Part shown: one piece after another, positions 1-44,097 of the stretch
How positions within the stretch are numbered: the first letter of the stretch is position 1
Layout: each line of letters opens with the position of its first letter
Source: an uncultured Dehalococcoidales bacterium
GTDB lineage: Bacteria > Chloroflexota > Dehalococcoidia > E44-bin15
Assembly: GCA_964583545.1 (NCBI GenBank)
Contig: CAZOVW010000002.1
Coordinates: forward strand, 1-44,097
Reading direction: 5' to 3'
Length of the DNA stretch: 44,097 nucleotides
Program-made: the position numbers and the translations under genes
Notes under the pieces: generated by a model
What the model was told of the DNA's origin: nothing
Seen by the model: only the letters and a program-made list of their open reading frames with translations
Database searches by the model: none

Positions 1-479
1 ACGCAGTTGGAGATAACCACATCCACCGAGTCGCTCTCGATAGGCATGTGCTCCATCTCGCCCAGCCGAAACTCGACGTTACCCAGGGAGAGTTTTTCAG
101 CGTTTGCTCTTGCCAATTGGATCATATCGGGGGTCATATCCAGCCCGATGACCTTCCCCTGAGGGCCAACCCGTTGCGCTGCCAGAAAGCAGTCCAGCCC
201 TCCCCCGCTTCCCAGGTCGAGAACCACCTCGTTTTTCTTTAGCTCCGACAGGGCTACAGGGTTGCCGCAGCCCAGTGATGGTATGTCCGCCGATATCGAT
301 TCTAGCTCCTCTCTGGAATATAGCCTCTGGGCGAAACTTGCTTCAGTGGCGCTTGGGCTGCAACAACTCGAGGCCTCTTCGCTCCGCGGTGCGCAGCAGG
401 AGGGAGTTTGCTGTTTAGCTATCTCAGCGTAACGCTTACGCACAAATTTCTTGATCTCTTCATCATTCTTTTCGATCAT
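1..479 (-). CDS. arsM: SAM-dependent methyltransferase, arsenite methyltransferase (ArsM)-like; the gene's 3' end (C-terminal part) lies beyond position 1
   Basis: Not in the ORF track because it is open at the window edge. My reverse translation from ATG 479 gives MIEKNDEEIKKFVRKRYAEIAKQQTPSCCAPRSEEASSCCSPS...KKNEVVLDLGSGGGLDCFLAAQRVGPQGKVIGLDMTPDMIQLARANAEK. It carries SAM motif I (LDLGSGGG) and N-terminal Cys pairs typical of ArsM-type enzymes. A GGAGGGGG sits about 13 nt upstream. Confidence 0.6.
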   Translation of the reverse strand, partial: MIEKNDEEIKKFVRKRYAEIAKQQTPSCCAPRSEEASSCCSPSATEASFAQRLYSREELESISADIPSLGCGNPVALSELKKNEVVLDLGSGGGLDCFLAAQRVGPQGKVIGLDMTPDMIQLARANAEKLSLGNVEFRLGEMEHMPIESDSVDVVISNC

Positions 480-517
480 TCTGACTTCTTAACCCCCTCC
501 TAAATGCTTCGTTTTAT

Positions 518-546
518 ATTATACTCTGATTTGGAGTTCATACCAA
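518..546 (-). promoter_or_regulatory. Candidate sigma70-type promoter for the arsM-like gene
   Basis: On the minus strand: TTGGTA (541-546), 17-nt spacer, TATAAT (518-523), about 40 nt upstream of ATG 479. Confidence 0.35.
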
Positions 547-568
547 GGGAATTTTTTAACCCGGTTTG

Positions 569-3214
569 CTAGCCTAGCTCGGCAAGCCGTTCCTTCAGCC
601 TTTCTCGCTTTCTCTGAAGAGCGTTGAGCCTTTCCCTCTCCCTTTTCACCATATTCGTTGGCGCCTTGGAGAGGAATTTTTCGTCCTTTAGCCTGGCCTC
701 GATGCGGGCAATCTCTGCCTGATTGCCCTCGATCTCCTTCTTCAAACGCGTCCTTTCCGCCTCAAGGTCGACCATGCCCGCCATGGGCAGAATCACCTCA
801 GCACCTTCAAGCACTACCGTCTTAGCTTTATCAGGCCTCGCACCTTTGGTGCTGATGATGGTGAGCGGCCTCACCCTGGCCAGGGTTTCGATGGCCTGAG
901 CTTGGGCTTCGATCGCAGGCTTTGTTTCAGCGGCGGCAACCAATGCTTCGATCCAGCTGGTGGGCTCCACCCTGAACTCGGCGCGCGCGTTCCTGATCGC
1001 CCGAACGATCTCTATGACCACCATCATCTGCTTCTCCGCCTCGCTATCGATGGCCTTTTCATCGGCGGTGGGGTAGGGGGAGACCATAATGGATTCGGCC
1101 ATCTCGCCATCGATGTGTCCCTTAAGGCTCTGCCATATCTCCTCAGTGATAAAGGGCATGAAGGGATGGAGCAGGCGCAGCGAGGTCTCTAGGACATAGG
1201 CAAGAACAGGCATGGGGGAAGGGGATTCACGGAGGCGGAGCTTCGCCATCTCGATATACCAGTCGCAGAACTCTCCCCATGTGAAGTCGTGGATCTGCCG
1301 CTGGGCCTCGCCGAACTGAAAGTCTTCCATGAGGCTCTCGACGCTGGCGACGAGGCGACTTAAGCGGCTCAGAATCCAGCGATCCTCCAGAGGTAGTGTA
1401 GCTCTTTGAATTTCATCGATGCTCACCCCTTCCTCCATATTGCCCAATATGAACCTGGAGGCGTTCCACAGCTTATTGGCGAAGTTGCGGGCGGCCTCCA
1501 GCTTCCCCTTGCTCAGCCGGATGTCATTTCCCGGCGAGGTGCCGGTGGATAGAGCGAAGCGTAGGGCATCGGTGCCGTAGCTCTCGATGGCATCCAGGGG
1601 GTTTAAGACATTGCCCTTAACCTTGCTCATCTTCTCGCCCTTCTCATCGCGTACCAGTCCGTGAAGATAAACGGTGTGGAAGGGTATCTCCCCGGTATTC
1701 TCCAGCCCCATCATGATCATCCTGGCGACCCAGAAGAAGAGGATGTCATACCCCGTCTCCATCACGGAGGTTGGATAGAAATAGTCAAAGTCCTCGGTGG
1801 CATCAGGCCAGCCAAGGGTAGAGTGGGGCCAGAGCGCCGAGCTGAACCAGGTATCGAGGACATCGGGATCTTGAAGGATGTTTGATGAGCCGCAGTGAAG
1901 GCAGGCCTTGGGGTCATCGCTAGTCACGGTGAGCTGGCCACAGTCGCCACAATACCAGACCGGTAGCCTGTGCCCCCACCAGAGCTGGCGGCTGATGCAC
2001 CAGTCGCGGATGTTCTCCAGCCAGTCGAGGTAGACTTTTGTAAAGCGCTCCGGGATGATCCTTATCCTGCCATCCGTAACCGCGTCGATTGCTGGAATAG
2101 CCAGGGGCGAGATCTTAATGAACCACTGCTTGCTGGCCCACGGCTCGATCACGGTATTGCAGCGGCAGCAGTGCCCCACGGAGTGGTGATGGGGCTCCAC
2201 CTTAACCAGCAGACCTTCCTTCTCCAGCTCGGCGAGAATACGCTCGCGGCATGTGAAGCGGTCAAGCCCTTCATAGGGGCCGGCGTTTTCGTTCATCGTC
2301 CCGTCGGGGTTTAATATATTCACTGAAGGTAAATCATGCTGCTGGCCAATCCCAAAATCCACCGGGTCATGAGCGGGGGTAACCTTCACAGCCCCGGTGC
2401 CGAATGAGGGGTCGACAGCGCTATCGGCGATTATCGGGATTTTTTGCCCTATGACGGGGAGGATTGCTTTCTTTCCCACTATTCCTTTATAGCGGTTGTC
2501 CTCTGGGTTCACCGCCACTGCAGCGTCGCCGAGGATAGTCTCGGGGCGGGTGGTGGCTACCGTGATAAAATCGTCACCATTGGCAAGCTTGTAGCGAACA
2601 TAATAGAGGTGGCCGGGGGCCTCCTCATGCTCCACCTCGAGGTCGGAGAGGGCGGTTGAGCAGCGCGGGCACCAGTTGATGATGCGCTCCCCTCGATAGA
2701 TCAGCCCCTTTTCATAGAGGTGAACGAATGTGGTGCGTACTGCCTGTGATGGCCCCTCGTCCATAGTGAACCGCTCGCGGCTCCAGTCGCAAGAGGTGCC
2801 TAGGCGCTGGTGCTGCTCGGCGATCACCCGACCATACTCTTTCATCCACTGCCACATCCGCTCCAGGAAGGCTTCCCGCCCCAGGTCGTGCCTGGTGATT
2901 CCCTCCTCAGCGAGCGCCTGCTCCACAACGACCTGGGCAGCGATCCCAGCGTGGTCGATGCCGGGAAGCCAGAGGGTTGGGTCACCCTTCATGCGGTGCC
3001 AGCGAATCAAGGTATCTTCCAAGGTTACGGTGAGGGCATGTCCTAGGTGAAGCTCGCCGGTGACATTGGGAGGGGGCATAATGATCACAAAGGGTTTCTT
3101 TTTATGGTCGATCTTAGGGGTAAAATATCCCTTCTCTAGCCAGAACTGGTACCACTTGGTCTCTACCTTTTTTGGGTCATAGGCTTTGGGTATCTCAGCT
3201 AGCTTTTGTGCCAT
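569..3214 (-). CDS. valS: Valine--tRNA ligase
   Basis: 881 aa. Class I aaRS HIGH-type motif (PNVTGELHLGH) and KMSKS motif (KMSKVKGN), a CP1/editing-size insertion and the C-terminal coiled coil typical of ValS. Confidence 0.95.
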   Translation of the reverse strand: MAQKLAEIPKAYDPKKVETKWYQFWLEKGYFTPKIDHKKKPFVIIMPPPNVTGELHLGHALTVTLEDTLIRWHRMKGDPTLWLPGIDHAGIAAQVVVEQALAEEGITRHDLGREAFLERMWQWMKEYGRVIAEQHQRLGTSCDWSRERFTMDEGPSQAVRTTFVHLYEKGLIYRGERIINWCPRCSTALSDLEVEHEEAPGHLYYVRYKLANGDDFITVATTRPETILGDAAVAVNPEDNRYKGIVGKKAILPVIGQKIPIIADSAVDPSFGTGAVKVTPAHDPVDFGIGQQHDLPSVNILNPDGTMNENAGPYEGLDRFTCRERILAELEKEGLLVKVEPHHHSVGHCCRCNTVIEPWASKQWFIKISPLAIPAIDAVTDGRIRIIPERFTKVYLDWLENIRDWCISRQLWWGHRLPVWYCGDCGQLTVTSDDPKACLHCGSSNILQDPDVLDTWFSSALWPHSTLGWPDATEDFDYFYPTSVMETGYDILFFWVARMIMMGLENTGEIPFHTVYLHGLVRDEKGEKMSKVKGNVLNPLDAIESYGTDALRFALSTGTSPGNDIRLSKGKLEAARNFANKLWNASRFILGNMEEGVSIDEIQRATLPLEDRWILSRLSRLVASVESLMEDFQFGEAQRQIHDFTWGEFCDWYIEMAKLRLRESPSPMPVLAYVLETSLRLLHPFMPFITEEIWQSLKGHIDGEMAESIMVSPYPTADEKAIDSEAEKQMMVVIEIVRAIRNARAEFRVEPTSWIEALVAAAETKPAIEAQAQAIETLARVRPLTIISTKGARPDKAKTVVLEGAEVILPMAGMVDLEAERTRLKKEIEGNQAEIARIEARLKDEKFLSKAPTNMVKRERERLNALQRKRERLKERLAELG

Positions 3215-3227
3215 GGATCTTGTGAAC

Positions 3228-4439
3228 CTACCTCTTGGCCTTTCTTCTCTTTCTTCTAGGTAATAGTTCCGCTACCTTGTCCAGTATCTTATGGGCCACC
3301 TCAGATTTGGGGAGGAGGGGCAGGCTCGCCACATTGCCAGAGCGGTCGATGAGCACCACCCTGTTGGTATCGGCACCAAAGCCGCTATCGGTAGCGGTGA
3401 TATCATTGGCCACAATAAGGTCTAGGTTTTTCTTCTTTAGCTTTTCCTTGGCGTTTTCCACCAGGTTTTCGCTCTCGGCGGCAAAACCAACCCTGACAAA
3501 ATCCCCCTTCACCTCACTGATGATGTCCGGGTTTTCCACTAGCTCTAGGGTGAGTGCTCCTTTGCCCTTCTTTATCTTTCTCGGGGCCATGGCTGCCGGG
3601 CGATAGTCAGCGGGGGCAGCAGCCATAACCAGTGCATCGGCGTTGGCGACAGCATTAGCGATGGCATCTCGCATCTGGAGTGTGGTTTGAACCGGGATCA
3701 CCTCTACACCAACAGGGAGAGTGAGGGCAGTCGGGGCACTCACTAGAACCACCTCTGCCCCGCGGTCGCGGGCCGCCTCCGCCAGGGCATAGCCCATCTT
3801 CCCTGAGGAGCGATTGCCGATATGGCGCACGGGGTCAATGGGCTCCTGAGTGCCCCCAGCGCTCACCACGATCCGCCTTCCAGCTAGGTCGCCACCTCGG
3901 CCGAGCACCTGATGAATCGCGCCCAGGATGTCATCGATTTCGGCAAGGCGCCCCAATCCCCAGTCGCCAGACGCCAACCGACCATAGGCGGGTCCGACAA
4001 ATTTAAATCCCCTTTCCTTAAGCCGGGCGATGTTCTCCTGAGTAACCACATTCTCATACATGTTCACGTTCATCGCCGGGGCCACAATCACCGGCGCTTT
4101 GGTAGCGAGCACGGTGCAGCAGAGCATGTCGTCGGCGACACCCCATGACAGCTTGGCGATGATATTTGCCGTTGCCGGGGCAATGACTACTAAATCGGCC
4201 CGCTCCGCCAGAGCGACATGCTCGATGCTGAACTCGGAGGCTAGGTCGAACATCTCAGTAACCACTGGCTGTTGCGTAACGCTCCGGAAGGTCAGCGGGG
4301 TAACGAACTCCTGTGCTGACCTGGTCATCACCACATCGACCTGCGCCCCATCTTTGGTAAGTTTGCTAGCCAGCTCCACCGCCTTATAGGCGGCGATGCT
4401 TCCGGTGACACCCAGAACTATCGTCTTATCTCGAATCAT
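3228..4439 (-). CDS. coaBC: Bifunctional phosphopantothenoylcysteine decarboxylase / phosphopantothenate--cysteine ligase
   Basis: 403 aa. N-terminal flavoprotein domain (VLGVTGSIAAYK) and C-terminal ligase domain (GNRSSGKMG). It lies 13 nt upstream of valS. Confidence 0.9.
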   Translation of the reverse strand: MIRDKTIVLGVTGSIAAYKAVELASKLTKDGAQVDVVMTRSAQEFVTPLTFRSVTQQPVVTEMFDLASEFSIEHVALAERADLVVIAPATANIIAKLSWGVADDMLCCTVLATKAPVIVAPAMNVNMYENVVTQENIARLKERGFKFVGPAYGRLASGDWGLGRLAEIDDILGAIHQVLGRGGDLAGRRIVVSAGGTQEPIDPVRHIGNRSSGKMGYALAEAARDRGAEVVLVSAPTALTLPVGVEVIPVQTTLQMRDAIANAVANADALVMAAAPADYRPAAMAPRKIKKGKGALTLELVENPDIISEVKGDFVRVGFAAESENLVENAKEKLKKKNLDLIVANDITATDSGFGADTNRVVLIDRSGNVASLPLLPKSEVAHKILDKVAELLPRRKRRKAKR

Positions 4440-4449
4440 CTCTCTTCTC

Positions 4450-5214
4450 CTACTGATTCAGCTCGTGAATCAATCGTAATCCGATGAGGGTCAGGTGCCG
4501 GTTTACCTCATCTACCACCTTTGTCTCCTTGGCGATTATTTCGGCGAAACCGCCGGTGGCCACAACACGCGCCTTGCCCCCCAGTTCCCGGCGAATGCGA
4601 GCGACCAGGCTTTCGATAAGCCCCACATAGCCGAAGATGACTCCCGATTGCATCGCGGCCACAGTATCCTTGCCAATAGCATGTCCGGGAGCGATTAACT
4701 CAACCCTGGGCAGTTTTGATGCTCGCTCGAAAAGCGCCTCTGCGGCAATGCCGATCCCGGGGGCGATGGCGCCACCGAGGTAATCGCCCTCTTTAGATAC
4801 CGCATCAAGCGTAGTGGCGGTGCCAAAATCGACCACGATCAGTGGCCCGCCATATAGGCGGTGCGCTGCCGCGGCATTCACCACTCGGTCGGCACCAACC
4901 TCACGGGGGTTGTCGGTACAGATGCGCACCCCGGTCTTCACCCCCGGGCCAACAATGAGGGGCGAGATTTTAAGGTAACGGAGGCTCAGCTCCTCGAAAA
5001 TGCGCCGCAGCGGGGGCACAACGCAGGCGATGCTCACATGATGGATATCGGAGAGGGCGAGCTCCTCTCTTTGCAGTAGGTTCAACAGCAGCACGGCGTA
5101 CTCATCTGCTGTCTTATTAAGGTCGGTGGCCACATTCCAGGTAGCACGCAGCGTCTCCTCTTCAAAGACGCCGAAGGCAATATTGGTGTTTCCTATATCG
5201 ATGGCAAGTAACAT
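4450..5214 (-). CDS. coaX: Type III pantothenate kinase
   Basis: MLLAIDIGNTNIAFGVF... plus GADR and DFGTATT motifs. The track ORF extends to 5292, but ATG 5214 directly follows the nnr stop (5216-5218) and gives the canonical CoaX N-terminus. Confidence 0.85.
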   Translation of the reverse strand: MLLAIDIGNTNIAFGVFEEETLRATWNVATDLNKTADEYAVLLLNLLQREELALSDIHHVSIACVVPPLRRIFEELSLRYLKISPLIVGPGVKTGVRICTDNPREVGADRVVNAAAAHRLYGGPLIVVDFGTATTLDAVSKEGDYLGGAIAPGIGIAAEALFERASKLPRVELIAPGHAIGKDTVAAMQSGVIFGYVGLIESLVARIRRELGGKARVVATGGFAEIIAKETKVVDEVNRHLTLIGLRLIHELNQ

Positions 5215-5215
5215 C

Positions 5216-6775
5216 TTAGCCTTCCTTGATTTTCTTGATCGCCCTGGGTAGGGCAGGCAGCAGGTCGCTGGCGACCATGCCAGCATCGCCAAGCTCTGCC
5301 CTCACCATTTCCCCGGCGAGCCCATGGAGATAGACCCCACAGGCAGCAGCGGCAAGGTAGGGAAGCCCTTGAGCCAAAAGCCCCGCGATGGCCCCTGAGA
5401 GCACATCCCCCGTGCCCGCTGAAGCCAGGCCAGGGTTTGCTACAGCGCTAATCTTTGCCGCGCCATCGGGCGAGGCCACCACAGTATGCGCCCCCTTGAG
5501 CACCACCGTTTTATGCCACAGGGCAGCCTCCTCCCGTGCCACCCTTAAGCGCTCTCGACCAATCTCTTCCATGGAGAGCCCGCTAAGTCTCGCCATTTCT
5601 CCTGGGTGGGGAGTAAGTATAGCATCTTGACCTAGCCTTTGCCACCACTGAGGGGTTTGGGCCAGGGTATTGAGGACATCGGCATCGAGGATCAGGGCTG
5701 GGGAAAGGAAAGGTGGCATATCAAGCAAGGAATCTACGATGAACTCCATCACCGAAGGGTGCTGGCTCAGTCCGCACCCCATGAGCAGGACATCATAGTC
5801 AGCGAGCCGCTCATGGAGCACCTTGGATGCCTCAGCATCGATAAACCCTGGCTCCGCTTCAGGTAATGGGGCGTAGGTCACCTCGGTTAGCTTCGTTGCC
5901 AGGATGGGCTGGAGGCTCTGGGCCACCGCAAGGGTTACCAGCCCGGCGCCCACCCGCATGGCCCCTTCACAGGCAAGATAAGTAGCCCCAATATAGTGAA
6001 GCGACCCGGCGCAAACGAGTACGCGCCCGAAGGTGCCCTTGTGAGCGCTTTGCGGTCTCTGGGGGAGCATCGCCCGCACAAAATCCTCGGTGATCAACTC
6101 AGTGGCGATACCCTCGCCAAGGTTTGCCGGGATGCCGATGTCGGCAACCACAAGCTCACCAACAAGGTCTCTGCCGGGGAATGAGAAGAGCCCTATCTTT
6201 GGGTAGCCCAGAGTGATCGTCAGGTCAGCAGCAAGGCATGAGGGGTCAGCGGCTCCGGTATCGGCATCCAGCCCCGAAGGCAGGTCCAAGGCAACGACCT
6301 TAAGCCCAGGCTGTGCTTCTTTGCCCCGCCGCACCCTTGTCAAAACCTCTCTAATGACGCCTTCGAGGGGGTGGAGCTTCCCCGTGCCGAAGAGGGCATC
6401 GATGACCACATCGCTTGAGGAAAGTGTGCTATCAAGTTCGGCTAAGTGCTTATCCTCGCTAGCTATGGAGGTGGGGATACCACGCTCCTTGACGATGTGG
6501 TAGTTTGGGTCATCCCTCCTTCGCGGGCTGCAAAGGTAGACATTGACCCTGGCTCCCCAGTCGTAGAGGTGGCGCGCGGCAACCAAACCATCCCCGCCAT
6601 TATTGCCCGGTCCCACCAGGACGAGGATTTGCTGCCCCGCGACGCTACCGAGCCACCCTTTCACTCGCTGGGCAATGGCCAGCCCGGCGTTCTCCATGAG
6701 CACCTCGGTGGGAAGACCCTGCTTGGCACAGCCGCGCTCAATCTCCCTCATCTCATCTATGGTCACAATCTTCAC
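5216..6775 (-). CDS. nnr: Bifunctional NAD(P)H-hydrate repair enzyme (epimerase/ADP-dependent dehydratase)
   Basis: 519 aa. YjeF_N-type N-terminal domain (LVGPGNNGGDG) and carbohydrate-kinase-like C-terminal domain (GTGDVLSG). GTG start. Confidence 0.85.
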   Translation of the reverse strand: MKIVTIDEMREIERGCAKQGLPTEVLMENAGLAIAQRVKGWLGSVAGQQILVLVGPGNNGGDGLVAARHLYDWGARVNVYLCSPRRRDDPNYHIVKERGIPTSIASEDKHLAELDSTLSSSDVVIDALFGTGKLHPLEGVIREVLTRVRRGKEAQPGLKVVALDLPSGLDADTGAADPSCLAADLTITLGYPKIGLFSFPGRDLVGELVVADIGIPANLGEGIATELITEDFVRAMLPQRPQSAHKGTFGRVLVCAGSLHYIGATYLACEGAMRVGAGLVTLAVAQSLQPILATKLTEVTYAPLPEAEPGFIDAEASKVLHERLADYDVLLMGCGLSQHPSVMEFIVDSLLDMPPFLSPALILDADVLNTLAQTPQWWQRLGQDAILTPHPGEMARLSGLSMEEIGRERLRVAREEAALWHKTVVLKGAHTVVASPDGAAKISAVANPGLASAGTGDVLSGAIAGLLAQGLPYLAAAACGVYLHGLAGEMVRAELGDAGMVASDLLPALPRAIKKIKEG

Positions 6776-6869
6776 TGCTGCCCCCGATAACTGAAGGATG
6801 GCATAGTCCCCGGAATGGGAAAGGCTGATGGCCAGCTCACCAGGCCCAATTCTTCAGCTATTCAGCCAT

Positions 6870-6897
6870 AGTATACCACATTCTTAAGCCGCTCCAA
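6870..6897 (-). promoter_or_regulatory. Candidate extended -10 promoter for the nnr-coaX-coaBC-valS array
   Basis: On the minus strand: TGgTATACT (6870-6878) with TTGGAG/TTTGGA 16-17 nt upstream. Confidence 0.3.
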
Positions 6898-6940
6898 ATC
6901 CTTCCTTAATAATGGGTTAGAGAAAAAAATCACAACATTG

Positions 6941-6969
6941 TTGCTTTTCCCTGGATGGCGTGGTATAAT
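6941..6969 (+). promoter_or_regulatory. Candidate promoter of the thyX-folD-fhs operon
   Basis: TTGCTT (6941-6946), 17-nt spacer, TGgTATAAT (TATAAT at 6964-6969). It lies inside the 5' extension of track ORF 6955, which argues for the ATG 6994 start. Confidence 0.45.
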
Positions 6970-6993
6970 CTCGGTTTGCAAGGCCAAGCGGCT

Positions 6994-7695
6994 ATGATTT
7001 ACGTGTCCCTGATCAGTTATACCCCCGATCCCGAGCGTACCATTGCTGCTGCTGCCCGTGTTTCCACCTCCTCTGTTGCCGCATCAAAGCTCATGGAAAA
7101 ATTGACCCCTGAGGCTGTCGATCGCCTGCTCACTCAGCTCCTCACCTCAGGTCACCTCTCCCCCTTTGAGCATGCCAGCTTCACCTTCGCCATTGAGGGC
7201 ATCTCTCGGGTCACCAGCCATCAACTGGTGCGCCATCGGATGGCGAGCTACACCCAGCAGAGCCAGCGGTATGTCTCCCTGAAGGAGGCTGATTATATTA
7301 CCCCGGCGACAATCAGCGCCAGGCCTGAGCTTGAGGCTAAATATCGCGACATGGTTTGTGATTGCCATCGGCTTTACCTGGAGATGCTTGATGCGGGCAT
7401 CCCCGCCGAGGATGCCCGATATGTGCTCCCTGGTGCTATGGAGACCAGGCTGGTGATGACAATGAATGCCCGTGAGTTGCTTCATGTCTGCTCGCTGCGC
7501 CTCTGCCTCAGGGCGCAATGGGAGATTGTTGAGCTATTCGAGAAGGTCAAGGCTGAGGTGGAAAGGGTAGCGCCCCGTCTTGGGGTGGAGCTTAAGCCCA
7601 AGTGCTATCGCCTCGGGTACTGCGATGAGGCGGAGAGCTGCGGGATTTTCCCCACCGCTAAAGAGGTAGTGGCTGAAAAAGGAGAAAAGAGGTAA
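6994..7695 (+). CDS. thyX: FAD-dependent thymidylate synthase
   Basis: ThyX signature RHRxxSxxxxSxR is present as RHRMASYTQQSQRY. Start moved to MIYVSLISYTP because of the promoter at 6941-6969. Confidence 0.9.
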   Translation: MIYVSLISYTPDPERTIAAAARVSTSSVAASKLMEKLTPEAVDRLLTQLLTSGHLSPFEHASFTFAIEGISRVTSHQLVRHRMASYTQQSQRYVSLKEADYITPATISARPELEAKYRDMVCDCHRLYLEMLDAGIPAEDARYVLPGAMETRLVMTMNARELLHVCSLRLCLRAQWEIVELFEKVKAEVERVAPRLGVELKPKCYRLGYCDEAESCGIFPTAKEVVAEKGEKR

Positions 7696-7714
7696 AGAAA
7701 GGGGTTGACATAAC

Positions 7715-8599
7715 ATGTCGGCGGAGATAATTTCGGGGACTCAGGTAGCGAAAGAGATCCGGGAGGAGTTGAAGGTCAAGGTAGAGGAGCTGAGGGAGAA
7801 GGAGGTAACCCCCGGGTTAGTCATGGTGAGGGTTGGGGAGGACCCAGCCTCTGTTTCCTATGTCACGGCCAAGAGCAAAGCCAGCGACGAGCTGGGTATC
7901 TACTCGGAAACAATAGTTTTCCCCGAGGATGCTACTGAGGAACAGGTTCTCGCCAAGGTCGAGGAGCTAAACAAGGACCCAAAATTCCATGGCATCCTGG
8001 TCCAGCTTCCCCTGCCCAAGCACATTGATTCGGATAAAGTTTTGAATGCCATCGACCCCAAGAAAGACGTTGACGGTTTCCACCCGGTGAATGTTGGTAA
8101 GCTCTTAATTGGTGATCCCTACTTTATGCCTTGCACCCCGCACGGTGTCCAGGAGTTGCTGGTTCGCAGCGGCAACAGCCCTGAAGGAAAGCACGTGGTT
8201 GTCTGTGGGCGAAGCAACATCGTGGGGAAGCCACTGATGGCCATCCTGATGCAGAAAAGGAGCGGTGCCAATGCGACAGTGACAGTTGTCCATACCGGGA
8301 CAAAGGACATGGCATCGATAACCAGACAGGCGGATATCGTGATTGCTGCCATGGGCAAGCCCAAGGCAATAACGGCGGACATGGTCAAGGAAGGGGCCGT
8401 GGTAATCGATGTGGGGGTTAACCAGGTAGGCACAACCCCTGAAGGTAAGCGAATTCTTGTGGGCGATACTGACTTCGAGGCCATAAAAGAAAAGGCCAAG
8501 GCTATCACTCCGGTGCCCGGTGGTGTAGGGCCGATGACGGTAACCATGCTGATGGCGAACACCGTCCGCGCTGCGGAGATGGGGGCTGAGGCTAAATAA
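7715..8599 (+). CDS. folD: Bifunctional 5,10-methylene-THF dehydrogenase / 5,10-methenyl-THF cyclohydrolase
   Basis: 294 aa. Typical FolD layout (PASVSYV, GRSNIVGKP, PGGVGPMT). Confidence 0.9.
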   Translation: MSAEIISGTQVAKEIREELKVKVEELREKEVTPGLVMVRVGEDPASVSYVTAKSKASDELGIYSETIVFPEDATEEQVLAKVEELNKDPKFHGILVQLPLPKHIDSDKVLNAIDPKKDVDGFHPVNVGKLLIGDPYFMPCTPHGVQELLVRSGNSPEGKHVVVCGRSNIVGKPLMAILMQKRSGANATVTVVHTGTKDMASITRQADIVIAAMGKPKAITADMVKEGAVVIDVGVNQVGTTPEGKRILVGDTDFEAIKEKAKAITPVPGGVGPMTVTMLMANTVRAAEMGAEAK

Positions 8600-8611
8600 A
8601 AAGGAGGTAAA

Positions 8612-9535
8612 ATGGCAGAGCTCGCAGACATTAAAGCAGTCGACATCATGAACTACCCCACTGAGGCAGGGTATGAAGAGTACATGTTTGACTGGGAAGA
8701 GTTTAAGATAATGGCGCGTAGCACCTTTAAGACCCAGTTTGGCGGGCAGCCGCCCACCAGGGAGCAGTTCAAGAAGATCAAAGAGGCCGGATTTATGCCT
8801 GGCCACAATAGCGTGGAGGAGCTGCTAAAGACCATGGATGAGATCGGCTTTGAGTACGTGGTGATCACCGATGTCAAGATGTGGTCATACTACTACCACC
8901 ACCAGGTGATGATGGAGTATCCCATTGACGAGATCTACAAGATTATAAAGAAGGGCAAGGGCAGGCTAATCGGAGGTGCCAGCTACAACCCCTTCCGCAT
9001 CGATGAGAGCCTGCGTGAAATCGAGAAAGCGGTCAAGGAGTACGGCTTCAAATATGTCTACTTCCACCCCATCACCTTCGGCCTTTCCCCCTCAGACGCG
9101 AAGTGCTATCCGTTGTACGCCAAGTGCAGCGAGCTGGGCGTTCCCGTGGGGATGCAGGTGGGGCACTCCGCGGAGCCGCTGCCCAGCTGGGTGGGGCATC
9201 CGATGGAGGTAGACAAGGTCGCTATCGATTTCCCCAGCCTCAAGATTAATCTCTCCCATACGGGCTATCCCTGGGTCGATGAGTGGTGTTCCATGATCTT
9301 CCGCCATCCCAACGTCTATGGTGATATCTCCGCCTATAACCCGCGGAACCTGACCCAGGAAACGGTCAGGTTCATGAACAGCAGCCGGGGTCGCGAGAAG
9401 GTCATGTTCGGCTCTAATAGCTATGGTCTGAAGCTTACCAAGGAGCAGTTCCTAGCGCTGGATATAAGGGATGAGACCAAGCAAAGAGTGCTGCGGGATA
9501 ACGCTATGGAGTTCCTGGGGCTTAATAAGAAGTAA
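8612..9535 (+). CDS. Amidohydrolase-2 (TIM-barrel metal-dependent hydrolase/decarboxylase) family protein
   Basis: 307 aa. C-terminal ...[10 protein letters not shown]...[13 protein letters not shown]... pattern typical of the PF04909-type family. AGGAGG precedes the ATG. Confidence 0.6.
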
Positions 9536-9579
9536 GCGATTGCTCTGAGAGAGCGAGTAAAATAGCGAGGGAGGTTTAT

Positions 9580-11343
9580 ATGGCTTATGATGCCGTGAAA
9601 ATGAAGGACTGGCAGATCTCTGAGGCTGCCGAAGCTAACATGCCCACCCCCGATGAGTGGCGGGAAAGGCTGAACCTTGAGAAGGACGAGATCATTCCTT
9701 ATGGAAGGCTATGCAGGCTCGATTTCATGAAGATTTTCGAGCGCCTCAAGGACAGGCCCGATGGCAAGTACATTGAGGTGACTGCCATTACCCCTACGCC
9801 GCTGGGAGAGGGAAAGACCACCACCACGATGGGCATCCTGGAGGGGCTGGGCAAGCGAGGGAAGAATGTCGGCGGCTGCATCCGCCAGCCCTCGGGCGGC
9901 CCCACCATGAATATCAAAGGAACCGCAGCTGGCGGCGGCAATGCGCTGCTCATTCCCATGACCGAATTTTCTATGGGGCTTACCGGCGACATCAACGACA
10001 TCATGAATGCCCACAACCTGGCTATGGTGGCCCTTACCTCCAGGATGATGCACGAGCGCAACTACAATGACGAGCAACTGGCCAGGCTCACCAGGATGCG
10101 ACGCCTGGACATTGACCCCACCAGGGTGGAGATGGGCTGGATTATGGATTTCTGCGCTCAGAGCCTGAGAAATATCGTCATCGGCCTCGGCGGCCGCATG
10201 GACGGCTTCACCATGCAGTCCAAGTTCGGCATCGCTGTGAGCTCCGAGCTCATGGCCATGCTCTCCATCGTCAGGGACTTGGAGGACCTGCGGGAGAGAA
10301 TGGATAACATTACCGTGGCCTTCGACAAGAGCGGCAAGCCGATTACCACCGGAGACCTGGAGGTGGGGGGCGCCATGACCGCCTGGATGCGCAACACTAT
10401 CAACCCCACCCTGTGTTGCACGGTGGAGTATCAGCCGTGCATGGTCCACGCCGGTCCCTTTGCCAACATCGCCGTGGGTCAGTCCTCCATCATCGCTGAC
10501 CGCATCGGACTGAAGATGTTTGACTACCATGTAACCGAGAGTGGCTTCGCCGCAGACATCGGCTTTGAGAAGTTCTGGAACGTCAAGTGCCGCTTGAGTG
10601 GCCTCAAGCCGCACGTCTCGGTGCTCACCACTACCATCCGCGCCCTTAAGATGCACGGCGGCGGTCCCAAGGTAGTGGCTGGCATTCCTCTGCCCGATTC
10701 CTACACTAAAGAGGACCTGCGGCTCCTGGAAAAGGGCCTCCCTAATATGCTGCACCACATCAATGTCATCAGAACTTCCGGTATCAACCCGGTAGTTTGC
10801 ATCAATTCTTTCCATACCGATACCAAGGATGAGATCGCCATGGTGAGGAAGGCAGCTGAGGAAGCTGGGGCGCGCTGTGCTGTAGCTACGCATTGGGCCG
10901 ATGGCGGCGATGGCGCCCTGGAGCTGGCTGATACCGTGATGGAAGCCTGCGAAGCGGAGAGCGAATTCAAGTTCCTCTATCCCTTGGAGATGAAGCTGAG
11001 GGAGCGGGTCGATAAGATCGCTAAGGTGGTCTACGGGGCCGATGGAGTGGCATGGACCGCGGATGCCGAGGCCAGAGCCAAATCACTGGAGGGCGATCCA
11101 AAATATGATGATTACACTACCATGATGGTGAAGACCCACCTGAGCCTCACCCATGATCCGGCGGTAAAAGGGGTCCCCAAGGGATGGAGCCTGCCCATTC
11201 GCGATGTGTTGATCTACTCCGGTGCTAAGTTCCTGTGTCCCTGCGCCGGTACCATCAGCCTAATGCCGGGAACCAGTTCCGATCCGGCCTTTAGAAAGGT
11301 TGACGTCGATACCAAGACGGGCAAAGTAATGGGTCTATTCTAA
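9580..11343 (+). CDS. fhs: Formate--tetrahydrofolate ligase
   Basis: 587 aa. P-loop [11 protein letters not shown] and full-length FTHFS-type sequence. Confidence 0.95.
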
Positions 11344-11365
11344 GCAGGCTAATAAAAAGGGCGAA

Positions 11366-11394
11366 AAAGGGCGGCGCTCAGCGCCGCCCTTTCT
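11366..11394. terminator. Bidirectional intrinsic terminator between convergent fhs and ferredoxin genes
   Basis: aaaGGGCGGCGC-tca-GCGCCGCCCttt: a perfect 9-bp GC stem extended by A/T arms, with A-run and T-run flanks on both strands. Confidence 0.8.
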
Positions 11395-11420
11395 TACGTG
11401 TGGTGTTGGTCTACGTTGCT

Positions 11421-11657
11421 TTAATCCGCCACCACGCTAACCGTGATGGCATTCTTGGGGCATGTTTCCTCACAGATCTTGCATCCGGTACACAGGCTCG
11501 GGGAAACCGGCATTACCGCCCAGTTCCCCGCTGCTTTGCCCGGCTTTCGCCCATCCCGCGGATAGGTCATGAATACTCCTTGGGGACACGCATCAAGGCA
11601 CTTGCGGCAATCGCGCGGGGCGGTGCATTTCTTATCATCCCACTCTATTTTTATCAT
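11421..11657 (-). CDS. Small 2x[4Fe-4S] ferredoxin-like protein
   Basis: Carries CxxCxxxCP motifs (CRKCLDACP; CTGCKICEETCP). Start set at ATG 11657 (MIKIEWDDKKC), 4 nt after the upstream stop; the track ORF extends to 11717. Confidence 0.7.
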   Translation of the reverse strand: MIKIEWDDKKCTAPRDCRKCLDACPQGVFMTYPRDGRKPGKAAGNWAVMPVSPSLCTGCKICEETCPKNAITVSVVAD

Positions 11658-11661
11658 GGCA

Positions 11662-12474
11662 TCACCACTCGTTAGCCAGCACAGGGATCGCGTTGCGGTC
11701 AAACAGGGTAATCGCATCTCGCGGGCATGCTGTGCGGCACAGGCCGCAACCGAGACACTGCAGTTGGTTTACCGTGCACTTCTCTGAAGCATGTGAATAG
11801 TTGATCGCGCCGAAGTGGCAGAACTTGATGCAATCGCGGCAACCATTGCACTTCTCAATATCGATGGCGGTTACATACTCCGCCTTAAAGAAGGGCCGTT
11901 GCTCTCCGAACCGCATTGACCTGAAACTCAGACAATCCGTGGGGCTGCAGTTGCAGAGCGCGCCGATAAAGGGAGGGCCATAGCTCCACACAGTATGGAC
12001 CAGGCCCTGTCGGTCAAACTTATGGAACTCCCTCTTCGTCTCCTCATTGGTTAGTACATCCAGTTCCCTTGACACATCTGGCCACTGCTCGAACATATCT
12101 TTCCAGAAATCTGACTCGGCGGCAACAATGTGAAAGCAGAACCGAGCATCGCCCACGCCATGAAGGGCAGTCCGGCAGAGGCAGGGTGTCCTCACTATGT
12201 TGAGGGTCATATCCAGTATCTTTTCTACGTCTTCCAGAGGAATAACCTGTCCCCAGTGCATTTTCTTCATTTCCGTAAACGTCTTCCTGAGAGCCTCATC
12301 GGGGTTGTCTGACCTATCAAGAGCGGCCCAACCATGTGCCGCCCATGACTCAAGGTTCTCATATAGCCAAAGCGTGAACTGTCTTGCCTCATCCGTGAGC
12401 ACGTCCTCAAGGTAGTTTTTCACCTGAAGATACCATTTCTTTCCCTCACCGTGCTTAACACAAAACTCACACAT
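11662..12474 (-). CDS. 4Fe-4S dicluster domain protein with a Cys-containing N-terminal domain of unknown function
   Basis: 270 aa. Starts MCEFCVKHGEGKKWYL; two ferredoxin motifs near the C-terminus (CNGCRDCIKFC; CLGCGLCRTACP). Confidence 0.6.
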   Translation of the reverse strand: MCEFCVKHGEGKKWYLQVKNYLEDVLTDEARQFTLWLYENLESWAAHGWAALDRSDNPDEALRKTFTEMKKMHWGQVIPLEDVEKILDMTLNIVRTPCLCRTALHGVGDARFCFHIVAAESDFWKDMFEQWPDVSRELDVLTNEETKREFHKFDRQGLVHTVWSYGPPFIGALCNCSPTDCLSFRSMRFGEQRPFFKAEYVTAIDIEKCNGCRDCIKFCHFGAINYSHASEKCTVNQLQCLGCGLCRTACPRDAITLFDRNAIPVLANEW

Positions 12475-12550
12475 CGCCTTGCCCCCTCAGATATTTCTCC
12501 CGCTACTTATACCATAATCTCCCTGGAAGAGATTATCGGACATAAGTGCT

Positions 12551-13492
12551 TCAAAGGCGCATCGCTTTGATAGACTCCGTGTCACTCATATTGAGAACTT
12601 GTACTTTATTACTAATCCTTTTGATCAGCTTGGAGAGGACTATCCCAGGGCCAATCTCTATGAAGGTGGAGACTCCGCCCCCTACCATATATTCCACTGA
12701 GAGCTGCCACTGAACACAGTGACATAGCTGCTGTAGGAGCTCTTCTTTCACCTCATCGAGGGTGGTTACAGGCTTAGCCGTGCTGTTAGCCACGATGGGA
12801 ACTTCGGGCGAGCGAAAGTTAACTCGTGAGATGGCCTGGGCCATGCCTTCAATGGTAGGCTGCATCAGGGCGGAATGAAAAGCGCCGCTAACCTCAAGCG
12901 GTACTACGCCGACGGCTCCTCTCGACTGGGCCAAGTCCATGGAGCGTGCCACTGCCTCCCTAGTGCCACTGATAACCATCTGCCCTGGGCAGTTGATATT
13001 GGCAATCTGGGTGGCGGTCTCCAGGCATATCTCTGCCACGGATGCCTCGTGAAGACCAATGATCGCTGCCATGCCTCCGGGTTTACTCTTGCCTACCTCC
13101 TGCATCAAGCGCCCTCGTTCCCTGGCAAGGCGAACCGCATCAACAAATTCAAGGGCGTTTGCGGCCACCAGCGCGGTGTACTCACCAATGCTATGTCCGG
13201 CGACAAGGGCGGGCTTTAGCGCACCATTGAGCTCTGAAGTAGCTTTTAAGTAGGCAATGCTGACTGTCAGTATTGCTGGCTGGGCATTAATGGTTTCGCG
13301 GAGTTCCTCCTCAGGACCTTCAAAACAAAGTCGGGACAGGGGAAATTGAAGCACTTGATCGGCCTCCTCGAAGACCTGCCTGGCCTGACGTGAACTCTGA
13401 TAAAGTTCGTAGCCCATCCCAACTGCCTGTGAGCCTTGTCCGGGAAAGACATAAGCAATCTTGCTTATCGGCCTTGTCTCTGGTTCAGCCAT
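12551..13492 (-). CDS. fabD: Malonyl-CoA:ACP transacylase
   Basis: 313 aa. FPGQGSQ and active-site GHSIGEY motifs. Confidence 0.9.
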   Translation of the reverse strand: MAEPETRPISKIAYVFPGQGSQAVGMGYELYQSSRQARQVFEEADQVLQFPLSRLCFEGPEEELRETINAQPAILTVSIAYLKATSELNGALKPALVAGHSIGEYTALVAANALEFVDAVRLARERGRLMQEVGKSKPGGMAAIIGLHEASVAEICLETATQIANINCPGQMVISGTREAVARSMDLAQSRGAVGVVPLEVSGAFHSALMQPTIEGMAQAISRVNFRSPEVPIVANSTAKPVTTLDEVKEELLQQLCHCVQWQLSVEYMVGGGVSTFIEIGPGIVLSKLIKRISNKVQVLNMSDTESIKAMRL

Positions 13493-13508
13493 GAGTTGTC
13501 TCCATTAG

Positions 13509-14102
13509 TCAATAGTAACTGAAATCCTCCGCAATAATCCATTCAATTTCATTGTCGTCTTTAAGGACGGAAATAATATGATTTTTGTAATGCAATTGCT
13601 CGACTCGAAAGAAGCGATCTCGATACTCCAAGACAATATGATTCTCATCGGGAACCGAGATTACCCGACAGGTCTTTAACCCACCGATGCCGATTCCGAT
13701 AGCTTTTAGAGTCGCTTCTTTTGCAGTCCAATAGCGAAAAAAGGTATCCCAAGACCTGTCTTTGCTTAACTCCCATTCTCCGTCGCTTGCCACATGGCTA
13801 AAGATAGATTCGGACCGAGGCTTTATTTCTTCAATATCGATCCCGATCTTTTCCTTACTGACAACCGCTGTCACGTACTTCGATTTATGGGAGAGGGACC
13901 AATAATTGCCATCAAATGGGCACGGGACATCGTTTTCATCTTTCAGTAGCTCTCCAAGTATCACTCCGCTCTTTTCCGCACTCAATCTTAATGCCTCTCT
14001 CGAAATTCTGCTTAGCCTGGCCACTTTTTCTCTTCCAGAGAGTTTATGTCCAACCTCGGCAACTGTCAGGATTACCGGAAATAGAGTCATTGGTCTGGTC
14101 AA
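13509..14102 (-). CDS. 4'-phosphopantetheinyl transferase, Sfp-type
   Basis: 197 aa. IGIDIEE and [10 protein letters not shown] motifs. The TTG start overlaps the fabI-like stop (TTGA); an alternative ATG lies at 14090. Confidence 0.75.
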
Positions 14103-14899
14103 ACCCTCATTACCTTATTGATGATATCTTTGTCGAAGTAGTTGGTCGCCATTCCACAATCGACGATGATGCCTTGGGCATTAATGCCGCTCGATCGGTC
14201 GCTCAAAAGAAATGCCACTGTATTGGCCACTTCTTTGGTGGTTAGAGCTTTTTTGCGTAGCGTTAATTGTTCGGCATAAAGGTAGTAGTCCAGGTATCCT
14301 GGTATCCCTGCGGATGCGGAGGTTTTCAACAGCCCGGGATTGACTGAGTTGAACCTGACTTGAGAAAACGAACTGAAGGACTTGGCCAGAAAGCATATTG
14401 TCGAATCCAGAGCAGACTTTACAGGTGCCATCCAACCATAAGGTTCGGCTGCCATTCTTGTGGTTGAGATTGATATGGTAACTACAGATGCCTTCTTATC
14501 CAGGAGGTCTTTAAATGCGTTGGCAATACTAATTAACGAGTAACAGGATATGTCAACAGATTGCAGGAAGTCTTTCCTCTTTGTTTCGTGAAACGGCTTA
14601 AGTCCACCTTCGTAGTTGGCAAAAGCAATGGAATGAACAATGCCATGAAGCGTGGCATACTTTTGGGAGATGTCTTTCGCTAGTTTTGTGATCTGGTGTT
14701 CCTGTTCCACATCACATATATAGATGTCTGCATCAGGAAAAAGCTTGGAAACACTTTCCTTTATTTTTGCAGACTGAACTGCATAGACGACCTCTGCCTT
14801 TGCCTCAGAGAGAACCTGGCCCACAGAGTAGGCCACGCTCTTCTTGTTAGCCACACCAAAAACGAGGATGGTCTTATTCTCAATACCTAAGAAATCCAT
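14099..14899 (-). CDS. fabI: Enoyl-ACP reductase, FabI-like SDR
   Basis: 266 aa. N-terminus [18 protein letters not shown] is FabI-type. A Tyr-x6-Lys is present (YGWMAPVK). Confidence 0.65.
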
Positions 14900-14916
14900 A
14901 CGATTTCCTTTAAACT

Positions 14917-15342
14917 TTAGATTCCAGGTTTAGCTAAGCTAACAGCAAATTCAACCGTTACCACCGTCTTTCCTGCGACTGACGCGCTGCCCTTCAGGAA
15001 AAAGGCATTGCCCACTTTTTCCACCAACTCGGCTTCCATTTCTAAGAGGTCACCCGGCTTGACCATATTTTTGAACTTGGCGTTGCTAATTCGGGTCAGC
15101 ACAGGGGTACCATCGCCAACATCACCAATAATGCTGGAGAGCAGAATCGCCCCAGTTTGAAAAATGGACTCACAAGTAAGTACCCCTGGCATAATCGGAT
15201 TTCCTGGGTAATGCCCCTTGAAAAATGCTTCCTGGGAGCCTATCTCTTTTGTTGCTTTGATTTTCGTTGCTGTTAACTCTACGATTTTATCGACGAACAA
15301 AAAGGGTGGACGATGAGGTATCGCCTTCAAGACTTGCTCCAT
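14917..15342 (-). CDS. fabZ: 3-hydroxyacyl-ACP dehydratase, FabZ-like hotdog fold
   Basis: 141 aa. [11 protein letters not shown] and [13 protein letters not shown] motifs. Confidence 0.85.
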
Positions 15343-15343
15343 T

Positions 15344-16084
15344 TCATAAACCTCCAGTCACCTCAAGGGTAGAACCGTTAACGTATGACGCCTCTCTAGA
15401 AGCCAAGAAAAGAACGCAAGCAGCGACCTCCTCAGGCTTCCCGAATCTCTTTAAGGGGATCTGGGCTATATAAGAATCGCGTAATTCATTAGGAAGGTCT
15501 TGAATTAATTCGGTGGCGATAAATCCCGGCGAGACGCAATTGACCGTAATGCCGCGGCTGGCGACTTCCTTGGACAATGATTTGGTCAACGCAACTAGGC
15601 CTGCTTTTGCGGCGGCATAGTTTGCCTGGCCTTCAAAGCCATACTTGCCGGAAGGAGAGGTTATATTAATAATCCGTCCATATCGTTTGCGCATCAAGCT
15701 CATGACCGCAAACTTGCACATGTAAAAGACTCCGTTGAGATTGACATTCAGCACATCATGCCACTGCGATTCTTTCATCATGGCCAGGACAGCGTCCTTC
15801 CGAATACCTGCATTGTTGACAAGTACTTCGAATCCTTCATATTTCTTGTCTATGTATTCAAAAAACTTTTCAACCTCTTCATATTTAGCTACGTCATATT
15901 TTTGGATATCAATATTTTTAGCGAACTCGCTGTTGTCTTGCTTAAATTGTGCCGCAGCAGCTTCGTTTGCGGAGTAGGTGACAATAACTCGGGCACCAGC
16001 TTTCAGGAAACTCTCCGCAATGCTTTTGCCTATCCCTCTCGTGCCACCAGTGACGATGACGGTCTGCCCTTTAAAATCATACAT
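15344..16084 (-). CDS. fabG: 3-oxoacyl-ACP reductase, FabG-like SDR
   Basis: TGGTRGIG, NNAG and YAAAKAG motifs. Start set at ATG 16084 (MYDFKGQ), downstream of the preceding stop at 16108; the track ORF extends to 16111. Confidence 0.85.
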   Translation of the reverse strand: MYDFKGQTVIVTGGTRGIGKSIAESFLKAGARVIVTYSANEAAAAQFKQDNSEFAKNIDIQKYDVAKYEEVEKFFEYIDKKYEGFEVLVNNAGIRKDAVLAMMKESQWHDVLNVNLNGVFYMCKFAVMSLMRKRYGRIINITSPSGKYGFEGQANYAAAKAGLVALTKSLSKEVASRGITVNCVSPGFIATELIQDLPNELRDSYIAQIPLKRFGKPEEVAACVLFLASREASYVNGSTLEVTGGL

Positions 16085-16107
16085 CTGGGGCCCCCTGCAA
16101 GCCGAAA

Positions 16108-17514
16108 TCAAGACCGCAAATATTCGTCAGCATTATTCGAGACAATCACCCCATAGTTGGCCGCGCCCAACCAACCGGACATAATAATTCCCACCGACCC
16201 GGTATGGAAAAGTCCGGGTATCTCTTCGGGAAGTCCCATGCTGATTTTTAATCCTTCAAATTTGGTGCCAAAAGAAGCGCCACATTCGTGAAGAGTGTAC
16301 CTCTGAAATGTTTTTGGGGTAGCAGCTTCTACATAATCGATTTTCTCTTGGACTCCAGGAATATATTTCTCTAAAGCATCGAGTGTCGATTCGATTAATT
16401 CCTCTTTAGATGTGCGGTATTCTTCCTCGGACAGGCTTGCCCAGTCTTCGTAGTTTGCATTAGTCGAAGAAACAATCGAGTACATGTCAGAGCCTGGTCG
16501 GGTTTCTGGATAATAGATGGAGAAGGTCCGGCTGGTGATATTTTTGCTGCAAAGTTTTTCGGAATCGAATTTTTCTGCTACTGAGGTAAAAAGCAAATCA
16601 CCTATGTAGTCGAATCCTTCACCTTTTTTGATACCTATATAGACCTGGCAACTGCTGTTATTGAGGCGTACCTTTCTTGCCTCTTCAATGAAGCTTCCAG
16701 AAAAGTGCTCGTCCCCGACGAGTTTATGAATGGTCGATTTTAAATTACCGTTGGAGACAGCAGCCTTACACTTGATCATCTTTCCATTAGCGATTACTCC
16801 CGATACTTTTTGATCCTGGATGACAATTTTTTCCACCAGACACTTAGTCCGAATATCGACACCATTTCTTATTAGCTCAGCCTGCATCTCTCCAATAAAC
16901 TTGTCTGTCCCGCCTCGAACGGTATAAACGCCTTTACTCATGAAGTTGGAAAACACGATTCCATAAGTTATCGCTGGGTCATCTAGAGTTGATCCATTCG
17001 CATAGGTGATCGGTTCCATTAGCAGGCGGACAACATCGTCACGGCCAGGAAAGAACTTTTGAAAAAGCTCTCTGGTTGTCATGGTTTGGTCATCATAGAA
17101 ATTCATATCTCTGGCTGTATTGAAAAAGCTTTCAATATTCTCTCGGGGTATTTCGAATCGCTCCTGCAGGATGCGCGTGAAATCCTCCCTATCGTAAGTC
17201 GTTGTAAGGGAGAACTGAGGGTTGTCAAACCTAATTCCCTTGAGTTGAACAATCATGTTAGCAATTTCAGGGGTCCAGTACTTACGGCAGGTCTTAATCA
17301 TGCCGACTGGAAATCCATGCAAGGAGATATCGAAGATGTGCCCCCCTTTCCTCTTGAACCAGGTAGCCAATCCACCGAGCTGATGGTGATGTTCCAGAAG
17401 TAAAACTGAATGGCCGTTTTTCGCTAGTATGTTTGCACAAGTCAGTCCAGCCAATCCACTGCCAATGACGATGGCATCATATTCTGGCTTTGTGTCTTTG
17501 AACCGATCGCTCAT
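16108..17514 (-). CDS. FAD/NAD(P)-binding oxidoreductase, phytoene desaturase (CrtI)/RetSat family, copy 2
   Basis: About 468 aa. Dinucleotide fold [15 protein letters not shown]...[11 protein letters not shown]. Start preferred at ATG 17514 (GGGAAGG 6 nt upstream); the track start is TTG 17520. Confidence 0.75.
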
Positions 17515-17532
17515 CAGCAACCTTCCCTCTTC

Positions 17533-18918
17533 TTATCCCTTCTGTAGTATGTGAAGATTTGCCATGGAGACACCGCTAAGCATTGCTCCGACGATTCCCA
17601 GAAATCCTTGGTCCGTGCCACAAATAAACAGGTTATCTAAATGAGTTCTTCCTGTCTTGATTTTATTTGGAGTCCCATATACTGCGCCGTTTAAGTGACT
17701 GGTGAATCTGTAAATCGTTTTAGGAGTGAATACATCCGAATAAACGATTGAATCACGAAAATCTGGCACGAATTTTACCACCTCTTTAAGCGTGGTTTCA
17801 AGCCAGGCAGCTTTTTGGGCTTTATACTCTTCTTCACCTAGCTTGTTCCAGAGATCGAAATTAGCCATGTTGGTTACCCTGATCATGGCTTCGGGCAGTG
17901 GGCTTTCGAAGTGAAAATTGTTAGGGCAGCATATAACACCACTTGAAACATCAACCAAATCGTCTGGTTTTCTATAATTGAATTTATCCGAGTTATTAAA
18001 AAAGGTGATTGTTGTGTCATAGCCCATTTCAGCAAGTTCTCTATCCAAGATCATAATAAACTCTATGAATGAAAGTTGCCCCACATCACACTTGAATCTC
18101 GTAGGGTCATAGTCAGACAAAAGCCTCATGGTTTCAACATAACCAGCCGATGATATTATCTTATCAGCCGTCAGCACTTCACCATTATCGAGTAATATCG
18201 ACTCAACCTTGCTGTTAGCAACTTGAATACTTTGCACCCCGCACTTTAGCCTTAATTCGCCGCCGTTATCTTTATATTTCTTGACTAGTACATCGAGTAT
18301 CTGCCGGACACCAGCTTGGGGCCTGGCAAAACCTTCGCAGAAGATACTATTGAACATGATAACGAACTGCCCGAATTCCATGTCATTTTCCTGGGCATTG
18401 CCGTAGTACATGAGTGGGCAAAAGATCATATCAATGAGGAGCGGGTCAGAAATAATCGAGCTCACAACTTCGCAAGCCGAGATTGGTTTTGCATCCAGGG
18501 CCAATGCGTCATATTCAGAAATAGTTTTAAGCAACTTTTGAAAGTTGTCAGCTTGCGCTGGAAAATTCTCGACTACCTCTTGGGCAAAAAAGTCTAGGTT
18601 GTTATTAAATCTCAAGGTTTTCTCTGGGAATTTAACCACTGACATCCGTTGTTGGCAGAGAGCAAAATCTTCAACTTTTAGCTTGAGCTGTCGCAGTAAC
18701 TTTGGCAGTGGCGTTGCTTTGATACCTTTGGGAACATAATTGGTCATTGCATGAAGACCAACATCAAATTTATGTCCGTCCCGGCTATAGAATGAATTTA
18801 ATCCCCCGACACGATAATGTTTTTCGAGGATGCAAACCTTCTTACCGTAGTAGGCCAATCTAATGCCGGCGGCAAGACCAGACATTCCTGCGCCAATAAT
18901 GAGAACGTCGTAACTCAT
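17533..18918 (-). CDS. FAD/NAD(P)-binding oxidoreductase, phytoene desaturase (CrtI)/RetSat family, copy 1
   Basis: 461 aa. YDVLIIGAGMSGLAAG...ILEKHYRVGG. Paralogous in architecture to the downstream gene. Confidence 0.75.
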   Translation of the reverse strand: MSYDVLIIGAGMSGLAAGIRLAYYGKKVCILEKHYRVGGLNSFYSRDGHKFDVGLHAMTNYVPKGIKATPLPKLLRQLKLKVEDFALCQQRMSVVKFPEKTLRFNNNLDFFAQEVVENFPAQADNFQKLLKTISEYDALALDAKPISACEVVSSIISDPLLIDMIFCPLMYYGNAQENDMEFGQFVIMFNSIFCEGFARPQAGVRQILDVLVKKYKDNGGELRLKCGVQSIQVANSKVESILLDNGEVLTADKIISSAGYVETMRLLSDYDPTRFKCDVGQLSFIEFIMILDRELAEMGYDTTITFFNNSDKFNYRKPDDLVDVSSGVICCPNNFHFESPLPEAMIRVTNMANFDLWNKLGEEEYKAQKAAWLETTLKEVVKFVPDFRDSIVYSDVFTPKTIYRFTSHLNGAVYGTPNKIKTGRTHLDNLFICGTDQGFLGIVGAMLSGVSMANLHILQKG

Positions 18919-18939
18919 AGTTAGGCCCTATAGAGAGAC

Positions 18940-18965
18940 TTCTCCCCCGTTTCGCAAGGGGAGAA
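18940..18965 (-). promoter_or_regulatory. Stem-loop in the acp-to-crtI-like spacer
   Basis: TTCTCCCC (18940-18947) pairs with GGGGAGAA (18958-18965), with a 10-nt loop. No U-tract follows on the minus strand. Confidence 0.35.
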
Positions 18966-19037
18966 AATTATGTGGACCTTCGATTCTTTGGTGAAATGAG
19001 GTGGAATAATGTATTTCGGTTCGCTGACATCTAATGG

Positions 19038-19289
19038 CTACATATCTTTCATCAGTGGCTCTAAATAAGCCACAGCGCCGTCCAATGTAGATAATCGCAT
19101 ATAGTCGTCTTCCGGCACCATGATACGGTAGCGTTTTCGCAACTCCATGATGATGTCCAAAAAATCCATCGAGTCCATTTCGATTTGATCTCGTATGGGG
19201 ACATCACTCTTAAGATCGCTCAAATCTTCGTCCGGTAAAATTTGGTGGATGAACTCTAAAATCTTGGATCTAATTTCCTCTGCTTTCAT
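19038..19289 (-). CDS. Acyl carrier protein (atypical, cluster-specific)
   Basis: 83 aa. The phosphopantetheine-Ser context EMDSMDFLDIIMEL differs from housekeeping AcpP (DLGADSLDTVELV). Confidence 0.8.
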   Translation of the reverse strand: MKAEEIRSKILEFIHQILPDEDLSDLKSDVPIRDQIEMDSMDFLDIIMELRKRYRIMVPEDDYMRLSTLDGAVAYLEPLMKDM

Positions 19290-19307
19290 ATGTTTCTTAG
19301 CCCTCTA

Positions 19308-20546
19308 TTATTCTTCAAATCTTTTGACGATAAGAACAGAGTTGATGCCCAACATTCCGAAAGAATTATTCAAGATATAGTCGACCTTATCGACCTTTTT
19401 GGGTTCGTTGATAACAAGGTTCTTAAGAGCACACTCAGGGTCTAAATTGTCCACATTGATCGTCTGGTGAACGATACGGTCTTCAAAGGAGGGTAAATTC
19501 CCCACTAATTCTAAAGCGCCAGCAGCCCCCATCGCATGGCCAATATAACTTTTGGTGTTGTTTATATACGCATTTGAATTATTCCCAAAGACCTCTCTGA
19601 TTGCCTGACATTCTGCCTTGTCCCCTTCAGGGGTTCCAGTGGCGTGTGTATTGATAATATCGATATCGCTTACTGATAGGCCAGCTTTTTTGAGAGCGAG
19701 CTTCATACACTCAGCCTGCCTTTCTGGGTTTGGAAGGATGAAATCAAATGCATCTGAGTTAATCGCATATCCGACGATTTCGCCGTAAATCTTGGCACCT
19801 CTTTCAAGTGCATCACCCAATTTTTCCAGAACGCAGATACAGCCACCTTCGGAAACAACGATACCGTTTCGGTTCTTATCAAAAGGGCGGGATGCCTTTT
19901 GAGGGTCGGGATGGCTCGCCAACGCCCCTTCGTTTTTAAAAGAGGCAAAAACACCGAATGTACGAGGGGTCTCTGAGACCCCCCCCGCCAGGGCCAAATC
20001 CACTTCACCCAGCAACAACATTTGTAAGCCTTGTATAATTCCAATGTTGCCGGCGGCGCAAGCGGCTCCCAATGTGTAGTGCGGGCCAGTAATCTTCATA
20101 TTCATGGTGACCTCGCCGGCTGGACTATTAGCCACCGTTCTTGGGTTATGGTGGTGGGACCAAAGATCTACATTGTAGTTATATTCCTTGATGTTATAAA
20201 CCTCGTTTTCTGTTTCCACGTTACCGTGCTCGGTAATCCCGAGATAGATGCCAATTCTCGATTTATCAACAGAAGCAAGCTCCAATTTCGAATCGGCGAT
20301 TGCTTCATGGGCGCAGTAGATCGCAATAGACCCTGCTCGCGTTCCACGACGCAGTTCCTTTTTACTCTGATACTTCAGTGGGTCAAAATCACACACACCA
20401 GCTATGACTTCACCCATGTAGTGGGTCTCGATTTTCCCTACTCCAGATTTGCCAGCAAGCAGATTCTGCCGAAACTCTGCAAGATTGTTTCCGTTTGGTG
20501 CTGTTAGACCAATCCCGGTTATTACAATTCGCGTTTCATTATTCAT
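19308..20546 (-). CDS. Beta-ketoacyl-ACP synthase, KAS I/II (FabF/FabB-like)
   Basis: 412 aa. Active-site Cys in GAACAAGN; His residues in HATGTPEGD and GHAMGAAG. Confidence 0.85.
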   Translation of the reverse strand: MNNETRIVITGIGLTAPNGNNLAEFRQNLLAGKSGVGKIETHYMGEVIAGVCDFDPLKYQSKKELRRGTRAGSIAIYCAHEAIADSKLELASVDKSRIGIYLGITEHGNVETENEVYNIKEYNYNVDLWSHHHNPRTVANSPAGEVTMNMKITGPHYTLGAACAAGNIGIIQGLQMLLLGEVDLALAGGVSETPRTFGVFASFKNEGALASHPDPQKASRPFDKNRNGIVVSEGGCICVLEKLGDALERGAKIYGEIVGYAINSDAFDFILPNPERQAECMKLALKKAGLSVSDIDIINTHATGTPEGDKAECQAIREVFGNNSNAYINNTKSYIGHAMGAAGALELVGNLPSFEDRIVHQTINVDNLDPECALKNLVINEPKKVDKVDYILNNSFGMLGINSVLIVKRFEE

Positions 20547-20594
20547 CTTGGCAACTACCTTAATTGTATCCTTGCCCGAAGGGCAAGGATCGCG

Positions 20595-21644
20595 CTACCA
20601 TTTCACACCAAGCATAATACAAGATAAGCCGCTGCCAATTCCCAGCATCGCAATCTTATCACCACTATTAAGGTGACCCTCATCGATTGCTATGGCTAGC
20701 GTAATGGGAAGGGATACTGCTCCGATGTTTCCTAAGTATTCTACAGTGGAAAAGCCCTTTGAGTCACCCAGCCTCAGAGTATCGAACAGTAGCTCTTGAT
20801 GGACAACGCTAACCTGATGGCAGAAAACCTTATCTACATCTGAGTTGTGCCACCCCAGCTCTTTTCTTAAGGCCTTCCATGTTTCCTCCGCTAACAGCAG
20901 GCCATTTATCAGAATTCCTTGAGAGTCCGTACGCATAGTCGGACGGCTATTCGGGTTGAAGAAATAGGTATCATCTTCTATACGACAAAGGCCGCTGTGT
21001 TGTGAAGCAGTCCGTATCACCCCACCTAGAAGTTTATGGCTGGATTTTGACAGGGAGGAGTGTGTTAGCACCGCTGCTACTGCTCCGGATCCCAAGGTCA
21101 GAGTGGCAAAGGATGCTTTGAGCTTGGCTCTGGTCATGTTTGGGTCTTGCAAGATTTCATCTATTGTTGTGTCAGTGATGTGTCTACTGCTCTCGCTAGC
21201 AACCACAATTCCTGCTTTTACTTGGCCTAATTCGATCATATTTGCCAGAGTTACCATGCCGTTGACGAAACCCAAACAGGCATTTGAGATGTCGAAGATA
21301 GTGGCTGTGGGAGGGAGACCTAAAGAATCATGGACTAAGAAGGCTGTCGCCGGCTCTAGGAAGTCGCGACTAAGTGAAGTATGAAGGAGACATTCAATGT
21401 CTTCCTTCTCTATCTCAGAATTTGCGATGGCCTTTTCCGCTGCCGTTGTGCTAGCCCAACTCGGAGGCGTTCCGTCATTCCAGAATTGCCGCTCGCGAAT
21501 TCCGGTCATCATTTCGAGGCGACCGAAGGCAAGGTTCAGTTTATCGTATACCGGGGCTAACCTTTCCTCTAGGCTCAATGACGTGATGATGTTTCCTGGG
21601 AGTTTGTACCCAAAAGACTCAATGCAGACGTTTTTGTATAACAT
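20595..21644 (-). CDS. Thiolase-fold condensing enzyme of the FabH/OleA type
   Basis: 349 aa. Cys (SNACLGF), His (FCHQVS), Asn (GNIGAVSLP). The SRDFLEPATA segment and the N-terminal ...LEERLAPVYDKLNL...TGIRERQFW resemble OleA-type enzymes as I remember them more than E. coli FabH. Confidence 0.7.
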   Translation of the reverse strand: MLYKNVCIESFGYKLPGNIITSLSLEERLAPVYDKLNLAFGRLEMMTGIRERQFWNDGTPPSWASTTAAEKAIANSEIEKEDIECLLHTSLSRDFLEPATAFLVHDSLGLPPTATIFDISNACLGFVNGMVTLANMIELGQVKAGIVVASESSRHITDTTIDEILQDPNMTRAKLKASFATLTLGSGAVAAVLTHSSLSKSSHKLLGGVIRTASQHSGLCRIEDDTYFFNPNSRPTMRTDSQGILINGLLLAEETWKALRKELGWHNSDVDKVFCHQVSVVHQELLFDTLRLGDSKGFSTVEYLGNIGAVSLPITLAIAIDEGHLNSGDKIAMLGIGSGLSCIMLGVKW

Positions 21645-21764
21645 CGAATAACCCCTCTACAGACTCGCTACCATGTCAGGAACATAGCTCCCGGTTTCTA
21701 CAGCGACATATTGGCATCACATGGCACATCACAACGGTTAGAAGCTCTAAAGGAAAATGTTGTA

Positions 21765-22178
21765 TTAATCTTTGCGTGATTTACCTTCCTCTCTCGATAG
21801 CAACGTTGGGATATGAAACTTCATCTTAAGATTTGACCAGCTATCAAGGGACTTCGAGGGAATTATCCTGTCCGGCACATACTTGTATATTCCGGCGATG
21901 ACAGCGGAAATCTTTCTCGAATTTGCTGCTGTATCCGGGATATACTCATCTGCTGCGGCAATAAGAGAAGAGCGCACCTTATGAGGAAGTTTATCTAGCT
22001 CATTAATGACCCTATCGATCGCTTTAGGTGGGACACACTTATCTAATATATTCATGAAAAGGAGCAGCAGGCTATCCGGCACATATCTGTCCACTACCTT
22101 TGCCGCAAGCGAGATTGCCTTCCTCGAGACAAATCTGCCCACCGATTTAAAGAGAGAAATTTTTCTCTTTGACAACAT
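21765..22178 (-). CDS. Hypothetical small protein with four [YC]-[VI]-P-[DP] repeats
   Basis: 137 aa from ATG 22178 (AGGAGGG 6-7 nt upstream); the track ORF starts at TTG 22208. Repeats are DRYVPD, DKCVPP, DEYIPD, YKYVPD. I recognise no family. Confidence 0.45.
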   Translation of the reverse strand: MLSKRKISLFKSVGRFVSRKAISLAAKVVDRYVPDSLLLLFMNILDKCVPPKAIDRVINELDKLPHKVRSSLIAAADEYIPDTAANSRKISAVIAGIYKYVPDRIIPSKSLDSWSNLKMKFHIPTLLSREEGKSRKD

Positions 22179-22240
22179 AGCTTTCCCTCCTGCTCGAATA
22201 TACTGCAACTAGTGGAATATAGTAATCTATGCGATGTATA

Positions 22241-22270
22241 ATTATCACATCTTAAAGGCATGCTTGTCAA
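22241..22270 (-). promoter_or_regulatory. Candidate internal promoter ahead of the small protein / thiolase / KS / ACP genes
   Basis: On the minus strand: TTGACA (22265-22270), 18-nt spacer, TGtGATAAT (GATAAT at 22241-22246). Confidence 0.4.
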
Positions 22271-22325
22271 CGACAGATCGCTTGCCTGTCCTTTACTTTC
22301 AAGGTGAGTATCTCAAGAAGTGCGC

Positions 22326-23642
22326 CTAATTTTTGAGCCAAAAGTGGGTCTTATCAAATTCTTTCGATCGGTATCGCTCCCATCTTGGAAAAATCTCTTG
22401 GTAGATCCCAAGCCTTATCCCAATTAACTTTATAGCTCTCAGAAGTAGCATTCTAAGCATCCTTGGCTTACTAAGAAGTGCTTTCATCAGCACAAGAAGG
22501 GTTCTAGTCAGTGTAGGTGAGCATCCCTCTATTTTGGTGGCGTTCTGTAAGCTCTTATTACTTCTGATTGCACAGTCGCCGTAAAGAAAGACTTTTTTCG
22601 TATCTCTTTCTGGCCTTAATTCCAGCCCATAATATAACTCCACACCGCCAAAATCCATTTTAGGATTATCTTTGGCAAGTATTGATAGCGCTAAAGCGAG
22701 CGTGGCACCACAAGCTGAACAAAGGCTCTGTCCTGGAGGGGGAGCTGAAAGTCCTGTAACTTTTGCTGGGGTCAATAATTCTTTATCTGGTTCAAACTGC
22801 CACTCAAGCTGCTCCTTTAGAGATTCTATATCTTCTCCTTTGATTTGGATCGTGCTGATATCTAAAGATCGATTATGCCTTTCGGCAAATTCTCTCAGAT
22901 AGTCAACTTGTGACGGATCGATCCCCAGTATTGTTGCCCCAACAATATCGCACTCGAATATATCTGGGCTTGCTATAATCAAATCCTTGCGGTGGGCCAC
23001 CCCCACGAGAGTTTCTGGCCCTTTTCCCAACATGTATATTCCATCAATTATGACCAAGTCACTCTTGATTGCTTCGTTCAAAAGGCAAATTAGAGAATCT
23101 AGTCGGTTGGTAATATGAAACCTTTTTTTTGAAGCTTGGCTGAGGCAACCCTTCAGATTCTTGAAACCCAGAGAGACCTTTGTTTGGAAGTGGGTTTTTA
23201 GTACTGGGACATTGATTAGAAAGTCTGCCTCTAAAGCTGTTTTGGAAACCTGGACTTTTACCCCTCCTAAATCTAGCTCCTGAAAAGGACCCTGGTTGAA
23301 ATCGATCAGTTTAGCCCCGTATTTTTCAGCCACCTTGTCTATACCTGTCCCCTTAAAACCTCGTTTCGTATACGGCTCAAGTTCATCAAATATACCAATG
23401 ATGGCACCTTCACCTATAGAAATATCTTTGCAGCCATATTCGAGCAATAATTGTATGATTCCGTCTATGATCTTTGAGGTGGTCACCATTCCATAGGGAG
23501 GCATTATTTCGTGGCGGAAACAGTTATTGGGTTTTATCAGGATTTCGTCATTCCTATTGAGTTTCTCAAATCCATCACATAGTTTAATGGCGCGTCGAAT
23601 AGAATCAAGAGACCCATCAAATCTCACTAGCGATACTGTCAT
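22326..23642 (-). CDS. DUF362-domain protein with a C-terminal extension
   Basis: 438 aa. N-terminal ...ILIKPNN...MVTTSKIIDGIIQLLLEYGCKDISIGEG pattern typical of DUF362 (PF04015). C-terminal 130 aa contain Cys motifs (CSACG; YGDCAI; EGCSP) and a basic/hydrophobic tail. Confidence 0.5.
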   Translation of the reverse strand: MTVSLVRFDGSLDSIRRAIKLCDGFEKLNRNDEILIKPNNCFRHEIMPPYGMVTTSKIIDGIIQLLLEYGCKDISIGEGAIIGIFDELEPYTKRGFKGTGIDKVAEKYGAKLIDFNQGPFQELDLGGVKVQVSKTALEADFLINVPVLKTHFQTKVSLGFKNLKGCLSQASKKRFHITNRLDSLICLLNEAIKSDLVIIDGIYMLGKGPETLVGVAHRKDLIIASPDIFECDIVGATILGIDPSQVDYLREFAERHNRSLDISTIQIKGEDIESLKEQLEWQFEPDKELLTPAKVTGLSAPPPGQSLCSACGATLALALSILAKDNPKMDFGGVELYYGLELRPERDTKKVFLYGDCAIRSNKSLQNATKIEGCSPTLTRTLLVLMKALLSKPRMLRMLLLRAIKLIGIRLGIYQEIFPRWERYRSKEFDKTHFWLKN

Positions 23643-23686
23643 TATTCGCCCCCCAACCAGCCGAGGCTCAGAGGGAACATTGCTCG

Positions 23687-25045
23687 CTACTCCCTGACCA
23701 ACGGGTAGTTTCTTATTTCTTCGAGGTATGAGTCCAGAAAACTCTGAGCCTTTTCCCTGGAGAAGAGGCCGGTTCTATAGCCCAGGCAGACCTGCAACCT
23801 GCCGCTGTAGGTGTATGTCCCCAGGCTCAGCCCCATGGGGGTAACCAGTGGCGGGGCGGTTTCCATGTTCACTATCTTGGCGCTGCCGATTCGGAGCTCT
23901 CCCCATTCTTCGGGCCAGACCACGCCTACATTACTAACGAAAGTGGTATCAACATATATTCGAGTAATCATCAAGAACCTGCACATTGCTCTCATAACGA
24001 CCTGGGGAAAGCGAGAACAAAAGTAATAGAAATAAACCAGGGAGTATTGGATGCCATCCTTGACTATTGAGGCCATATCCACCCTCACCTTATGTAGCAG
24101 CTTTACCGGGTCAGCCCTATCTTCGGGCATGGTCGGTAGGGAAACCCAGGCTACCTGGTTTGAAACCACATCCTTAGGCCCCCTGGGCCCGATGAATGTG
24201 GGAACCATTAGGCGTATACATTTGCTACCTTTGCCGTGCAGGCTGTTCCATCTCTCAATAACCCTGAAGCAGGCTGCCAGCAGGACATCATTCAGGGTAA
24301 CACGAGCTGCCTTTGCTCTTGACCGAATTTGCCCAAACTCTGCTGGGTCTATGGTCCTATTGCAGTAGTCGGTTCCCTTTGACCGCTCTGACCTGTCGTG
24401 GAAGATCCTTGTCGGTGGGTGGAAAGGTGCTATGAAGAATCGATGGAAAAGGCTATAGATCATTTTCATATAGTAGTGCTCTACGCTTGGCCTTTGGCTG
24501 CGTGCAAATTGTAGTATTTCATCCCCTTTACGGGATATGGGGAAATCATCGAGGGACTTAGAGTCTTCAGGAACGTCCTTATCGTAACTTTCAAAGATCT
24601 TCCGGATGAAAAGAACGGCGCCGAGCCCATCCACTGCAATGTGATGACCAGTGAAAATCAGTGAAGATTCAACCTCATTCTTTTTTAAGAGAAGGGCTCT
24701 AAATGGGAATTCCTTCCATAGGTTCAGGGGTTGGTTTATCCATTCAGAAAGGCACCTCTCATAGTTTGCATCTGGGAGTTTGGCCAGGTCTTTGACAGTC
24801 AGAGCTTTCTCTCCGAGGTCTTCCTGTACTTCTTGGAAAGTCCTGAAATACTTACTTCGCAGGATTGTTCTCATTTGGGGATGAGCTTTTAGGGCGGATA
24901 GGATTGCTCGATTCAACCTATCGGCATCTATTTCTCCTTCGATGTTCAGGATTTGGTGGGCAATCATAGGCTCGTTTATGCTGTCAAGAGCTAGTAGACA
25001 CTTGCTAACGCAATTCAGAGGCATTCGAACGTTGGAATTTCCCAT
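23687..25045 (-). CDS. HHxxxDG acyltransferase (condensation / WS-DGAT / PapA5 superfamily), paralogue A
   Basis: 452 aa. Catalytic motif GHHIAVDGLG at about residue 134; N-terminal IEGEIDADRLNRAILSALKAHPQMRTIL resembles C-domain motifs C1-C2. GGGAGG RBS. Confidence 0.7.
   Translation of the reverse strand: MGNSNVRMPLNCVSKCLLALDSINEPMIAHQILNIEGEIDADRLNRAILSALKAHPQMRTILRSKYFRTFQEVQEDLGEKALTVKDLAKLPDANYERCLSEWINQPLNLWKEFPFRALLLKKNEVESSLIFTGHHIAVDGLGAVLFIRKIFESYDKDVPEDSKSLDDFPISRKGDEILQFARSQRPSVEHYYMKMIYSLFHRFFIAPFHPPTRIFHDRSERSKGTDYCNRTIDPAEFGQIRSRAKAARVTLNDVLLAACFRVIERWNSLHGKGSKCIRLMVPTFIGPRGPKDVVSNQVAWVSLPTMPEDRADPVKLLHKVRVDMASIVKDGIQYSLVYFYYFCSRFPQVVMRAMCRFLMITRIYVDTTFVSNVGVVWPEEWGELRIGSAKIVNMETAPPLVTPMGLSLGTYTYSGRLQVCLGYRTGLFSREKAQSFLDSYLEEIRNYPLVRE
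24545..24987 (-). repeat. Identical block shared with 28416-28858 (inside paralogue A)
   Basis: Line-by-line comparison at offset 3871 shows no mismatch across about 443 nt. Identity drops on both sides. Confidence 0.85.
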
Positions 25046-25074
25046 TATTATCCTCCCTTCTTTTTGATTGCCTC

Positions 25075-26631
25075 TTAATTGACCTGACGCTCCTGTCCCT
25101 CCCAGTACTTCTTGCGCAGTTCAGCCTTCAGTACTTTGCCTGCGAGGTTCTTTGGTAGGAGTTCCACGAACTCGACTGACTTGGGTTTCTTGTATGATGC
25201 CAGGTTTTCCTTACAGCCCCGGATAATCTCTTCTTCGCTCGCCTTCATTCCCGGCTTCAGTTTCACAAAGGCTTTTATAGACTCCCCCCACACCTCGTCA
25301 GGGATGCCGATAACCGCCGTCTCAAGTACAGCCGGGTGCTTAAAGATAGCATTCTCCACTTCCATGGGATACACGTTATAGCCTCCAGTGATAATCATGT
25401 CCGTTTTACGGTCAGCTATAAATAAGTATCTTTCCTCATCGAGATACCCCATATCCCCCGTAAAAAGCCACCCATCTCTTATCGCTTTCTGAGTTGCTTC
25501 CGGGTCTTTCCAGTACTCCTTCATCACCAATGGGCTGCGGACGATGATTTCTCCTTTCTCTCCTGTCGGGACATCATTTCCGTCATCATCCACCACGCGT
25601 ATATTGGTCATGACGAGCTCGCGTCCCGCTGACCCTAACCGACGAGTTTGCTCATCAGTGCCTCCGATTACGTGATCATCCACGCTCAGCGAGGTTATAA
25701 AGAAGCACTCCACCAAACCATAGGCCTGGATGAACACATCTCCGAAAACATCCAGTGCCTGTTTCAACTTCTCCACAGCCATGGGTGCGGAGGAATAAGG
25801 GAGTCTCCTCAGAGTGCTGAGGTCATAATTCTTGAGGTTAGGGTAGGCGAGGAGGAAATAGATGATAGTGGGTGCCAGCCATACCGTGGTGACTTTTTCC
25901 TTTTGAATTGTATCCAGAGCGAAATCGATGTCGAGGTGGCTGATGAGGATGTTGGGCACCCCCATCATGAAATGGGGTGGGAGGAGAACGCCCGAGGCGT
26001 GGTTTATGGAGGCGACGTAGAGGGCCACATCGTCGGGTTGGACATTTGTTTCAATACAGTACATATAGGTGGCCATTATAAGGGCCCTATGCGTTTGCAC
26101 ACAGCCCTTGGCCTTGCCGGTGGTGCCCGAAGTATGGAGGATGGCAATAGGGTCGTTCTCATCGATTTCCACTCGCGTGGGTTTGTCGCTTGCTTTGTCC
26201 ATAAGGTCCTCATACCTCTCCATACCAGAGAAGCCCTCGCCATCTACTATGAAGTGCTCCACAGTCTCGATCTTATCTTTCACAGAGTCTATGCCTTCGG
26301 CGAACTTCTGCTGGATGATAAGGGCTCGGGACTCCGCGTTGTTAAGATGGTAGGCATGCTCCAAGGGGTGATGACGGGAATCTAAAGGTGCCCATACCAT
26401 GCCGTTCTTGATCAGTCCATACTGGGCTTCTACGGCCATCAGAGAATTTTCTGCCAGTATCGAGACACGGTCGCCTTTCTTAAGGCCAAGACCGTGTAGG
26501 ACATTGCCTATCTTGTTTACCTGCTTCTCCAACTCCCGGTAGGTCACCCGGCGGTCAGCGTGGACTACTGCTACCCGGTCAGGATAATTCATAAACCCTC
26601 TTTTTACCAGACTCCACAAATCCATTTTCAT
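25075..26631 (-). CDS. AMP-forming acyl-CoA/acyl-ACP ligase (ANL superfamily, FadD-like)
   Basis: 518 aa. A3 motif LHTSGTTGKAKG and TGD/GYxxxxDR core (FTGDMGYLDEERYLFIADRKTDMI). Confidence 0.85.
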   Translation of the reverse strand: MKMDLWSLVKRGFMNYPDRVAVVHADRRVTYRELEKQVNKIGNVLHGLGLKKGDRVSILAENSLMAVEAQYGLIKNGMVWAPLDSRHHPLEHAYHLNNAESRALIIQQKFAEGIDSVKDKIETVEHFIVDGEGFSGMERYEDLMDKASDKPTRVEIDENDPIAILHTSGTTGKAKGCVQTHRALIMATYMYCIETNVQPDDVALYVASINHASGVLLPPHFMMGVPNILISHLDIDFALDTIQKEKVTTVWLAPTIIYFLLAYPNLKNYDLSTLRRLPYSSAPMAVEKLKQALDVFGDVFIQAYGLVECFFITSLSVDDHVIGGTDEQTRRLGSAGRELVMTNIRVVDDDGNDVPTGEKGEIIVRSPLVMKEYWKDPEATQKAIRDGWLFTGDMGYLDEERYLFIADRKTDMIITGGYNVYPMEVENAIFKHPAVLETAVIGIPDEVWGESIKAFVKLKPGMKASEEEIIRGCKENLASYKKPKSVEFVELLPKNLAGKVLKAELRKKYWEGQERQVN

Positions 26632-26637
26632 GTCTCC

Positions 26638-27429
26638 TTACATCATGCTGAAACCGCCGCTAACGCTAAGGGTCTGACCTGTGATGAAGTTCGCGGCGTC
26701 TGAGGCTAGGAATACTACTGCGTTAGCCACTTCCTCCGGTTTCACCAGGCGGCCCATGGGGTACTGGCTAATTGCCTTCTCCTTCATCTCTGGAGGTATC
26801 ATGTCGAGAGTCACGCCGGCCCACGCGCTGGTTTTACTCACCGTCCCAGGTTTCTCAGGGATGGTAAGTCCAGGGCAGACAGTATTGACGGTTATGCCAA
26901 ATCTTCCCATCTCCCGCGCTATAGCTTTCCCGAAAGCGATGGCAGCTCCCTTCGTCCCCGAATAAACCGCTCCTCTTGACTGACCCATCCGACCAGCATC
27001 AGAGGAAATGTTCACAATCCTGCCAGCCTTACGCTCGATCATGTGATCCAAAACAGCCCTGGTGCAATTGATCACGCCCAGGTAATTGATCTTGATCTCC
27101 TTCTCATATTCCTCCCTGGGCTCCTCCATGAACAGCTTGTTGGCTACCCAGCCTGCGTTATTGACCAAGATGTCTATATTTCCAAACATTTCCAGAGTCT
27201 TTTTTACCATCGCTTCTACGGAATCATAATCTGTTACATCCGTCTTAATGGCGAGGGCTTTTCCACCCAGGGCTTCAGCTTCCTTGACCACCTTTTGTGC
27301 CTGTTCCTCATCAAGATTAGCGATCACCACATTAGACTTCTCTCTGGCGAAAGCCAGAGTTATGGCACGACCAATATTTGAGTCTCCCCCGGTAACGATA
27401 ATCGTCTTACCTTCCAGCCCTAACTCCAT
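26638..27429 (-). CDS. Classical short-chain dehydrogenase/reductase
   Basis: 263 aa. TGGDSNIG, NNAG and YSGTKGA motifs. Its stop lies 7 nt upstream of the ligase ATG. Confidence 0.8.
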   Translation of the reverse strand: MELGLEGKTIIVTGGDSNIGRAITLAFAREKSNVVIANLDEEQAQKVVKEAEALGGKALAIKTDVTDYDSVEAMVKKTLEMFGNIDILVNNAGWVANKLFMEEPREEYEKEIKINYLGVINCTRAVLDHMIERKAGRIVNISSDAGRMGQSRGAVYSGTKGAAIAFGKAIAREMGRFGITVNTVCPGLTIPEKPGTVSKTSAWAGVTLDMIPPEMKEKAISQYPMGRLVKPEEVANAVVFLASDAANFITGQTLSVSGGFSMM

Positions 27430-27551
27430 TCATTTGACCCCTAAATATGGTGGAATTTGAACATCTTCACAAAACAGCAACCCTTGTCGCAAATATAGTA
27501 TGGAAAACCCACTTTTCAGTAGAATAATTATCAGACAAACCGGCGGTTATT

Positions 27552-28928
27552 TCAACACTCCCTGACCACGGGGTAGTTTCTTATCTCTTCAACATATAGG
27601 TCTAAAAACCTCTGAGCCTTTTCCCTGGAGAAGAGGCCGGTTCTATAGCCCAGGCAGACCTGCAACCTGCCGTTGTAGACGGATGTCACCAGGGTCATCG
27701 GCAGGAGGGACCCAACAGGTGGAACGCCCTCTATGCCCACTATCCTGGCGCTGCCGATTCGGAGCTCTTCTCTCCATGCTTCGGGCCAGATCACGCCTAG
27801 GTTACTAACGACAATGGTATCAACATATATTCGAGTAATCATAAAGAACCTGGCCATTCCTCTCATAACCACCAGAGGAAAGCGAGAGAGGAGGTAAGCG
27901 AGGTAAAGTTGGGAGAAGGGGATTCCATTCTTGACCATTGAGGCCATATTCGCCCTCACCTTATGTAGCAGCTTTACTGGATCGGCCCTATCTTTGGGCA
28001 TGGTCGGTAGGGAAATCCCGGATACCTGGTTTGAAACCACATCCTTAGGCCACTTGGGCCCGATGAATAGGGGAGTCCATATGCGTATACATTTGCTGCG
28101 TTTGCCGTGCAGGCTGTTCCATCTCTCAATAACCCTGAAGCAGGCTGCCAGCAGGACATCGTTCAGGGTAACGCGGGCTGCCTTCGCTCTTGACCGAATT
28201 TGCCCAAACTCTGCTGGGTCTATGGTACCATTGCAGTAGCCGGTTCCCTCTGACTGCCCCGACCTGTCGTGGAAGATCCTTCTCGTTGGGTGAAAAGGCG
28301 CTATGAAGAATCGATGGAAAAGGCTGTAGATCATTTTCATATAGTAGTGCTCCACGCTTGGCCTTTGGCTGCGTGCAAATTGCAGTATTTCATCCCCTTT
28401 ACGGGATATGGGGATATCATCGAGGGACTTAGAGTCTTCAGGAACGTCCTTATCGTAACTTTCAAAGATCTTCCGGATGAAAAGAACGGCGCCGAGCCCA
28501 TCCACTGCAATGTGATGACCAGTGAAAATCAGTGAAGATTCAACCTCATTCTTTTTTAAGAGAAGGGCTCTAAATGGGAATTCCTTCCATAGGTTCAGGG
28601 GTTGGTTTATCCATTCAGAAAGGCACCTCTCATAGTTTGCATCTGGGAGTTTGGCCAGGTCTTTGACAGTCAGAGCTTTCTCTCCGAGGTCTTCCTGTAC
28701 TTCTTGGAAAGTCCTGAAATACTTACTTCGCAGGATTGTTCTCATTTGGGGATGAGCTTTTAGGGCGGATAGGATTGCTCGATTCAACCTATCGGCATCT
28801 ATTTCTCCTTCGATGTTCAGGATTTGGTGGGCAATCATAGGCTCGTTTATGCTGTCAACAGCTAATATACCCTTCTCAATGGAATTCAGAGGCATTGACC
28901 TGCCGGGCCTTTTCACTTTTCTTTGCAT
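27552..28928 (-). CDS. HHxxxDG acyltransferase, paralogue B
   Basis: Same GHHIAVDGLG motif. The N-terminal half is almost identical to paralogue A and the C-terminal half diverges. Start is uncertain: ATG 28928 or ATG 28895 (MPLNS..., matching A). The track ORF start at 29006 overlaps the SRPBCC gene. Confidence 0.7.
   Translation of the reverse strand: MQRKVKRPGRSMPLNSIEKGILAVDSINEPMIAHQILNIEGEIDADRLNRAILSALKAHPQMRTILRSKYFRTFQEVQEDLGEKALTVKDLAKLPDANYERCLSEWINQPLNLWKEFPFRALLLKKNEVESSLIFTGHHIAVDGLGAVLFIRKIFESYDKDVPEDSKSLDDIPISRKGDEILQFARSQRPSVEHYYMKMIYSLFHRFFIAPFHPTRRIFHDRSGQSEGTGYCNGTIDPAEFGQIRSRAKAARVTLNDVLLAACFRVIERWNSLHGKRSKCIRIWTPLFIGPKWPKDVVSNQVSGISLPTMPKDRADPVKLLHKVRANMASMVKNGIPFSQLYLAYLLSRFPLVVMRGMARFFMITRIYVDTIVVSNLGVIWPEAWREELRIGSARIVGIEGVPPVGSLLPMTLVTSVYNGRLQVCLGYRTGLFSREKAQRFLDLYVEEIRNYPVVREC
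28416..28858 (-). repeat. Identical block shared with 24545-24987 (inside paralogue B)
   Basis: See the feature at 24545-24987. Confidence 0.85.
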
Positions 28929-29344
28929 AGCGATCGCTCGATCCTCGTTTTTGCTGCTGGCGCAATCTTGTCTGAGATTGCTTGACCACCTCGGTATGCC
29001 AGCCATGCCAGGGGCCCTGAGACCTCGCCGCCTATAGTGACCCTCGTTTTGCCATTTACAGGTTCCAGAGTATAGAAGCGTGTTAACTTGGTGCCTAAGG
29101 CTTTTCCTTGCATGACCACGGCGCGTTGTGGGACGAATTCGGTGATAGTCATCACCAACTTAACTCTGATCCTGCTTACCTTAAGTGTCACAGAAAGTTG
29201 TGAGCCTACTGTCAAAGGCCCCTCGGGGACTCTCTCAATCTTCTTAATGGACGGTATCCATTCGGACCACTCTTCAAGATTATCAACTAACGTCCAGACC
29301 TTCTCTAGAGGAGCATTGATCTCAACACTGCTGCTAAACCTCAT
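28913..29344 (-). CDS. SRPBCC (polyketide cyclase/START-like) family protein
   Basis: MRFSSSVEINAPLEKVWTLVDNLEEWSEWIPS... is a typical SRPBCC N-terminus. Start set at ATG 29344 (GAGGGGG RBS) rather than track TTG 29410. Confidence 0.65.
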   Translation of the reverse strand: MRFSSSVEINAPLEKVWTLVDNLEEWSEWIPSIKKIERVPEGPLTVGSQLSVTLKVSRIRVKLVMTITEFVPQRAVVMQGKALGTKLTRFYTLEPVNGKTRVTIGGEVSGPLAWLAYRGGQAISDKIAPAAKTRIERSLCKEK

Positions 29345-29543
29345 ACCTACCCCCTCGCTCCTAACCTCAAGCTTGGTGCTGATGATATGCTCATGGTGTC
29401 TAGCTATCAAGCTCGCTGGCGGCTAGGGCTTTGGTGGCGCGGCACCCAAGTCTGAAAAGGAGCCTGACGAGCAGCTTGTCATGAGGACAGATAGCTACCT
29501 TCATCGTAGCACGGGATAGGCCAGAAATCAAGGTTTGGGCGAG

Positions 29544-29573
29544 TCGACACAGGCTGAGCCATCGCATTATAAT
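29544..29573 (+). promoter_or_regulatory. Candidate queA promoter implying a leaderless or near-leaderless mRNA
   Basis: TCGACA (29544-29549), 18-nt spacer, TATAAT (29568-29573). The queA ATG is at 29581, 8 nt after the -10, and no RBS is visible. Confidence 0.35.
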
Positions 29574-29580
29574 TGTTCCC

Positions 29581-30606
29581 ATGAAGACCAGCGATTTCGA
29601 TTATCACCTCCCGCCTGAATTCATTGCCCAGGTTCCCGTAGAGCCCCGGGATCACTCCCGTCTCATGGTGCTCTCACGGGCTGATGGCTCGATAACGCAT
29701 CGCCGCTTCTTTGAGCTCGTGGATCTTCTCTACGATGGTGATGTTCTGGTCTTTAATGACAGCCGCGTCCTTCCCGCGCGGCTTATCGGTCGAAAAGCGG
29801 GCTCAGGGGGGAGGGTGGAGCTCCTGCTCCTTCGCCGCTTGGGCCCTGGCCTCTGGGAGACATTGGTCCGGCCGGGGCGTAGGGTGCGTGAGGGGACGAG
29901 GATAGAGGCGGAAGGCCTCTGGGGCGAGGTTATGGAACGAAAGGAAGGCGCGCTCAGGGTGATCCGCTTCTCCGATGAAGAGGCCCTGGAGAGGGCGGGC
30001 CAGGTGCCCCTGCCCCCCTACATTCACCTTCCTATCGAGGACCCGGAGCGCTATCAGACGATCTACGCCAGAGTAAAAGGAAGTGTTGCTGCCCCCACGG
30101 CGGGGCTGCATTTCACCCATGAGCTGCTCCATCGCCTGAGGGGAAAGGGGGTTCAATTTGCCTTTGTTACCCTTCATGTGGGGCTTGATACCTTTTCTCC
30201 GGTGCGGGTAGCAGACCCCAGGGATCACCCGATGCATAAGGAGTACGGCGAGCTAACGCCGCAGGTGGCGCAGCAGCTCACTCAGGCCAAAGCGGAGGGC
30301 CGGCGAATTATCTGCGTTGGCACCACATCGGTGAGGGTTTTGGAGCAGGCTGCACTGGGAGGTGAGCAGTGTGGGGAGAGCGGGGAAATCGAGGCTTTTA
30401 GCGGCTGGACCGATCTCCTCATCCTGCCGGGGCATCGCTTTCGCACCCTGGACGGGCTGATCACCAACTTCCATTTGCCCTGCTCCACCCTGCTAATGCT
30501 GGTCGCCGCTTTTGCCGGTCAACGCTTCATCCGGCTGGCCTACCAGGAGGCGATACGCCAGGGCTATCGCTTCTATAGCTTTGGTGACGCCATGCTGGTA
30601 CTGTGA
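29581..30606 (+). CDS. queA: S-adenosylmethionine:tRNA ribosyltransferase-isomerase
   Basis: 341 aa. MKTSDFDYHLPPEFIAQ... and PLPPYI motifs. Confidence 0.9.
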   Translation: MKTSDFDYHLPPEFIAQVPVEPRDHSRLMVLSRADGSITHRRFFELVDLLYDGDVLVFNDSRVLPARLIGRKAGSGGRVELLLLRRLGPGLWETLVRPGRRVREGTRIEAEGLWGEVMERKEGALRVIRFSDEEALERAGQVPLPPYIHLPIEDPERYQTIYARVKGSVAAPTAGLHFTHELLHRLRGKGVQFAFVTLHVGLDTFSPVRVADPRDHPMHKEYGELTPQVAQQLTQAKAEGRRIICVGTTSVRVLEQAALGGEQCGESGEIEAFSGWTDLLILPGHRFRTLDGLITNFHLPCSTLLMLVAAFAGQRFIRLAYQEAIRQGYRFYSFGDAMLVL

Positions 30607-30619
30607 TGTGACATAGATA

Positions 30620-31177
30620 TTACTTTGATTTAGAATGCCTGAACTCTCTTCTTAGCTCTTCTTCCTCTTGCCGCAGCATTTCTTTGAGCTGTCCCGTAGT
30701 AAAAGTTCTAGTCCCAACACCCTCCTCTCTCATGTGTACCTTTTCCAGCCCAGCATTAATAATTTCCTTCTTGCAAAGCATACACGGGCCGTATATCTTC
30801 GGCCTTTCTCCCCTGCTTTCATCATATCCGCCTTGAATCTTCTCACTTGAAATATACATTTCTCCGCCTGTTATATTCACACCTGTCCTTGCTGCATTTA
30901 TTATGGCGTTTTGTTCTGCGTGTACACTCCTACATAGTTCATATCGTTCTCCAGACGGAATTCTCAGCTCGATCCTGAGACAGTTGCCAATATCAATGCA
31001 ATGCTCTGTCCCCCTCGGAGACCCCGCGTAACCAGAGCTAACCTCTACACCGTCCTTGATAATAATTGCCCCTGTTCTCCTTCTCAAACAGGTACTTCTT
31101 TCGGCTGCAACCTTTGCCCTGTTTAGGTAGTGTTCAACTTTGTCCGGTCTTTTCATTTTCGGGTTAGCACTGCTCAT
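30620..31177 (-). CDS. dCMP/cytidine deaminase family protein (ComEB-like) with a charged C-terminal tail
   Basis: 185 aa. Zinc motifs HAEQNAI and PCMLCKKEI. AGGAGGAGG RBS. Confidence 0.8.
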   Translation of the reverse strand: MSSANPKMKRPDKVEHYLNRAKVAAERSTCLRRRTGAIIIKDGVEVSSGYAGSPRGTEHCIDIGNCLRIELRIPSGERYELCRSVHAEQNAIINAARTGVNITGGEMYISSEKIQGGYDESRGERPKIYGPCMLCKKEIINAGLEKVHMREEGVGTRTFTTGQLKEMLRQEEEELRREFRHSKSK

Positions 31178-31200
31178 AAACTACCTCCTCCTTTTTGTTT

Positions 31201-31228
31201 ATTGTAACAGGGCTGGCAGGCCTGTCAA
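31201..31228 (-). promoter_or_regulatory. Candidate promoter of the deaminase gene
   Basis: On the minus strand: TTGACA (31223-31228), 16-nt spacer, TACAAT (31201-31206), about 25 nt upstream of the ATG. Confidence 0.45.
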
Positions 31229-31291
31229 TCAAACCTGTTTAGATCCCACTGGTGAGCGATTTCGTTCAGATAGAGATTGTTTAGCAACCTA

Positions 31292-31320
31292 TCCCCCTTC
31301 CCTTATTAAGGGAAGGGGGA
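31292..31320. repeat. GC-rich palindromic (REP-like) unit
   Basis: TCCCCCTTCCCTTA-t-TAAGGGAAGGGGGA, perfect 14-nt arms. Confidence 0.8.
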
Positions 31321-31344
31321 GTGTAGGTAAGAGAGGGGATTTTA

Positions 31345-31371
31345 CCCCACAAAATCTGCGATTTTGCGGGG
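31345..31371. repeat. Palindromic hairpin
   Basis: CCCCACAAAATC-tgc-GATTTTGCGGGG, 11 of 12 positions pair. Confidence 0.7.
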
Positions 31372-31406
31372 GCCCCACTTAATACGCCCCTCTCTAAAAT
31401 CTCTTC

Positions 31407-31430
31407 CCCCTCTCCTTAAAAGGAGAGGGG
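31407..31430. repeat. GC-rich palindromic (REP-like) unit
   Basis: CCCCTCTCCTT-aa-AAGGAGAGGGG. Same family as 31292-31320 and 38269-38291. Confidence 0.8.
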
Positions 31431-31461
31431 AATAAAGGGGGTGAGGTTAATAGACAATCTC

Positions 31462-31482
31462 TTCAGATAGATAGTTGACACC
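31462..31482 (+). repeat. 21-nt direct repeat, copy 1 (partner at 38152-38172)
   Basis: TTCAGATAGATAGTTGACACC versus TTCAGATAGATGGGTGACACC, 19 of 21 identical, same orientation. A partial third copy GTTCAGATAGAG lies at about 31264. Confidence 0.75.
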
Positions 31483-31601
31483 TGAGATCGTGGGAAGGGG
31501 AGTCCTGCGGCGGGGGCCTCTCCGATCTGTCGGAGCAGGAATACATCCCGGGGCAGGTGGGTAGTAACACGCACAGGTCTGCAGAGCTAATTGCGAGGAC
31601 G

Positions 31602-32399
31602 CTAGCTGAAGCGTTCCGCAAAAATGCACTTTTCCACGATATTGCGAACTGCAACAAGTCCGGGTGAGTCGGGGAGTTCCGTTATCGGCTTACCAATCAA
31701 GTCGTAGTAGGCGATGTTCTCATCATGGGGGATATAACCAAGTACCTCCAGGCCCATTTTCTGGGCGGCTTGCTTAAGTAGTTCCTCGCTGCCCTGCACT
31801 CTATTAAAGACCAGACCTAGCTTTTCACACTGTATCACCCTCTCGCTTTGCGCCATCCTCTTTATCTGGGCTGCGGTTTGTATGCCTCTAGATGTGGCGT
31901 CGGTAACAATAATCAGGGTGTCGACACGGCCCATGACCTGCCTATTTATCTGTTCCAGGCCGGCCTCTCCGTCAATGAGGATAGTATCAAAGCTCTGGGA
32001 GAGGGTCTCTATCGCCTCGCGCAGCAGGGCATTGACCGGGCAAAAGCAGCCTAGTGTTTCGGTACGCCCCATGGCCAGCAGGGCGAAGCCGTCCATCTCA
32101 TTAAGGGCCTCCAGAACCATATAGTCAAGCATGTCAGCTAACTGGCGCTTTTCTTCCTGCTTGCCTCCTTTGGCGGTCTTTATTATCTCCTCGCGGATCT
32201 GGCCCATGGTTCTCCCGACGTTTACGCCAAGGGCGTGGGACAGGCCCATGGCCGGATCGGCGTCAATCAGCAGTAGCTTGCTTGCCTTGCCACTATCCAG
32301 AAGGACTCTGGTTATCATAGCCGTGAGCACGGTTTTCCCCGTGCCACCTTTGCCACATACAGCGACCAACCTCTTGCTCGAGGTAAAAGATTCAGACAT
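31602..32399 (-). CDS. CooC/AcsF-type (MinD/ParA-fold) metal-insertion ATPase-like protein
   Basis: 265 aa. Deviant Walker A CGKGGTGKT and a CXC motif (LGCFCP) at the position of the metal-binding CXC of CooC-type Ni chaperones. Confidence 0.7.
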   Translation of the reverse strand: MSESFTSSKRLVAVCGKGGTGKTVLTAMITRVLLDSGKASKLLLIDADPAMGLSHALGVNVGRTMGQIREEIIKTAKGGKQEEKRQLADMLDYMVLEALNEMDGFALLAMGRTETLGCFCPVNALLREAIETLSQSFDTILIDGEAGLEQINRQVMGRVDTLIIVTDATSRGIQTAAQIKRMAQSERVIQCEKLGLVFNRVQGSEELLKQAAQKMGLEVLGYIPHDENIAYYDLIGKPITELPDSPGLVAVRNIVEKCIFAERFS

Positions 32400-32429
32400 C
32401 AGTACTTTCTCTTAAGCAGAATTTATAAA

Positions 32430-33221
32430 CTATGATTTAGCAGCGACTTTAGCCTTGCCGGTCTTTTTCTTGCGCACGGTGACCACTTCCCTAATTTCGT
32501 CGCACACCGGCTTATAGTCGCAGGACCGGCAATCCCAGCCCAGGGTGCACTCAATGTCAAAGCCTTTGGCCTTCCAGACTTCCTTGGTGATGTTCCTGGA
32601 TATCTCCCGAACCTGCGTGCCAATGTCATCCAGAAGTTGCAGGTCTTCTTTGCTCGAGGTGACAAAAACAATTTCCATCGCCTCTATTTTGGGCACCTCT
32701 GATTTGAAGGTGGCCATCAGCGCTCTTCCCAGGGTCTCAAAGCAAAAACCCTTCGCCGCAGCGTCACTGCTCACCCTGCTCCACATGCACTGAGGTATGC
32801 TCCTGATCATGTACCCTTCTATCTGGTCGGCGATGTATAGGTTAGCTTGCAGCGCTTCATGATCTTTCTCGCCGAGGCCTGTTCCCCCCACCATCAAGAC
32901 CTGACCGAATGGCAGGCTGGCCCCCGGCGATTCGGGGATATCAGGGCCGATCAGGGTAATCTTGCCATCGCTGATCAGAGACGGGTTGTCTGTCCACAGG
33001 AGAAAGGCGCAGGAACCGGCGTTGGGGTTGCCCAGCTCGATGAAGGTATCTCCCCGCAGTATTATGCCTGAGCTAGCCTGGGGGCCAACCCGAACAGGCA
33101 GTCCTTCCACCAGTTCGCTGACCGCCGCGGGACAATCGATTTCCTTGACCTGCCTCCCCTTTTCACGCATTTCCAGGCCGTATTCAGTCAGCTTCTTAAC
33201 ATACACATCGAAGATCGCCAT
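32430..33221 (-). CDS. Truncated acetyl-CoA synthase-like protein (CdhC N-terminal / AcsB middle domain only) with a C-terminal CX5CX2CX5C motif
   Basis: 263 aa. By eye, ...GDTFIELGNPN...DGKITLIGPDIPESPGASLPFG...MWSRVSSDAAAKGFCFETLGRALMATFKSEVPKIEAMEIVFVT... aligns with remembered M. thermoacetica AcsB (...DGKIEVIGPDIDQIPEGSKLPLG...WLRVSKDAVAKGFRFKNYGEILVAKMKEEFPAIVDRVQVTIFT...). It ends at ECTLGWDCRSCDYKPVC, roughly where the ACS A-cluster domain begins. Confidence 0.65.
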   Translation of the reverse strand: MAIFDVYVKKLTEYGLEMREKGRQVKEIDCPAAVSELVEGLPVRVGPQASSGIILRGDTFIELGNPNAGSCAFLLWTDNPSLISDGKITLIGPDIPESPGASLPFGQVLMVGGTGLGEKDHEALQANLYIADQIEGYMIRSIPQCMWSRVSSDAAAKGFCFETLGRALMATFKSEVPKIEAMEIVFVTSSKEDLQLLDDIGTQVREISRNITKEVWKAKGFDIECTLGWDCRSCDYKPVCDEIREVVTVRKKKTGKAKVAAKS

Positions 33222-33291
33222 AATCTGTTTGCTCCTGAGGAGATTGAGTTTCGTCAGAGTTTGTCGTAGCCTGCCCGATGAGGGAACTGGC

Positions 33292-34080
33292 TCAGGGTCG
33301 ACTGTTCAGTTTCTCCCTGGCGATGAGTGCCGCCCCTATTGCTCCAGCGATTTGGGGGTCCTGGGGCAACTTCTTCACACTAACCCCCAGTTTCTCCTCC
33401 AATGCCTTGGCCAGGCCCTCGTTCTTGGCACATCCGCCGGTCAGCGCCACGTCTTCGACAAGGCCAACCTTTCTTACCATGGAATTCAACCTGCCCGCTA
33501 TCGAGTTATGCAGGCCGGCAGCAATATCGGCGAGTTCAACGCCCTCATTAATAAGGGTTATAACCTCGGACTCAGCAAACACGCTACACTGGCTGGTAAT
33601 AGTAGCAGGGTTCTTCGACTGGAGAGATAGCGATGAAAGCCCTTCAAGCCCACAGTCGAGTGCCCTGGCCATTGCCTCGAAAAACCGCCCCGTCCCCGCA
33701 GCACACCTGTCGTTCATCACAAACTCGATAACGTTGCCCTTTTCGTCTATGGACATCACCTTGCAGTCCTGCCCCCCGATGTCAACCACCGTTCTCACCG
33801 TGGGACAAAGCCAGTGAGCACCCCGGGCATGACACGTTATCTCCGAAACATTTTCGTTGGCGAAAGGCACCTTGAGCCTGCCGTAGCCGGTGCCTACAAT
33901 GTAGTCCACCTCGTCCAGTGAGAAGATGCCGAGATAACCCAAGGCTTCATCCATCACACGGCGCGCCGTCAACTCAGGCTTGGTGGTGGACGGGATAATG
34001 ATGTATGAGGCGATCTCCCCATCCTTCATGACGACAGCCTTACCGGTAGCAGAACCTACATCACAGCCTCCGACAATCAC
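33292..34080 (-). CDS. ATP-dependent activase of the 2-hydroxyacyl-CoA dehydratase/benzoyl-CoA reductase family (BcrAD/BadFG/HgdC-like)
   Basis: Start reassigned to GTG 34080 (GGAAAGGAAAG RBS, 25 nt after the upstream stop), giving MIVGGCDVGSATGKAVV. Cluster-bridging Cys contexts NDRCAAGTGRFFE and SQCSVFAESEV are present. The track ORF (to 34230) overlaps the upstream gene. Confidence 0.85.
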   Translation of the reverse strand: MIVGGCDVGSATGKAVVMKDGEIASYIIIPSTTKPELTARRVMDEALGYLGIFSLDEVDYIVGTGYGRLKVPFANENVSEITCHARGAHWLCPTVRTVVDIGGQDCKVMSIDEKGNVIEFVMNDRCAAGTGRFFEAMARALDCGLEGLSSLSLQSKNPATITSQCSVFAESEVITLINEGVELADIAAGLHNSIAGRLNSMVRKVGLVEDVALTGGCAKNEGLAKALEEKLGVSVKKLPQDPQIAGAIGAALIAREKLNSRP

Positions 34081-34105
34081 GATCTTTCCTTTCCCTGCTG
34101 TTATC

Positions 34106-35398
34106 TTACTTCTGGCCCAGGCCGTGCACGCTGAAGAACTTGGAGAGTTTGTCCTTGACCGTGTCCACCCCCGAGTACCTCTTGTCGAACAGGTCGAGAC
34201 CGATGTGCAAGAAAGGTACCCCGATCTCACGGCACTTCTCCCTCATCATGCCTACGTTTGCAGACCCATCCTTGTGGCCCATGTGACCCGGCCAGATAAC
34301 GCAATCTACCTTGTAGTCTTTGACTATTCGCGATATATCGCTGAGGAAGTTATCCGCCACACCGCGCGCCTGCCTGATCATCGGCATCTCAGTCAGGGCC
34401 CTCTTAGCCAGGCCCATGAACATGGTGTCCTCGTTTTTGGTGTCTATCGGCTCGTAAGGGGTGTAGCCGAACATATTCATGACGAAGTTCACTCCCCACT
34501 CCGCCTCCAGCCACGGTTGGATATCCCATTGCCAGAGTAGCGGCAGGATGTCGAACCAGAGTGCTCGGATCCTCTCCCCGCCCGGTACCCCGCTTACCCC
34601 CGCCTTCACCCGCTTCTCGGCGTTGGCAACGAGCTTCTTGAACCATTCGGTGCCCTCGGGAACACCGGGATAGTAGTACGTAGCTATAGCGAAGCACTGC
34701 GGCGGACCGATGGTCCAGTCGTGCGGGCACGGCACCACCCGCCTCAGGTCATTGTATTCCTGCCACAGCGCATATTCCTTGTTGGACTCCTCACATACCT
34801 CCCGCAGACGGTCTATGTCCAGCGTATACCCAGTGTGCTCAGTGATAAACTCCACCATCCGCTTAAGTTCCTTAACATAGTACTCGAAGCTCCGATCATC
34901 TTCCCAGTAGGGCGGGTCAGCGGCGAAGATCGGAACATCACGCCACTTGCCGTGCTTGATTGCCTGGTGGACCACTGTCGTGCCGTCGCAGGGATGAAGC
35001 AGGCTGATAAGCGCAGTCGGCTTTGGACTAACATCAGCCTCTACATAGTACGCTGCCAGCCTGAGGACGGTGCACAGATCGCTGCCGAGCATGCCCTCGG
35101 CTCCATCGATATCCTGGTCTAGCAGCGGTGCTGAAACCCCCAGGAACGGTGTCTGCAAGAAAATCCACCACGGGCAATCCATAGCGGTATATATCTCCGG
35201 TGCGCAGCAGAAGTAGCTGGCAATGTAAGGTTTGCCCTCCTCGACGCAACCTACTATCTCGTCATACTTGTTCATAACTGTCTTTATAACAAACCGGTTG
35301 ATGTCTCCTTCCTCCGATGTATCTAGCGCAAGCGCATCGTGGAGACCCTGAAGAAAAGCTTTATCATCCACTAACCGTTGCAATTCCTTTTTAACCAT
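34106..35398 (-). CDS. 2-hydroxyacyl-CoA dehydratase/BcrC-BadD-HgdB family protein, alpha-like paralogue 2
   Basis: 430 aa. HGD-D-type family features (YFCCAPEIY, LHPCDGT, VPCPHDW, VIWPGHMGHKDG). Paralogue of 35500-36789. Confidence 0.75.
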   Translation of the reverse strand: MVKKELQRLVDDKAFLQGLHDALALDTSEEGDINRFVIKTVMNKYDEIVGCVEEGKPYIASYFCCAPEIYTAMDCPWWIFLQTPFLGVSAPLLDQDIDGAEGMLGSDLCTVLRLAAYYVEADVSPKPTALISLLHPCDGTTVVHQAIKHGKWRDVPIFAADPPYWEDDRSFEYYVKELKRMVEFITEHTGYTLDIDRLREVCEESNKEYALWQEYNDLRRVVPCPHDWTIGPPQCFAIATYYYPGVPEGTEWFKKLVANAEKRVKAGVSGVPGGERIRALWFDILPLLWQWDIQPWLEAEWGVNFVMNMFGYTPYEPIDTKNEDTMFMGLAKRALTEMPMIRQARGVADNFLSDISRIVKDYKVDCVIWPGHMGHKDGSANVGMMREKCREIGVPFLHIGLDLFDKRYSGVDTVKDKLSKFFSVHGLGQK

Positions 35399-35455
35399 TG
35401 TTTACCTCCCTATGCTTTCCAGGAATGTCTGGGCCCTGGTTCCTAACTGCGCTGT
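35399..35455 (-). repeat. Relic copy of the 3' end of the beta-like gene, left by tandem duplication
   Basis: 35396-35455 (cattgtttacctccctatgctttccaggaatgtctgggccctggttcctaact) aligns with 36787-36845 (catcgtctaccttcccatgctttccaagaatgcctgggccctggttctcacct). The latter spans the stop and last codons of the 382-aa gene. Confidence 0.75.
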
Positions 35456-35499
35456 CCAAGCGTTATTCCAGTCTCCTTACCTTTTTTGTCATCGATTAC

Positions 35500-36789
35500 T
35501 CACTTCTGGCCCAGGCCGTGCGCGCTGAAGAACTGGGAGAACCTGTCTTTGACCTCGTCCGGAGAGGTATACCTATTGTCGAAGAGGTCAAGCCCGATGT
35601 GGAGGAATGGTACCCCCATCTCGCGACACTTCTCCCTCATCATGCCAATGTTTGCCGATCCATCCTTATGGCCCATATGGCCCGGCCAGATGACGCAATC
35701 TATCTTGTAGTCCTTGACTATTCGCTCTATATCGTCGAGGAAGTGATCCGCCACACCGCGCGCCTGCCTCACCATCGGCACGTCAAACAAAGCCCGCTTA
35801 GCCAGGCCTTTGAACATGGCGTCCTCACTTGAGGTGTCAATCAGCGTGTATGGCGTATAGCCGAACATGTCCATAACCATGACCCCTCCCCACTCCTCCT
35901 CCAACCACGGAAAGATGTCAAGGCTCAGCGCTAAAGACACAACATCGAACCACAGTAACCTGATCCTCTCCTTCGGCACCTTGCTCTTCTTCTGTCGGAC
36001 TAGCTCCTCGGCGTCGGCAATGAGATCCCTGATCCAGGCAGTGCCTACGGGATCACCCACTAATAAGGTCTGCACTACACCGAACGTCTGTATTCCGAAG
36101 CCGAAGCCGTGGGGACATGGCACCGCCCGTCTCAGGTCGTTGTATTCCTGCCACAGCGCGTATTGCTTGTTGGACTCCCCTATAACCTCCCGCAGTCTAT
36201 CCATATCCAGTTTGTGCCCGGTGTGCTCCTCGAGGAATGATACCATCCGCTTAAGTTCAACAGCATAGTAATCTACACTTCGCTCATCCTCCCAATAGGG
36301 TGGGTCACAGGCGAACATCGGAACGTTACGCCAGTTTTCGCTTTGCGCGATTATTTGGTGCAGCACCGTTGTACCGTCGCAGGGGTGAAGTAGAGCGATG
36401 ACCGCAGTTGGTAGTGGAGCAAGGTCTTCCGCTATATAGTATCCGGCTATCCTGAGGATGGTGCACAGGTCCTTTCCGAACAGTTTCTCGCTCCCATCAA
36501 TCTCGTCTGGTAGAGTGGGCGTTACAGCCCCGGTGAACGCGGGGGTCAAAAAGGTGTACCAGGGGAGTTCCATGGCGGTGTATAGCTCCGGTGCACAAGC
36601 GAAGTAGCTGGCGATGAATGGCTTGCCCTCCTCAACACACCTTATTATTTCGTTGTGGTGGTCAACAAAGGCCTTGGTCGGAACCATATAGAGCTTGCTA
36701 TCCGGTGTTGGAGACTGCGTAAACGTCTCCACCATAATGTGGAGCGTATCGCGCTCCTGGATAAACCTTTCCAATCTCTTTTCAGTCAT
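35500..36789 (-). CDS. 2-hydroxyacyl-CoA dehydratase/BcrC-BadD-HgdB family protein, alpha-like paralogue 1
   Basis: 429 aa. Same motifs (YFACAPELY, LHPCDGT, VPCPHGF, VIWPGHMGHKDG). The C-terminal 90 aa are nearly identical to the paralogue. Confidence 0.75.
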   Translation of the reverse strand: MTEKRLERFIQERDTLHIMVETFTQSPTPDSKLYMVPTKAFVDHHNEIIRCVEEGKPFIASYFACAPELYTAMELPWYTFLTPAFTGAVTPTLPDEIDGSEKLFGKDLCTILRIAGYYIAEDLAPLPTAVIALLHPCDGTTVLHQIIAQSENWRNVPMFACDPPYWEDERSVDYYAVELKRMVSFLEEHTGHKLDMDRLREVIGESNKQYALWQEYNDLRRAVPCPHGFGFGIQTFGVVQTLLVGDPVGTAWIRDLIADAEELVRQKKSKVPKERIRLLWFDVVSLALSLDIFPWLEEEWGGVMVMDMFGYTPYTLIDTSSEDAMFKGLAKRALFDVPMVRQARGVADHFLDDIERIVKDYKIDCVIWPGHMGHKDGSANIGMMREKCREMGVPFLHIGLDLFDNRYTSPDEVKDRFSQFFSAHGLGQK

Positions 36790-36792
36790 CGT

Positions 36793-37941
36793 CTACCTTC
36801 CCATGCTTTCCAAGAATGCCTGGGCCCTGGTTCTCACCTGGCCGACGATGCCAGCCAGAAGGTATTCCCTGTCCAGTTTGAGGAAGGGGATACCTGCCTC
36901 CTTCAAGTCTTTGTCGAGCATGAAATTCTCAACGGTCCACAGGTCACAGAAGATCATCCGCAGGCCGATAACCCCATCCACCTTGAAATCCCTGACCATG
37001 TCCCTGACGAACTGGGACCTTCGCGGTTGAGCATCGAACATCCGTGGGCAGGCGGGTTTTTCCATGATATAGTACCGCGCCAGGGCGGTAAGCGGATCTT
37101 TCTTCCTCTCATCGACATCTTTCCAGAAAATCCTGGTGCCAAAGCAAAGCGAATCGGTGACCACAAGGCCACCCTGTTCCTCAACGACTTTAATGAAGGC
37201 CGGGTCATCGAGTATGGCGCCCACCAGCATCAATCTCGCCCGGTAACCCTTGATGCCCTCCGCCTGGCTTAATTCATCCAGCAGCTCGGTAAGCATTTTG
37301 TTGTACTGCTCCCTGGGCATAGCCGTGCTGGCTACGACGACAGCCATCGCTTCAGTGCCGGTAATCGGCGGGTTTTCCTTCTTCCTGAGGTCATAAAGCT
37401 TGCGCAGCAGGTGTCTCGTCTCATTGTGGGTCTTTATCGCCCCCCGCAGCTTATCATCGGTGATCGTTATGCCGAGATGCTTCTCCAGCGCTTCCTTGAA
37501 TATTGCCAGCTCGTCCCGCCACCATTCCACCTGCACCTCGGTGGTCTTCTTGGGGAGGCTCATCATGTGCGTGAAGGGGGTCCCCACCTTGCGCTTCCAG
37601 TTGTCGTAGATGCGGCGGACGTGGTCGCAGTTGTTGAGCCAGACAGCCCCCTCAATGAAATCATACTCTCCCAGGAGCCCCATATTGAAGGCATGACGGC
37701 AGAAACTGCAATTGATGCTGCTCAAATACGCATCTGCCAGCTCCGTTCCCGTGCTGCCAGTGGCCCTCACTCGCATGGGGACCAGGCCAGCAGCGGTGAT
37801 GATCTCCTCCGGCCCGTAGGAACAGAAGTAACCCACCACCTTGCCCCCCTGCTCTATCCATTTCTTCAATTTAGGGTTAAGGATGGTCTCGGCGGCTGTG
37901 GTGAATTCCTCTAATGCCGGCGACTTTACCTTTGTCTCCAA
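36793..37941 (-). CDS. 2-hydroxyacyl-CoA dehydratase/BcrC-BadD-HgdB family protein, beta-like subunit
   Basis: 382 aa. ...GYFCSYGPEEII...SINCSFCRH...TDSLCFGTR... TTG start at 37941 with a GGGGG about 8 nt upstream; no in-frame ATG is nearby. Confidence 0.7.
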   Translation of the reverse strand: METKVKSPALEEFTTAAETILNPKLKKWIEQGGKVVGYFCSYGPEEIITAAGLVPMRVRATGSTGTELADAYLSSINCSFCRHAFNMGLLGEYDFIEGAVWLNNCDHVRRIYDNWKRKVGTPFTHMMSLPKKTTEVQVEWWRDELAIFKEALEKHLGITITDDKLRGAIKTHNETRHLLRKLYDLRKKENPPITGTEAMAVVVASTAMPREQYNKMLTELLDELSQAEGIKGYRARLMLVGAILDDPAFIKVVEEQGGLVVTDSLCFGTRIFWKDVDERKKDPLTALARYYIMEKPACPRMFDAQPRRSQFVRDMVRDFKVDGVIGLRMIFCDLWTVENFMLDKDLKEAGIPFLKLDREYLLAGIVGQVRTRAQAFLESMGR

Positions 37942-38015
37942 TTCATTTTCCCCCTTTCGCGGCGCTCTCTTTCACGGTCGCCCCGCTCAGTTTTCCCCAC
38001 AGGACACTGCTTGCC

Positions 38016-38043
38016 AGTTTACACAAAACATTCCGTGTGTCAA
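38016..38043 (-). promoter_or_regulatory. Candidate promoter of the dehydratase-family operon
   Basis: On the minus strand: TTGACA (38038-38043), 16-nt spacer, TAAACT (38016-38021). A second candidate is TTGACT (38107-38112), 17 nt, TAGACT (38084-38089). Confidence 0.3.
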
Positions 38044-38151
38044 GGACTGGGGCCAGATAATCCTTTCGAGTTCCCTGCTTTTTAGTCTACTCCTCCGTTT
38101 TGAATCAGTCAACACAGCAAACAAGGTGAACACATCATACGATTGGTCTTG

Positions 38152-38172
38152 TTCAGATAGATGGGTGACACC
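38152..38172 (+). repeat. 21-nt direct repeat, copy 2 (partner at 31462-31482)
   Basis: TTCAGATAGATGGGTGACACC; see copy 1. Confidence 0.75.
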
Positions 38173-38268
38173 TTCCCCTCATTGGAAGAGGTCCTTTCAC
38201 TTGTCATTGCGAGGTTGCCTAAGGTGACCGAAGCAATCTCGGGGAGGGGGATTTCACCCTCACCCTAG

Positions 38269-38291
38269 CCCTCTCCCTTCAAGGGGGAGGG
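38269..38291. repeat. GC-rich palindromic (REP-like) unit
   Basis: CCCTCTCCCTT-c-AAGGGGGAGGG, with one G-T position. The flanking ...GAGGGAATAGTGGAAAGGGGAG resembles ...GAGGGGAATAAAGGGGGTGAGG at 31424-31447. Confidence 0.75.
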
Positions 38292-38390
38292 AATAGTGGA
38301 AAGGGGAGTCCAGAGGTGTCTCCCTTGCTTTCCCCTCCTGATCCAGGGGAAAAGTATGTCCCCGCTTCTTTCGTTGTGCACTGGCTACTG

Positions 38391-38399
38391 TGCTATAAT
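38391..38399 (+). promoter_or_regulatory. Candidate extended -10 promoter of the MFS transporter gene
   Basis: TGcTATAAT, with TATAAT at 38394-38399, 37 nt upstream of GTG 38436. No good -35 element. Confidence 0.4.
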
Positions 38400-38435
38400 C
38401 GTGGGCGTATGTTTGGGGCAGCGAGGAACTGAAGC

Positions 38436-39707
38436 GTGCCAGCGCAGGGGAGAGGGTTTTTCTACGGTTGGGTAGTTGTGGTGGGCGCCTGGCTGGCGAT
38501 GTTTGTTAGTTCGGCGACCATTGCCTCCTTCTCCATATTCGCTCCGGAACTGGAGGAAGCATTCGGTTGGACGAGGGGGATGCTCTCCCTGGGCTACACC
38601 CTTAATACGATTACGATAGCAGTATTCGGGCTGGTGGCGGGGATGCTGGCCGATCGAGTCGGGCTGAGAAAGCTCGTGTTCATCGGCGCCGTTGTCGGGG
38701 GGCTGGGGATGGCCCTGTTGAGCCAGATAACCCAAATCTGGCACTTCTACCTCCTCTATGGGGTCATCGCCCCCTCGGGGGTCGCATTATGTTTTATTGT
38801 TCCTACAGTGGCCACGGTGAGGAGGTGGTTTATGCGGAGGGCTGCCTTGGCAGTAGCTATCGCCATGACCGGCTCGGGGCTGGGGGTGGTGATTCTATTG
38901 CCATTGGTTCACCGCCTCATGGTGGCTATTGGCTGGAGCGATAGCTACATCGCCCTCGGGCTCATCATGGTGGTCGGCACCATCATTGGGGGGGCACTTT
39001 TGAAGAAAGAGCCGGAGTCGGCGGGAACCTATCCCGATGGCGTCAAGCCTGCGGCTGAGGAGCTTGAGGCCAGGGCTGACTTTCTTGCCCGCTCCGAGAG
39101 GTGGTCGGTGAGGGAGGCCTTCCGCACCTCTAGCTGGTGGCTCCTCATACTTTCCCAGTTCTATAATATCGCGATCATCGGGATTATCGGCCACATCGTT
39201 TTCTGGGGCAGCGACCTGGGAATACCCCGGGGGGATGCGGTGATCATCCTGAGCCTTTTTGTGCTGGCAGCGGTGGCGGGCAGGCTTTTCGGGGGCTTTT
39301 TCTCCGATTGGTATATGGCCAGATTCGGTATCTCCCGGAAGCCCGTCTTATATGTTTGCACCATTGGCGTCGCCCTGGGGTGCTTTCTGGCTATGGGGGT
39401 TGATACCAAAACAGGGCTTCTTTTGGTTTCCCTGCTTATCGGATTCTGCTATGGAATCGGCCTCTCGGTATTCCCCACATACCTGGGAGATCTGTTCGGG
39501 GTGGTTAGTGTGCCGGCGCTTTTTGGCACCGTGTTGCTGTTCGCTGCAGGGCTATTTGAGTCAATCGGTCCTGTGTTATTCGGATTCATCCACGAGGCCA
39601 CGCGATCTTACGATCTAGCCTTCTTGGTCACGGCGATACTGTGCCTCATCTCAACGGTATCCCTGTTCCTGATCAGGGCGCCGGCGAGGAGGAATAAAGG
39701 GGCTTGA
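38436..39707 (+). CDS. MFS transporter, oxalate/formate antiporter (OFA)/monocarboxylate-like
   Basis: 423 aa with about 12 hydrophobic segments. N-terminus ...FFYGWVVVVGAWLAMF... is typical of OFA-type MFS. GTG start with GAGGAA upstream. Confidence 0.7.
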   Translation: MPAQGRGFFYGWVVVVGAWLAMFVSSATIASFSIFAPELEEAFGWTRGMLSLGYTLNTITIAVFGLVAGMLADRVGLRKLVFIGAVVGGLGMALLSQITQIWHFYLLYGVIAPSGVALCFIVPTVATVRRWFMRRAALAVAIAMTGSGLGVVILLPLVHRLMVAIGWSDSYIALGLIMVVGTIIGGALLKKEPESAGTYPDGVKPAAEELEARADFLARSERWSVREAFRTSSWWLLILSQFYNIAIIGIIGHIVFWGSDLGIPRGDAVIILSLFVLAAVAGRLFGGFFSDWYMARFGISRKPVLYVCTIGVALGCFLAMGVDTKTGLLLVSLLIGFCYGIGLSVFPTYLGDLFGVVSVPALFGTVLLFAAGLFESIGPVLFGFIHEATRSYDLAFLVTAILCLISTVSLFLIRAPARRNKGA

Positions 39708-40812
39708 TCCTTCCCTCGCTCACTTGGAATAGCGCTGCCTCGGCCAGAAAGTCGTGGTCGAAACGGTCGAGATCCGTGGTGGTGATTACCACCTGCTGAA
39801 AAGAGGCAACGGATCCCAGTAGGTGATGACGCCGCGCCCCATCAAGCTCGGAGAGCACATCGTCCAAAAGCATGATGGGCTCATCATCTATTTTAGAGCG
39901 TAGGAAGCGAGCCTCGGCAAGCTTCAGGGAGAGGGCGATGGTACGCTGCTGGCCCCGGGAGGCATAAACATTCATATTTACATCGCCTATCAGGAACACC
40001 AGGTCATCCCGATGAGGACCGACCAGGCTCATCCCCTGAGCGATCTCCTTTTTTCGAACATCTCGAAGCCTATCCCGAAAATCCGTTACGCCTACACTGG
40101 GTAGATAAGTCATCCTCAATCTCTCTCGCTCTGCAGTGAGCTGGTGATGGATCGGCTGAGCAAGGTCGTTAAGCTCTGCCACCATGAGCTGACGCTGCGT
40201 GATGAGATAGGAGCCGTGCTCCAGTAATTCCTGGTCCCAAAAATCAAGCTGGCTCCCGTCAGCGCGCCGCTCCCCGATCAACCTGAGGAGGTGATTTCGC
40301 TGCAGGAGCACCTTATTGTATCTCTGGAGGGCGCAGAGGTATCGAGAATTGACTTGGGAGTTTGTTATGTCCAGGTAACGGCGACGCAGGGAGGGGGCAC
40401 TGCCAATAAGGTCGATGTCCTGGGCGCTAAAGAGCACCACGTTGACCTGACCGACGAGGTCGATGGCACGGCGGGGCACGCCATTTACTTTGATCCGCTT
40501 TTGAACATGTGCCTCAGGGTGGGGATATGCTGCCATGAGGGCGAACTCCACCCGAAGGCTCCCCGTCCTTTTTTGAACCTGGGCCAGCAGGCGAGCCACC
40601 GAGAGCCCCTCCCTTTGGGTGGACCAGTTGATCAGCTCCCGCTCCACAGTGGCGCGGTGGGATTTGGTGGTGGCCAGGAGGTAGATCGCCTCAAGGAGGT
40701 TAGTCTTCCCCTGAGCATTATCGCCCTGAAGCACCATAAGGTGTGGCGGGAGGTCGAGCTCCAGTCGCTCGTAATTGCGGAAGTTGGTCAAGCTCAAATG
40801 GGTTATGAGGAT
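39673..40812 (-). CDS. recF: DNA replication/repair protein RecF
   Basis: LTNFRNY and Walker A GDNAQGKTNLLEA. The track start TTG 40797 puts FRNY at residues 6-9. In-frame ATC 40812 lies 6 nt after GGAGG and would give MLITHLSLTNFRNY, the usual RecF N-terminal length. The 3' end overlaps the convergent MFS gene by 35 nt. Confidence 0.85.
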   Translation of the reverse strand: MLITHLSLTNFRNYERLELDLPPHLMVLQGDNAQGKTNLLEAIYLLATTKSHRATVERELINWSTQREGLSVARLLAQVQKRTGSLRVEFALMAAYPHPEAHVQKRIKVNGVPRRAIDLVGQVNVVLFSAQDIDLIGSAPSLRRRYLDITNSQVNSRYLCALQRYNKVLLQRNHLLRLIGERRADGSQLDFWDQELLEHGSYLITQRQLMVAELNDLAQPIHHQLTAERERLRMTYLPSVGVTDFRDRLRDVRKKEIAQGMSLVGPHRDDLVFLIGDVNMNVYASRGQQRTIALSLKLAEARFLRSKIDDEPIMLLDDVLSELDGARRHHLLGSVASFQQVVITTTDLDRFDHDFLAEAALFQVSEGRIKPLYSSSPAP

Positions 40813-40866
40813 GATCCACCTCCGAGGGGATTTCGCTTAAGTAGTAGCGGCATGTTTGCAGGCTGT

Positions 40867-40875
40867 ATTATAGCA
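40867..40875 (-). promoter_or_regulatory. Candidate extended -10 promoter for recF
   Basis: On the minus strand: TGcTATAAT (40867-40875), about 50 nt upstream of the recF start region. Confidence 0.35.
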
Positions 40876-41112
40876 CAACCTCCACCTTGCCGGGGCTCAA
40901 ATTTATAGTGGGGCGAGGTCGCAGCCAGGGTTATAGTGGAACGATGAGGTCGCCGAACTGGTGGCTGAGGGAGGTTCTGGAGTGGCTAGGCATCCTTAGA
41001 GAGAGCAAGGGGATCGATAGCAGGGAGAGCGTGCTCAATCAGCCTGTCACGGAGAGAGACACCTTCAAAATAAGAGGCTACCCAATAAGCGAAAAGGGCG
41101 AAAAAGGCGAAA

Positions 41113-42246
41113 TCACCACTGCACAAACATGGGCATGACTACATGGACGTAGTTCTCCACGCCCACAGGTCGGATCACCCCAGGGCTTGAGGGGCTGCTG
41201 GTCTCCAGGGCGACCCGCTCCTCGTGAAGCACGCCCAGCACATCGGAGAGATACTTGCTGTTGAAGGCGATCTTCGCCTCCTCCCCCTCCACGGTGGCAT
41301 CGACCTCGCCAATGTTGTCCCCTACCTCCTCAGCGCGCGCGGAGAGCACGATCTTGCCTGGTGTTAGCTCCTCGCCAGGGGTTATCTGGAGGCGCACAAT
41401 GGCACTCCCCTCGCGAGCGAAGATGGCGGCGGTTCTTGTTGCCTTGGTGAACTCAGCGAGGCTCGCCTCGGCGCGAGTAGTATAGCGCTGCGGGATGAGC
41501 TGATTATAATTGGGGAAGGTCCCCTGGATCAGTTGCGACACCATCTCCACATCCTTTAGGCGGAAGAGCACCTGGCTCCTATTCAGGTTGACGGTTAGCT
41601 CAACAGGCTCCTCCTGATCCATGAGGAGGCGCTGAAGCTCGGTAAGGGCGCGTGCCGGGATGATTACCTCAGTCCGCTCCGCGACAGGTTCGGCAAGGGG
41701 TGCTTTATGCACCGCAAGCCTGAAGCCATCGGCAGCGGCAAGGGTGAGGGTGTTGCCATCGAACTCGCTGTGAATGCCGGTGAGCACCGGCCGCGTCTCC
41801 TCGGTGGCGGCGGCAAAAACCACTTGGGCGATCGCCAACCGAAGGGCCTCAGGCTCCATTTTGGTCATCACCCCCTCCCCGATCGATGGGATCGGGGGGA
41901 ATTCCTCGGCATCCACTCCATTGATGCGTCCCTCAAAGCGAGCGCACTTGAGCTCTAGGGTGTTGGTCCTCGGCGAAAGGGTCATCTCGATCTTGTCATT
42001 GGGCAAGGAGTTGACAAAGTCGGTGAGCAGTCGCGCGGGGATGGTGATCGCACCTTCCTCCGTTACCTTGGCACCCAGCCAGCAACTGATGGCGATCTCC
42101 AGGTTGGTGGCTGCCAGCTTGAGGCGGGACTTTTCCGTGGCTAACAGAACGTTATTGGTGATCGGCAGAGTGGTTCTGGTGGCCACCGCTCTCCCCACAG
42201 TGCTCAAGCCCTTACTCAGATTCTCTTGAAGACATGACAGCTTCAT
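41113..42246 (-). CDS. dnaN: DNA polymerase III beta sliding clamp
   Basis: 377 aa. MKLSCLQENLSKGLSTVGRAV... and three-domain length typical of DnaN. Confidence 0.9.
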   Translation of the reverse strand: MKLSCLQENLSKGLSTVGRAVATRTTLPITNNVLLATEKSRLKLAATNLEIAISCWLGAKVTEEGAITIPARLLTDFVNSLPNDKIEMTLSPRTNTLELKCARFEGRINGVDAEEFPPIPSIGEGVMTKMEPEALRLAIAQVVFAAATEETRPVLTGIHSEFDGNTLTLAAADGFRLAVHKAPLAEPVAERTEVIIPARALTELQRLLMDQEEPVELTVNLNRSQVLFRLKDVEMVSQLIQGTFPNYNQLIPQRYTTRAEASLAEFTKATRTAAIFAREGSAIVRLQITPGEELTPGKIVLSARAEEVGDNIGEVDATVEGEEAKIAFNSKYLSDVLGVLHEERVALETSSPSSPGVIRPVGVENYVHVVMPMFVQW

Positions 42247-42298
42247 AATTCACCCCCCTAGGAAATTAGCAGTAGTATACACTAATTAAGGGATAAGC

Positions 42299-44031
42299 TC
42301 AAGTCATTACAATATTCACCAGCCGGCGCGGCACATATATTACCTTGGGTTCGTGTGCGTCTTTCAGGTAGGCTTGTATCTTCTCCCGGCTGAGCGCCAG
42401 CTCACGGGCCTCCTCCTCGGTAATGGTGATGGGTACCGTAACCCGATCGCGGAGCCTGCCATTTACTTGGATCACCATGGTGAACTCCTCCTCGGCGGCA
42501 AGCCCCTCGTCCCATTCGGGGAAGGCCTGAGCATGGATGCTATAGGGGTGGCCGGTCCTTGTCCAGAGCTCCTCTGCAAGATGGGGAGCGGTGGGGGCAA
42601 GCAGCAGCATAAGGGCATCGATGGCCTCCCTGAAAGCGGCTGAATCGACGGATCTCTCCTCACGCATCTTGCCCAGATAGTTGGTGAACTCCATCAGGGC
42701 GGCGATCATAGTGTTGAAGCGGAACTTCTCCAGGTCCTCGCTCACCCGCTTAATGGTCTTATGGGTAATATGCCTTATCTCATTCGTTTTGGTCGCTTCT
42801 TTTCCAGATGGTTCATAAGTCTCTAGTATGAGAAACCAGATTCGATTCAGCCAGCGGGCGATCCCCTTGATCCCCCGGTCGTCCCACTCCCCACCTTGAT
42901 CCCAGGGACCGATGAACATGAGATAGGCACGCACCGCGTCGGCGCCCAGCTCAGCGACATATTCATCGGGGGTGATCACCCTGCCCCGCGACTTGCTCAT
43001 CTTCTGCCCCTGGGTGACAATGACCCCCTGATTAAAAAGTTGGATGAAGGGCTCATCGAAATCCACAATTCCCAGGTCGCGAAGCGCCTTAATGAAGAAG
43101 CGAGCGTAAAGGAGGTGCATGGTGGCGTGCTCCGCCCCGCCGGTGTATTGATCCACGGGAAGCCAGTATTTCAGCTTTGCGACATCGCACGGGGCATCTT
43201 TATAGTTCGGGCTTGAGTAGCGCAGGAAATACCACGATGAGCACATGAAGGTGTCCATGGTATCGGTCTCCCGCCGCGCCGTGGCGCTGCAACTGGGGCA
43301 ACTGGTGTTCACAAAAGACTCGCAGTATTTGAGGGGCGACTCCCCTGTAGGTCTGAACTCAGCATCCTCCGGGAGGAGTACCGGCAGCTCCTCCTCGGGC
43401 ACCGGGACGAGCCCGCACCGATCGCAATAAACGATGGGGATGGGGGCGCCCCAGTAGCGCTGTCGGGAGATGAGCCAGTCGCGAAGGCGGTAGGTTATCT
43501 GCGGCCCTCCATAGCCCTTTTCCGCGATGAAGTTGGCGATCGCCGCCATCCCCTGCTCACTGGGCAGGCCATCGAACTGGCCTGAATTGACCATAGTGCC
43601 CGGCTCGATGTAGGCCTCTGCCAGCTCCTCGCCGGACCAATCTGGCGGGGCGATGACTACCTTAATAGGGAGGCCGAAGCGTTTGGCGAACTTGAAGTCG
43701 CGCTCATCATGGGCGGGGACTGCCATCACAGCCCCGGTGCCATAGCTCATCAGCACATAGTCGGCGATCCAGATAGGCACCCGCTCCCCGTTCAGTTTGT
43801 TTATGGCATAGGAGCCGGTGAAGACACCGCTCTTCTCCCGCTCCGTGGCGGTTCGCTCGATCTCCGATTGGCGCCGCGCCTTCTCAATATAGCGCTCTAC
43901 CTCCTCTTTATGCTCCGCCGTGGTAAGTCGTGCAACCAATGGGTGCTCCGGGGCGAGGACGACGAAGGTTACCCCGTAGATGGTGTCCGCGCGGGTGGTG
44001 AAAACGCGAAACTCGTTTTTCGAACTCCCGA
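42299..44031 (-). CDS. leuS: Leucine--tRNA ligase, N-terminally truncated (roughly the first 200+ codons missing)
   Basis: VFTTRADTIYGVTFVVLAPEHPLV, KMSKS (KMSKSRG) and the LeuS C-terminal domain. Homology begins only at about 44031; upstream is poly-C junk, so the ATG at 44068 is not a real start. Confidence 0.85.
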
Positions 44032-44097
44032 CCCCCCCCCCCCCCCCTTTGCCACATATTATCTCCACCCCCCCCCTCTATCCCATTCTTTCCTCTT
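44032..44097. other. Low-complexity C-rich contig-end sequence (probable sequencing/assembly artefact)
   Basis: A 16-nt C run (44032-47) and a 9-nt C run (44068-76) in C/T-only context. It replaces the expected leuS 5' portion. Confidence 0.7.

Follow-up and report, generated by a model that had tools for sequence, protein, structure and literature searches.

A run of lipid biosynthesis genes in an uncultured Dehalococcoidales bacterium raises the question of whether these genes serve ordinary fatty acid synthesis or the production of a specialised lipid. The genes lie in a contig stretch of 44,097 nucleotides (the window). All 19 open reading frames between 11421 and 29410 are on the minus strand, an uninterrupted array whose tight gene spacing is as described in the original prediction. 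Gene calls rest on Pfam and NCBIfam profile searches in which bit scores were compared with model cut-offs, and each gene call in the earlier description of the array is backed by these searches.

An inserted island and its edges

The array occupies an inserted island in a Dehalococcoidia chromosome, as is shown by comparison with an empty site. In two close relatives (L062 and L063) queA directly adjoins the FTHFS gene, and the flanks are approximately 85% identical at the nucleotide level. With blastn, L062 519-1656 matches window positions 30597-29538 and L062 1727-5501 matches 11395-7645, and only about 70 nucleotides separate both L062 match blocks.

11396..29537, no strand: inserted island of 18.1 kb, left edge at 11396 and right edge at about 29520-29537
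11364..11394, minus strand: strong intrinsic-terminator hairpin at the left island edge (14-bp stem with nine G-C pairs, T-run)

The terminator at which the array was predicted to end is a real hairpin, possibly a bidirectional one. However, it falls inside the stretch homologous to island-free L062, which has an equivalent hairpin. Because it sits in DNA common to a cluster-free relative, it is the host's own terminator on the FTHFS side and lies outside the cluster.

The GC content of the island core is 0.449, versus 0.566 and 0.556 in the flanks. Window positions 12.5-23.6 kb share about 90% nucleotide identity with L065 and L066, where the genomic contexts differ, and homology to these closest relatives stops at approximately 12512-12546. 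The cluster in L065 is likewise low in GC (0.464 versus 0.555 in its flank). Host ValRS is 86% identical to that of Dehalococcoidia MAGs and 70% identical to the ValRS of the contig bearing L010, whereas the cluster proteins CrtA, CrtB and FabG share 87-88% identity with their L010 counterparts. Taken together, the empty site, the GC gap, the near-identity in other contexts and these protein identities argue for horizontal acquisition, which is part of the explanation that we favour by a little.

The private elongation set within a conserved unit

The core of the island encodes the following proteins.

12551..13492, minus strand: FabD, malonyl-CoA:ACP transacylase (TIGR00128, 331 bits; cut-off 261)
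13509..14102, minus strand: Sfp/HetI-type 4'-phosphopantetheinyl transferase, PPTase (PF01648; best NCBIfam models HetI, AusB and EntD)
14099..14899, minus strand: divergent FabI-type enoyl-ACP reductase (adh_short_C2; best FabI model 181 bits)
14917..15342, minus strand: FabZ-type 3-hydroxyacyl-ACP dehydratase (PRK00006, 124 bits; cut-off 113; FabZ matches in PDB)
15344..16111, minus strand: FabG-type 3-oxoacyl-ACP reductase (TIGR01830, 296.6 bits, cut-off 297.75; PRK12826.1-2, 266 bits, cut-off 222)
16108..17520, minus strand: CrtB, second CrtI/CrtISO-superfamily FAD flavoprotein (PF01593 and PF13450)
17533..18918, minus strand: CrtA, CrtI/CrtISO-superfamily FAD flavoprotein
19038..19289, minus strand: dedicated atypical ACP (PF00550; serine in motif D-S-M-D)
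19308..20546, minus strand: FabF-like elongating ketosynthase, KS (PF00109 and PF02801; TIGR03150, 337 bits; cut-off 494)
20595..21644, minus strand: OleA-type thiolase (PRK09258, 435 bits; cut-off 285)

The ACP scores 39.8 bits, below all of the AcpP cut-offs (66 or more), matches E. coli AcpP with an E value of only 0.009, and has only remote ACP matches in PDB. The proposal of an atypical ACP with a private, Sfp-type PPTase is thus upheld. The FabI-like protein is below all FabI cut-offs, with Y-x6-K present in its translation (YGWMAPVK), and the Cys-His-His triad of the KS is intact (ACAAG, HATGT and GHAMGAAG). Related loci carry the FabI-like gene in 38 instances and the PPTase gene in 33, and FabD keeps its place in L001, L005, L006, L014, L046, L065 and L066.

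These features bear on the possibility that the cluster is the sole, housekeeping type II fatty acid synthase (FAS) and makes ordinary membrane fatty acids. All elongation-cycle activities are present together with FabD, ACP and PPTase, no other FAS genes occur elsewhere within the 44-kb window, and of the housekeeping acpS only a remnant is left at the conserved site. However, the two close relatives that lack the whole block at this site retain acpS, the GC content is foreign to the host, and the ACP, KS and FabI all score under housekeeping equivalog cut-offs. Moreover, the cluster has no FabH-type initiator, its thiolase being OleA-type, and the same set is accessory to oleABCD in phyla known for normal FAS II. 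We therefore regard a housekeeping role as very improbable, and the original view of a secondary-lipid cluster gains from the absence of the island in the two relatives.

The remaining features of the island are as follows.

11421..11717, minus strand: 2x[4Fe-4S] ferredoxin, Fdx, a 98-residue ORF with a probable later start (Pfam Fer4 families)
11662..12474, minus strand: FeS270, a Cys-rich protein of 270 residues with a C-terminal 2x[4Fe-4S] domain
21765..22208, minus strand: rep147, a small basic protein of 147 residues with about four Y(V/I)PD-type repeats
22241..22270, minus strand: promoter-like site preceding rep147 and the core operon (consensus match only, 11/12, extended -10)
22326..23642, minus strand: DUF362 protein with a Cys-containing C-terminal half (PF04015, E 5e-39)
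23687..25045, minus strand: AT1, HHxxxDG acyltransferase, condensation/WS-DGAT/PapA5-like, start probably at 25024 (PF00668, WS_DGAT_C, PapA_C, TIGR02946; PDB WSD 7NXG)
25075..26631, minus strand: FadD-like long-chain acyl-CoA ligase, ACL (PRK06187, 487 bits; cut-off 476)
26638..27429, minus strand: classical SDR, BadH/FabG-like
27552..29006, minus strand: AT2, an AT1 paralogue that probably starts at 28895
28913..29344, minus strand: SRPBCC/polyketide_cyc2 lipid-binding protein (PF10604), ORF extending to 29410
29410-29382, minus strand: promoter-like site at the SRPBCC ORF

Only part of this block is conserved. The unit reads (AT-DUF362)-rep147-OleA-KS-ACP-CrtA-CrtB-FabG-FabZ-FabI-PPTase-(FabD) and spans approximately 11-13 kb, so the predicted 18-kb cluster is real as a block, but that block is a mosaic island of a conserved cluster and non-conserved genes. 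Synteny of the unit extends to dozens of Dehalococcoidia genomes, and gene order is kept across Dehalococcoidia, Nitrospirales, Planctomycetales and Bacteriovoracaceae. The dN/dS values of 0.06-0.25 indicate purifying selection on each core gene. Since the order recurs in dozens of genomes under such selection, the arrangement is not due to chance.

Fdx, FeS270, the ligase, the SDR and the second acyltransferase were found with the cluster in none of the related loci examined, and no ferredoxin homologue adjoins it in 57+ loci. By this comparison they appear specific to the window, and the inclusion of the ligase, SDR and AT2 among the cluster members has to be withdrawn. On balance, we take the ligase, SDR and Fe-S genes to be passengers or local additions. 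The ligase was also considered as OleC and rejected, with just 24-25% identity to OleC of L043 and L049; the SDR was rejected as OleD because it is not OleD-type. AT1 and AT2 share a block of approximately 420 nucleotides at 100% identity, and part of this duplication may be an artefact of assembly or gene conversion.

Linkage to the core is retained by the AT-DUF362-SRPBCC module, which occurs in two orientations. One AT copy is present in 17 related loci, DUF362 in 20 (facing the same way as the core or the opposite way, the L066 copy being 92% identical), and SRPBCC is linked to AT-DUF362 in 12. The rep147 protein has no Pfam or NCBIfam match; its gene is directly upstream of OleA in Dehalococcoidia, occurs in 22 loci and has dN/dS values of 0.2-0.5.

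The thiolase, its Ole relatives and the flavoproteins

The predicted OleA/FabH-like thiolase is, by its PRK09258 match and its equivalent of Glu117, of the OleA type, a non-decarboxylative head-to-head Claisen condensing enzyme, and not a FabH-type initiator. It matches X. campestris OleA structures over its full length (E 5e-63). Cys123, His276, Asn306 and Glu97 (corresponding to OleA Glu117) are present in 43 of 43 full-length homologues, and also in L043. The OleA-specific glutamate strengthens the earlier suspicion of head-to-head condensation. In Halobacteriovorax marinus, OleA is active in an OleA-specific pNP assay (PMC7064751).

A complete oleABCD adjoins the KS-ACP-CrtI-like-FabG/Z/I set in Nitrospirales and Bacteriovoracaceae (L043, L045, L049 and L050), which ties the cluster family to Ole. 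OleC (500-619 bits) and OleD (333-397 bits) of these loci are below the cut-offs of the Ole-specific NCBIfam models, although OleC is above that of PRK09274, and the OleB position holds a haloalkane-dehalogenase-like hydrolase. An olefin has no carboxyl for ACP attachment, and thus the Fab/ACP set must act upstream of OleA in these relatives. The pathway could likewise be completed in our organism by OleB, OleC and OleD encoded elsewhere in the genome, with a long-chain, possibly polyunsaturated olefin as product, and the intact OleA active site and the oleABCD-bearing relatives are consistent with this. However, homologues of the three proteins occur neither in the window nor within 10 kb on either side in about 50 Dehalococcoidia loci, which keep the AT-DUF362-SRPBCC module instead, and the island came in as a block without oleBCD. 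A complete Ole pathway therefore seems rather improbable.

CrtA and CrtB (about 24% identical to each other) belong to the amine-oxidase/CrtI superfamily. Their best model, carot_isom, gives about 106-109 bits versus a cut-off of 587, and CrtB is far below every carotenoid equivalog cut-off. For the AF2 model of CrtA (pLDDT 75), the best Foldseek matches are the carotenoid desaturases 4REP, 4DGK and 5MOG (TM 0.5-0.67, 15-19% identity). In the loci of Dehalococcoidia, Nitrospirales and Planctomycetales, CrtB invariably comes after CrtA; Bacteriovoracaceae lack it. The nearest structural relatives of CrtA act on long hydrocarbon chains, and the OleA product is similar to a symmetric long-chain substrate. 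The pair might act after condensation, desaturating a long hydrophobic ketone or olefin beside its central functional group by analogy with phytoene desaturation or isomerisation, and the Fab set would only provide chains of a set length. Yet the ACP gene is directly upstream of CrtA without exception across four phyla, CrtA homologues in marine Planctomycetes lie beside carrier-protein lipid modules without OleA, and a private FAS without chain modification is hard to rationalise. Action after condensation thus appears unlikely.

A candidate lipid pathway and its family

We slightly favour a route that starts with chains assembled on ACP by a private type II FAS and altered by the flavoproteins, after which OleA couples them head-to-head and the resulting ketone or hydroxy-branched product is esterified; the lipid and the flavoprotein reaction are as we infer them. 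The Sfp-type PPTase would activate the dedicated ACP and FabD would load it with malonate, whereupon KS, FabG, FabZ and FabI would extend a primer, giving a separate acyl pool. CrtA and CrtB would modify the ACP-bound chain, most likely by O2-independent dehydrogenation or double-bond isomerisation. OleA would then join two chains into a 2-alkyl-3-oxo acid, which may yield a long mid-chain ketone by decarboxylation or a hydroxy-branched lipid by reduction. Such products are likely because OleB, OleC and OleD are absent from the window. One or more PapA5/WS-DGAT-like acyltransferases may esterify this product, with the SRPBCC protein as a putative lipid carrier, and DUF362 might, at a guess, take part in one step. 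The DUF362 clan is related to LarA (PMC11770544). Against this scheme, the Fab enzymes might work on what OleA makes, and CrtA and CrtB are only remotely related to carotenoid desaturases. To our knowledge, OleA enzymes studied so far take acyl-CoA, not acyl-ACP. The unsaturated, condensed and esterified product of the original prediction is, like this route, putative.

In the full-text literature searched, no characterised cluster matches the conserved set, as had been proposed, but the stated mismatch with ole holds for the window only. The thiolase is like that of OleABCD (Xanthomonas, Shewanella, Micrococcus), with which distant members of the family share the complete gene set. In contrast, the window and all Dehalococcoidia loci are without OleB, OleC and OleD, and the cluster brings its own ACP/KS/FabG/FabZ/FabI/PPTase set as well as CrtI-like flavoproteins, additions that described ole loci do not have. 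In Shewanella and Photobacterium, Pfa with OleA gives a 31:8 ketone, and OleA alone yields ketone (PMC6463001). There, too, a dedicated secondary-lipid synthase feeds special acyl chains to OleA; however, the supplier here is a dissociated type II set with flavoproteins rather than multidomain PfaA-D, and no PfaT-like thioesterase was identified in the cluster. The lipstatin (LstAB) and nocardiolactone beta-lactone pathways also use OleA-type condensation without OleB, and tandem OleA paralogues occur in some related loci (L001, L006 and L039), but they need OleC and OleD homologues, absent in the window. Transfer of a long acyl chain to a hydroxyl acceptor is suggested by the HHxxxDG motif, shared with PapA5/WS-DGAT acyltransferases, together with weak matches to WS_DGAT_C and PapA_C, although all acyltransferase scores are far below the family cut-offs.

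For flavoproteins within FAS clusters, a close likeness is in anammox bacteria and Desulfotalea, where 'phytoene desaturase' homologues of the CrtI superfamily are found among ACP, FabF, FabZ and FabG genes (kuste3603-3608 and kuste3335-3352); a role in anaerobic acyl desaturation is a proposal only (PMC2649909, PMC4790861), and related anammox proteins show no CrtI activity (PMC4790861). FabX of Helicobacter pylori, a flavin/[4Fe-4S] acyl-ACP dehydrogenase-isomerase (PMC8626469), is a precedent for an O2-independent flavoenzyme that forms a double bond in an acyl chain carried by ACP within type II FAS, but it is a functional analogy only, with an unrelated fold (FMN, NMO family) and a part in housekeeping unsaturated fatty acid synthesis. 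A pathway to ladderane-type or other radical-SAM cyclised lipids would share the anammox theme of ACP, FabF, FabZ and CrtI-like flavoprotein (PMC2649909), and radical SAM genes do lie near some relatives (a B12-rSAM in L066; a 316-residue rSAM in eight type-2 loci). In the window, however, genes for radical SAM enzymes, SAM methyltransferases and a non-canonical FabF are all missing, the KS triad is canonical, FabZ and ACP have no special affinity to anammox proteins in PDB, and the anammox clusters, from their description, do not include OleA, the kuste proteins having been compared by description only. Such a pathway is scarcely credible.

As part of the explanation that we narrowly prefer, the cluster is one member of a large, uncharacterised secondary-lipid family whose clusters join a thiolase of the OleA type to a type II elongation set of their own and to CrtI-like flavoproteins, of which there are one or two. 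The presence of a private elongation set, two CrtI-like flavoproteins and OleA in one set probably points to an unknown long-chain lipid. The gene set is very widespread and uncharacterised, and its carriers are abundant subsurface anaerobes.

Gene content of the minus-strand array

The array consists of 19 consecutive ORFs, all on the minus strand, from 11421 to 29410. It is uninterrupted, as originally predicted, and the gene identities proposed from sequence reading hold across the array in Pfam and NCBIfam searches.

Genes of the array, listed from its 5' end on the minus strand
28913-29344/29410, minus: SRPBCC protein (Pfam/NCBIfam), the most 5' gene
27552-29006, minus: acyltransferase AT2, HHxxxDG present
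26638-27429, minus: SDR
25075-26631, minus: FadD-like acyl-CoA ligase, PRK06187-type
23687-25045, minus: acyltransferase AT1, HHxxxDG present
22326-23642, minus: DUF362 protein
21765-22208, minus: rep147, a 147-aa repeat protein without family
20595-21644, minus: PRK09258 thiolase
19308-20546, minus: FabF-like KS, Cys-His-His triad intact
19038-19289, minus: ACP, atypical
17533-18918, minus: CrtA, CrtI-superfamily flavoprotein
16108-17520, minus: CrtB, CrtI-superfamily flavoprotein
3' of CrtB, minus: FabG, FabZ, FabI-like reductase, Sfp-type PPTase and FabD
3' end of the array, minus: 270-aa Fe-S protein, then ferredoxin

The ACP falls under all AcpP cut-offs (39.8 bits vs at least 66) and matches E. 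coli AcpP at E 0.009, in keeping with its earlier description as atypical. The KS scores 337 bits vs a housekeeping cut-off of 494, and the FabI-like protein, which retains Y-x6-K, scores 181 bits vs 362. FabD and FabZ exceed their own housekeeping cut-offs and FabG is borderline (NCBIfam). No FabH-type initiator is present among the array proteins, and none of the 19 carries PF04055 or a methyltransferase domain (Pfam). The DUF362 protein has no sequence-level match in the PDB; the LarA clan includes DUF362 (PMC11770544).

The two acyltransferase genes, with the ligase and SDR genes between them, share a block of approximately 420 nt that is 100% identical (approximately 24545-24965 and 28416-28836) and are 80-95% identical elsewhere. 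Two acyltransferase copies were found in none of the related loci from other genomes. The identical block reflects either gene conversion in the recent past or faulty assembly.

In OleA, Glu117 is the base for the non-decarboxylative Claisen condensation, and FabH carries Phe at this position. The array thiolase, first described as OleA/FabH-like, has D-F-L-E-P where OleA has D-Y-L-E-P, the Glu being the equivalent of Glu117. Its Cys123, His276 and Asn306 align with Cys143, His285 and Asn315 of the Xanthomonas campestris enzyme. The Glu117 equivalent is kept in 43 of 43 full-length homologues and in a more distant Nitrospirales locus (L043), as are the catalytic Cys, His and Asn. The protein scores 435 bits against PRK09258 vs a cut-off of 285 (NCBIfam), and residues 1-349 match the X. 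campestris OleA structures 3ROW, 4KTI and 5VXD at E 4.7e-63 (PDB). The next-best match is FabH at E 1e-22, with true FabH enzymes all at that value or worse. By every sequence test applied, then, the thiolase is a member of the OleA family. An OleA homologue of Halobacteriovorax marinus, a putative ortholog of the cluster OleA, is active in an OleA-specific pNP-ester assay (PMC7064751).

CrtI-like flavoproteins associated with lipid genes reportedly first came to notice in 2009, in ladderane clusters of anammox bacteria. CrtA and CrtB both contain a dinucleotide-binding motif, and their best NCBIfam model, TIGR02730, gives 109 and 106 bits vs a cut-off of 587. The best matches to an AlphaFold model of CrtA (pLDDT 75) are the carotenoid desaturases 4REP, 4DGK and 5MOG, with TM of 0.5-0.67 and 15-19% identity. 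Judged by these similarities, the two proteins are relatives of carotenoid enzymes at the superfamily level only, and the cluster contains no carotenoid or isoprenoid synthesis genes. Anaerobic acyl desaturation has been proposed, but not proven, for CrtI-like proteins of anammox and Desulfotalea clusters (PMC2649909). Homologues from Kuenenia made no lycopene (PMC4790861), and a 2026 review still treats the desaturation step as hypothetical (PMC13459092).

An acquired island in a Dehalococcoidia chromosome

The flanks of the array encode housekeeping proteins: ValRS, CoaBC, CoaX, Nnr, ThyX, FolD, an amidohydrolase and FTHFS on the left, and QueA and dCMP deaminase, with RecF, DnaN and LeuRS farther out, on the right. 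The window ValRS is 86% identical to proteins of Dehalococcoidia MAGs, which identifies the host as a member of this class. Two close relatives, L062 and L063 (ValRS 85% and 82% identical at the amino acid level), keep the flank order, with QueA directly beside FTHFS, and lack the intervening block at this syntenic site. In blastn comparisons, L062 519-1656 corresponds to window 30597-29538 and L062 1727-5501 to window 11395-7645. Because these two L062 stretches are only approximately 70 nt apart, forming an empty site, window 11396 to approximately 29537 is an insertion, and this 18.1-kb block is an acquired island in a Dehalococcoidia chromosome.

The island is bounded by the FTHFS terminator of the host and a promoter-like site of QueA. 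The terminator predicted at the end of the array is a real hairpin (11394-11364), but it belongs to the host gene and is common to L062. GC content is 0.449 in the core (13509-22208) vs 0.566 and 0.556 in the flanks. A chimeric assembly is an unlikely cause of this step, since the same relatives match in order on either side and the island junctions lie exactly between terminator and promoter. We found no tRNA genes, Rfam families, integrase or transposase, and no direct or inverted repeats of at least 25 nt flanking the island. A tblastn search of a plasmid collection with CrtA returned a single match, at 24.6%, leaving plasmid carriage without support.

It is very improbable that the cluster is simply the housekeeping fatty acid synthase. 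The empty site in relatives and the foreign GC content (0.449 vs 0.56) both count against this explanation, as do the missing FabH and the sub-threshold scores of the ACP, KS and FabI.

Several other features of the window were noted. Between nnr (5216-6775) and thyX (6955-7695), a frameshifted 3' remnant of acpS (approximately residues 96-120) lies on the minus strand at 6776-6850. The related loci L061, L062 and L063 have an intact acpS of 127 aa at the same position; the genome with an island-borne Sfp-type PPTase has lost acpS at this conserved site. The thyX gene shows the converse: intact in the window, it is reduced in L062 and L063 to a fragment or remnants. The island splits a C1/Wood-Ljungdahl-related neighbourhood (7715-11343 and 31602-33221), with FolD and formate-THF ligase on one side and a CooC-like ATPase and a short CdhC-domain protein on the other. 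The recF and dnaN genes lie close to the contig's right end (39673-42246), and dnaA is absent between dnaN and leuS. GC skew changes sign at approximately 37-39 kb and mostly follows the coding strand, so we make no origin call.

The conserved unit, its spread and its link to oleABCD

A genome scan with CrtA, in the spirit of the neighbourhood search suggested with the original prediction, recovered 57 loci, for the most part from Dehalococcoidia/Chloroflexota MAGs. By tblastn and ORF clustering, the gene order is fixed: rep147-thiolase-KS-ACP-CrtA-CrtB-FabG-FabZ-FabI-PPTase, followed by either FabD or a DUF362-AT-SRPBCC module. One group of loci has the module on the opposite strand, an argument for its functional linkage. 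The ligase, SDR, second acyltransferase and two Fe-S genes show no association with the cluster in other related loci. The 18-kb array that had been taken as one cluster is real, but the conserved unit is smaller, and five genes accompany it only in the window.

The closest relatives, L065 and L066, have CrtA proteins 95% identical to that of the window and lie in different surroundings. Their DNA is approximately 90-91% (L065) and 90% (L066) identical to window 12512-21584 and 12546-23645, respectively, and homology ends just past FabD. The L065 cluster (1-9022) has a GC content of 0.464 vs 0.555 in its flank (9100-14040), the same step as in the window. GC content is uniform in L066, at approximately 0.45, and L066 may represent a donor-type lineage. 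Compared with another related locus, L010, the cluster proteins share 84-88% identity, whereas ValRS of the putative L010 contig is only 70% identical.

In the core genes dN/dS is 0.06-0.25, and dS spans 0.3 to more than 2. The dS values are discordant gene by gene, and the window combines a core of one of the two cluster versions (type 1) with a DUF362 gene resembling the other (type 2), which together point to mosaic exchange. Species-level genomes with the cluster number in the dozens and metagenome contigs in the thousands; CrtA homologues in metagenomes, at 75-95% identity, likewise run to thousands. The conserved cluster is under selection and encodes a full private elongation set, dedicated carrier and PPTase included.

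Variations were observed among the related loci. In eight (L001, L010, L011, L013, L027, L035, L052 and L053) the cluster adjoins a gene for a protein of approximately 1,415 aa (e.g. L013:2273-6535) with two BcrAD/BadFG ATPase domains and DUF2229 ('CoA enzyme activase'). In seven of the eight this gene immediately precedes rep147, in the same orientation; in L027 it is downstream and inverted. In the window, a separate BcrAD ATPase gene and three HGD-D (2-hydroxyacyl-CoA dehydratase-like) genes lie outside the island instead (33292-37941). An OleA-KS(-ACP) unit occurs in tandem upstream of CrtA in four loci (L001:4370-9809, L006:4203-9833, L039:4435-9824 and L008:5823-9833), reminiscent of beta-lactone pathways, in which OleA homologues come in pairs. 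MAG CSMAG_2505 has both versions on separate contigs, type 1 (CrtA 90% identical to that of the window) and type 2 (81%, with convergent DUF362-AT-SRPBCC), in L005 and L019; this means either two paralogous systems side by side or a contaminated bin. Three loci from marine Planctomycetes/Tara (L058-L060:3371-15350) encode a CrtA homologue approximately 69% identical to that of the Planctomycetales locus L048. Its neighbours are an AMP-binding/PP-binding/aminotransferase (FAAL-ACP-aminotransferase) fusion, a 923-aa protein, an epimerase/3beta-HSD, UDP-glucose dehydrogenase, a KS and an RND pump; OleA is absent.

In more distant members of the family, the cluster is joined to oleABCD. Two Nitrospirales loci (L043 and L045) have the order oleA-oleB-oleC-oleD-KS-ACP-CrtA-CrtB-FabG-FabZ-FabI, and two Bacteriovoracaceae loci (L049 and L050) have KS-ACP-CrtA-oleA-oleB-oleC-oleD with FabI-FabZ-FabG nearby. 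Neighbours in these four loci match olefin beta-lactone synthetase at 500-619 bits and 2-alkyl-3-oxoalkanoate reductase at 333-397 bits, scores below the cut-offs of those models, and the OleB position is occupied by a haloalkane-dehalogenase-like hydrolase (NCBIfam). In a Planctomycetales locus, KS-ACP-CrtA-CrtB-FabZ-FabI faces an OleA homologue, a GMC oxidoreductase and an adenylating enzyme. Since an olefin cannot ride on an ACP, the ACP/KS/Fab set must operate upstream of OleA in the oleABCD-bearing relatives, where it would supply acyl chains privately.

Searches with OleB, OleC and OleD from L043 and L049 (tblastn) found none of the three in the window or, within ±10 kb, in the Dehalococcoidia loci. 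The sole window match was of OleC to the ligase, at 24-25% identity. We rejected the ligase as OleC; it is FadD-type and absent from related loci. The SDR was rejected as OleD, being classical BadH/FabG-like and also absent from related loci, and an alpha/beta-hydrolase adjoining the L065 cluster was rejected as OleB (34% identity over 117 aa, a generic similarity). That oleBCD lie elsewhere in the genome, giving an olefin as product, appears quite improbable.

A proposed lipid pathway and its relation to known systems

We infer the chemistry of all steps beyond gene identity. In the pathway judged most likely, the private synthase would assemble chains on the dedicated ACP. CrtA and CrtB would then alter these chains; the most plausible reaction is dehydrogenation or isomerisation independent of O2, for which FabX is a functional precedent. 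Two chains would be joined head-to-head by OleA. Without OleBCD, the resulting 2-alkyl-3-oxo acid would yield a ketone by decarboxylation or be reduced; E. coli with a Pfa synthase and OleA, and without OleBCD, makes a ketone (PMC6463001). The product would be esterified by the PapA5/WS-DGAT-like acyltransferase, with the SRPBCC protein as a possible lipid-binding helper.

The ACP gene lies immediately upstream of CrtA in every architecture compared. Action of CrtA and CrtB after the condensation seems unlikely. A more specific version of action on ACP-bound chains, possible but doubtful, is that the two flavoproteins are O2-independent FAD desaturases or isomerases. They would provide a dissociated type II flavin route to (poly)unsaturated chains, which OleA would couple, in strict anaerobes, to long polyunsaturated products (ketones, hydrocarbons or esters). 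If true, this would parallel the Pfa-to-Ole route with type II enzymes, and would be the first function assigned to an enzyme type hypothesised, but never shown, for the ladderane desaturation step.

The original prediction set the cluster apart from several known systems. For aryl polyene, Pfa and flexirubin pathways this holds, the defining parts having been tested and found missing. The KS/CLF pair with ApeI/ApeP dehydratases is absent from the cluster. The multidomain PfaA-D proteins are also absent, with weak partial PfaA matches of 87-142 bits vs a cut-off of 1010. DarA and DarB are absent (DarB 26 bits vs 550), and an SDR match to FlxB at 261 bits vs 340 is generic FabG similarity. The separation from the oleABCD pathway stands in part: OleB, OleC and OleD are absent here, but the thiolase is OleA-type and distant family members carry oleABCD. 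The supply logic resembles that of the Pfa-to-OleA linkage, except that flavoproteins and dissociated type II enzymes take part here.

The candidate anammox clusters have a CrtI-like protein, an ACP and FabZ in common with the window. However, their radical SAM enzymes, SAM methyltransferases and non-canonical FabF are absent from the window, where the KS triad is intact, and a ladderane-like pathway is hardly credible. We rejected FabZ and the ACP as anammox-like, their PDB matches being no better than those of ordinary FabZ and ACP. Radical SAM genes do occur beside the cluster in relatives, echoing the anammox clusters: a B12-binding enzyme between AT and DUF362 (L066:2464-3876), and a 316-aa protein adjoining SRPBCC in eight type 2 loci (e.g. 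L020:18903-19853); the window has none.

Our search of the full-text literature found no paper describing a cluster of OleA, type II FAS and CrtI-like proteins, only the anammox hypotheses, which agrees with the expectation of no characterised match. We take the cluster to be a widespread, uncharacterised variant of OleA-based head-to-head lipid synthesis, itself a known kind.

In anoxic sediments and aquifers, few bacteria are as abundant as Dehalococcoidia, and to our knowledge their lipids are poorly known. The spread of the cluster, the strong purifying selection on it and its movement between lineages suggest that its product is probably an abundant class of lipids not yet assigned. This class possibly comprises long-chain ketones, hydroxy-branched acids or esters thereof, and could serve as a biomarker. 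The link to OleA takes head-to-head chemistry past olefins and beta-lactones. The family also offers a tractable entry to the reaction of lipid-associated CrtI-like flavoproteins, as the Bacteriovoracaceae version is found in a genus with cultured species (Halobacteriovorax).

Follow-up and report, generated by a model that had tools for sequence, protein, structure and literature searches.

Gene content of the locus

FADA and FADB, two adjoining genes for flavoproteins, lie among genes of fatty acid synthesis in the window, i.e., the whole 44,097-nucleotide stretch of Dehalococcoidales DNA that was analysed. The features of the cluster are as follows.

12551..13492, minus strand: FabD malonyl transferase, located at the island border (contig C20 has a further copy, 67% identical)
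13509..14102, minus strand: Sfp-type phosphopantetheinyl transferase (PPTase; profile match)
14099..14899, minus strand: FabI-type enoyl-ACP reductase (Pfam/NCBIfam match)
14917..15342, minus strand: FabZ-type dehydratase, not FabA-type (PRK00006, 124 bits vs. cut-off 113; FabA model, 35 bits)
15344..16111, minus strand: FabG ketoreductase (profile match)
16108..17520, minus strand: FADB, flavoprotein and paralogue of FADA, 470 aa, TTG start, intact ORF
17533..18918, minus strand: FADA, CrtI-superfamily flavoprotein, 461 aa, ATG start, intact ORF (Pfam and NCBIfam)
19038..19289, minus strand: dedicated ACP (PP-binding) with the serine in a DSM motif, directly upstream of FADA, an arrangement that is conserved
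19308..20546, minus strand: divergent FabF-type ketosynthase (fabF model, 337 bits, under the cut-off of 494; assigned also by synteny)
20595..21644, minus strand: OleA-type head-to-head condensing thiolase (NF006720, 435 bits vs. cut-off 285)
21765..22208, minus strand: small basic protein of 147 aa with Y-x-P-D repeats, upstream of OleA, no family match
22326..23642, minus strand: DUF362 protein, a conserved member of the Dehalococcoidia-type cluster
23687..25045, minus strand: Condensation/WS-DGAT-like acyltransferase C2 (profile matches, related loci)
25075..26631, minus strand: generic long-chain fatty-acid CoA ligase, not OleC (PRK06187, 487 bits vs. cut-off 476)
26638..27429, minus strand: FabG/BadH-like SDR, not OleD (profile matches)
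27552..29006, minus strand: Condensation/WS-DGAT-like acyltransferase C1, with 84.5% identity to its paralogue C2

The original prediction of two tandem CrtI-superfamily flavoenzymes between the ACP and fabG was accurate: the two intact ORFs fill positions 16108 to 18918 exactly, with the ACP upstream of the pair and fabG overlapping the end of FADB. The genes are separated by a spacer of 12–18 nt, and the consensus start of FADB relatives indicates that the true start of FADB is probably the ATG at 17514. Both FADA and FADB contain the Pfam domain Amino_oxidase (E 9e-15 and 2e-18) and, at the N-terminus, NAD_binding_8, in agreement with the FAD dinucleotide fold that had been predicted for both. 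The two proteins are 24% identical (E 1e-30) and are probably products of an ancient duplication in the CrtI/CrtISO/RetSat superfamily.

Relatives of FADA at 84–95% identity number in the hundreds, and orthologues are known from 5 phyla. In nearly all related loci the two genes adjoin, typically with 11–30 nt between them; FADA is always found within a FabF-ACP-FADA sub-operon and FADB is always accompanied by FabG/FabZ/FabI. Rare fusion proteins were observed, namely FADA-FADB (P0276 and P0277), FADB-FabZ (P0122) and FADB-FabI (P0279); each is a singleton and may stem from faulty gene calling. The constant FASII partners, together with the fusions of FADB to FabZ and FabI, bear out the predicted tie of the pair to acyl-ACP chemistry.

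Concerning the remaining genes, FabZ contains the sole FabA/FabZ domain found in the assembly, and OleC models are absent from the 25 best families of the CoA ligase. Counterparts of the small basic protein, 46–66% identical, were matched only in Chloroflexota-type loci. Neither radical SAM nor SAM-methylase domains were detected by Pfam among the cluster genes. Two ferredoxin-like genes at the end of the operon had been put forward as electron partners of the flavoproteins, a proposal that was not upheld: they were found in no related locus reaching far enough, and paralogous pairs exist elsewhere in the host genome. The cluster forms a low-GC island in this Dehalococcoidia genome and is carried by only 16 of the 301 genomes of the class, which rules out a housekeeping FAS.

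Family placement of FADA and FADB

Among the curated models, carot_isom (TIGR02730, CrtISO/RetSat) matched the two proteins best, with 106 and 109 bits against an equivalog cut-off of 587, and crtI_fam (TIGR02734) gave 73 bits for FADA and 84 bits for FADB against a cut-off of 238. When compared by phmmer with CrtI references that do pass the cut-off, FADA and FADB scored 20–45 bits. In the phylogenetic tree the FADA and FADB clades, each with a support of 100, are sisters joined at a support of 95, and they fall outside a separate group (support 99) of 13 CrtI-family references, all of them above the cut-off and all from Planctomycetota. The phylogeny that had been suggested as a check thus sets the pair apart from these references. 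Two further comparisons were less discriminating: a PROSITE-like phytoene-dehydrogenase signature was present in 0 of 62 FADA/FADB sequences, which is a weak test given that just 6 of the 13 references contain it, and isoelectric points did not separate FADA/FADB from CrtI.

The predicted structure of FADB (pLDDT 89.6) displays the three-domain architecture of CrtI/CrtD, its nearest structure being CrtD (4rep, Z 33.8, rmsd 2.9 over 436 residues). For FADA, whose model is of moderate quality (pLDDT 74.6), the top Foldseek structures were 4rep, the closest, and 4dgk. The polyenoic fatty acid isomerase PAI (2b9w) ranked 30th against the FADB model with Z 24.1, on a level with amine oxidases and PPO.

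The prediction that no isoprenoid or carotenoid gene lies nearby held for the cluster genes scanned against Pfam, and no match to SQS_PSY (phytoene/squalene synthase) was found in the whole assembly, whose marker-gene completeness is 100%. One host of FADA/FADB also possesses three genuine CrtI-family genes elsewhere in its genome. Taken together, these data support the view that FADA and FADB are CrtI-superfamily flavoproteins but not carotenoid enzymes.

Two other analogies drawn in the original prediction fared poorly. UfaD of furan fatty acid synthesis works with UfaO and the CMAS-type fatty-acid methylase UfaM; Pfam shows no CMAS domain in the cluster, and the genome has just one marginal 27-bit match, on contig C4. 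The link to ladderane clusters has little in its favor: the cluster lacks a radical SAM gene, and a motif check on the partial published sequences of the Kuenenia proteins kuste3336 and kuste3607 showed that six motifs invariant in FADA/FADB are missing from both. The same check also showed a shared FKRKG stretch, a sign that the subfamily is related.

OleA and the Ole pathway

The product of 20595..21644 had at first been read as KASIII; this was replaced by OleA on the basis of the NF006720 score and the catalytic residues. Structures of Xanthomonas campestris OleA match it over the full length (E 5e-63), and the catalytic Cys143, Glu117, His285 and Asn315 correspond to C123, E97 (in SRDFLEP), CHQVS and GNIG. 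For OleB, OleC and OleD, only weak generic matches were obtained across the whole assembly, whereas all three are present in relatives from other phyla. Since this genome is without OleBCD, its product is more likely a ketone or ester than an olefin. It has been reported that the Pfa synthase passes 16:4-ACP to OleA and that oleA and pfa alone yield a 31:8 ketone (PMC6463001). No PfaA-type multidomain KS-AT-ACP protein was found in the genome, the partial matches coming only from stand-alone FabD and FabF. Our literature search found no paper linking OleA with phytoene-desaturase-like genes.

Synteny and co-occurrence across phyla

The module FabF-ACP-FADA / FADB-FabG-FabZ-FabI adjoins oleA or oleABCD in five phyla: this synteny was seen in approximately 45 Chloroflexota loci, in 20 of 20 Bdellovibrionota loci, and in Nitrospirales, Planctomycetota and a Desulfobacterota-type phylum. 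Among the genomes sampled, every FADA-positive one carried OleA, both in Planctomycetota (50/50) and in Bdellovibrionota (36/36). Conversely, 88 OleA-positive Planctomycetota comprised 48 genomes with FADA only, 37 with Pfa only, two with both and one with neither (Fisher p = 3e-21, uncorrected for kinship). A handful of evolutionary events may account for this exclusivity, given that the OleA scores divide together with the partner type. A total of 10 OleA-positive Bdellovibrionota genomes have neither FADA nor Pfa, showing that Ole does not depend on either supplier. The decisive element in the context of FADA/FADB is OleA with its Ole pathway, and the Pfa synthase is an alternative partner.

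Proposed function and alternative explanations

From the observed family placement, synteny, co-occurrence and fusions we infer a substrate, a chemistry and a product for the module. The explanation that we favor, with somewhat better than even confidence, is that it represents a dedicated type II FAS feeding OleA, in which the flavoprotein pair acts on ACP-bound intermediates to give unsaturated chains. The two sub-operons, FabF-ACP-FADA and FADB-FabG-FabZ-FabI with or without the PPTase, would constitute a fixed type II synthase whose job is to provide the head-to-head Claisen-condensing thiolase OleA with acyl chains. FADA and FADB would work on intermediates of the elongation cycle, either by isomerizing trans-2-enoyl-ACP in a redox-neutral, CrtISO-like reaction with reduced flavin, or by dehydrogenation followed by isomerization of the ACP-bound chain. 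OleA would thereby receive an unsaturated, perhaps polyunsaturated acyl-ACP for which neither O2 nor a Pfa synthase is needed. A long-chain ketone might be the end product in this organism; alternatively, it might be a 2-alkyl-3-oxo/hydroxy acid on which the SDR and both WS/DGAT-like acyltransferases act. As part of the same explanation, the low-GC island, which kept OleA and has no OleBCD, would have been acquired horizontally.

Because FabZ is of the plain type and the module contains no FabA-type isomerase, FADA and FADB are the only parts that might create or keep double bonds, and they are the best candidates for O2-independent introduction of double bonds into lipid chains. Isomerase, desaturase and saturase are all candidate roles, and the chains may be polyunsaturated. 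A bolder and more tentative proposal, which we regard as possible yet would not bet on, is that the module gives bacteria a third way of making polyunsaturated acyl chains besides O2-dependent desaturases and Pfa, with the CrtISO-like pair isomerizing as the FabA-like domains do in Pfa.

A different order of events was considered, in which OleA, with or without OleBCD, joins ordinary FAS chains and FADA/FADB desaturate the product near the central double bond or keto group. There is precedent for such tailoring, as CrtI on phytoene, CrtN on dehydrosqualene and HpnE on hydroxysqualene each act after a head-to-head condensation. The strict company of FADA with OleA (86 of 86 genomes) and a fold nearest to CrtD/CrtI, enzymes of long free hydrophobic chains, would suit it, and the mutual exclusion with Pfa could equally mean that a polyunsaturated hydrocarbon is reached by one route or the other. 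However, this order leaves unexplained why a private KS, ACP, KR, DH, ER and PPTase always come with the pair, why FADA constantly stands behind the ACP, and why FADB is fused to FabZ and FabI. Moreover, CrtI-type chemistry leads to conjugated polyenes, whereas the known C31:9 hydrocarbon is methylene-interrupted (work cited in PMC6463001). We therefore judge action after condensation to be unlikely, if still worth keeping in view.

Less probable again, at perhaps an outside chance, is that one or both proteins reduce a specific C=C with reduced flavin in the manner of RetSat, serving as an extra enoyl reductase or trimming unsaturation. The best curated model is of the CrtISO type, and a FADB relative with 61% identity is named ‘all-trans-retinol 13,14-reductase’ by one source; yet the module already contains FabI, even fused to FADB, no conserved gene for a low-potential electron donor accompanies the pair (the ferredoxins being unconserved), and the complementarity with the Pfa synthase would go unexplained. 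As for membership in a known pathway, that of carotenoid/squalene desaturases, of UfaD or of ladderane synthesis, we give it hardly any credence. Superfamily membership and the CrtI-like genes proposed for ladderanes (PMC2649909) speak in its favor. These identities are disfavored by scores far under the curated cut-offs, by the lack of SQS_PSY in the assembly, by the lack of a CMAS-type methylase and a radical SAM gene in the cluster, and by the missing kuste motifs; the host that keeps three genuine CrtI-family genes elsewhere argues in the same direction. The hosts that could be placed (Chloroflexota, Bdellovibrionota, Nitrospirales and Desulfobacterota-type) belong to groups that are not known for anammox.

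Implications

Should a dedicated FAS feeding OleA prove correct, the O2-independent synthesis of unsaturated, possibly polyunsaturated, lipid chains would be encoded by as few as seven to eleven genes of ordinary size, a set small enough to be of interest for engineering the production of hydrocarbons or PUFAs. The CrtI/CrtISO/RetSat superfamily would be extended to fatty acyl substrates bound to a carrier protein. The presence of OleA without OleBCD would predict unrecognised unsaturated ketone or ester lipids in uncultured sediment Dehalococcoidia, and these could act as biomarkers. In Desulfotalea psychrophila, which produces C31:8 and C31:9 hydrocarbons but has no PKS-type PUFA pathway, CrtI-like genes stand in tandem within FASII clusters, and an anaerobic PUFA route has been proposed with such FASII/CrtI-like clusters (Rattray et al., 2009; PMC2649909). 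That route would become addressable by expressing one operon, and the origin of C31:8/C31:9 hydrocarbons in bacteria lacking Pfa would become experimentally approachable. The third-route proposal, if true, would explain C31:9-type hydrocarbons in Pfa-less anaerobes and planctomycetes.

Comparison with known systems

FADA and FADB share the FAD Rossmann motif and the three-domain fold with CrtI, CrtD, CrtISO and RetSat (4rep, 4dgk; TIGR02734, TIGR02730), but differ from them in scores 3–5 times under the cut-offs, in forming a clade of their own, in the absence of a phytoene/squalene synthase, and in their genomic partners, which are ACP, KS, KR, DH, ER and OleA. A precedent for flavoenzymes that form or shift C=C bonds in fatty acyl chains is PAI of Cutibacterium acnes; it acts on free fatty acids, however, and its match is a general one at the level of amine oxidases (Z 24.1 vs. 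33.8 for CrtD). Helicobacter pylori FabX provides another flavoenzyme precedent for C=C bonds in fatty acyl chains, but belongs, as an FMN enzyme, to the NMO family, whose fold is different.

The FASII clusters of Kuenenia stuttgartiensis and D. psychrophila resemble the present one in having CrtI-like flavoproteins inside, as a tandem pair in the latter, and differ in that the FADA/FADB cluster is devoid of radical SAM and SAM-methylase genes (PMC2649909; PMC4790861). Two Kuenenia CrtI-like proteins failed to replace CrtI (PMC4790861). The Pfa-fed OleABCD systems of Shewanella and Photobacterium (PMC6463001; PMC3098273) are alike in an OleA with the full catalytic set and in a dedicated acyl-ACP supplier encoded beside, or co-occurring with, the ole genes. 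The supplying synthase here is of the dissociated type II and includes two flavoproteins, in place of a multidomain Pfa with FabA-like DH domains, and the Dehalococcoidia genome is without OleB, OleC and OleD. In Planctomycetota, the FADA module occupies the genomic place of Pfa.

The FADA/FADB pair and its gene array

The original prediction placed two tandem flavoenzymes with an N-terminal FAD fold between an ACP gene and fabG, and two intact ORFs, FADA and FADB, were indeed found to fill this interval. The relevant features are as follows:

15344-16111, fabG, on one side of the pair
16108-17520, minus strand, FADB, intact ORF, 470 aa
17533-18918, minus strand, FADA, intact ORF, 461 aa
19038-19289, ACP, on the other side of the pair
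20595-21644, OleA (first read as KASIII)
21765-22208, 147-aa basic protein upstream of OleA, pI 10.1, four Y/C-x-P-D/P repeats
23687-25045 and 27552-29006, condensation/WS-DGAT-like acyltransferases flanking the ligase and SDR

The FADA-FADB spacer is 12-18 nt, the start of FADB being more plausibly the ATG at 17514. Each protein matches Amino_oxidase along its whole length and bears a NAD_binding_8/FAD motif at the N-terminus, and the two share 24% identity (E 1e-30). They are housed in a co-directional array of ~17 kb, in the order C-domain acyltransferase, SDR, acyl-CoA ligase, second acyltransferase, DUF362, 147-aa protein, "KASIII", FabF, ACP, FADA, FADB, FabG, FabZ, FabI, PPTase and FabD. 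At 45.0% G+C, the core of the module, which runs for about 8.1 kb from OleA to PPTase, departs from the remaining window (54.7%); of 81 related loci, none showed a larger deviation. The 147-aa protein had no family match and was matched only in Chloroflexota-type loci (46-66% identity).

The KASIII reading of 20595-21644 was dropped, since the product passes the model for OleA, the head-to-head condensing thiolase (NF006720, 435 bits versus a cut-off of 285), and FabH structures match far less well (1e-22 or weaker, versus a full-length match at E 5e-63 to Xanthomonas campestris OleA structures). The catalytic residues Cys, Glu (in SRDFLEP), His and Asn are all retained. OleA is the decisive context of FADA and FADB. 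A duplicated unit, OleA-FabF-ACP-OleA-FabF-FADA, was observed in related loci L009, L014, L016, L019, L047 and L054 (mostly Dehalococcoidia) and is reminiscent of beta-lactone pathways with their heterodimeric OleA homologues.

Family placement of FADA and FADB

Carotenoid isomerase was the top NCBIfam model, scoring 106 and 109 bits for FADA and FADB against a cut-off of 587, while crtI_fam gave 73 and 84 bits (cut-off 238). For both AlphaFold models (pLDDT 74.6 for FADA, 89.6 for FADB), the nearest structure was the gamma-carotenoid desaturase CrtD (4rep; Z 33.8, rmsd 2.9 over 436 residues for FADB), followed by 3ka7, 3nrn and plant PDS; the polyenoic fatty acid isomerase PAI (Z 24.1) was level with the general amine-oxidase background. 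In a 65-row tree, built without CrtISO, RetSat, UfaD or PAI references and flagged by the tool for long branches, FADA and FADB were each monophyletic (support 100), joined each other at support 95, and were separate both from 13 cut-off-passing CrtI-family proteins and from seven further paralogues of the CrtI superfamily in the source genome. One planctomycete with FADA/B carries three true CrtI-family genes at other sites. FADA and FADB are superfamily members outside every carotenoid enzyme family; the originally predicted non-carotenoid reading is upheld by the sub-cut-off scores, the separate clades and the lack of any phytoene or squalene synthase in the assembly (1.2 Mb; marker-gene completeness 100%).

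The same genome encodes at least seven more CrtI-superfamily flavoproteins, several in tandem and all below the CrtI cut-off (contig positions C69:6-1442, C101:203-1693, C34:4193-8663, C1:55284-59381 and C28:5686-10540).

Other parts of the original prediction fared less well. The terminal genes at 11421-12474 (a 270-aa Fe-S protein and a 98-aa ferredoxin), proposed as electron partners, occur in none of the related loci that extend this far and for this reason look like host rather than island genes; paralogous pairs lie at C7:30942-31978 and C14:21250-22341 (identities 42%/49% and 32%/35%). The ladderane link is weak: a radical SAM gene is absent from the cluster, and the published sequences of the Kuenenia CrtI-like proteins kuste3336 and kuste3607 lack six motifs that are invariant in FADA/FADB, an FKRKG stretch being all they have in common with FADB. 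These two proteins gave no crtI complementation (PMC4790861). The parallel with UfaD of furan fatty-acid synthesis was not borne out, and a UfaM-like methylase was not found.

Distribution and gene order

FADA relatives were identified in 57 genome loci, for the most part in Dehalococcoidia. They occurred in 16/301 genomes sampled from the window's class, only 1/14 other genomes of its own family, 50/251 Planctomycetota, 36/201 Bdellovibrionota and 14/201 genomes of a Desulfobacterota-type phylum. This patchy distribution, together with the low G+C, marks the cluster as accessory. The order is hyp147-OleA-FabF-ACP-FADA-FADB-FabG-FabZ-FabI-PPTase in Dehalococcoidia, often followed by convergent DUF362 and acyltransferase genes, and OleABCD-FabF-ACP-FADA-FADB-FabG-FabZ-FabI-PPTase in Nitrospirales. 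All 20/20 Bdellovibrionota loci read regulator-FabF-ACP-FADA-OleABCD with FADB-FabG-FabZ-FabI close by (FADB in 5/5 genomes checked); there, OleC and OleD models were the best matches of the neighbours and the OleB-like gene resembles haloalkane dehalogenases. In Planctomycetota and in the Desulfobacterota-type phylum, the same genes appear with oleABCD in permuted order. At L056:14261-19450 (one Planctomycetales genome), a 695-aa GMC oxidoreductase and an AMP ligase replace OleBCD after OleA, which may be another downstream variant.

FADA of L016 (Planctomycetota chromosome CP070790.1), L031 and L034, from Planctomycetota and Desulfobacterales MAGs, is 80-87% identical to the Dehalococcoidia type and thus far nearer to it than to the versions of its own phyla (~50%), which suggests recent inter-phylum transfer or a binning error.

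Within the source assembly, the sole FabA/FabZ-type domain and sole FabI detected both lie in the accessory island (14099-15342); a second FabF (C9), FabD and ACP (C20) and FabK-like genes (C4, C29) occur elsewhere. Unless a gene is missing from the assembly, the housekeeping FAS borrows the island FabZ. With 84.5% identity across 446 aa, the two acyltransferases look like products of a recent duplication or of gene conversion within the island.

Candidate substrates

FADA invariably comes after the ACP gene, and FADB ahead of FabG or FabZ. Fusions are rare and join FADA-FADB (P0276, on two contigs; P0277), FADB-FabZ (P0122) and FADB-FabI (P0279); being singletons and possibly gene-calling artefacts, they are treated as leads. 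An 859-aa protein, P0278, with a GHMP-kinase (galactokinase-like) domain ahead of a FADB orthologue on one contig, is probably such an artefact. Since the module dehydratase is FabZ-type rather than FabA-type, FADA and FADB would be the module's sole candidates to introduce or preserve double bonds, with isomerisation, dehydrogenation and saturation computationally indistinguishable. We propose that they act on ACP-bound intermediates.

Comparison with Pfa-OleA systems

CrtI-like genes within FASII clusters were reported by Rattray et al. in Kuenenia and Desulfotalea, together with C31:8 and C31:9 hydrocarbons in D. psychrophila, and an anaerobic PUFA route was put forward (PMC2649909); our literature search found no paper tying such genes to OleA. 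OleA was present in all FADA-positive genomes sampled (Planctomycetota 50/50, Bdellovibrionota 36/36). Among 88 OleA-positive Planctomycetota, 48 had FADA without PfaA, 37 PfaA without FADA, two both and one neither (Fisher's test, p = 3e-21, for related genomes); because of this relatedness, and because OleA scores divide according to the partner, independent events may be few. Ten OleA-positive Bdellovibrionota genomes had neither FADA nor Pfa.

The assembly lacks a Pfa synthase as well as orthologues of OleB, OleC and OleD; in the window, the ligase is of the generic long-chain CoA type and the SDR is FabG/BadH-like. As OleA and Pfa expressed without OleBCD gave a ketone (PMC6463001), the product here is predicted, by analogy, to be a ketone or a 2-alkyl-3-oxo/hydroxy acid further processed by acyltransferase. 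In Geobacter and planctomycetes, ole genes co-occur with Pfa-like clusters (PMC3098273), and Pfa synthase passes 16:4-ACP straight to OleA, giving C31:9 (PMC6463001). Given this handover and the co-occurrence of FADA with OleA, the FADA module fills the genomic role of an acyl supplier.

Follow-up and report, generated by a model that had tools for sequence, protein, structure and literature searches.

Why should an enzyme of the benzoyl-CoA reductase/2-hydroxyacyl-CoA dehydratase type be encoded together with a fragment of acetyl-CoA synthase (ACS) and a nickel-chaperone-type ATPase? This question is raised by a gene cluster of an uncultured Dehalococcoidales bacterium (contig CAZOVW010000002.1), located in a stretch of 44,097 nucleotides that is referred to here as the window. 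A preliminary description had interpreted the cluster as a low-potential enzyme driven by ATP, either a reductase or a dehydratase, that has an additional metallocentre-bearing partner, an interpretation that would fit all the findings reported below.

Organization of the gene cluster

The features of the locus are as follows.

38436-39707, plus strand: divergent MFS transporter of the monocarboxylate/oxalate-formate type, a neighbour and not a conserved part of the system
38016-38043, minus strand: candidate operon promoter (TTGACA-16-TAAACT) lying about 75 nt before the start codon of beta
36793-37941, minus strand: beta subunit, HGD-D protein, 382 aa
35500-36789, minus strand: alpha paralogue 1, 429 aa
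35399-35445, minus strand: 47-nt relic derived from the 3' end of beta and the junction between beta and alpha, just upstream of alpha2
34106-35398, minus strand: alpha paralogue 2, 430 aa
33292-34230, minus strand: maximal activase ORF, 312 aa; probable gene 33292-34080
32430-33221, minus strand: mini-ACS, 263 aa
32502-32549, minus strand: codons of the mini-ACS Cys motif C225-x5-C231-x2-C234-x5-C240, a putative Fe-S/metal site
31602-32399, minus strand: CooC/AcsF-type SIMIBI P-loop ATPase, 265 aa

The six co-directional minus-strand ORFs (31602-37941) were all found where the preliminary description had placed them, and the gaps of 3-101 nt that it gave agree with the 3, 101, 25, 70 and 30 nt obtained when GTG 34080 is taken as the activase start. 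This codon, giving 262 aa, is the most likely start because it is preceded by GGGAAAGGA and 262 aa is the length of the orthologues. The candidate promoter is no more than a pattern match, with 10 of 12 positions agreeing in a consensus scan. Genes for a CoA-transferase or a 2-hydroxyacid dehydrogenase are absent from the window, and the core cluster encodes no ferredoxin. FolD and formate-THF ligase are also encoded in the window.

Beta and alpha subunits and activase

The beta subunit matched the HGD-D profile PF06050 with 338 bits and NF040772 with 228 bits, short of the cut-off of 350, and its best solved relative was BzdN (8s02_B, 188 bits). Its cysteines C40, C78, C105, C266, C298 and C332 form a six-Cys [8Fe-9S] double-cubane signature and align one-to-one with Cys36/73/100/263/293/327 of BzdN, the [8Fe-9S] ligands of that protein (PMC11971306). 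The mapping of cysteine ligands against the double-cubane pattern had been proposed in the preliminary description, which had itself overlooked the signature in beta; all six were found, and none of them varies among the orthologues, whether close (26/26) or distant (32/32), 58/58 in all. The alignments thus assign beta to the BzdN/HadC/DCCP-like HGD-D proteins. The BzdN double cubane has been argued to accumulate at least two electrons and to have been lost in dehydratases (PMC11971306).

The two alpha proteins, 60% identical to each other, matched PF06050 with 171 bits (alpha1) and 164 bits (alpha2). The AlphaFold model of alpha1 (pLDDT 87) contains a four-helix bundle at residues 169-265 and gave MbdO, BzdO and HadB as top Foldseek matches (TM 0.74-0.78), whereas TM was lower against N/beta subunits (0.64-0.66); the model therefore marks alpha as a catalytic-type subunit of the predicted BzdO/MbdO/HadB fold. 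Alignment mapping placed the putative cluster ligands of alpha1 at C109, C137 and His374, with His replacing the third Cys; H371 and C388 are likewise conserved, a 'CDG' motif follows the second Cys, and alpha2 has the same C/C/H pattern. This change at the third ligand of both alphas, overlooked previously, occurs solely in the subfamily of the window and thus cannot explain the presence of the accessory pair. Glu65, His131 and Tyr97, the catalytic residues of BzdO (PMC11971306), were not present in the aligned alpha subunits, and the chemistry is therefore not transferable from benzoyl-CoA reductase. In related loci the sole alpha is of either the alpha1 or the alpha2 type. The 47-nt element upstream of alpha2 shares about 85% identity with the 47 nt that directly precede the alpha1 start codon (beta end and junction), and it marks the duplication or cassette insertion that gave the second alpha.

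The activase matched BcrAD_BadFG PF01869 (205 bits) and TIGR00241 (269 bits), its best solved relatives being HadI (4eht, 223 bits) and MbdQ (211 bits). In the alignment the two motifs that contain the cluster cysteines, SxxxCHARG and NDxCAAGTG, are conserved, which identifies the protein as a single HgdC/HadI-type ATP-dependent 'archerase'. All NCBIfam equivalog cut-offs were widely missed by the proteins of the cluster (bzdN 199 vs 454, HadC 174 vs 700, bzdO 28 vs 449, HadB 34 vs 750, cdhC 65 vs 356).

Mini-ACS and CooC-type ATPase

The mini-ACS matched CdhC PF03598 with 67 bits (cut-off 24) over residues 41-191 only. Its sequence matches in the PDB were ACS only, aligned to residues 317-478 of chain 7zkj_B, and all 23 significant Foldseek matches of its model were ACS as well (23/23). 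The AlphaFold model has a pLDDT of 70, falling below 50 at residues 219-263, as expected for a metal-dependent fold. Sequence and model alike indicate that the protein is the middle (A2, CoA-binding) domain of ACS to which a short C-terminal stub bearing an invariant Cys motif is attached. It lacks the A1 domain, the body of the A3 domain and the A3 Cys-Gly-Cys nickel site; since the fourth cubane Cys of ACS is missing too, a true A-cluster is excluded, and the presence of only 3-4 Cys gives no obvious support for a nickel site.

Clustering at 50% identity divides the family into 700 clusters, nearly all of 235-290 aa, and many residues are invariant. The Cys motif, which the preliminary description had passed over, is invariant in 26/26 and 43/43 close homologues, and C-x2-C-x5-C is invariant in the distant mini-ACS subfamily. 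A profile alignment places 'ECTL' of the mini-ACS on 'GC189TL' of CdhC, so that the motif putatively corresponds in position to where the cubane-binding segment of the A-cluster begins. The A2 domain of ACS binds acetyl-CoA, and in the Clostridium autoethanogenum enzyme Trp405 stacks on the adenine (bioRxiv 10.1101/2024.08.05.606187). Trp405 lies within a W-x-R-[IV]-S motif that aligned with the invariant W147 of the mini-ACS, its probable counterpart by residue numbering and motif alignment. One family member, P0317, carries a 2x[4Fe-4S] ferredoxin domain fused at its C-terminus.

The 265-aa protein has a CbiA/MinD-type P-loop in profile searches, with the Walker A motif GKGGTGKT at residues 16-23. 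Its best solved relative was CooC1 (3kje, 54.6 bits, aligned residues 12-257), the CXC motif C118-F-C120 aligning with that of CooC1 (GCFCP on QCYCR) and being invariant in 24/24 orthologues. The composition first proposed for the operon, a beta with two alphas and a single activase followed by a CdhC-like and a CooC-type protein with CXC, is accordingly borne out by profiles, alignments and fold, with the first subunits being BzdN/HadC-like, BzdO/HadB-like and HadI-type.

Conservation of the cluster

We surveyed 109 mini-ACS genes with their surroundings from genomes and metagenomes, limiting upstream counts to loci with at least 4.5 kb upstream and downstream counts to those with at least 1 kb downstream. 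HGD-D genes were present in 53 of 57 loci, and in 88 of 92 the gene directly following the mini-ACS was CooC-like. The loci came from at least six phyla (Chloroflexota, Actinomycetota, Bacteroidota, Myxococcota, Desulfobacterota and Krumholzibacteriota metagenome-assembled genomes), and the five-gene association is therefore neither chance nor a decaying remnant. The survey suggested in the preliminary description thus found the pair co-localized with HGD-D genes across phyla and not unique to this contig. The term 'orphan' used there holds for the pathway neighbours missing from the window, but not for the operon itself, which is part of a large conserved family.

Two deeply diverged subfamilies were distinguished, with mini-ACS proteins 27-40% identical between them. 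In the type of the window there is one activase, the mini-ACS has 4 Cys and the third alpha ligand is His; the sister type has two activases, as in class I benzoyl-CoA reductases, a 3-Cys mini-ACS and a canonical 3-Cys alpha. The mini-ACS/CooC pair is kept together even without a nearby HGD-D gene in loci L026, L038 and L055, which marks it as a functional unit. The activase is missing in L017 and L118 and the CooC-like gene in L017 and L019, which speaks against a strictly obligate coupling.

Related loci have neighbouring genes for enzymes of CoA thioesters, namely family III CoA-transferases (L110, L116), acyl-CoA dehydrogenases and AMP-/ADP-forming acyl-CoA synthetases. The MFS transporter, which had been offered as a hint to the substrate, matched PF07690 with 130 bits and the SfMCT L-lactate transporter family NF049980 with 202 bits (cut-off 320); none of the 109 related loci gave a tblastn match to it, and the transporter therefore provides no evidence for the substrate.

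Comparison with known systems

Like class I BzdNOPQ from Aromatoleum sp. CIB (PDB 8S02; PMC11971306), the window encodes a beta nearest BzdN with all six [8Fe-9S] ligands. With BzdNOPQ and the 3-methylbenzoyl-CoA reductase MbdONPQ (PDB 9G87/9GAI) it shares the alpha fold including the four-helix bundle and an ATP-dependent activase of the same family, and the two activases of the sister subfamily resemble BzdPQ. In contrast to these reductases it has one activase gene and a third alpha ligand that is His rather than Cys, and it departs from BzdNOPQ in the BzdO catalytic residues and the missed equivalog cut-offs. The alpha/beta HGD-D heterodimer with a gene for one homodimeric activator recalls HadBC with HadI (PDB 3O3M, 4EHT) and HgdAB/HgdC, and the CoA-transferases adjoining two related loci recall dehydratase pathways; however, HadC-type beta holds a [4Fe-4S]/[4Fe-5S] cluster instead of a six-Cys double cubane, and the window lacks the CoA-transferase and 2-hydroxyacid dehydrogenase of those systems. 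DCCP with its reductase DCCP-R (PDB 6ENO, 7YYL; PMC7317905) has a six-Cys [8Fe-9S] subunit like beta, the 'CDG' of alpha and a single activase gene, but is a homodimer of double-cubane subunits acting on small molecules, whereas in the window the double-cubane beta has as its partner an alpha with a single cluster and a channel of the CoA-ester type.

The mini-ACS resembles ACS (AcsB/CdhC) in its A2 domain, its adenine-stacking Trp motif and its Cys motif, and its pairing with an adjacent ATPase nearest CooC1 mirrors ACS with AcsF. Unlike in the ACS/AcsF and CODH/CooC systems, genes for CODH, a corrinoid protein or a methyltransferase are absent, and the partner is a benzoyl-CoA-reductase-type enzyme.

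Discussion

Considering all the above results, our best reading by analogy is an ATP-dependent acyl-CoA reductase with an extra CoA-binding metallo-subunit matured by a CooC-type ATPase. The homodimeric HadI-type activase would accept an electron from a donor of low potential and inject it into beta when ATP is hydrolysed; the BzdN-type [8Fe-9S] double cubane of beta would store electrons. These would pass to the alpha cluster (Cys109, Cys137 and, unusually, His374), the two alpha paralogues being interchangeable, and there activate an acyl-CoA substrate bound in the four-helix-bundle channel. The net reaction would be that of a reductase and not a dehydratase, because beta keeps the full double cubane as reductases do and dehydratases do not. 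The mini-ACS, which retains A2 with the Trp that stacks on adenine and also the beginning of the cubane-binding segment with its 3-4 invariant Cys, may join the complex as an additional CoA-binding metalloprotein subunit, with the ATPase as its ATP-dependent metal-insertion chaperone, by analogy with AcsF on ACS and CooC on CODH. We consider the chances about even that the locus encodes an uncharacterised ATP-dependent member of the benzoyl-CoA reductase/2-hydroxyacyl-CoA dehydratase/double-cubane family with a dedicated two-gene accessory module acting in this way.

The accessory pair may instead consist of assembly factors, a scaffold and an ATPase, that build or repair the alpha/beta Fe-S centre (the double cubane or the alpha active-site cluster) from outside the working enzyme. 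CooC and AcsF relatives are maturation ATPases, the pair occurs without adjacent HGD-D genes, and the Cys-motif tail of the mini-ACS is predicted to be disordered like a cluster-donating scaffold; a NifS-type cysteine desulfurase adjoins the pair in L026 and lies near it in L029, yet these are only 2 of about 110 loci. Such a role would leave the retention of a whole CoA-binding A2 with its invariant adenine-stacking Trp unexplained and, to our knowledge, mini-ACS and CooC-type genes are lacking from canonical benzoyl-CoA reductase, 2-hydroxyacyl-CoA dehydratase and DCCP loci. Moreover, both BzdNO (PMC11971306) and DCCP (PMC7317905), which carry [8Fe-9S], were made in E. coli without dedicated factors, and we regard an assembly function as unlikely.

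It is rather doubtful that the mini-ACS simply serves to reduce the activase, as a dedicated low-potential electron carrier that holds one [4Fe-4S] or [3Fe-4S] cluster and takes the place of a ferredoxin, with the ATPase loading or protecting the cluster and with no nickel or CoA chemistry. The lack of a ferredoxin gene in the core cluster, the ferredoxin fusion of P0317 and the derivation of the Cys motif from the ACS cubane-binding segment speak for such a carrier, but it would not need a CoA-binding domain of about 190 residues conserved over 700 clusters. Nor is a CooC-type ATPase needed by ordinary Fe-S carriers, and in the solved homologue the CXC of the CooC-type proteins is a site for nickel or zinc. 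An ordinary 2-hydroxyacyl-CoA dehydratase or bona fide benzoyl-CoA reductase beside unrelated Wood-Ljungdahl remnants agrees with database annotations, FolD and formate-THF ligase in the window and MetFV-HdrA genes near the pair in L026 and L117, but is highly improbable given the missed equivalog cut-offs, the missing BzdO catalytic residues, a double cubane that dehydratase beta lacks, the invariant residues of the mini-ACS family and the synteny across phyla.

In our literature search, no description was found of an HGD-D enzyme combined with a mini-ACS and a CooC-type ATPase, and database annotation offers no characterised function, only 'CO dehydrogenase/acetyl-CoA synthase beta subunit', '2-hydroxyacyl-CoA dehydratase' or 'hypothetical', in keeping with the preliminary description, to which no such described system was known. 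In more than 100 loci from several bacterial phyla, an enzyme of the benzoyl-CoA reductase/dehydratase family is accompanied by a reduced form of acetyl-CoA synthase and an ATPase of the nickel-chaperone type.

Results

Organization of the Operon and Its Surroundings

The six minus-strand open reading frames named in the preliminary description were found in the window exactly where it had placed them:

36793-37941 (-): beta, an HGD-D (PF06050) family protein of 382 aa
35500-36789 (-): alpha1, an HGD-D protein of 429 aa
34106-35398 (-): alpha2, an HGD-D protein of 430 aa
33292-34080 (-): activase
32430-33221 (-): mini-ACS, a 263-aa protein with the A2 domain of acetyl-CoA synthase (ACS) and a C-terminal Cys motif
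31602-32399 (-): CooC-like ATPase, 265 aa

The family identities proposed for them were also recovered with Pfam/NCBIfam: beta, alpha1 and alpha2 matched PF06050 (338, 171 and 164 bits), the fourth gene matched BcrAD_BadFG and TIGR00241, the CdhC-like protein matched PF03598 over residues 41-191 only (67 bits), and the last protein matched CbiA/MinD-type P-loop ATPases. The maximal activase ORF overlaps alpha2; the GTG at 34080, with GGGAAAGGA just before it, gives a protein of 262 aa as in the orthologues, and with this start the intergenic gaps are 3, 101, 25, 70 and 30 nt. A sigma-70-like site was recognized by pattern match about 75 nt upstream of beta, and housekeeping genes flank the operon, with RecF and DnaN on one side and dCMP deaminase and QueA on the other. 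A search for a riboswitch or other RNA element upstream of the operon, such as a metal-sensing one, found no Rfam match at threshold in the entire window. Neither the source names nor cluster look-ups annotate the window proteins, and the public annotations of the module proteins are generic or misleading.

The 47 nt directly upstream of alpha2 (35399-35445, -) share about 85% identity with the 47 nt in front of alpha1 (36790-36836), which comprise the beta 3' end, the junction and the ribosome-binding site; between the two alpha proteins, identity is only 60%. The repeat has the appearance of a scar left when a beta-alpha cassette was duplicated or inserted, or of a junction whose similarity has been maintained for translational coupling or recombination.

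Elsewhere in the window, a minus-strand stretch at about 12500-29400 has a GC content of 44-50%, against 55-58% in the remainder, and a lipid/polyketide-like gene set: a FabD-like acyltransferase, FabA/Z-like, KAS I/II and KAS III proteins, short-chain dehydrogenases, DUF362, an AMP-ligase, two flavin amine-oxidase/phytoene-desaturase-like paralogues, two stand-alone condensation-domain paralogues and a polyketide-cyclase/SRPBCC protein. This stretch may be a horizontally acquired biosynthetic island.

Conservation and Subfamilies of the Module

A scan of one genome per species gave 29 mini-ACS loci in Dehalococcoidia and other Chloroflexota, Myxococcales, Thermodesulfobacteriota, Desulfobacterales and Bacteroidales, and a metagenome scan seeded with a 6-sequence alignment of a distant subfamily gave 80 more; this distant subfamily comes mostly from Actinomycetota metagenome-assembled genomes, including Geothermincolia. 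In tblastn with the window proteins, the gene order was near-universal: beta, alpha (1-3 copies), activase (1-2), mini-ACS and CooC-like ATPase. The co-localization is thus conserved, with HGD-D genes in 53 of the 57 mini-ACS loci that have at least 4.5 kb upstream, and so is the pairing of mini-ACS with the CooC-like gene (88/92 loci with at least 1 kb downstream). A Krumholzibacteriia contig found through alpha carries the same five genes. At three loci (L026, L038, L055) the mini-ACS/CooC pair has no HGD-D genes nearby. The MFS transporter (38436-39707, +), which the preliminary description took as a possible supplier of a carboxylate substrate, has no counterpart in any of the 109 related loci and was therefore rejected as a clue to the substrate; nothing else in the window points to one.

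The window's subfamily has one activase gene, a 4-Cys mini-ACS, and alpha subunits with H374 and C388. Its sister subfamily has, like BzdPQ, two activase genes; its mini-ACS is of a 3-Cys type, and in its alphas position 374 is the canonical Cys and position 388 is hydrophobic. The intermediate loci L024 and L029 have both C374 and C388. We considered whether the Cys-to-His change in alpha is the reason for a CooC-type maturase and rejected this, as the sister subfamily has the canonical Cys (53/55) yet the same accessory pair. Since the six Cys residues of beta occur in both subfamilies, the accessory pair is tied to the whole enzyme family and not to the His variant. Loci with one alpha have either the alpha1 or the alpha2 type; therefore, the two are probably alternative catalytic subunits of one shared beta.

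Several variants of the arrangement were observed. Five loci (L002, L009, L017, L024, L102) have a second beta-alpha pair, which at L009 includes a canonical-Cys alpha and is accompanied by two additional opposite-strand activase genes. A single mini-ACS/CooC pair may serve several related enzymes. At L112 (Dehalococcoidia contig DATKYK010000040.1), an isolated alpha-type HGD-D gene with 54% identity to alpha1 occupies 9001-10284, and none of the other module genes (beta, activase, mini-ACS, CooC-like) occurs within 9 kb of it; these genomes may have additional catalytic paralogues dispersed in them. In a Desulfobacterales genome (L026, 428-7963) and a metagenome contig (L117, 6296-9892), the mini-ACS/CooC pair lies 2-8 kb from HdrA-like, MvhD, MetV and MetF genes of a methylene-THF reductase complex, and at L026 a NifS-like gene is directly downstream of the pair and no HGD-D gene occurs within 10 kb. 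In the Actinomycetota-type subfamily (L030-L109), two conserved helical proteins without a Pfam match lie directly upstream of beta, one form of about 430-600 aa in 21 loci (e.g., L095, 2019-3503) and one of about 220 aa in 8 (e.g., L079, 1291-1962); an acyl-CoA dehydrogenase or GMC oxidoreductase often precedes them, and a metallophosphoesterase often follows the CooC-like gene.

Beta, Alpha and Activase Subunits

The closest solved relative of beta is BzdN of the Aromatoleum benzoyl-CoA reductase (8s02_B, 188 bits), followed by HadC and the double-cubane cluster protein (DCCP). Counted through the alignment, C40, C78, C105, C266, C298 and C332 of beta fall on BzdN Cys36, 73, 100, 263, 293 and 327, the six ligands of its [8Fe-9S] double cubane (PMC11971306), and none of them varies among 58 orthologues, 26 close and 32 distant. 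A six-Cys, double-cubane N/C-type subunit is therefore shared with class I benzoyl-CoA reductases (Bzd/Bcr). In contrast, the beta of HadBC/HgdAB has a single 3-Cys cluster ([4Fe-4S]/[4Fe-5S]), the double cubane having been lost in 2-hydroxyacyl-CoA dehydratases (PMC11971306), and DCCP is a homodimer of one subunit type with a 6-7 Cys motif, whereas beta pairs with a distinct alpha. Because beta keeps the electron-storing double cubane that the dehydratases lost, net reduction was preferred to dehydration as the chemistry of the enzyme.

Both alphas are very divergent from solved structures, the best single-sequence match being DCCP at 43 bits, and profile searches reached BzdO, DCCP, HadB and MbdO. 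The AlphaFold model (pLDDT 87) superposed best on the catalytic subunits MbdO, BzdO and HadB (TM 0.74-0.78) and more poorly on N/beta subunits (TM 0.64-0.66). The first two cluster ligands of BzdO, Cys95 and Cys128, correspond to C109 and C137 of alpha. At the third position, where BzdO completes its 3-Cys [4Fe-4S]-OH2 cluster, both alphas have His374 in the motif WPGHMGHKDG, while the sister subfamily has GHHACK there; against DCCP, likewise, only two of the three aligned ligand positions are Cys. In the helix after the ligand position, C388 is 14 residues along and, for this reason, probably distant from the cluster. The alignment places other residues at the positions of the BzdO catalytic Glu65, His131 and Tyr97 (PMC11971306). 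In BzdO, a four-helix bundle lines the CoA channel (PMC11971306), and by homology C225/H227 of alpha are at the beginning of the counterpart of the BzdO helix adjacent to the pantetheine.

The activase is most similar to HadI among solved proteins (223 bits), then to MbdQ, and both cluster-Cys motifs are conserved. Class I benzoyl-CoA reductases have two distinct activase-type subunits (P/Q or A/D), but there is one activase gene in the window, as in its subfamily; HadBC/HgdAB likewise combine an HGD-D alpha/beta heterodimer with a single, homodimeric HgdC/HadI-type activator (here three PF06050 genes and one PF01869). The cut-offs of the NCBIfam models were not reached for bzdN (beta, 199 against 454), bzdO (alpha, 28 against 449), bzdQ (198 against 380) or DCCP (NF040772; beta, 228 bits against 350). 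Those of the BcrA-D equivalogs were likewise missed.

The family III CoA-transferase and 2-hydroxyacid dehydrogenase that accompany HadBC/HgdAB in their pathways are both lacking in the window, as had been claimed, and among related loci CoA_transf_3 was found only at L110 and L116. Besides these two transferases, the CoA-thioester enzymes next to related loci include acyl-CoA dehydrogenases and AMP-/ADP-forming acyl-CoA synthetases; an aldehyde:ferredoxin oxidoreductase is also among the neighbors. The CoA-thioester genes, together with the four-helix bundle of alpha, support an acyl-CoA as the substrate.

Mini-ACS and the CooC-Like ATPase

In the PDB, mini-ACS matched acetyl-CoA synthases only, at their middle A2 domain (e.g., residues 317-478 of 7zkj_B; profile match over chain residues 313-482 of 8cjc_B), and all 23 significant Foldseek matches of its model were ACS chains. 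It thus shares with AcsB/CdhC the CoA-binding A2 domain. After the A2 homology come a helix and the motif C225-x5-C231-x2-C234-x5-C240, invariant in 43 homologues, in a tail predicted at pLDDT < 50. In the profile alignment, 'ECTL' of mini-ACS pairs with 'GC189TL' of Methanosarcina CdhC, where the segment that binds the A-cluster cubane begins. In the A3 domain of ACS this segment is C-x2-C-x8-C-x9-C, with the Cys-Gly-Cys nickel site much further on; mini-ACS, in contrast, has neither the fourth cubane Cys nor Cys-Gly-Cys, its chain stopping 23 residues past C240, and it did not reach the cdhC equivalog cut-off (65 against 356). In an exhaustive profile search the family comprised 700 clusters (50% identity), of which 149 fell below 1e-30; lengths outside 235-290 aa are rare, and the more distant members keep only C-x2-C-x5-C.

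Acetyl-CoA is bound mainly to A2 in the ACS structure, where Trp405 stacks on the adenine and Gly399 touches the acetyl group (bioRxiv 10.1101/2024.08.05.606187). Judged by motif and numbering, Trp405 would be the Trp of W-x-R-[IV]-S-K; the mini-ACS residue aligned with this Trp is W147, which is invariant.

The best solved relative of the CooC-like ATPase is CooC1 (3kje; 54.6 bits, full length). The SIMIBI deviant Walker A of CooC/AcsF is shared (GKGGTGKT, residues 16-23), and the CXC motif of the preliminary description, C118-F-C120 (GCFCP), aligns on the metal-binding QCYCR of CooC1 and is invariant in 24 of 24 sequences; in CooC/AcsF proteins this motif is located at the dimer interface. 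CooC/AcsF ATPases bind nickel and pass it to a Ni-Fe-S client, CODH or ACS. No CODH gene is present in the window, and the CooC-like gene is adjacent to that of the ACS-derived mini-ACS, as in 88 of 92 loci.

Discussion

The benzoyl-CoA reductase/dehydratase/double-cubane family carries out some of the most reducing chemistry in biology, and to our knowledge only three of its functional types are understood. We class this system as an ATP-dependent BCR/HAD/DCCP-family enzyme that comes with a new, conserved accessory module and whose active-site cluster, in the window's subfamily, is His-substituted. Full-text literature searches on CdhC/ACS, CooC, benzoyl-CoA reductase, dehydratase and DCCP yielded no described system with this combination, in agreement with the preliminary description.

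We propose a plausible model in which electrons would pass from the activase to the [8Fe-9S] cluster of beta, then to the alpha cluster and the acyl-CoA, with net reduction. Mini-ACS would be an additional CoA-binding metallo-subunit, and the CooC-like ATPase its metal-insertion chaperone, as AcsF is for ACS. As a whole, we give this model about an even chance of being correct. Within the accessory part of the model, the chaperone-client relation has the strongest support, from the adjacency of the two genes, the occurrence of the pair where HGD-D genes are missing nearby, and homology.

A different role for the pair is to serve, both proteins together, as assembly factors for alpha and beta. 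However, BzdNO and DCCP assemble [8Fe-9S] in E. coli (PMC11971306; PMC7317905), and the double-cubane form of this reading was down-weighted for that reason; we consider it unlikely. Alternatively, mini-ACS might be a dedicated electron carrier. Support comes from one family member of 308 aa (P0317), which keeps C-x2-C-x5-C and adds a C-terminal 2x[4Fe-4S] ferredoxin domain, a fusion that may be a Rosetta-stone hint at electron transfer. Neither the CoA-binding domain nor the CooC-type partner is explained by this reading, which we rank as slightly less probable than assembly. That the operon encodes an ordinary dehydratase or reductase with unrelated neighbors is contradicted by the synteny counts and by every missed equivalog cut-off, and is very improbable.

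Returning to the CoA-binding metallo-subunit, we can speculate further on its metal. The CooC-type ATPase might put nickel into the 3-4-Cys Fe-S site of mini-ACS, giving a heterometallic center beside the bound CoA thioester, for example [Ni-3Fe-4S] or a cubane with Cys-bridged nickel, which would act on the acyl-CoA thioester with electrons boosted by the ATP-driven benzoyl-CoA-reductase-type module. We hold this to be a long shot, behind both the assembly and the electron-carrier readings. If true, the mini-ACS center would join the CODH C-cluster and the ACS A-cluster as a third type of Ni-Fe-S site in biology.

The results also correct a common annotation error, in which these mini-ACS proteins of 260 aa are labeled "CO dehydrogenase/acetyl-CoA synthase beta subunit". 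Mislabeled mini-ACS could be mistaken for Wood-Ljungdahl evidence in Dehalococcoidia and in Actinomycetota metagenome-assembled genomes. A plus-strand group at 6955-11343 of the window comprises ThyX, FolD, an amidohydrolase and formate-tetrahydrofolate ligase; therefore, the host has methyl-branch C1 genes, and these could lure annotators into calling mini-ACS a Wood-Ljungdahl gene.

The module represents a large and phylogenetically broad branch of the family, with uncultured hosts only, that includes two proteins from the nickel-dependent ACS system. If the pair forms a new metallocenter or CoA-handling subunit, the client range of CooC-type chaperones would be wider than CODH and ACS, and the module would provide a new coupling of ATP-boosted electrons to thioester chemistry.

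Follow-up and report, generated by a model that had tools for sequence, protein, structure and literature searches.

Gene Content of the Operon

The window, by which we mean the whole 44,097-nucleotide stretch of DNA analyzed, carries on its minus strand a six-gene operon encoding a BzdN-like (N-like) subunit, two BzdO-like (O-like) subunits, an activase, a CdhC-like protein, and a CooC-like ATPase. The first gene (36793..37941, 382 aa) matches BzdN in the Protein Data Bank (PDB; 8s02_B, E = 3e-54). It is followed by two paralogues of the BzdO/DCCP type, 60% identical to each other and both containing the motif PGHMGHKDG: paralogue 1, the putative catalytic subunit (35500..36789, 429 aa; PF06050, E = 7e-50), and paralogue 2 (34106..35398, 430 aa; PF06050, E = 8e-48). 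The PDB matches of paralogue 1 were DCCP (E = 3e-10), MbdO (2e-5), and BzdO (2e-4). The fourth gene (33292..34080, 262 aa) encodes an HgdC/BzdQ-like ATP-dependent activase of the BcrAD/BadFG family (PF01869, E = 2e-60; TIGR00241, 268.9 bits against a cutoff of 125.4). Its true start is likely the GTG at 34080 and not 34230, because homologues align from about residue 47 and the stop of the upstream gene, a ribosome-binding site, and the GTG are found there. C133 and C176 are the conserved cluster cysteines of the activase, which, being encoded by a single gene, is presumably a homodimer.

The gene at 32430..33221 (263 aa) encodes the CdhC-like protein and begins with an ATG, with AGGAG about 10 nt upstream. 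As the initial annotation had stated, a gap of 30 nt separates it from the CooC-like gene (31602..32399, 265 aa), whose product is a CooC/AcsF-type P-loop ATPase: its best PDB match is CooC1 (3kje, E = 1e-13), aligned over the full length including the metal-binding C-x-C, and its Pfam assignment is CbiA/AAA_31. All 77 partner homologues have the C-x-C, and 76 of them have the P-loop GKGGxGK[ST]. No Fer4-type or ferredoxin gene was found inside the six-gene operon by open reading frame (ORF) and Pfam analysis. Elsewhere in the window we located folD (7715..8599) and fhs (9580..11343), both of which had been noticed initially, and the reported absence of CO dehydrogenase (CODH), corrinoid Fe–S protein (CoFeSP), and methyltransferase genes held among the scanned window ORFs of at least 150 aa.

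The N-like subunit has six cysteines (C40, C78, C105, C266, C298, and C332) conserved at 92 to 100% in 78 homologues and is for this reason predicted to be a double-cubane [8Fe-9S] carrier, on the basis of the cluster chemistry of BzdN (PMC11971306). In O-like paralogue 1, C109 and C137 are conserved, and the canonical third cysteine ligand is replaced by His374. We take the catalytic site of BzdO to consist of Cys95, Cys128, and Cys380 together with Glu65 and His131. The position of Cys380 is a histidine in 73 of 88 O-like ORFs, within the conserved motif PGHMGHKD, and that of His131 is a threonine in the O-like subunits.

Relationship to Acetyl-CoA Synthase

The initial annotation had described the CdhC-like protein as a stand-alone counterpart of the middle domain of AcsB and had proposed PF03598 and structure prediction with Foldseek as checks. 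Profile, PDB sequence, profile–profile, and structure searches all agree with that description. Residues 41 to 191 align with positions 1 to 153 of the 155-position PF03598 (CdhC) profile (E = 2.1e-18; 67 bits against a cutoff of 24). A phmmer search of the PDB returned acetyl-CoA synthase (ACS)/CdhC chains exclusively (E around 1e-17), covering residues 4 to 156 of M. thermophila CdhC and 316 to 470 of M. thermoacetica ACS. Using as target CdhC fragments long enough to contain the cubane loop, hhalign paired query residues 40 to 240 with CdhC residues 5 to 205 (probability 99.85%, E = 1e-30); the homology to the N-terminal part of CdhC thus stands, while its extent is about the first 205 residues and not the 230 first proposed.

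An AF2 model computed with 120 diverse representatives as input reached a pLDDT of 93.2 and replaced an earlier, mediocre model from 30 close homologues (67.7). The protein consists of the A2 domain (approximately residues 1 to 190), a long helix (191 to 218), a loop with the cysteines C225/C231/C234/C240, and a basic C-terminal helix (237 to 262); the cysteine loop is the weakest region of the model, with a pLDDT of about 70. Foldseek matched the model to ACS structures exclusively: the top 23 PDB matches were all ACS (E from 5e-15 to 6e-8), and the best superpositions had an rmsd of 2.3 to 2.7 Å over about 175 residues. Residues ∼40 to 192 are the ACS middle (A2) domain.

The sequence blocks shared with ACS (DGKIxxIGPDI, LPxG, EG, and WxRVSxxAxxKGF) are in place. 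We found DGKITLIGPDI at 85 to 95, where the spacer is two residues, as in ACS, and not the one residue given initially; the remaining blocks appeared as annotated, with LPFG at 103 to 106, W147-S-R149-V-S-S-D-A-A-A-K-G-F159, and F172-K-S-E-V-P-K-I-E180.

Cysteine Motif and CoA-Site Residues

The segment E224-CTLGWDCRSCDYKPVC240 holds the CX5CX2CX5C motif that the initial annotation had placed near the [4Fe-4S] site of ACS. We take the A-cluster cubane ligands of ACS to be C-x2-C-x8-C-x9-C, that is, C506, C509, C518, and C528 of M. thermoacetica, with Cys509 bridging to nickel. C225, C231, and C240 were paired by hhalign with the first three CdhC cubane ligands, the pairing of individual cysteines in the tail being tentative. 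The spacing is altered to C-x5-C-x2-C-x5-C, C234 is an extra cysteine universal in the family, and the protein ends before the fourth ligand, the cysteine of which is missing from its ACS position. Among 120 family representatives, C231, C234, and C240 are invariant (120/120); a fourth cysteine is present in 88 and the remaining 32 have three only, and there is no conserved histidine near the motif. This three- or four-cysteine type showed no clean pattern of covariation with the histidine/cysteine ligand switch of the O-like subunits. Also in agreement with the initial annotation, the protein lacks the Cys-Gly-Cys that binds nickel and the remainder of A3: there is no CGC and no match to PF19436, and the chain stops at residue 263, about 23 residues past the last cysteine.

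Acetyl-CoA is bound in ACS chiefly by A2, where Arg383 and His386 of the C. autoethanogenum enzyme have been proposed to act in acetyl transfer and Trp405 stacks on the CoA adenine (bioRxiv 10.1101/2024.08.05.606187). The arginine (Arg405 of M. thermoacetica) falls on A126 or N127, according to which alignment is used, and the histidine (His408) on Y129; neither is conserved in the CdhC-like family. The tryptophan (Trp427 in M. thermoacetica) is kept as W147 in 115 of the 120 representatives, and the neighboring arginine, R149, in 117.

A bona fide ACS is excluded by the missing Cys-Gly-Cys and PF19436, the replaced catalytic arginine and histidine, and scores of 63.7 to 72.7 bits on the NCBIfam ACS models TIGR00316, NF003379, NF040764, and NF007078, far below their cutoffs of 356 to 809.

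Conservation of the Gene Family and Its Neighborhood

The CdhC-like family comprised 827 homologues, the best 120 of which are 242 to 286 aa long. Clustering at 50% identity gave 539 clusters; the best-scoring 150 measure 85 to 310 aa, and none of these 150 is a full-length ACS. A search for full-length CdhC with a 153-aa CdhC fragment returned only proteins of at most 267 aa. Among named genomes, the closest relatives are in metagenome-assembled genomes of Dehalococcoidia (76 to 77% identity). Close homologues terminate at a common end point, and strong purifying selection acts on the whole length of the protein (dN/dS of 0.13 to 0.29). Given the constant homologue length, this dN/dS, and a next ORF that is CooC-like and unrelated to ACS, the gene represents an intact family and not a fragment; a frameshifted or decayed acsB, against which the initial annotation had argued, is excluded.

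Where the family genes are named, they are labeled “CO dehydrogenase/acetyl-CoA synthase beta subunit” or “carbon monoxide dehydrogenase.” Such labels can create false calls of Wood–Ljungdahl or CO metabolism in metagenome studies.

We then considered the loci with enough flanking sequence. BzdN-like and BzdO-like genes lie upstream of the CdhC-like gene in 51 of 51 such loci, of which 46 also have an activase. In more than 90% of loci a CooC-like gene follows, next to it or close by. The CdhC-like protein and the CooC-type ATPase travel as a pair, which is retained without HGD genes at one locus (L080). The hosts are mainly Dehalococcoidia; several further phyla are represented, and one locus carries archaeal marker genes. 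The cassette is found at this last locus and also around CdhC-like members only 25 to 33% identical to the query. Fourteen loci have extra copies of the N-like or O-like gene, with as many as three N/O pairs, but each has one CdhC-like gene, one CooC-like gene, and no more than one activase gene. Neither in the window nor in the related loci with Pfam annotation does a CODH, CoFeSP, or methyltransferase gene adjoin the CdhC-like gene; the neighbors in those loci are of the HGD-D, BcrAD, and CbiA families. Acyl-CoA dehydrogenases and CoA-transferases neighbor some loci and suggest CoA-ester substrates.

The synteny strongly supports the early suggestion that the protein was recruited from the Wood–Ljungdahl machinery into another enzyme complex. 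The recruiting system can also be specified: an enzyme of the BzdNO/2-hydroxyacyl-CoA-dehydratase/double-cubane type with an ATP-dependent activase.

Discussion

ACS is regarded as an ancient enzyme with a single purpose. Our leading model is that an ACS-derived Fe–S accessory protein or electron carrier and a CooC-like ATPase serve an N/O radical enzyme. We give it a probability of roughly 45%, which covers jointly the view of the CdhC-like protein as a functional accessory metalloprotein rather than an ACS. The protein would have originated from ACS by loss of all that follows the first loop of the A-cluster domain, the cubane-binding one, with this loop and A2 retained, and it would pair functionally with the CooC-type ATPase encoded directly downstream. 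The pair and the HgdC/BzdQ-like activase would together be a common service module. The enzyme served would be a low-potential, ATP-dependent radical enzyme resembling BzdN/BzdO, from the benzoyl-CoA reductase (BCR)/2-hydroxyacyl-CoA dehydratase (HAD)/double-cubane-protein superfamily, and its substrate is probably a CoA thioester. The idea of a service module comes from the 14 loci with multiple N/O genes and single copies of the other components, and that of a functional pair from its persistence without HGD genes and the retained P-loop and C-x-C of the ATPase.

Beyond this, we infer which kind of cofactor is bound, that electrons are transferred, that a physical complex forms, and what the ATPase does. 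The motif D-C-x2-C-x5-C, with the fourth cysteine of most members, may bind a [4Fe-4S]-type cluster. With such a cluster, the CdhC-like protein would serve the operon as its own low-potential electron carrier, or as the point where electrons enter, in place of the ferredoxin that is the electron carrier in canonical bcr/bzd operons. The CooC-like ATPase might assemble, load, or ATP-gate the metal site, analogously to AcsF acting on ACS. Several observations count against the leading model: a plain [4Fe-4S] carrier normally needs no dedicated CooC-family ATPase, 32 of the 120 representatives have three cysteines only, an electron-carrier role gives no reason for W147 and R149 to be so strictly conserved, and the cysteine loop combines a pLDDT of about 70 with a tentative hhalign pairing of the individual tail cysteines. 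In addition, canonical BzdNO was obtained from E. coli complete with its clusters (PMC11971306; the comparison leaves co-expressed accessory genes aside), so the superfamily as a whole does not seem to depend on such a pair.

The pair could alternatively act in maturation, which we consider somewhat unlikely. The CooC-like ATPase would then be a metallochaperone for the N/O enzyme, for instance for the histidine-containing cluster site of the O-like subunit, and the A2-domain protein a docking platform or transient carrier of a cluster or metal, reusing a putative ancestral AcsF–ACS interaction surface. To our knowledge, CooC/AcsF homologues are known solely as maturation factors, and the conserved P-loop and C-x-C are in line with such a role, as are the presence of one pair per locus whatever the number of N/O sets and its occurrence apart from HGD genes. 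The replacement of the third cysteine by histidine in 73 of 88 O-like subunits hints at a nonstandard cluster that might need help. The pair is also present, however, where the O-like subunit keeps the canonical cysteine, and the histidine substitution is thus not what demands it; moreover, invariant cysteines and strong purifying selection also fit a permanent cofactor-bearing subunit.

It is unlikely, in our estimate, that the pair is an unrecognized metal-delivery or ATP-coupled electron-entry system that gives a widespread BCR-like clade a noncanonical active-site cluster, possibly His-ligated or Ni-containing. If it were, Ni/ACS-type metallocluster biology would have been transplanted into radical reductases driven by ATP, in uncultured Dehalococcoidia as well as in other anaerobic bacteria and perhaps in archaea.

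We find it improbable that the cysteine motif is itself a nickel or heterometallic site. According to this explanation, the CooC-like ATPase inserts nickel into the motif, as a Ni-thiolate or as Ni bridged to a cubane in a stripped-down A-cluster, and the CoA-binding face presents a thiol or thioester for the protein's own catalytic thioester or C–S chemistry. Nickel insertion is the sole characterized activity of the CooC family that we know of; the cysteines align with the ligands of the A-cluster cubane, one of them at the position of Cys509, which bridges to nickel, the three-cysteine subfamily could leave an open coordination site, and the conserved W147 and R149 correspond to the CoA-stacking tryptophan of ACS and its neighbor. 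Nevertheless, the Cys-Gly-Cys that binds both nickel ions in ACS is gone, the acetyl-transfer residues Arg383 and His386 are not conserved, and the motif offers three or four cysteines with no conserved histidine nearby.

The same conserved W147 and R149, the binding of acetyl-CoA mainly to A2 in ACS, and the acyl-CoA dehydrogenase and CoA-transferase neighbors of some loci would also suit a nonredox subunit binding a CoA ester or nucleotide, in which the cysteines form a structural zinc knuckle and the protein is a substrate-delivery or regulatory lid for the N/O enzyme. We regard this as very doubtful: it leaves the obligatory CooC-like partner unexplained, C-x2-C-x5-C aligns with the Fe–S ligand position of the parent enzyme, and BzdNO forms a CoA channel from its own helices (PMC11971306). 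Finally, a functionless pseudogene or frameshift artifact of acsB/cdhC, for which only the shortened look and the CODH/ACS beta subunit label speak, is refuted by the length and end point shared among hundreds of homologues, the low dN/dS, the unrelated gene 30 nt on, and an operon context conserved across phyla.

Whichever role the pair has, an ACS domain leads a second, independent life that is widespread among organisms dominating anoxic sediments. The cassette defines a conserved five-component version of the BCR/hydroxyacyl-CoA dehydratase/double-cubane class, and its two extra parts, the A2-domain cysteine protein and the CooC-type ATPase, are without counterpart in characterized systems. 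They provide a tractable handle on how these enzymes receive electrons or acquire clusters, on the roles of CooC-family ATPases outside CODH/ACS, and on the A2 domain's own contribution, be it CoA binding or partner docking. In the searchable full-text literature, outside of which lie subscription-only papers, we found no description of the CdhC-like protein or the cassette, nor CdhC-like and CooC-like parts in the BCR, HAD, or DCCP systems described there.

Compared with ACS (AcsB/CdhC; EC 2.3.1.169), the sole PDB match of its fold, the CdhC-like protein lacks the A1 domain and A3 beyond its first loop and gains a basic C-terminal helix. As in acs operons, a CooC/AcsF-type ATPase gene adjoins it. 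This ATPase resembles CooC/AcsF in its full-length match to CooC1, its C-x-C, and its deviant Walker A, and in being paired with a protein derived from an AcsF client, ACS; it differs in that the client lacks the A-cluster Ni-binding residues, CODH/ACS is not nearby, and the pair sits inside another enzyme system.

The class I Bzd/Mbd BCR (BzdNOPQ with the ferredoxin BzdM) has in common with the operon an ATP-driven activase feeding a cluster-rich heterodimer. BzdN is the closest relative of the N-like subunit, which has the six [8Fe-9S] cysteines, the O-like subunits are related to BzdO and MbdO, and a BzdQ-like ATPase is encoded. The operon departs from that system in having one activase gene instead of two (BzdP and BzdQ), the three-cysteine subfamily excepted, in carrying the A2-domain cysteine protein and CooC-type ATPase instead of a ferredoxin gene, and in its O-like ligands, with threonine for His131 and, in most members, histidine for Cys380. 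The equivalog cutoffs are missed as well, with 199, 28, and 198 bits on the BzdN, BzdO, and BzdQ models against 454, 449, and 380. DCCP with DCCP-R, HadBC with HadI, and HgdAB with HgdC belong to the same superfamily (PF06050 and PF01869) and share the activator of the single-gene, homodimer type. On the NCBIfam double_cubane model (NF040772), the N-like subunit scores 228 bits, under the cutoff of 350, and the O-like subunits 31 to 49. The N/O core is heterodimeric whereas DCCP is homodimeric, and relative to both DCCP and HAD systems the CdhC-like/CooC-like pair is an addition.

A stand-alone ACS domain

The CdhC-like ORF (32430..33221, minus strand) encodes a 263-aa protein and starts with ATG, with an AGGAG about 10 nt upstream. 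All motifs quoted for it in the initial annotation were found, except that the DGKI...IGPDI block has a spacer of two residues rather than one (DGKI-TL-IGPDI), the same as in ACS itself. A Pfam search matched residues 41–191 to the full 155-position profile of PF03598 (CdhC; E=2.1e-18), and the NCBIfam ACS/CdhC models matched the same region at 64–73 bits vs. cutoffs of 356–809 bits. Among all PDB sequences, the significant phmmer matches (E of 6e-9 or better) were ACS/CdhC chains only, the top ones (E ~1e-17) being M. thermophila CdhC 4–156, M. thermoacetica ACS 316–470, and C. hydrogenoformans ACS 317–478. The matched region is the middle (A2) domain.

A first AF2 model, built from 30 close homologues, was mediocre (pLDDT 67.7), while a model built from 120 diverse family representatives was confident (pLDDT 93.2, pTM 0.85). 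Using the model, a Foldseek search against the PDB gave 23 matches at E of 0.001 or better, all of them ACS (E 5e-15 to 6e-8; rmsd 2.3–2.7 Å over ~175 columns for the best), with the next-ranked match at E=0.38; the proposed kinship with ACS was borne out by both profile and structure. The model consists of the A2 domain (residues ~1–190), a single long helix (191–218), the Cys loop (~219–236), and a basic C-terminal helix (237–262). Confidence was lowest in the Cys loop, as would be expected for an empty metal site.

Partial CdhC sequences extending into the beginning of the A-cluster domain show the pattern ...Y-G-C-x2-C-Q-S-F-A-P-T-H-x-C-...-C-G. In a profile–profile alignment of the family against them (99.85% probability, E=1e-30, query 40 to 240), the first three cubane ligands of ACS (C506, C509, and C518 in M. 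thermoacetica) fall opposite C225, C231, and C240. The family ends ~23 residues past C240, ahead of the fourth cubane ligand and the Cys-Gly-Cys Ni site, in agreement with the earlier claim that the protein stops where the A-cluster domain begins. It comprises the ACS A2 domain and, by this alignment, a putative counterpart of the first cubane-binding loop. C231, C234, and C240 are invariant across 120 representatives (25–57% identity); a further upstream Cys is found at x3–x5 in 88, while 32 have C-x2-C-x5-C only, mostly preceded by Asp.

A word-indexed search yielded 827 homologues; the top-ranking 120 measure 242–286 aa and share 62–83% identity with the query. An exhaustive search of 50%-identity representatives gave 539 clusters with E no higher than 0.001, 78 of them no higher than 1e-30; among the best 150 of the 539 (lengths 85–310 aa), none was a full-length ACS. 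With a 153-aa CdhC fragment as query, no match was longer than 267 aa; these were fragments of CdhC, with no full-length ACS among them.

The operon and its surroundings

The CdhC-like gene is the fifth of six co-directional genes on the minus strand, separated by gaps of 3–101 nt. The operon opens with a BzdN-like subunit (36793..37941), and this single N-like gene contrasts with two tandem BzdO/DCCP-like paralogues sharing 60% identity (35500..36789, 429 aa; 34106..35398, 430 aa). An HgdC/BzdQ-type activase follows, and a CooC-like ATPase (31602..32399) is the last gene. With its mechanically called start at 34230, the activase ORF (33292..34230) shares 125 nt with the upstream gene. Alignments to homologues begin only around residue 47, and the stop codon of the upstream gene is followed by a purine-rich RBS and a GTG at 34080, which makes 33292..34080 (262 aa) the probable true gene.

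The N-like subunit has BzdN as its best PDB match (E=3e-54), and its six Cys are 92–100% conserved across 78 homologues; judged from sequence, the set matches that of the six-Cys [8Fe-9S] double cubane of BzdN and DCCP (PMC11971306). Of the three cluster Cys of the BzdO type, the O-like subunits retain two. Where BzdO has Cys380 (G-C-E-G), they carry His374 within P-G-H-M-G-H-K-D; across loci L001–L089 this residue is His in 73 of the 88 O-like ORFs and Cys in 13. The position of the BzdO catalytic His131 is Thr. The His in place of the canonical third ligand points to an active-site cluster of non-standard type, perhaps with a His ligand. The CooC-like protein aligned with CooC1 (3kje) over its full length, including the Ni-binding C-x-C.

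The operon is flanked by unrelated genes: an MFS transporter, recF, dnaN, and leuS on one side and dCMP deaminase and queA on the other. The initial annotation had noted folD and fhs but no CODH, corrinoid Fe-S protein, or methyltransferase; none of the three was found among the scanned window ORFs of 150 aa or more, and folD and fhs were located 21–25 kb away. They belong to a one-carbon/nucleotide cluster (6955..12474; thyX, folD, amidohydrolase, fhs), with a 270-aa protein carrying a C-terminal 2x[4Fe-4S] ferredoxin domain after fhs on the opposite strand; no link was detectable between this cluster and the CdhC-like gene 21 kb off. A large lipid- or polyketide-like biosynthetic block (12551..29410, minus strand) contains two stand-alone condensation-domain proteins, an AMP-binding enzyme, KS and KAS-III-like genes, three SDR/KR genes, an acyltransferase, a PPTase, two amine-oxidase/phytoene-desaturase-like flavoproteins, a DUF362 protein, and a polyketide-cyclase/SRPBCC protein.

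The cassette in other genomes

Scanning one genome per species, we found 78 loci, the majority in Dehalococcoidia or other Chloroflexota MAGs and others in Desulfobacterota, Syntrophorhabdaceae, Ignavibacteria, Bacteroidales, Myxococcota, Acidobacteria, Verrucomicrobiota, Binatia, and one gammaproteobacterium. Synteny was counted with the window proteins as probes, and 72 loci contained a full CdhC-like gene. In all 51 loci with 4.5 kb or more of flanking sequence, N-like and O-like genes precede the CdhC-like gene on its strand, and 46 of these 51 also have an activase there. By a strict ORF rule, a CooC-like gene follows immediately in 51 of 63 loci; four further loci missed the rule through ORF-start artefacts, and three more have the gene within 3 kb. 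The CooC-type ATPase is an obligate neighbor, adjacent or nearby in >90% of loci, and the partners carry C-x-C in 77/77 and a P-loop in 76/77 cases.

The same cassette surrounds family members only 25–33% identical to the query as well as three-Cys members (D-C-x2-C-x5-C only). In two three-Cys loci (L089:4272-11490 and L090:5512-11469), the cassette has two activase genes, as in BzdPQ/BcrAD. The L089 contig carries the archaeal marker genes NAC and TiaS; the L090 cassette adjoins pyruvate:ferredoxin-oxidoreductase-type and FrhB-like genes. On a 0.9-Mb contig (L001:1-20798, JGI Ga0207433_10000002), the cassette is flanked by two acyl-CoA dehydrogenases, as at L089, and by an aldehyde:ferredoxin oxidoreductase and two family-III CoA-transferases. 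The acyl-CoA dehydrogenases and CoA-transferases beside these cassettes hint at CoA-thioester substrates.

More than one N-like or O-like gene was present in 14 loci, the maximum being three N/O pairs, yet every such locus has a single CdhC-like and a single CooC-like gene and no more than one activase. The CdhC-like/CooC-like pair thus accompanies, almost universally and in single copy, a distinct clade of BzdNO/HAD/DCCP-type enzymes and their activase. Because copy number follows the activase and not the catalytic pairs, we infer that activase, CdhC-like protein, and CooC-like ATPase form a shared service module.

A divergent pair (37% identity) in a Desulfobacteraceae MAG (L080:2543-4202) has no HGD-D or BcrAD genes within 11 kb around it. 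Its neighbors are two ORFs without Pfam match, a vWA protein, a MoxR/CbbQ-type AAA ATPase, a radical-SAM activating enzyme with a ferredoxin domain, and a PrpD/MmgE protein. A distant member with its CooC-like partner (L084:2356-6676; 26–28% identity) lies downstream of an FAD_binding_4 protein and an Fer4_8/CCG (GlcD/GlcF- or HdrD-like) protein, with a BcrAD gene at the contig end on the opposite strand.

Function of the pair

Canonical bcr/bzd operons contain a ferredoxin gene for the electron-carrier role; none was found in the six-gene window operon. The Cys motif may hold a [4Fe-4S]-type cluster, making the CdhC-like protein the operon's dedicated low-potential electron carrier, and the CooC-like ATPase would assemble or ATP-gate this predicted site, on the analogy of AcsF with ACS. 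We tentatively favor this joint reading, at a probability of roughly 45%. The protein could instead be a maturation adaptor linking the ATPase to the N/O clusters, perhaps to the His-containing O site, which we consider less likely.

A Ni-bearing, stripped-down A-cluster with thioester chemistry of its own is improbable. Arg383 and His386 (C. autoethanogenum numbering), the proposed catalysts of acetyl transfer in ACS (bioRxiv 10.1101/2024.08.05.606187), correspond to A126 or N127 (depending on the alignment) and to Y129, none conserved in the family. Still more doubtful is a CoA-ester-binding subunit without redox function, in which Zn would be structural. ACS Trp405 (C. autoethanogenum), which stacks on the acetyl-CoA adenine (bioRxiv 10.1101/2024.08.05.606187), is by phmmer alignment offsets M. 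thermoacetica Trp427 and W147 here; W147 is kept in 115 of 120 representatives and the adjacent R149 in 117, a conservation that the electron-carrier model does not explain. In ACS, the A2 domain is also where the Fe-S domain of CoFeSP docks (PMC12289521), so this surface may be there to bind a partner protein and not CoA. A pseudogene or broken acsB is ruled out by the constant family length, by a dN/dS of 0.13–0.29 against five orthologues, which places the gene under selection, and by the next gene, which starts 30 nt past the stop and is unrelated to ACS.

Comparison with known systems

The initial observation is confirmed, and the reading that came with it, recruitment of an ACS-derived protein into another enzyme system, is supported and sharpened. 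Source labels for these genes ("CO dehydrogenase/acetyl-CoA synthase beta subunit," "acetyl-CoA synthase," "carbon monoxide dehydrogenase," and one "hypothetical protein") include enzyme names that are misleading. The CdhC-like protein resembles a piece of ACS, but it does not pass the tests that define that enzyme: it lacks the Ni site, the A3 domain, the catalytic residues, and the CODH/CoFeSP context, and it scores under the curated cutoffs. In the freely accessible full-text literature, we found neither the stand-alone protein nor the cassette described. The enzyme encoded around it is similar to class I Bzd-type BCR and to DCCP, but it scores under the equivalog cutoffs of both and has different active-site residues. 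It is an ATP-dependent enzyme of the already known BCR/HAD/DCCP type, and what is new is its unprecedented accessory pair made of ACS and CooC parts.
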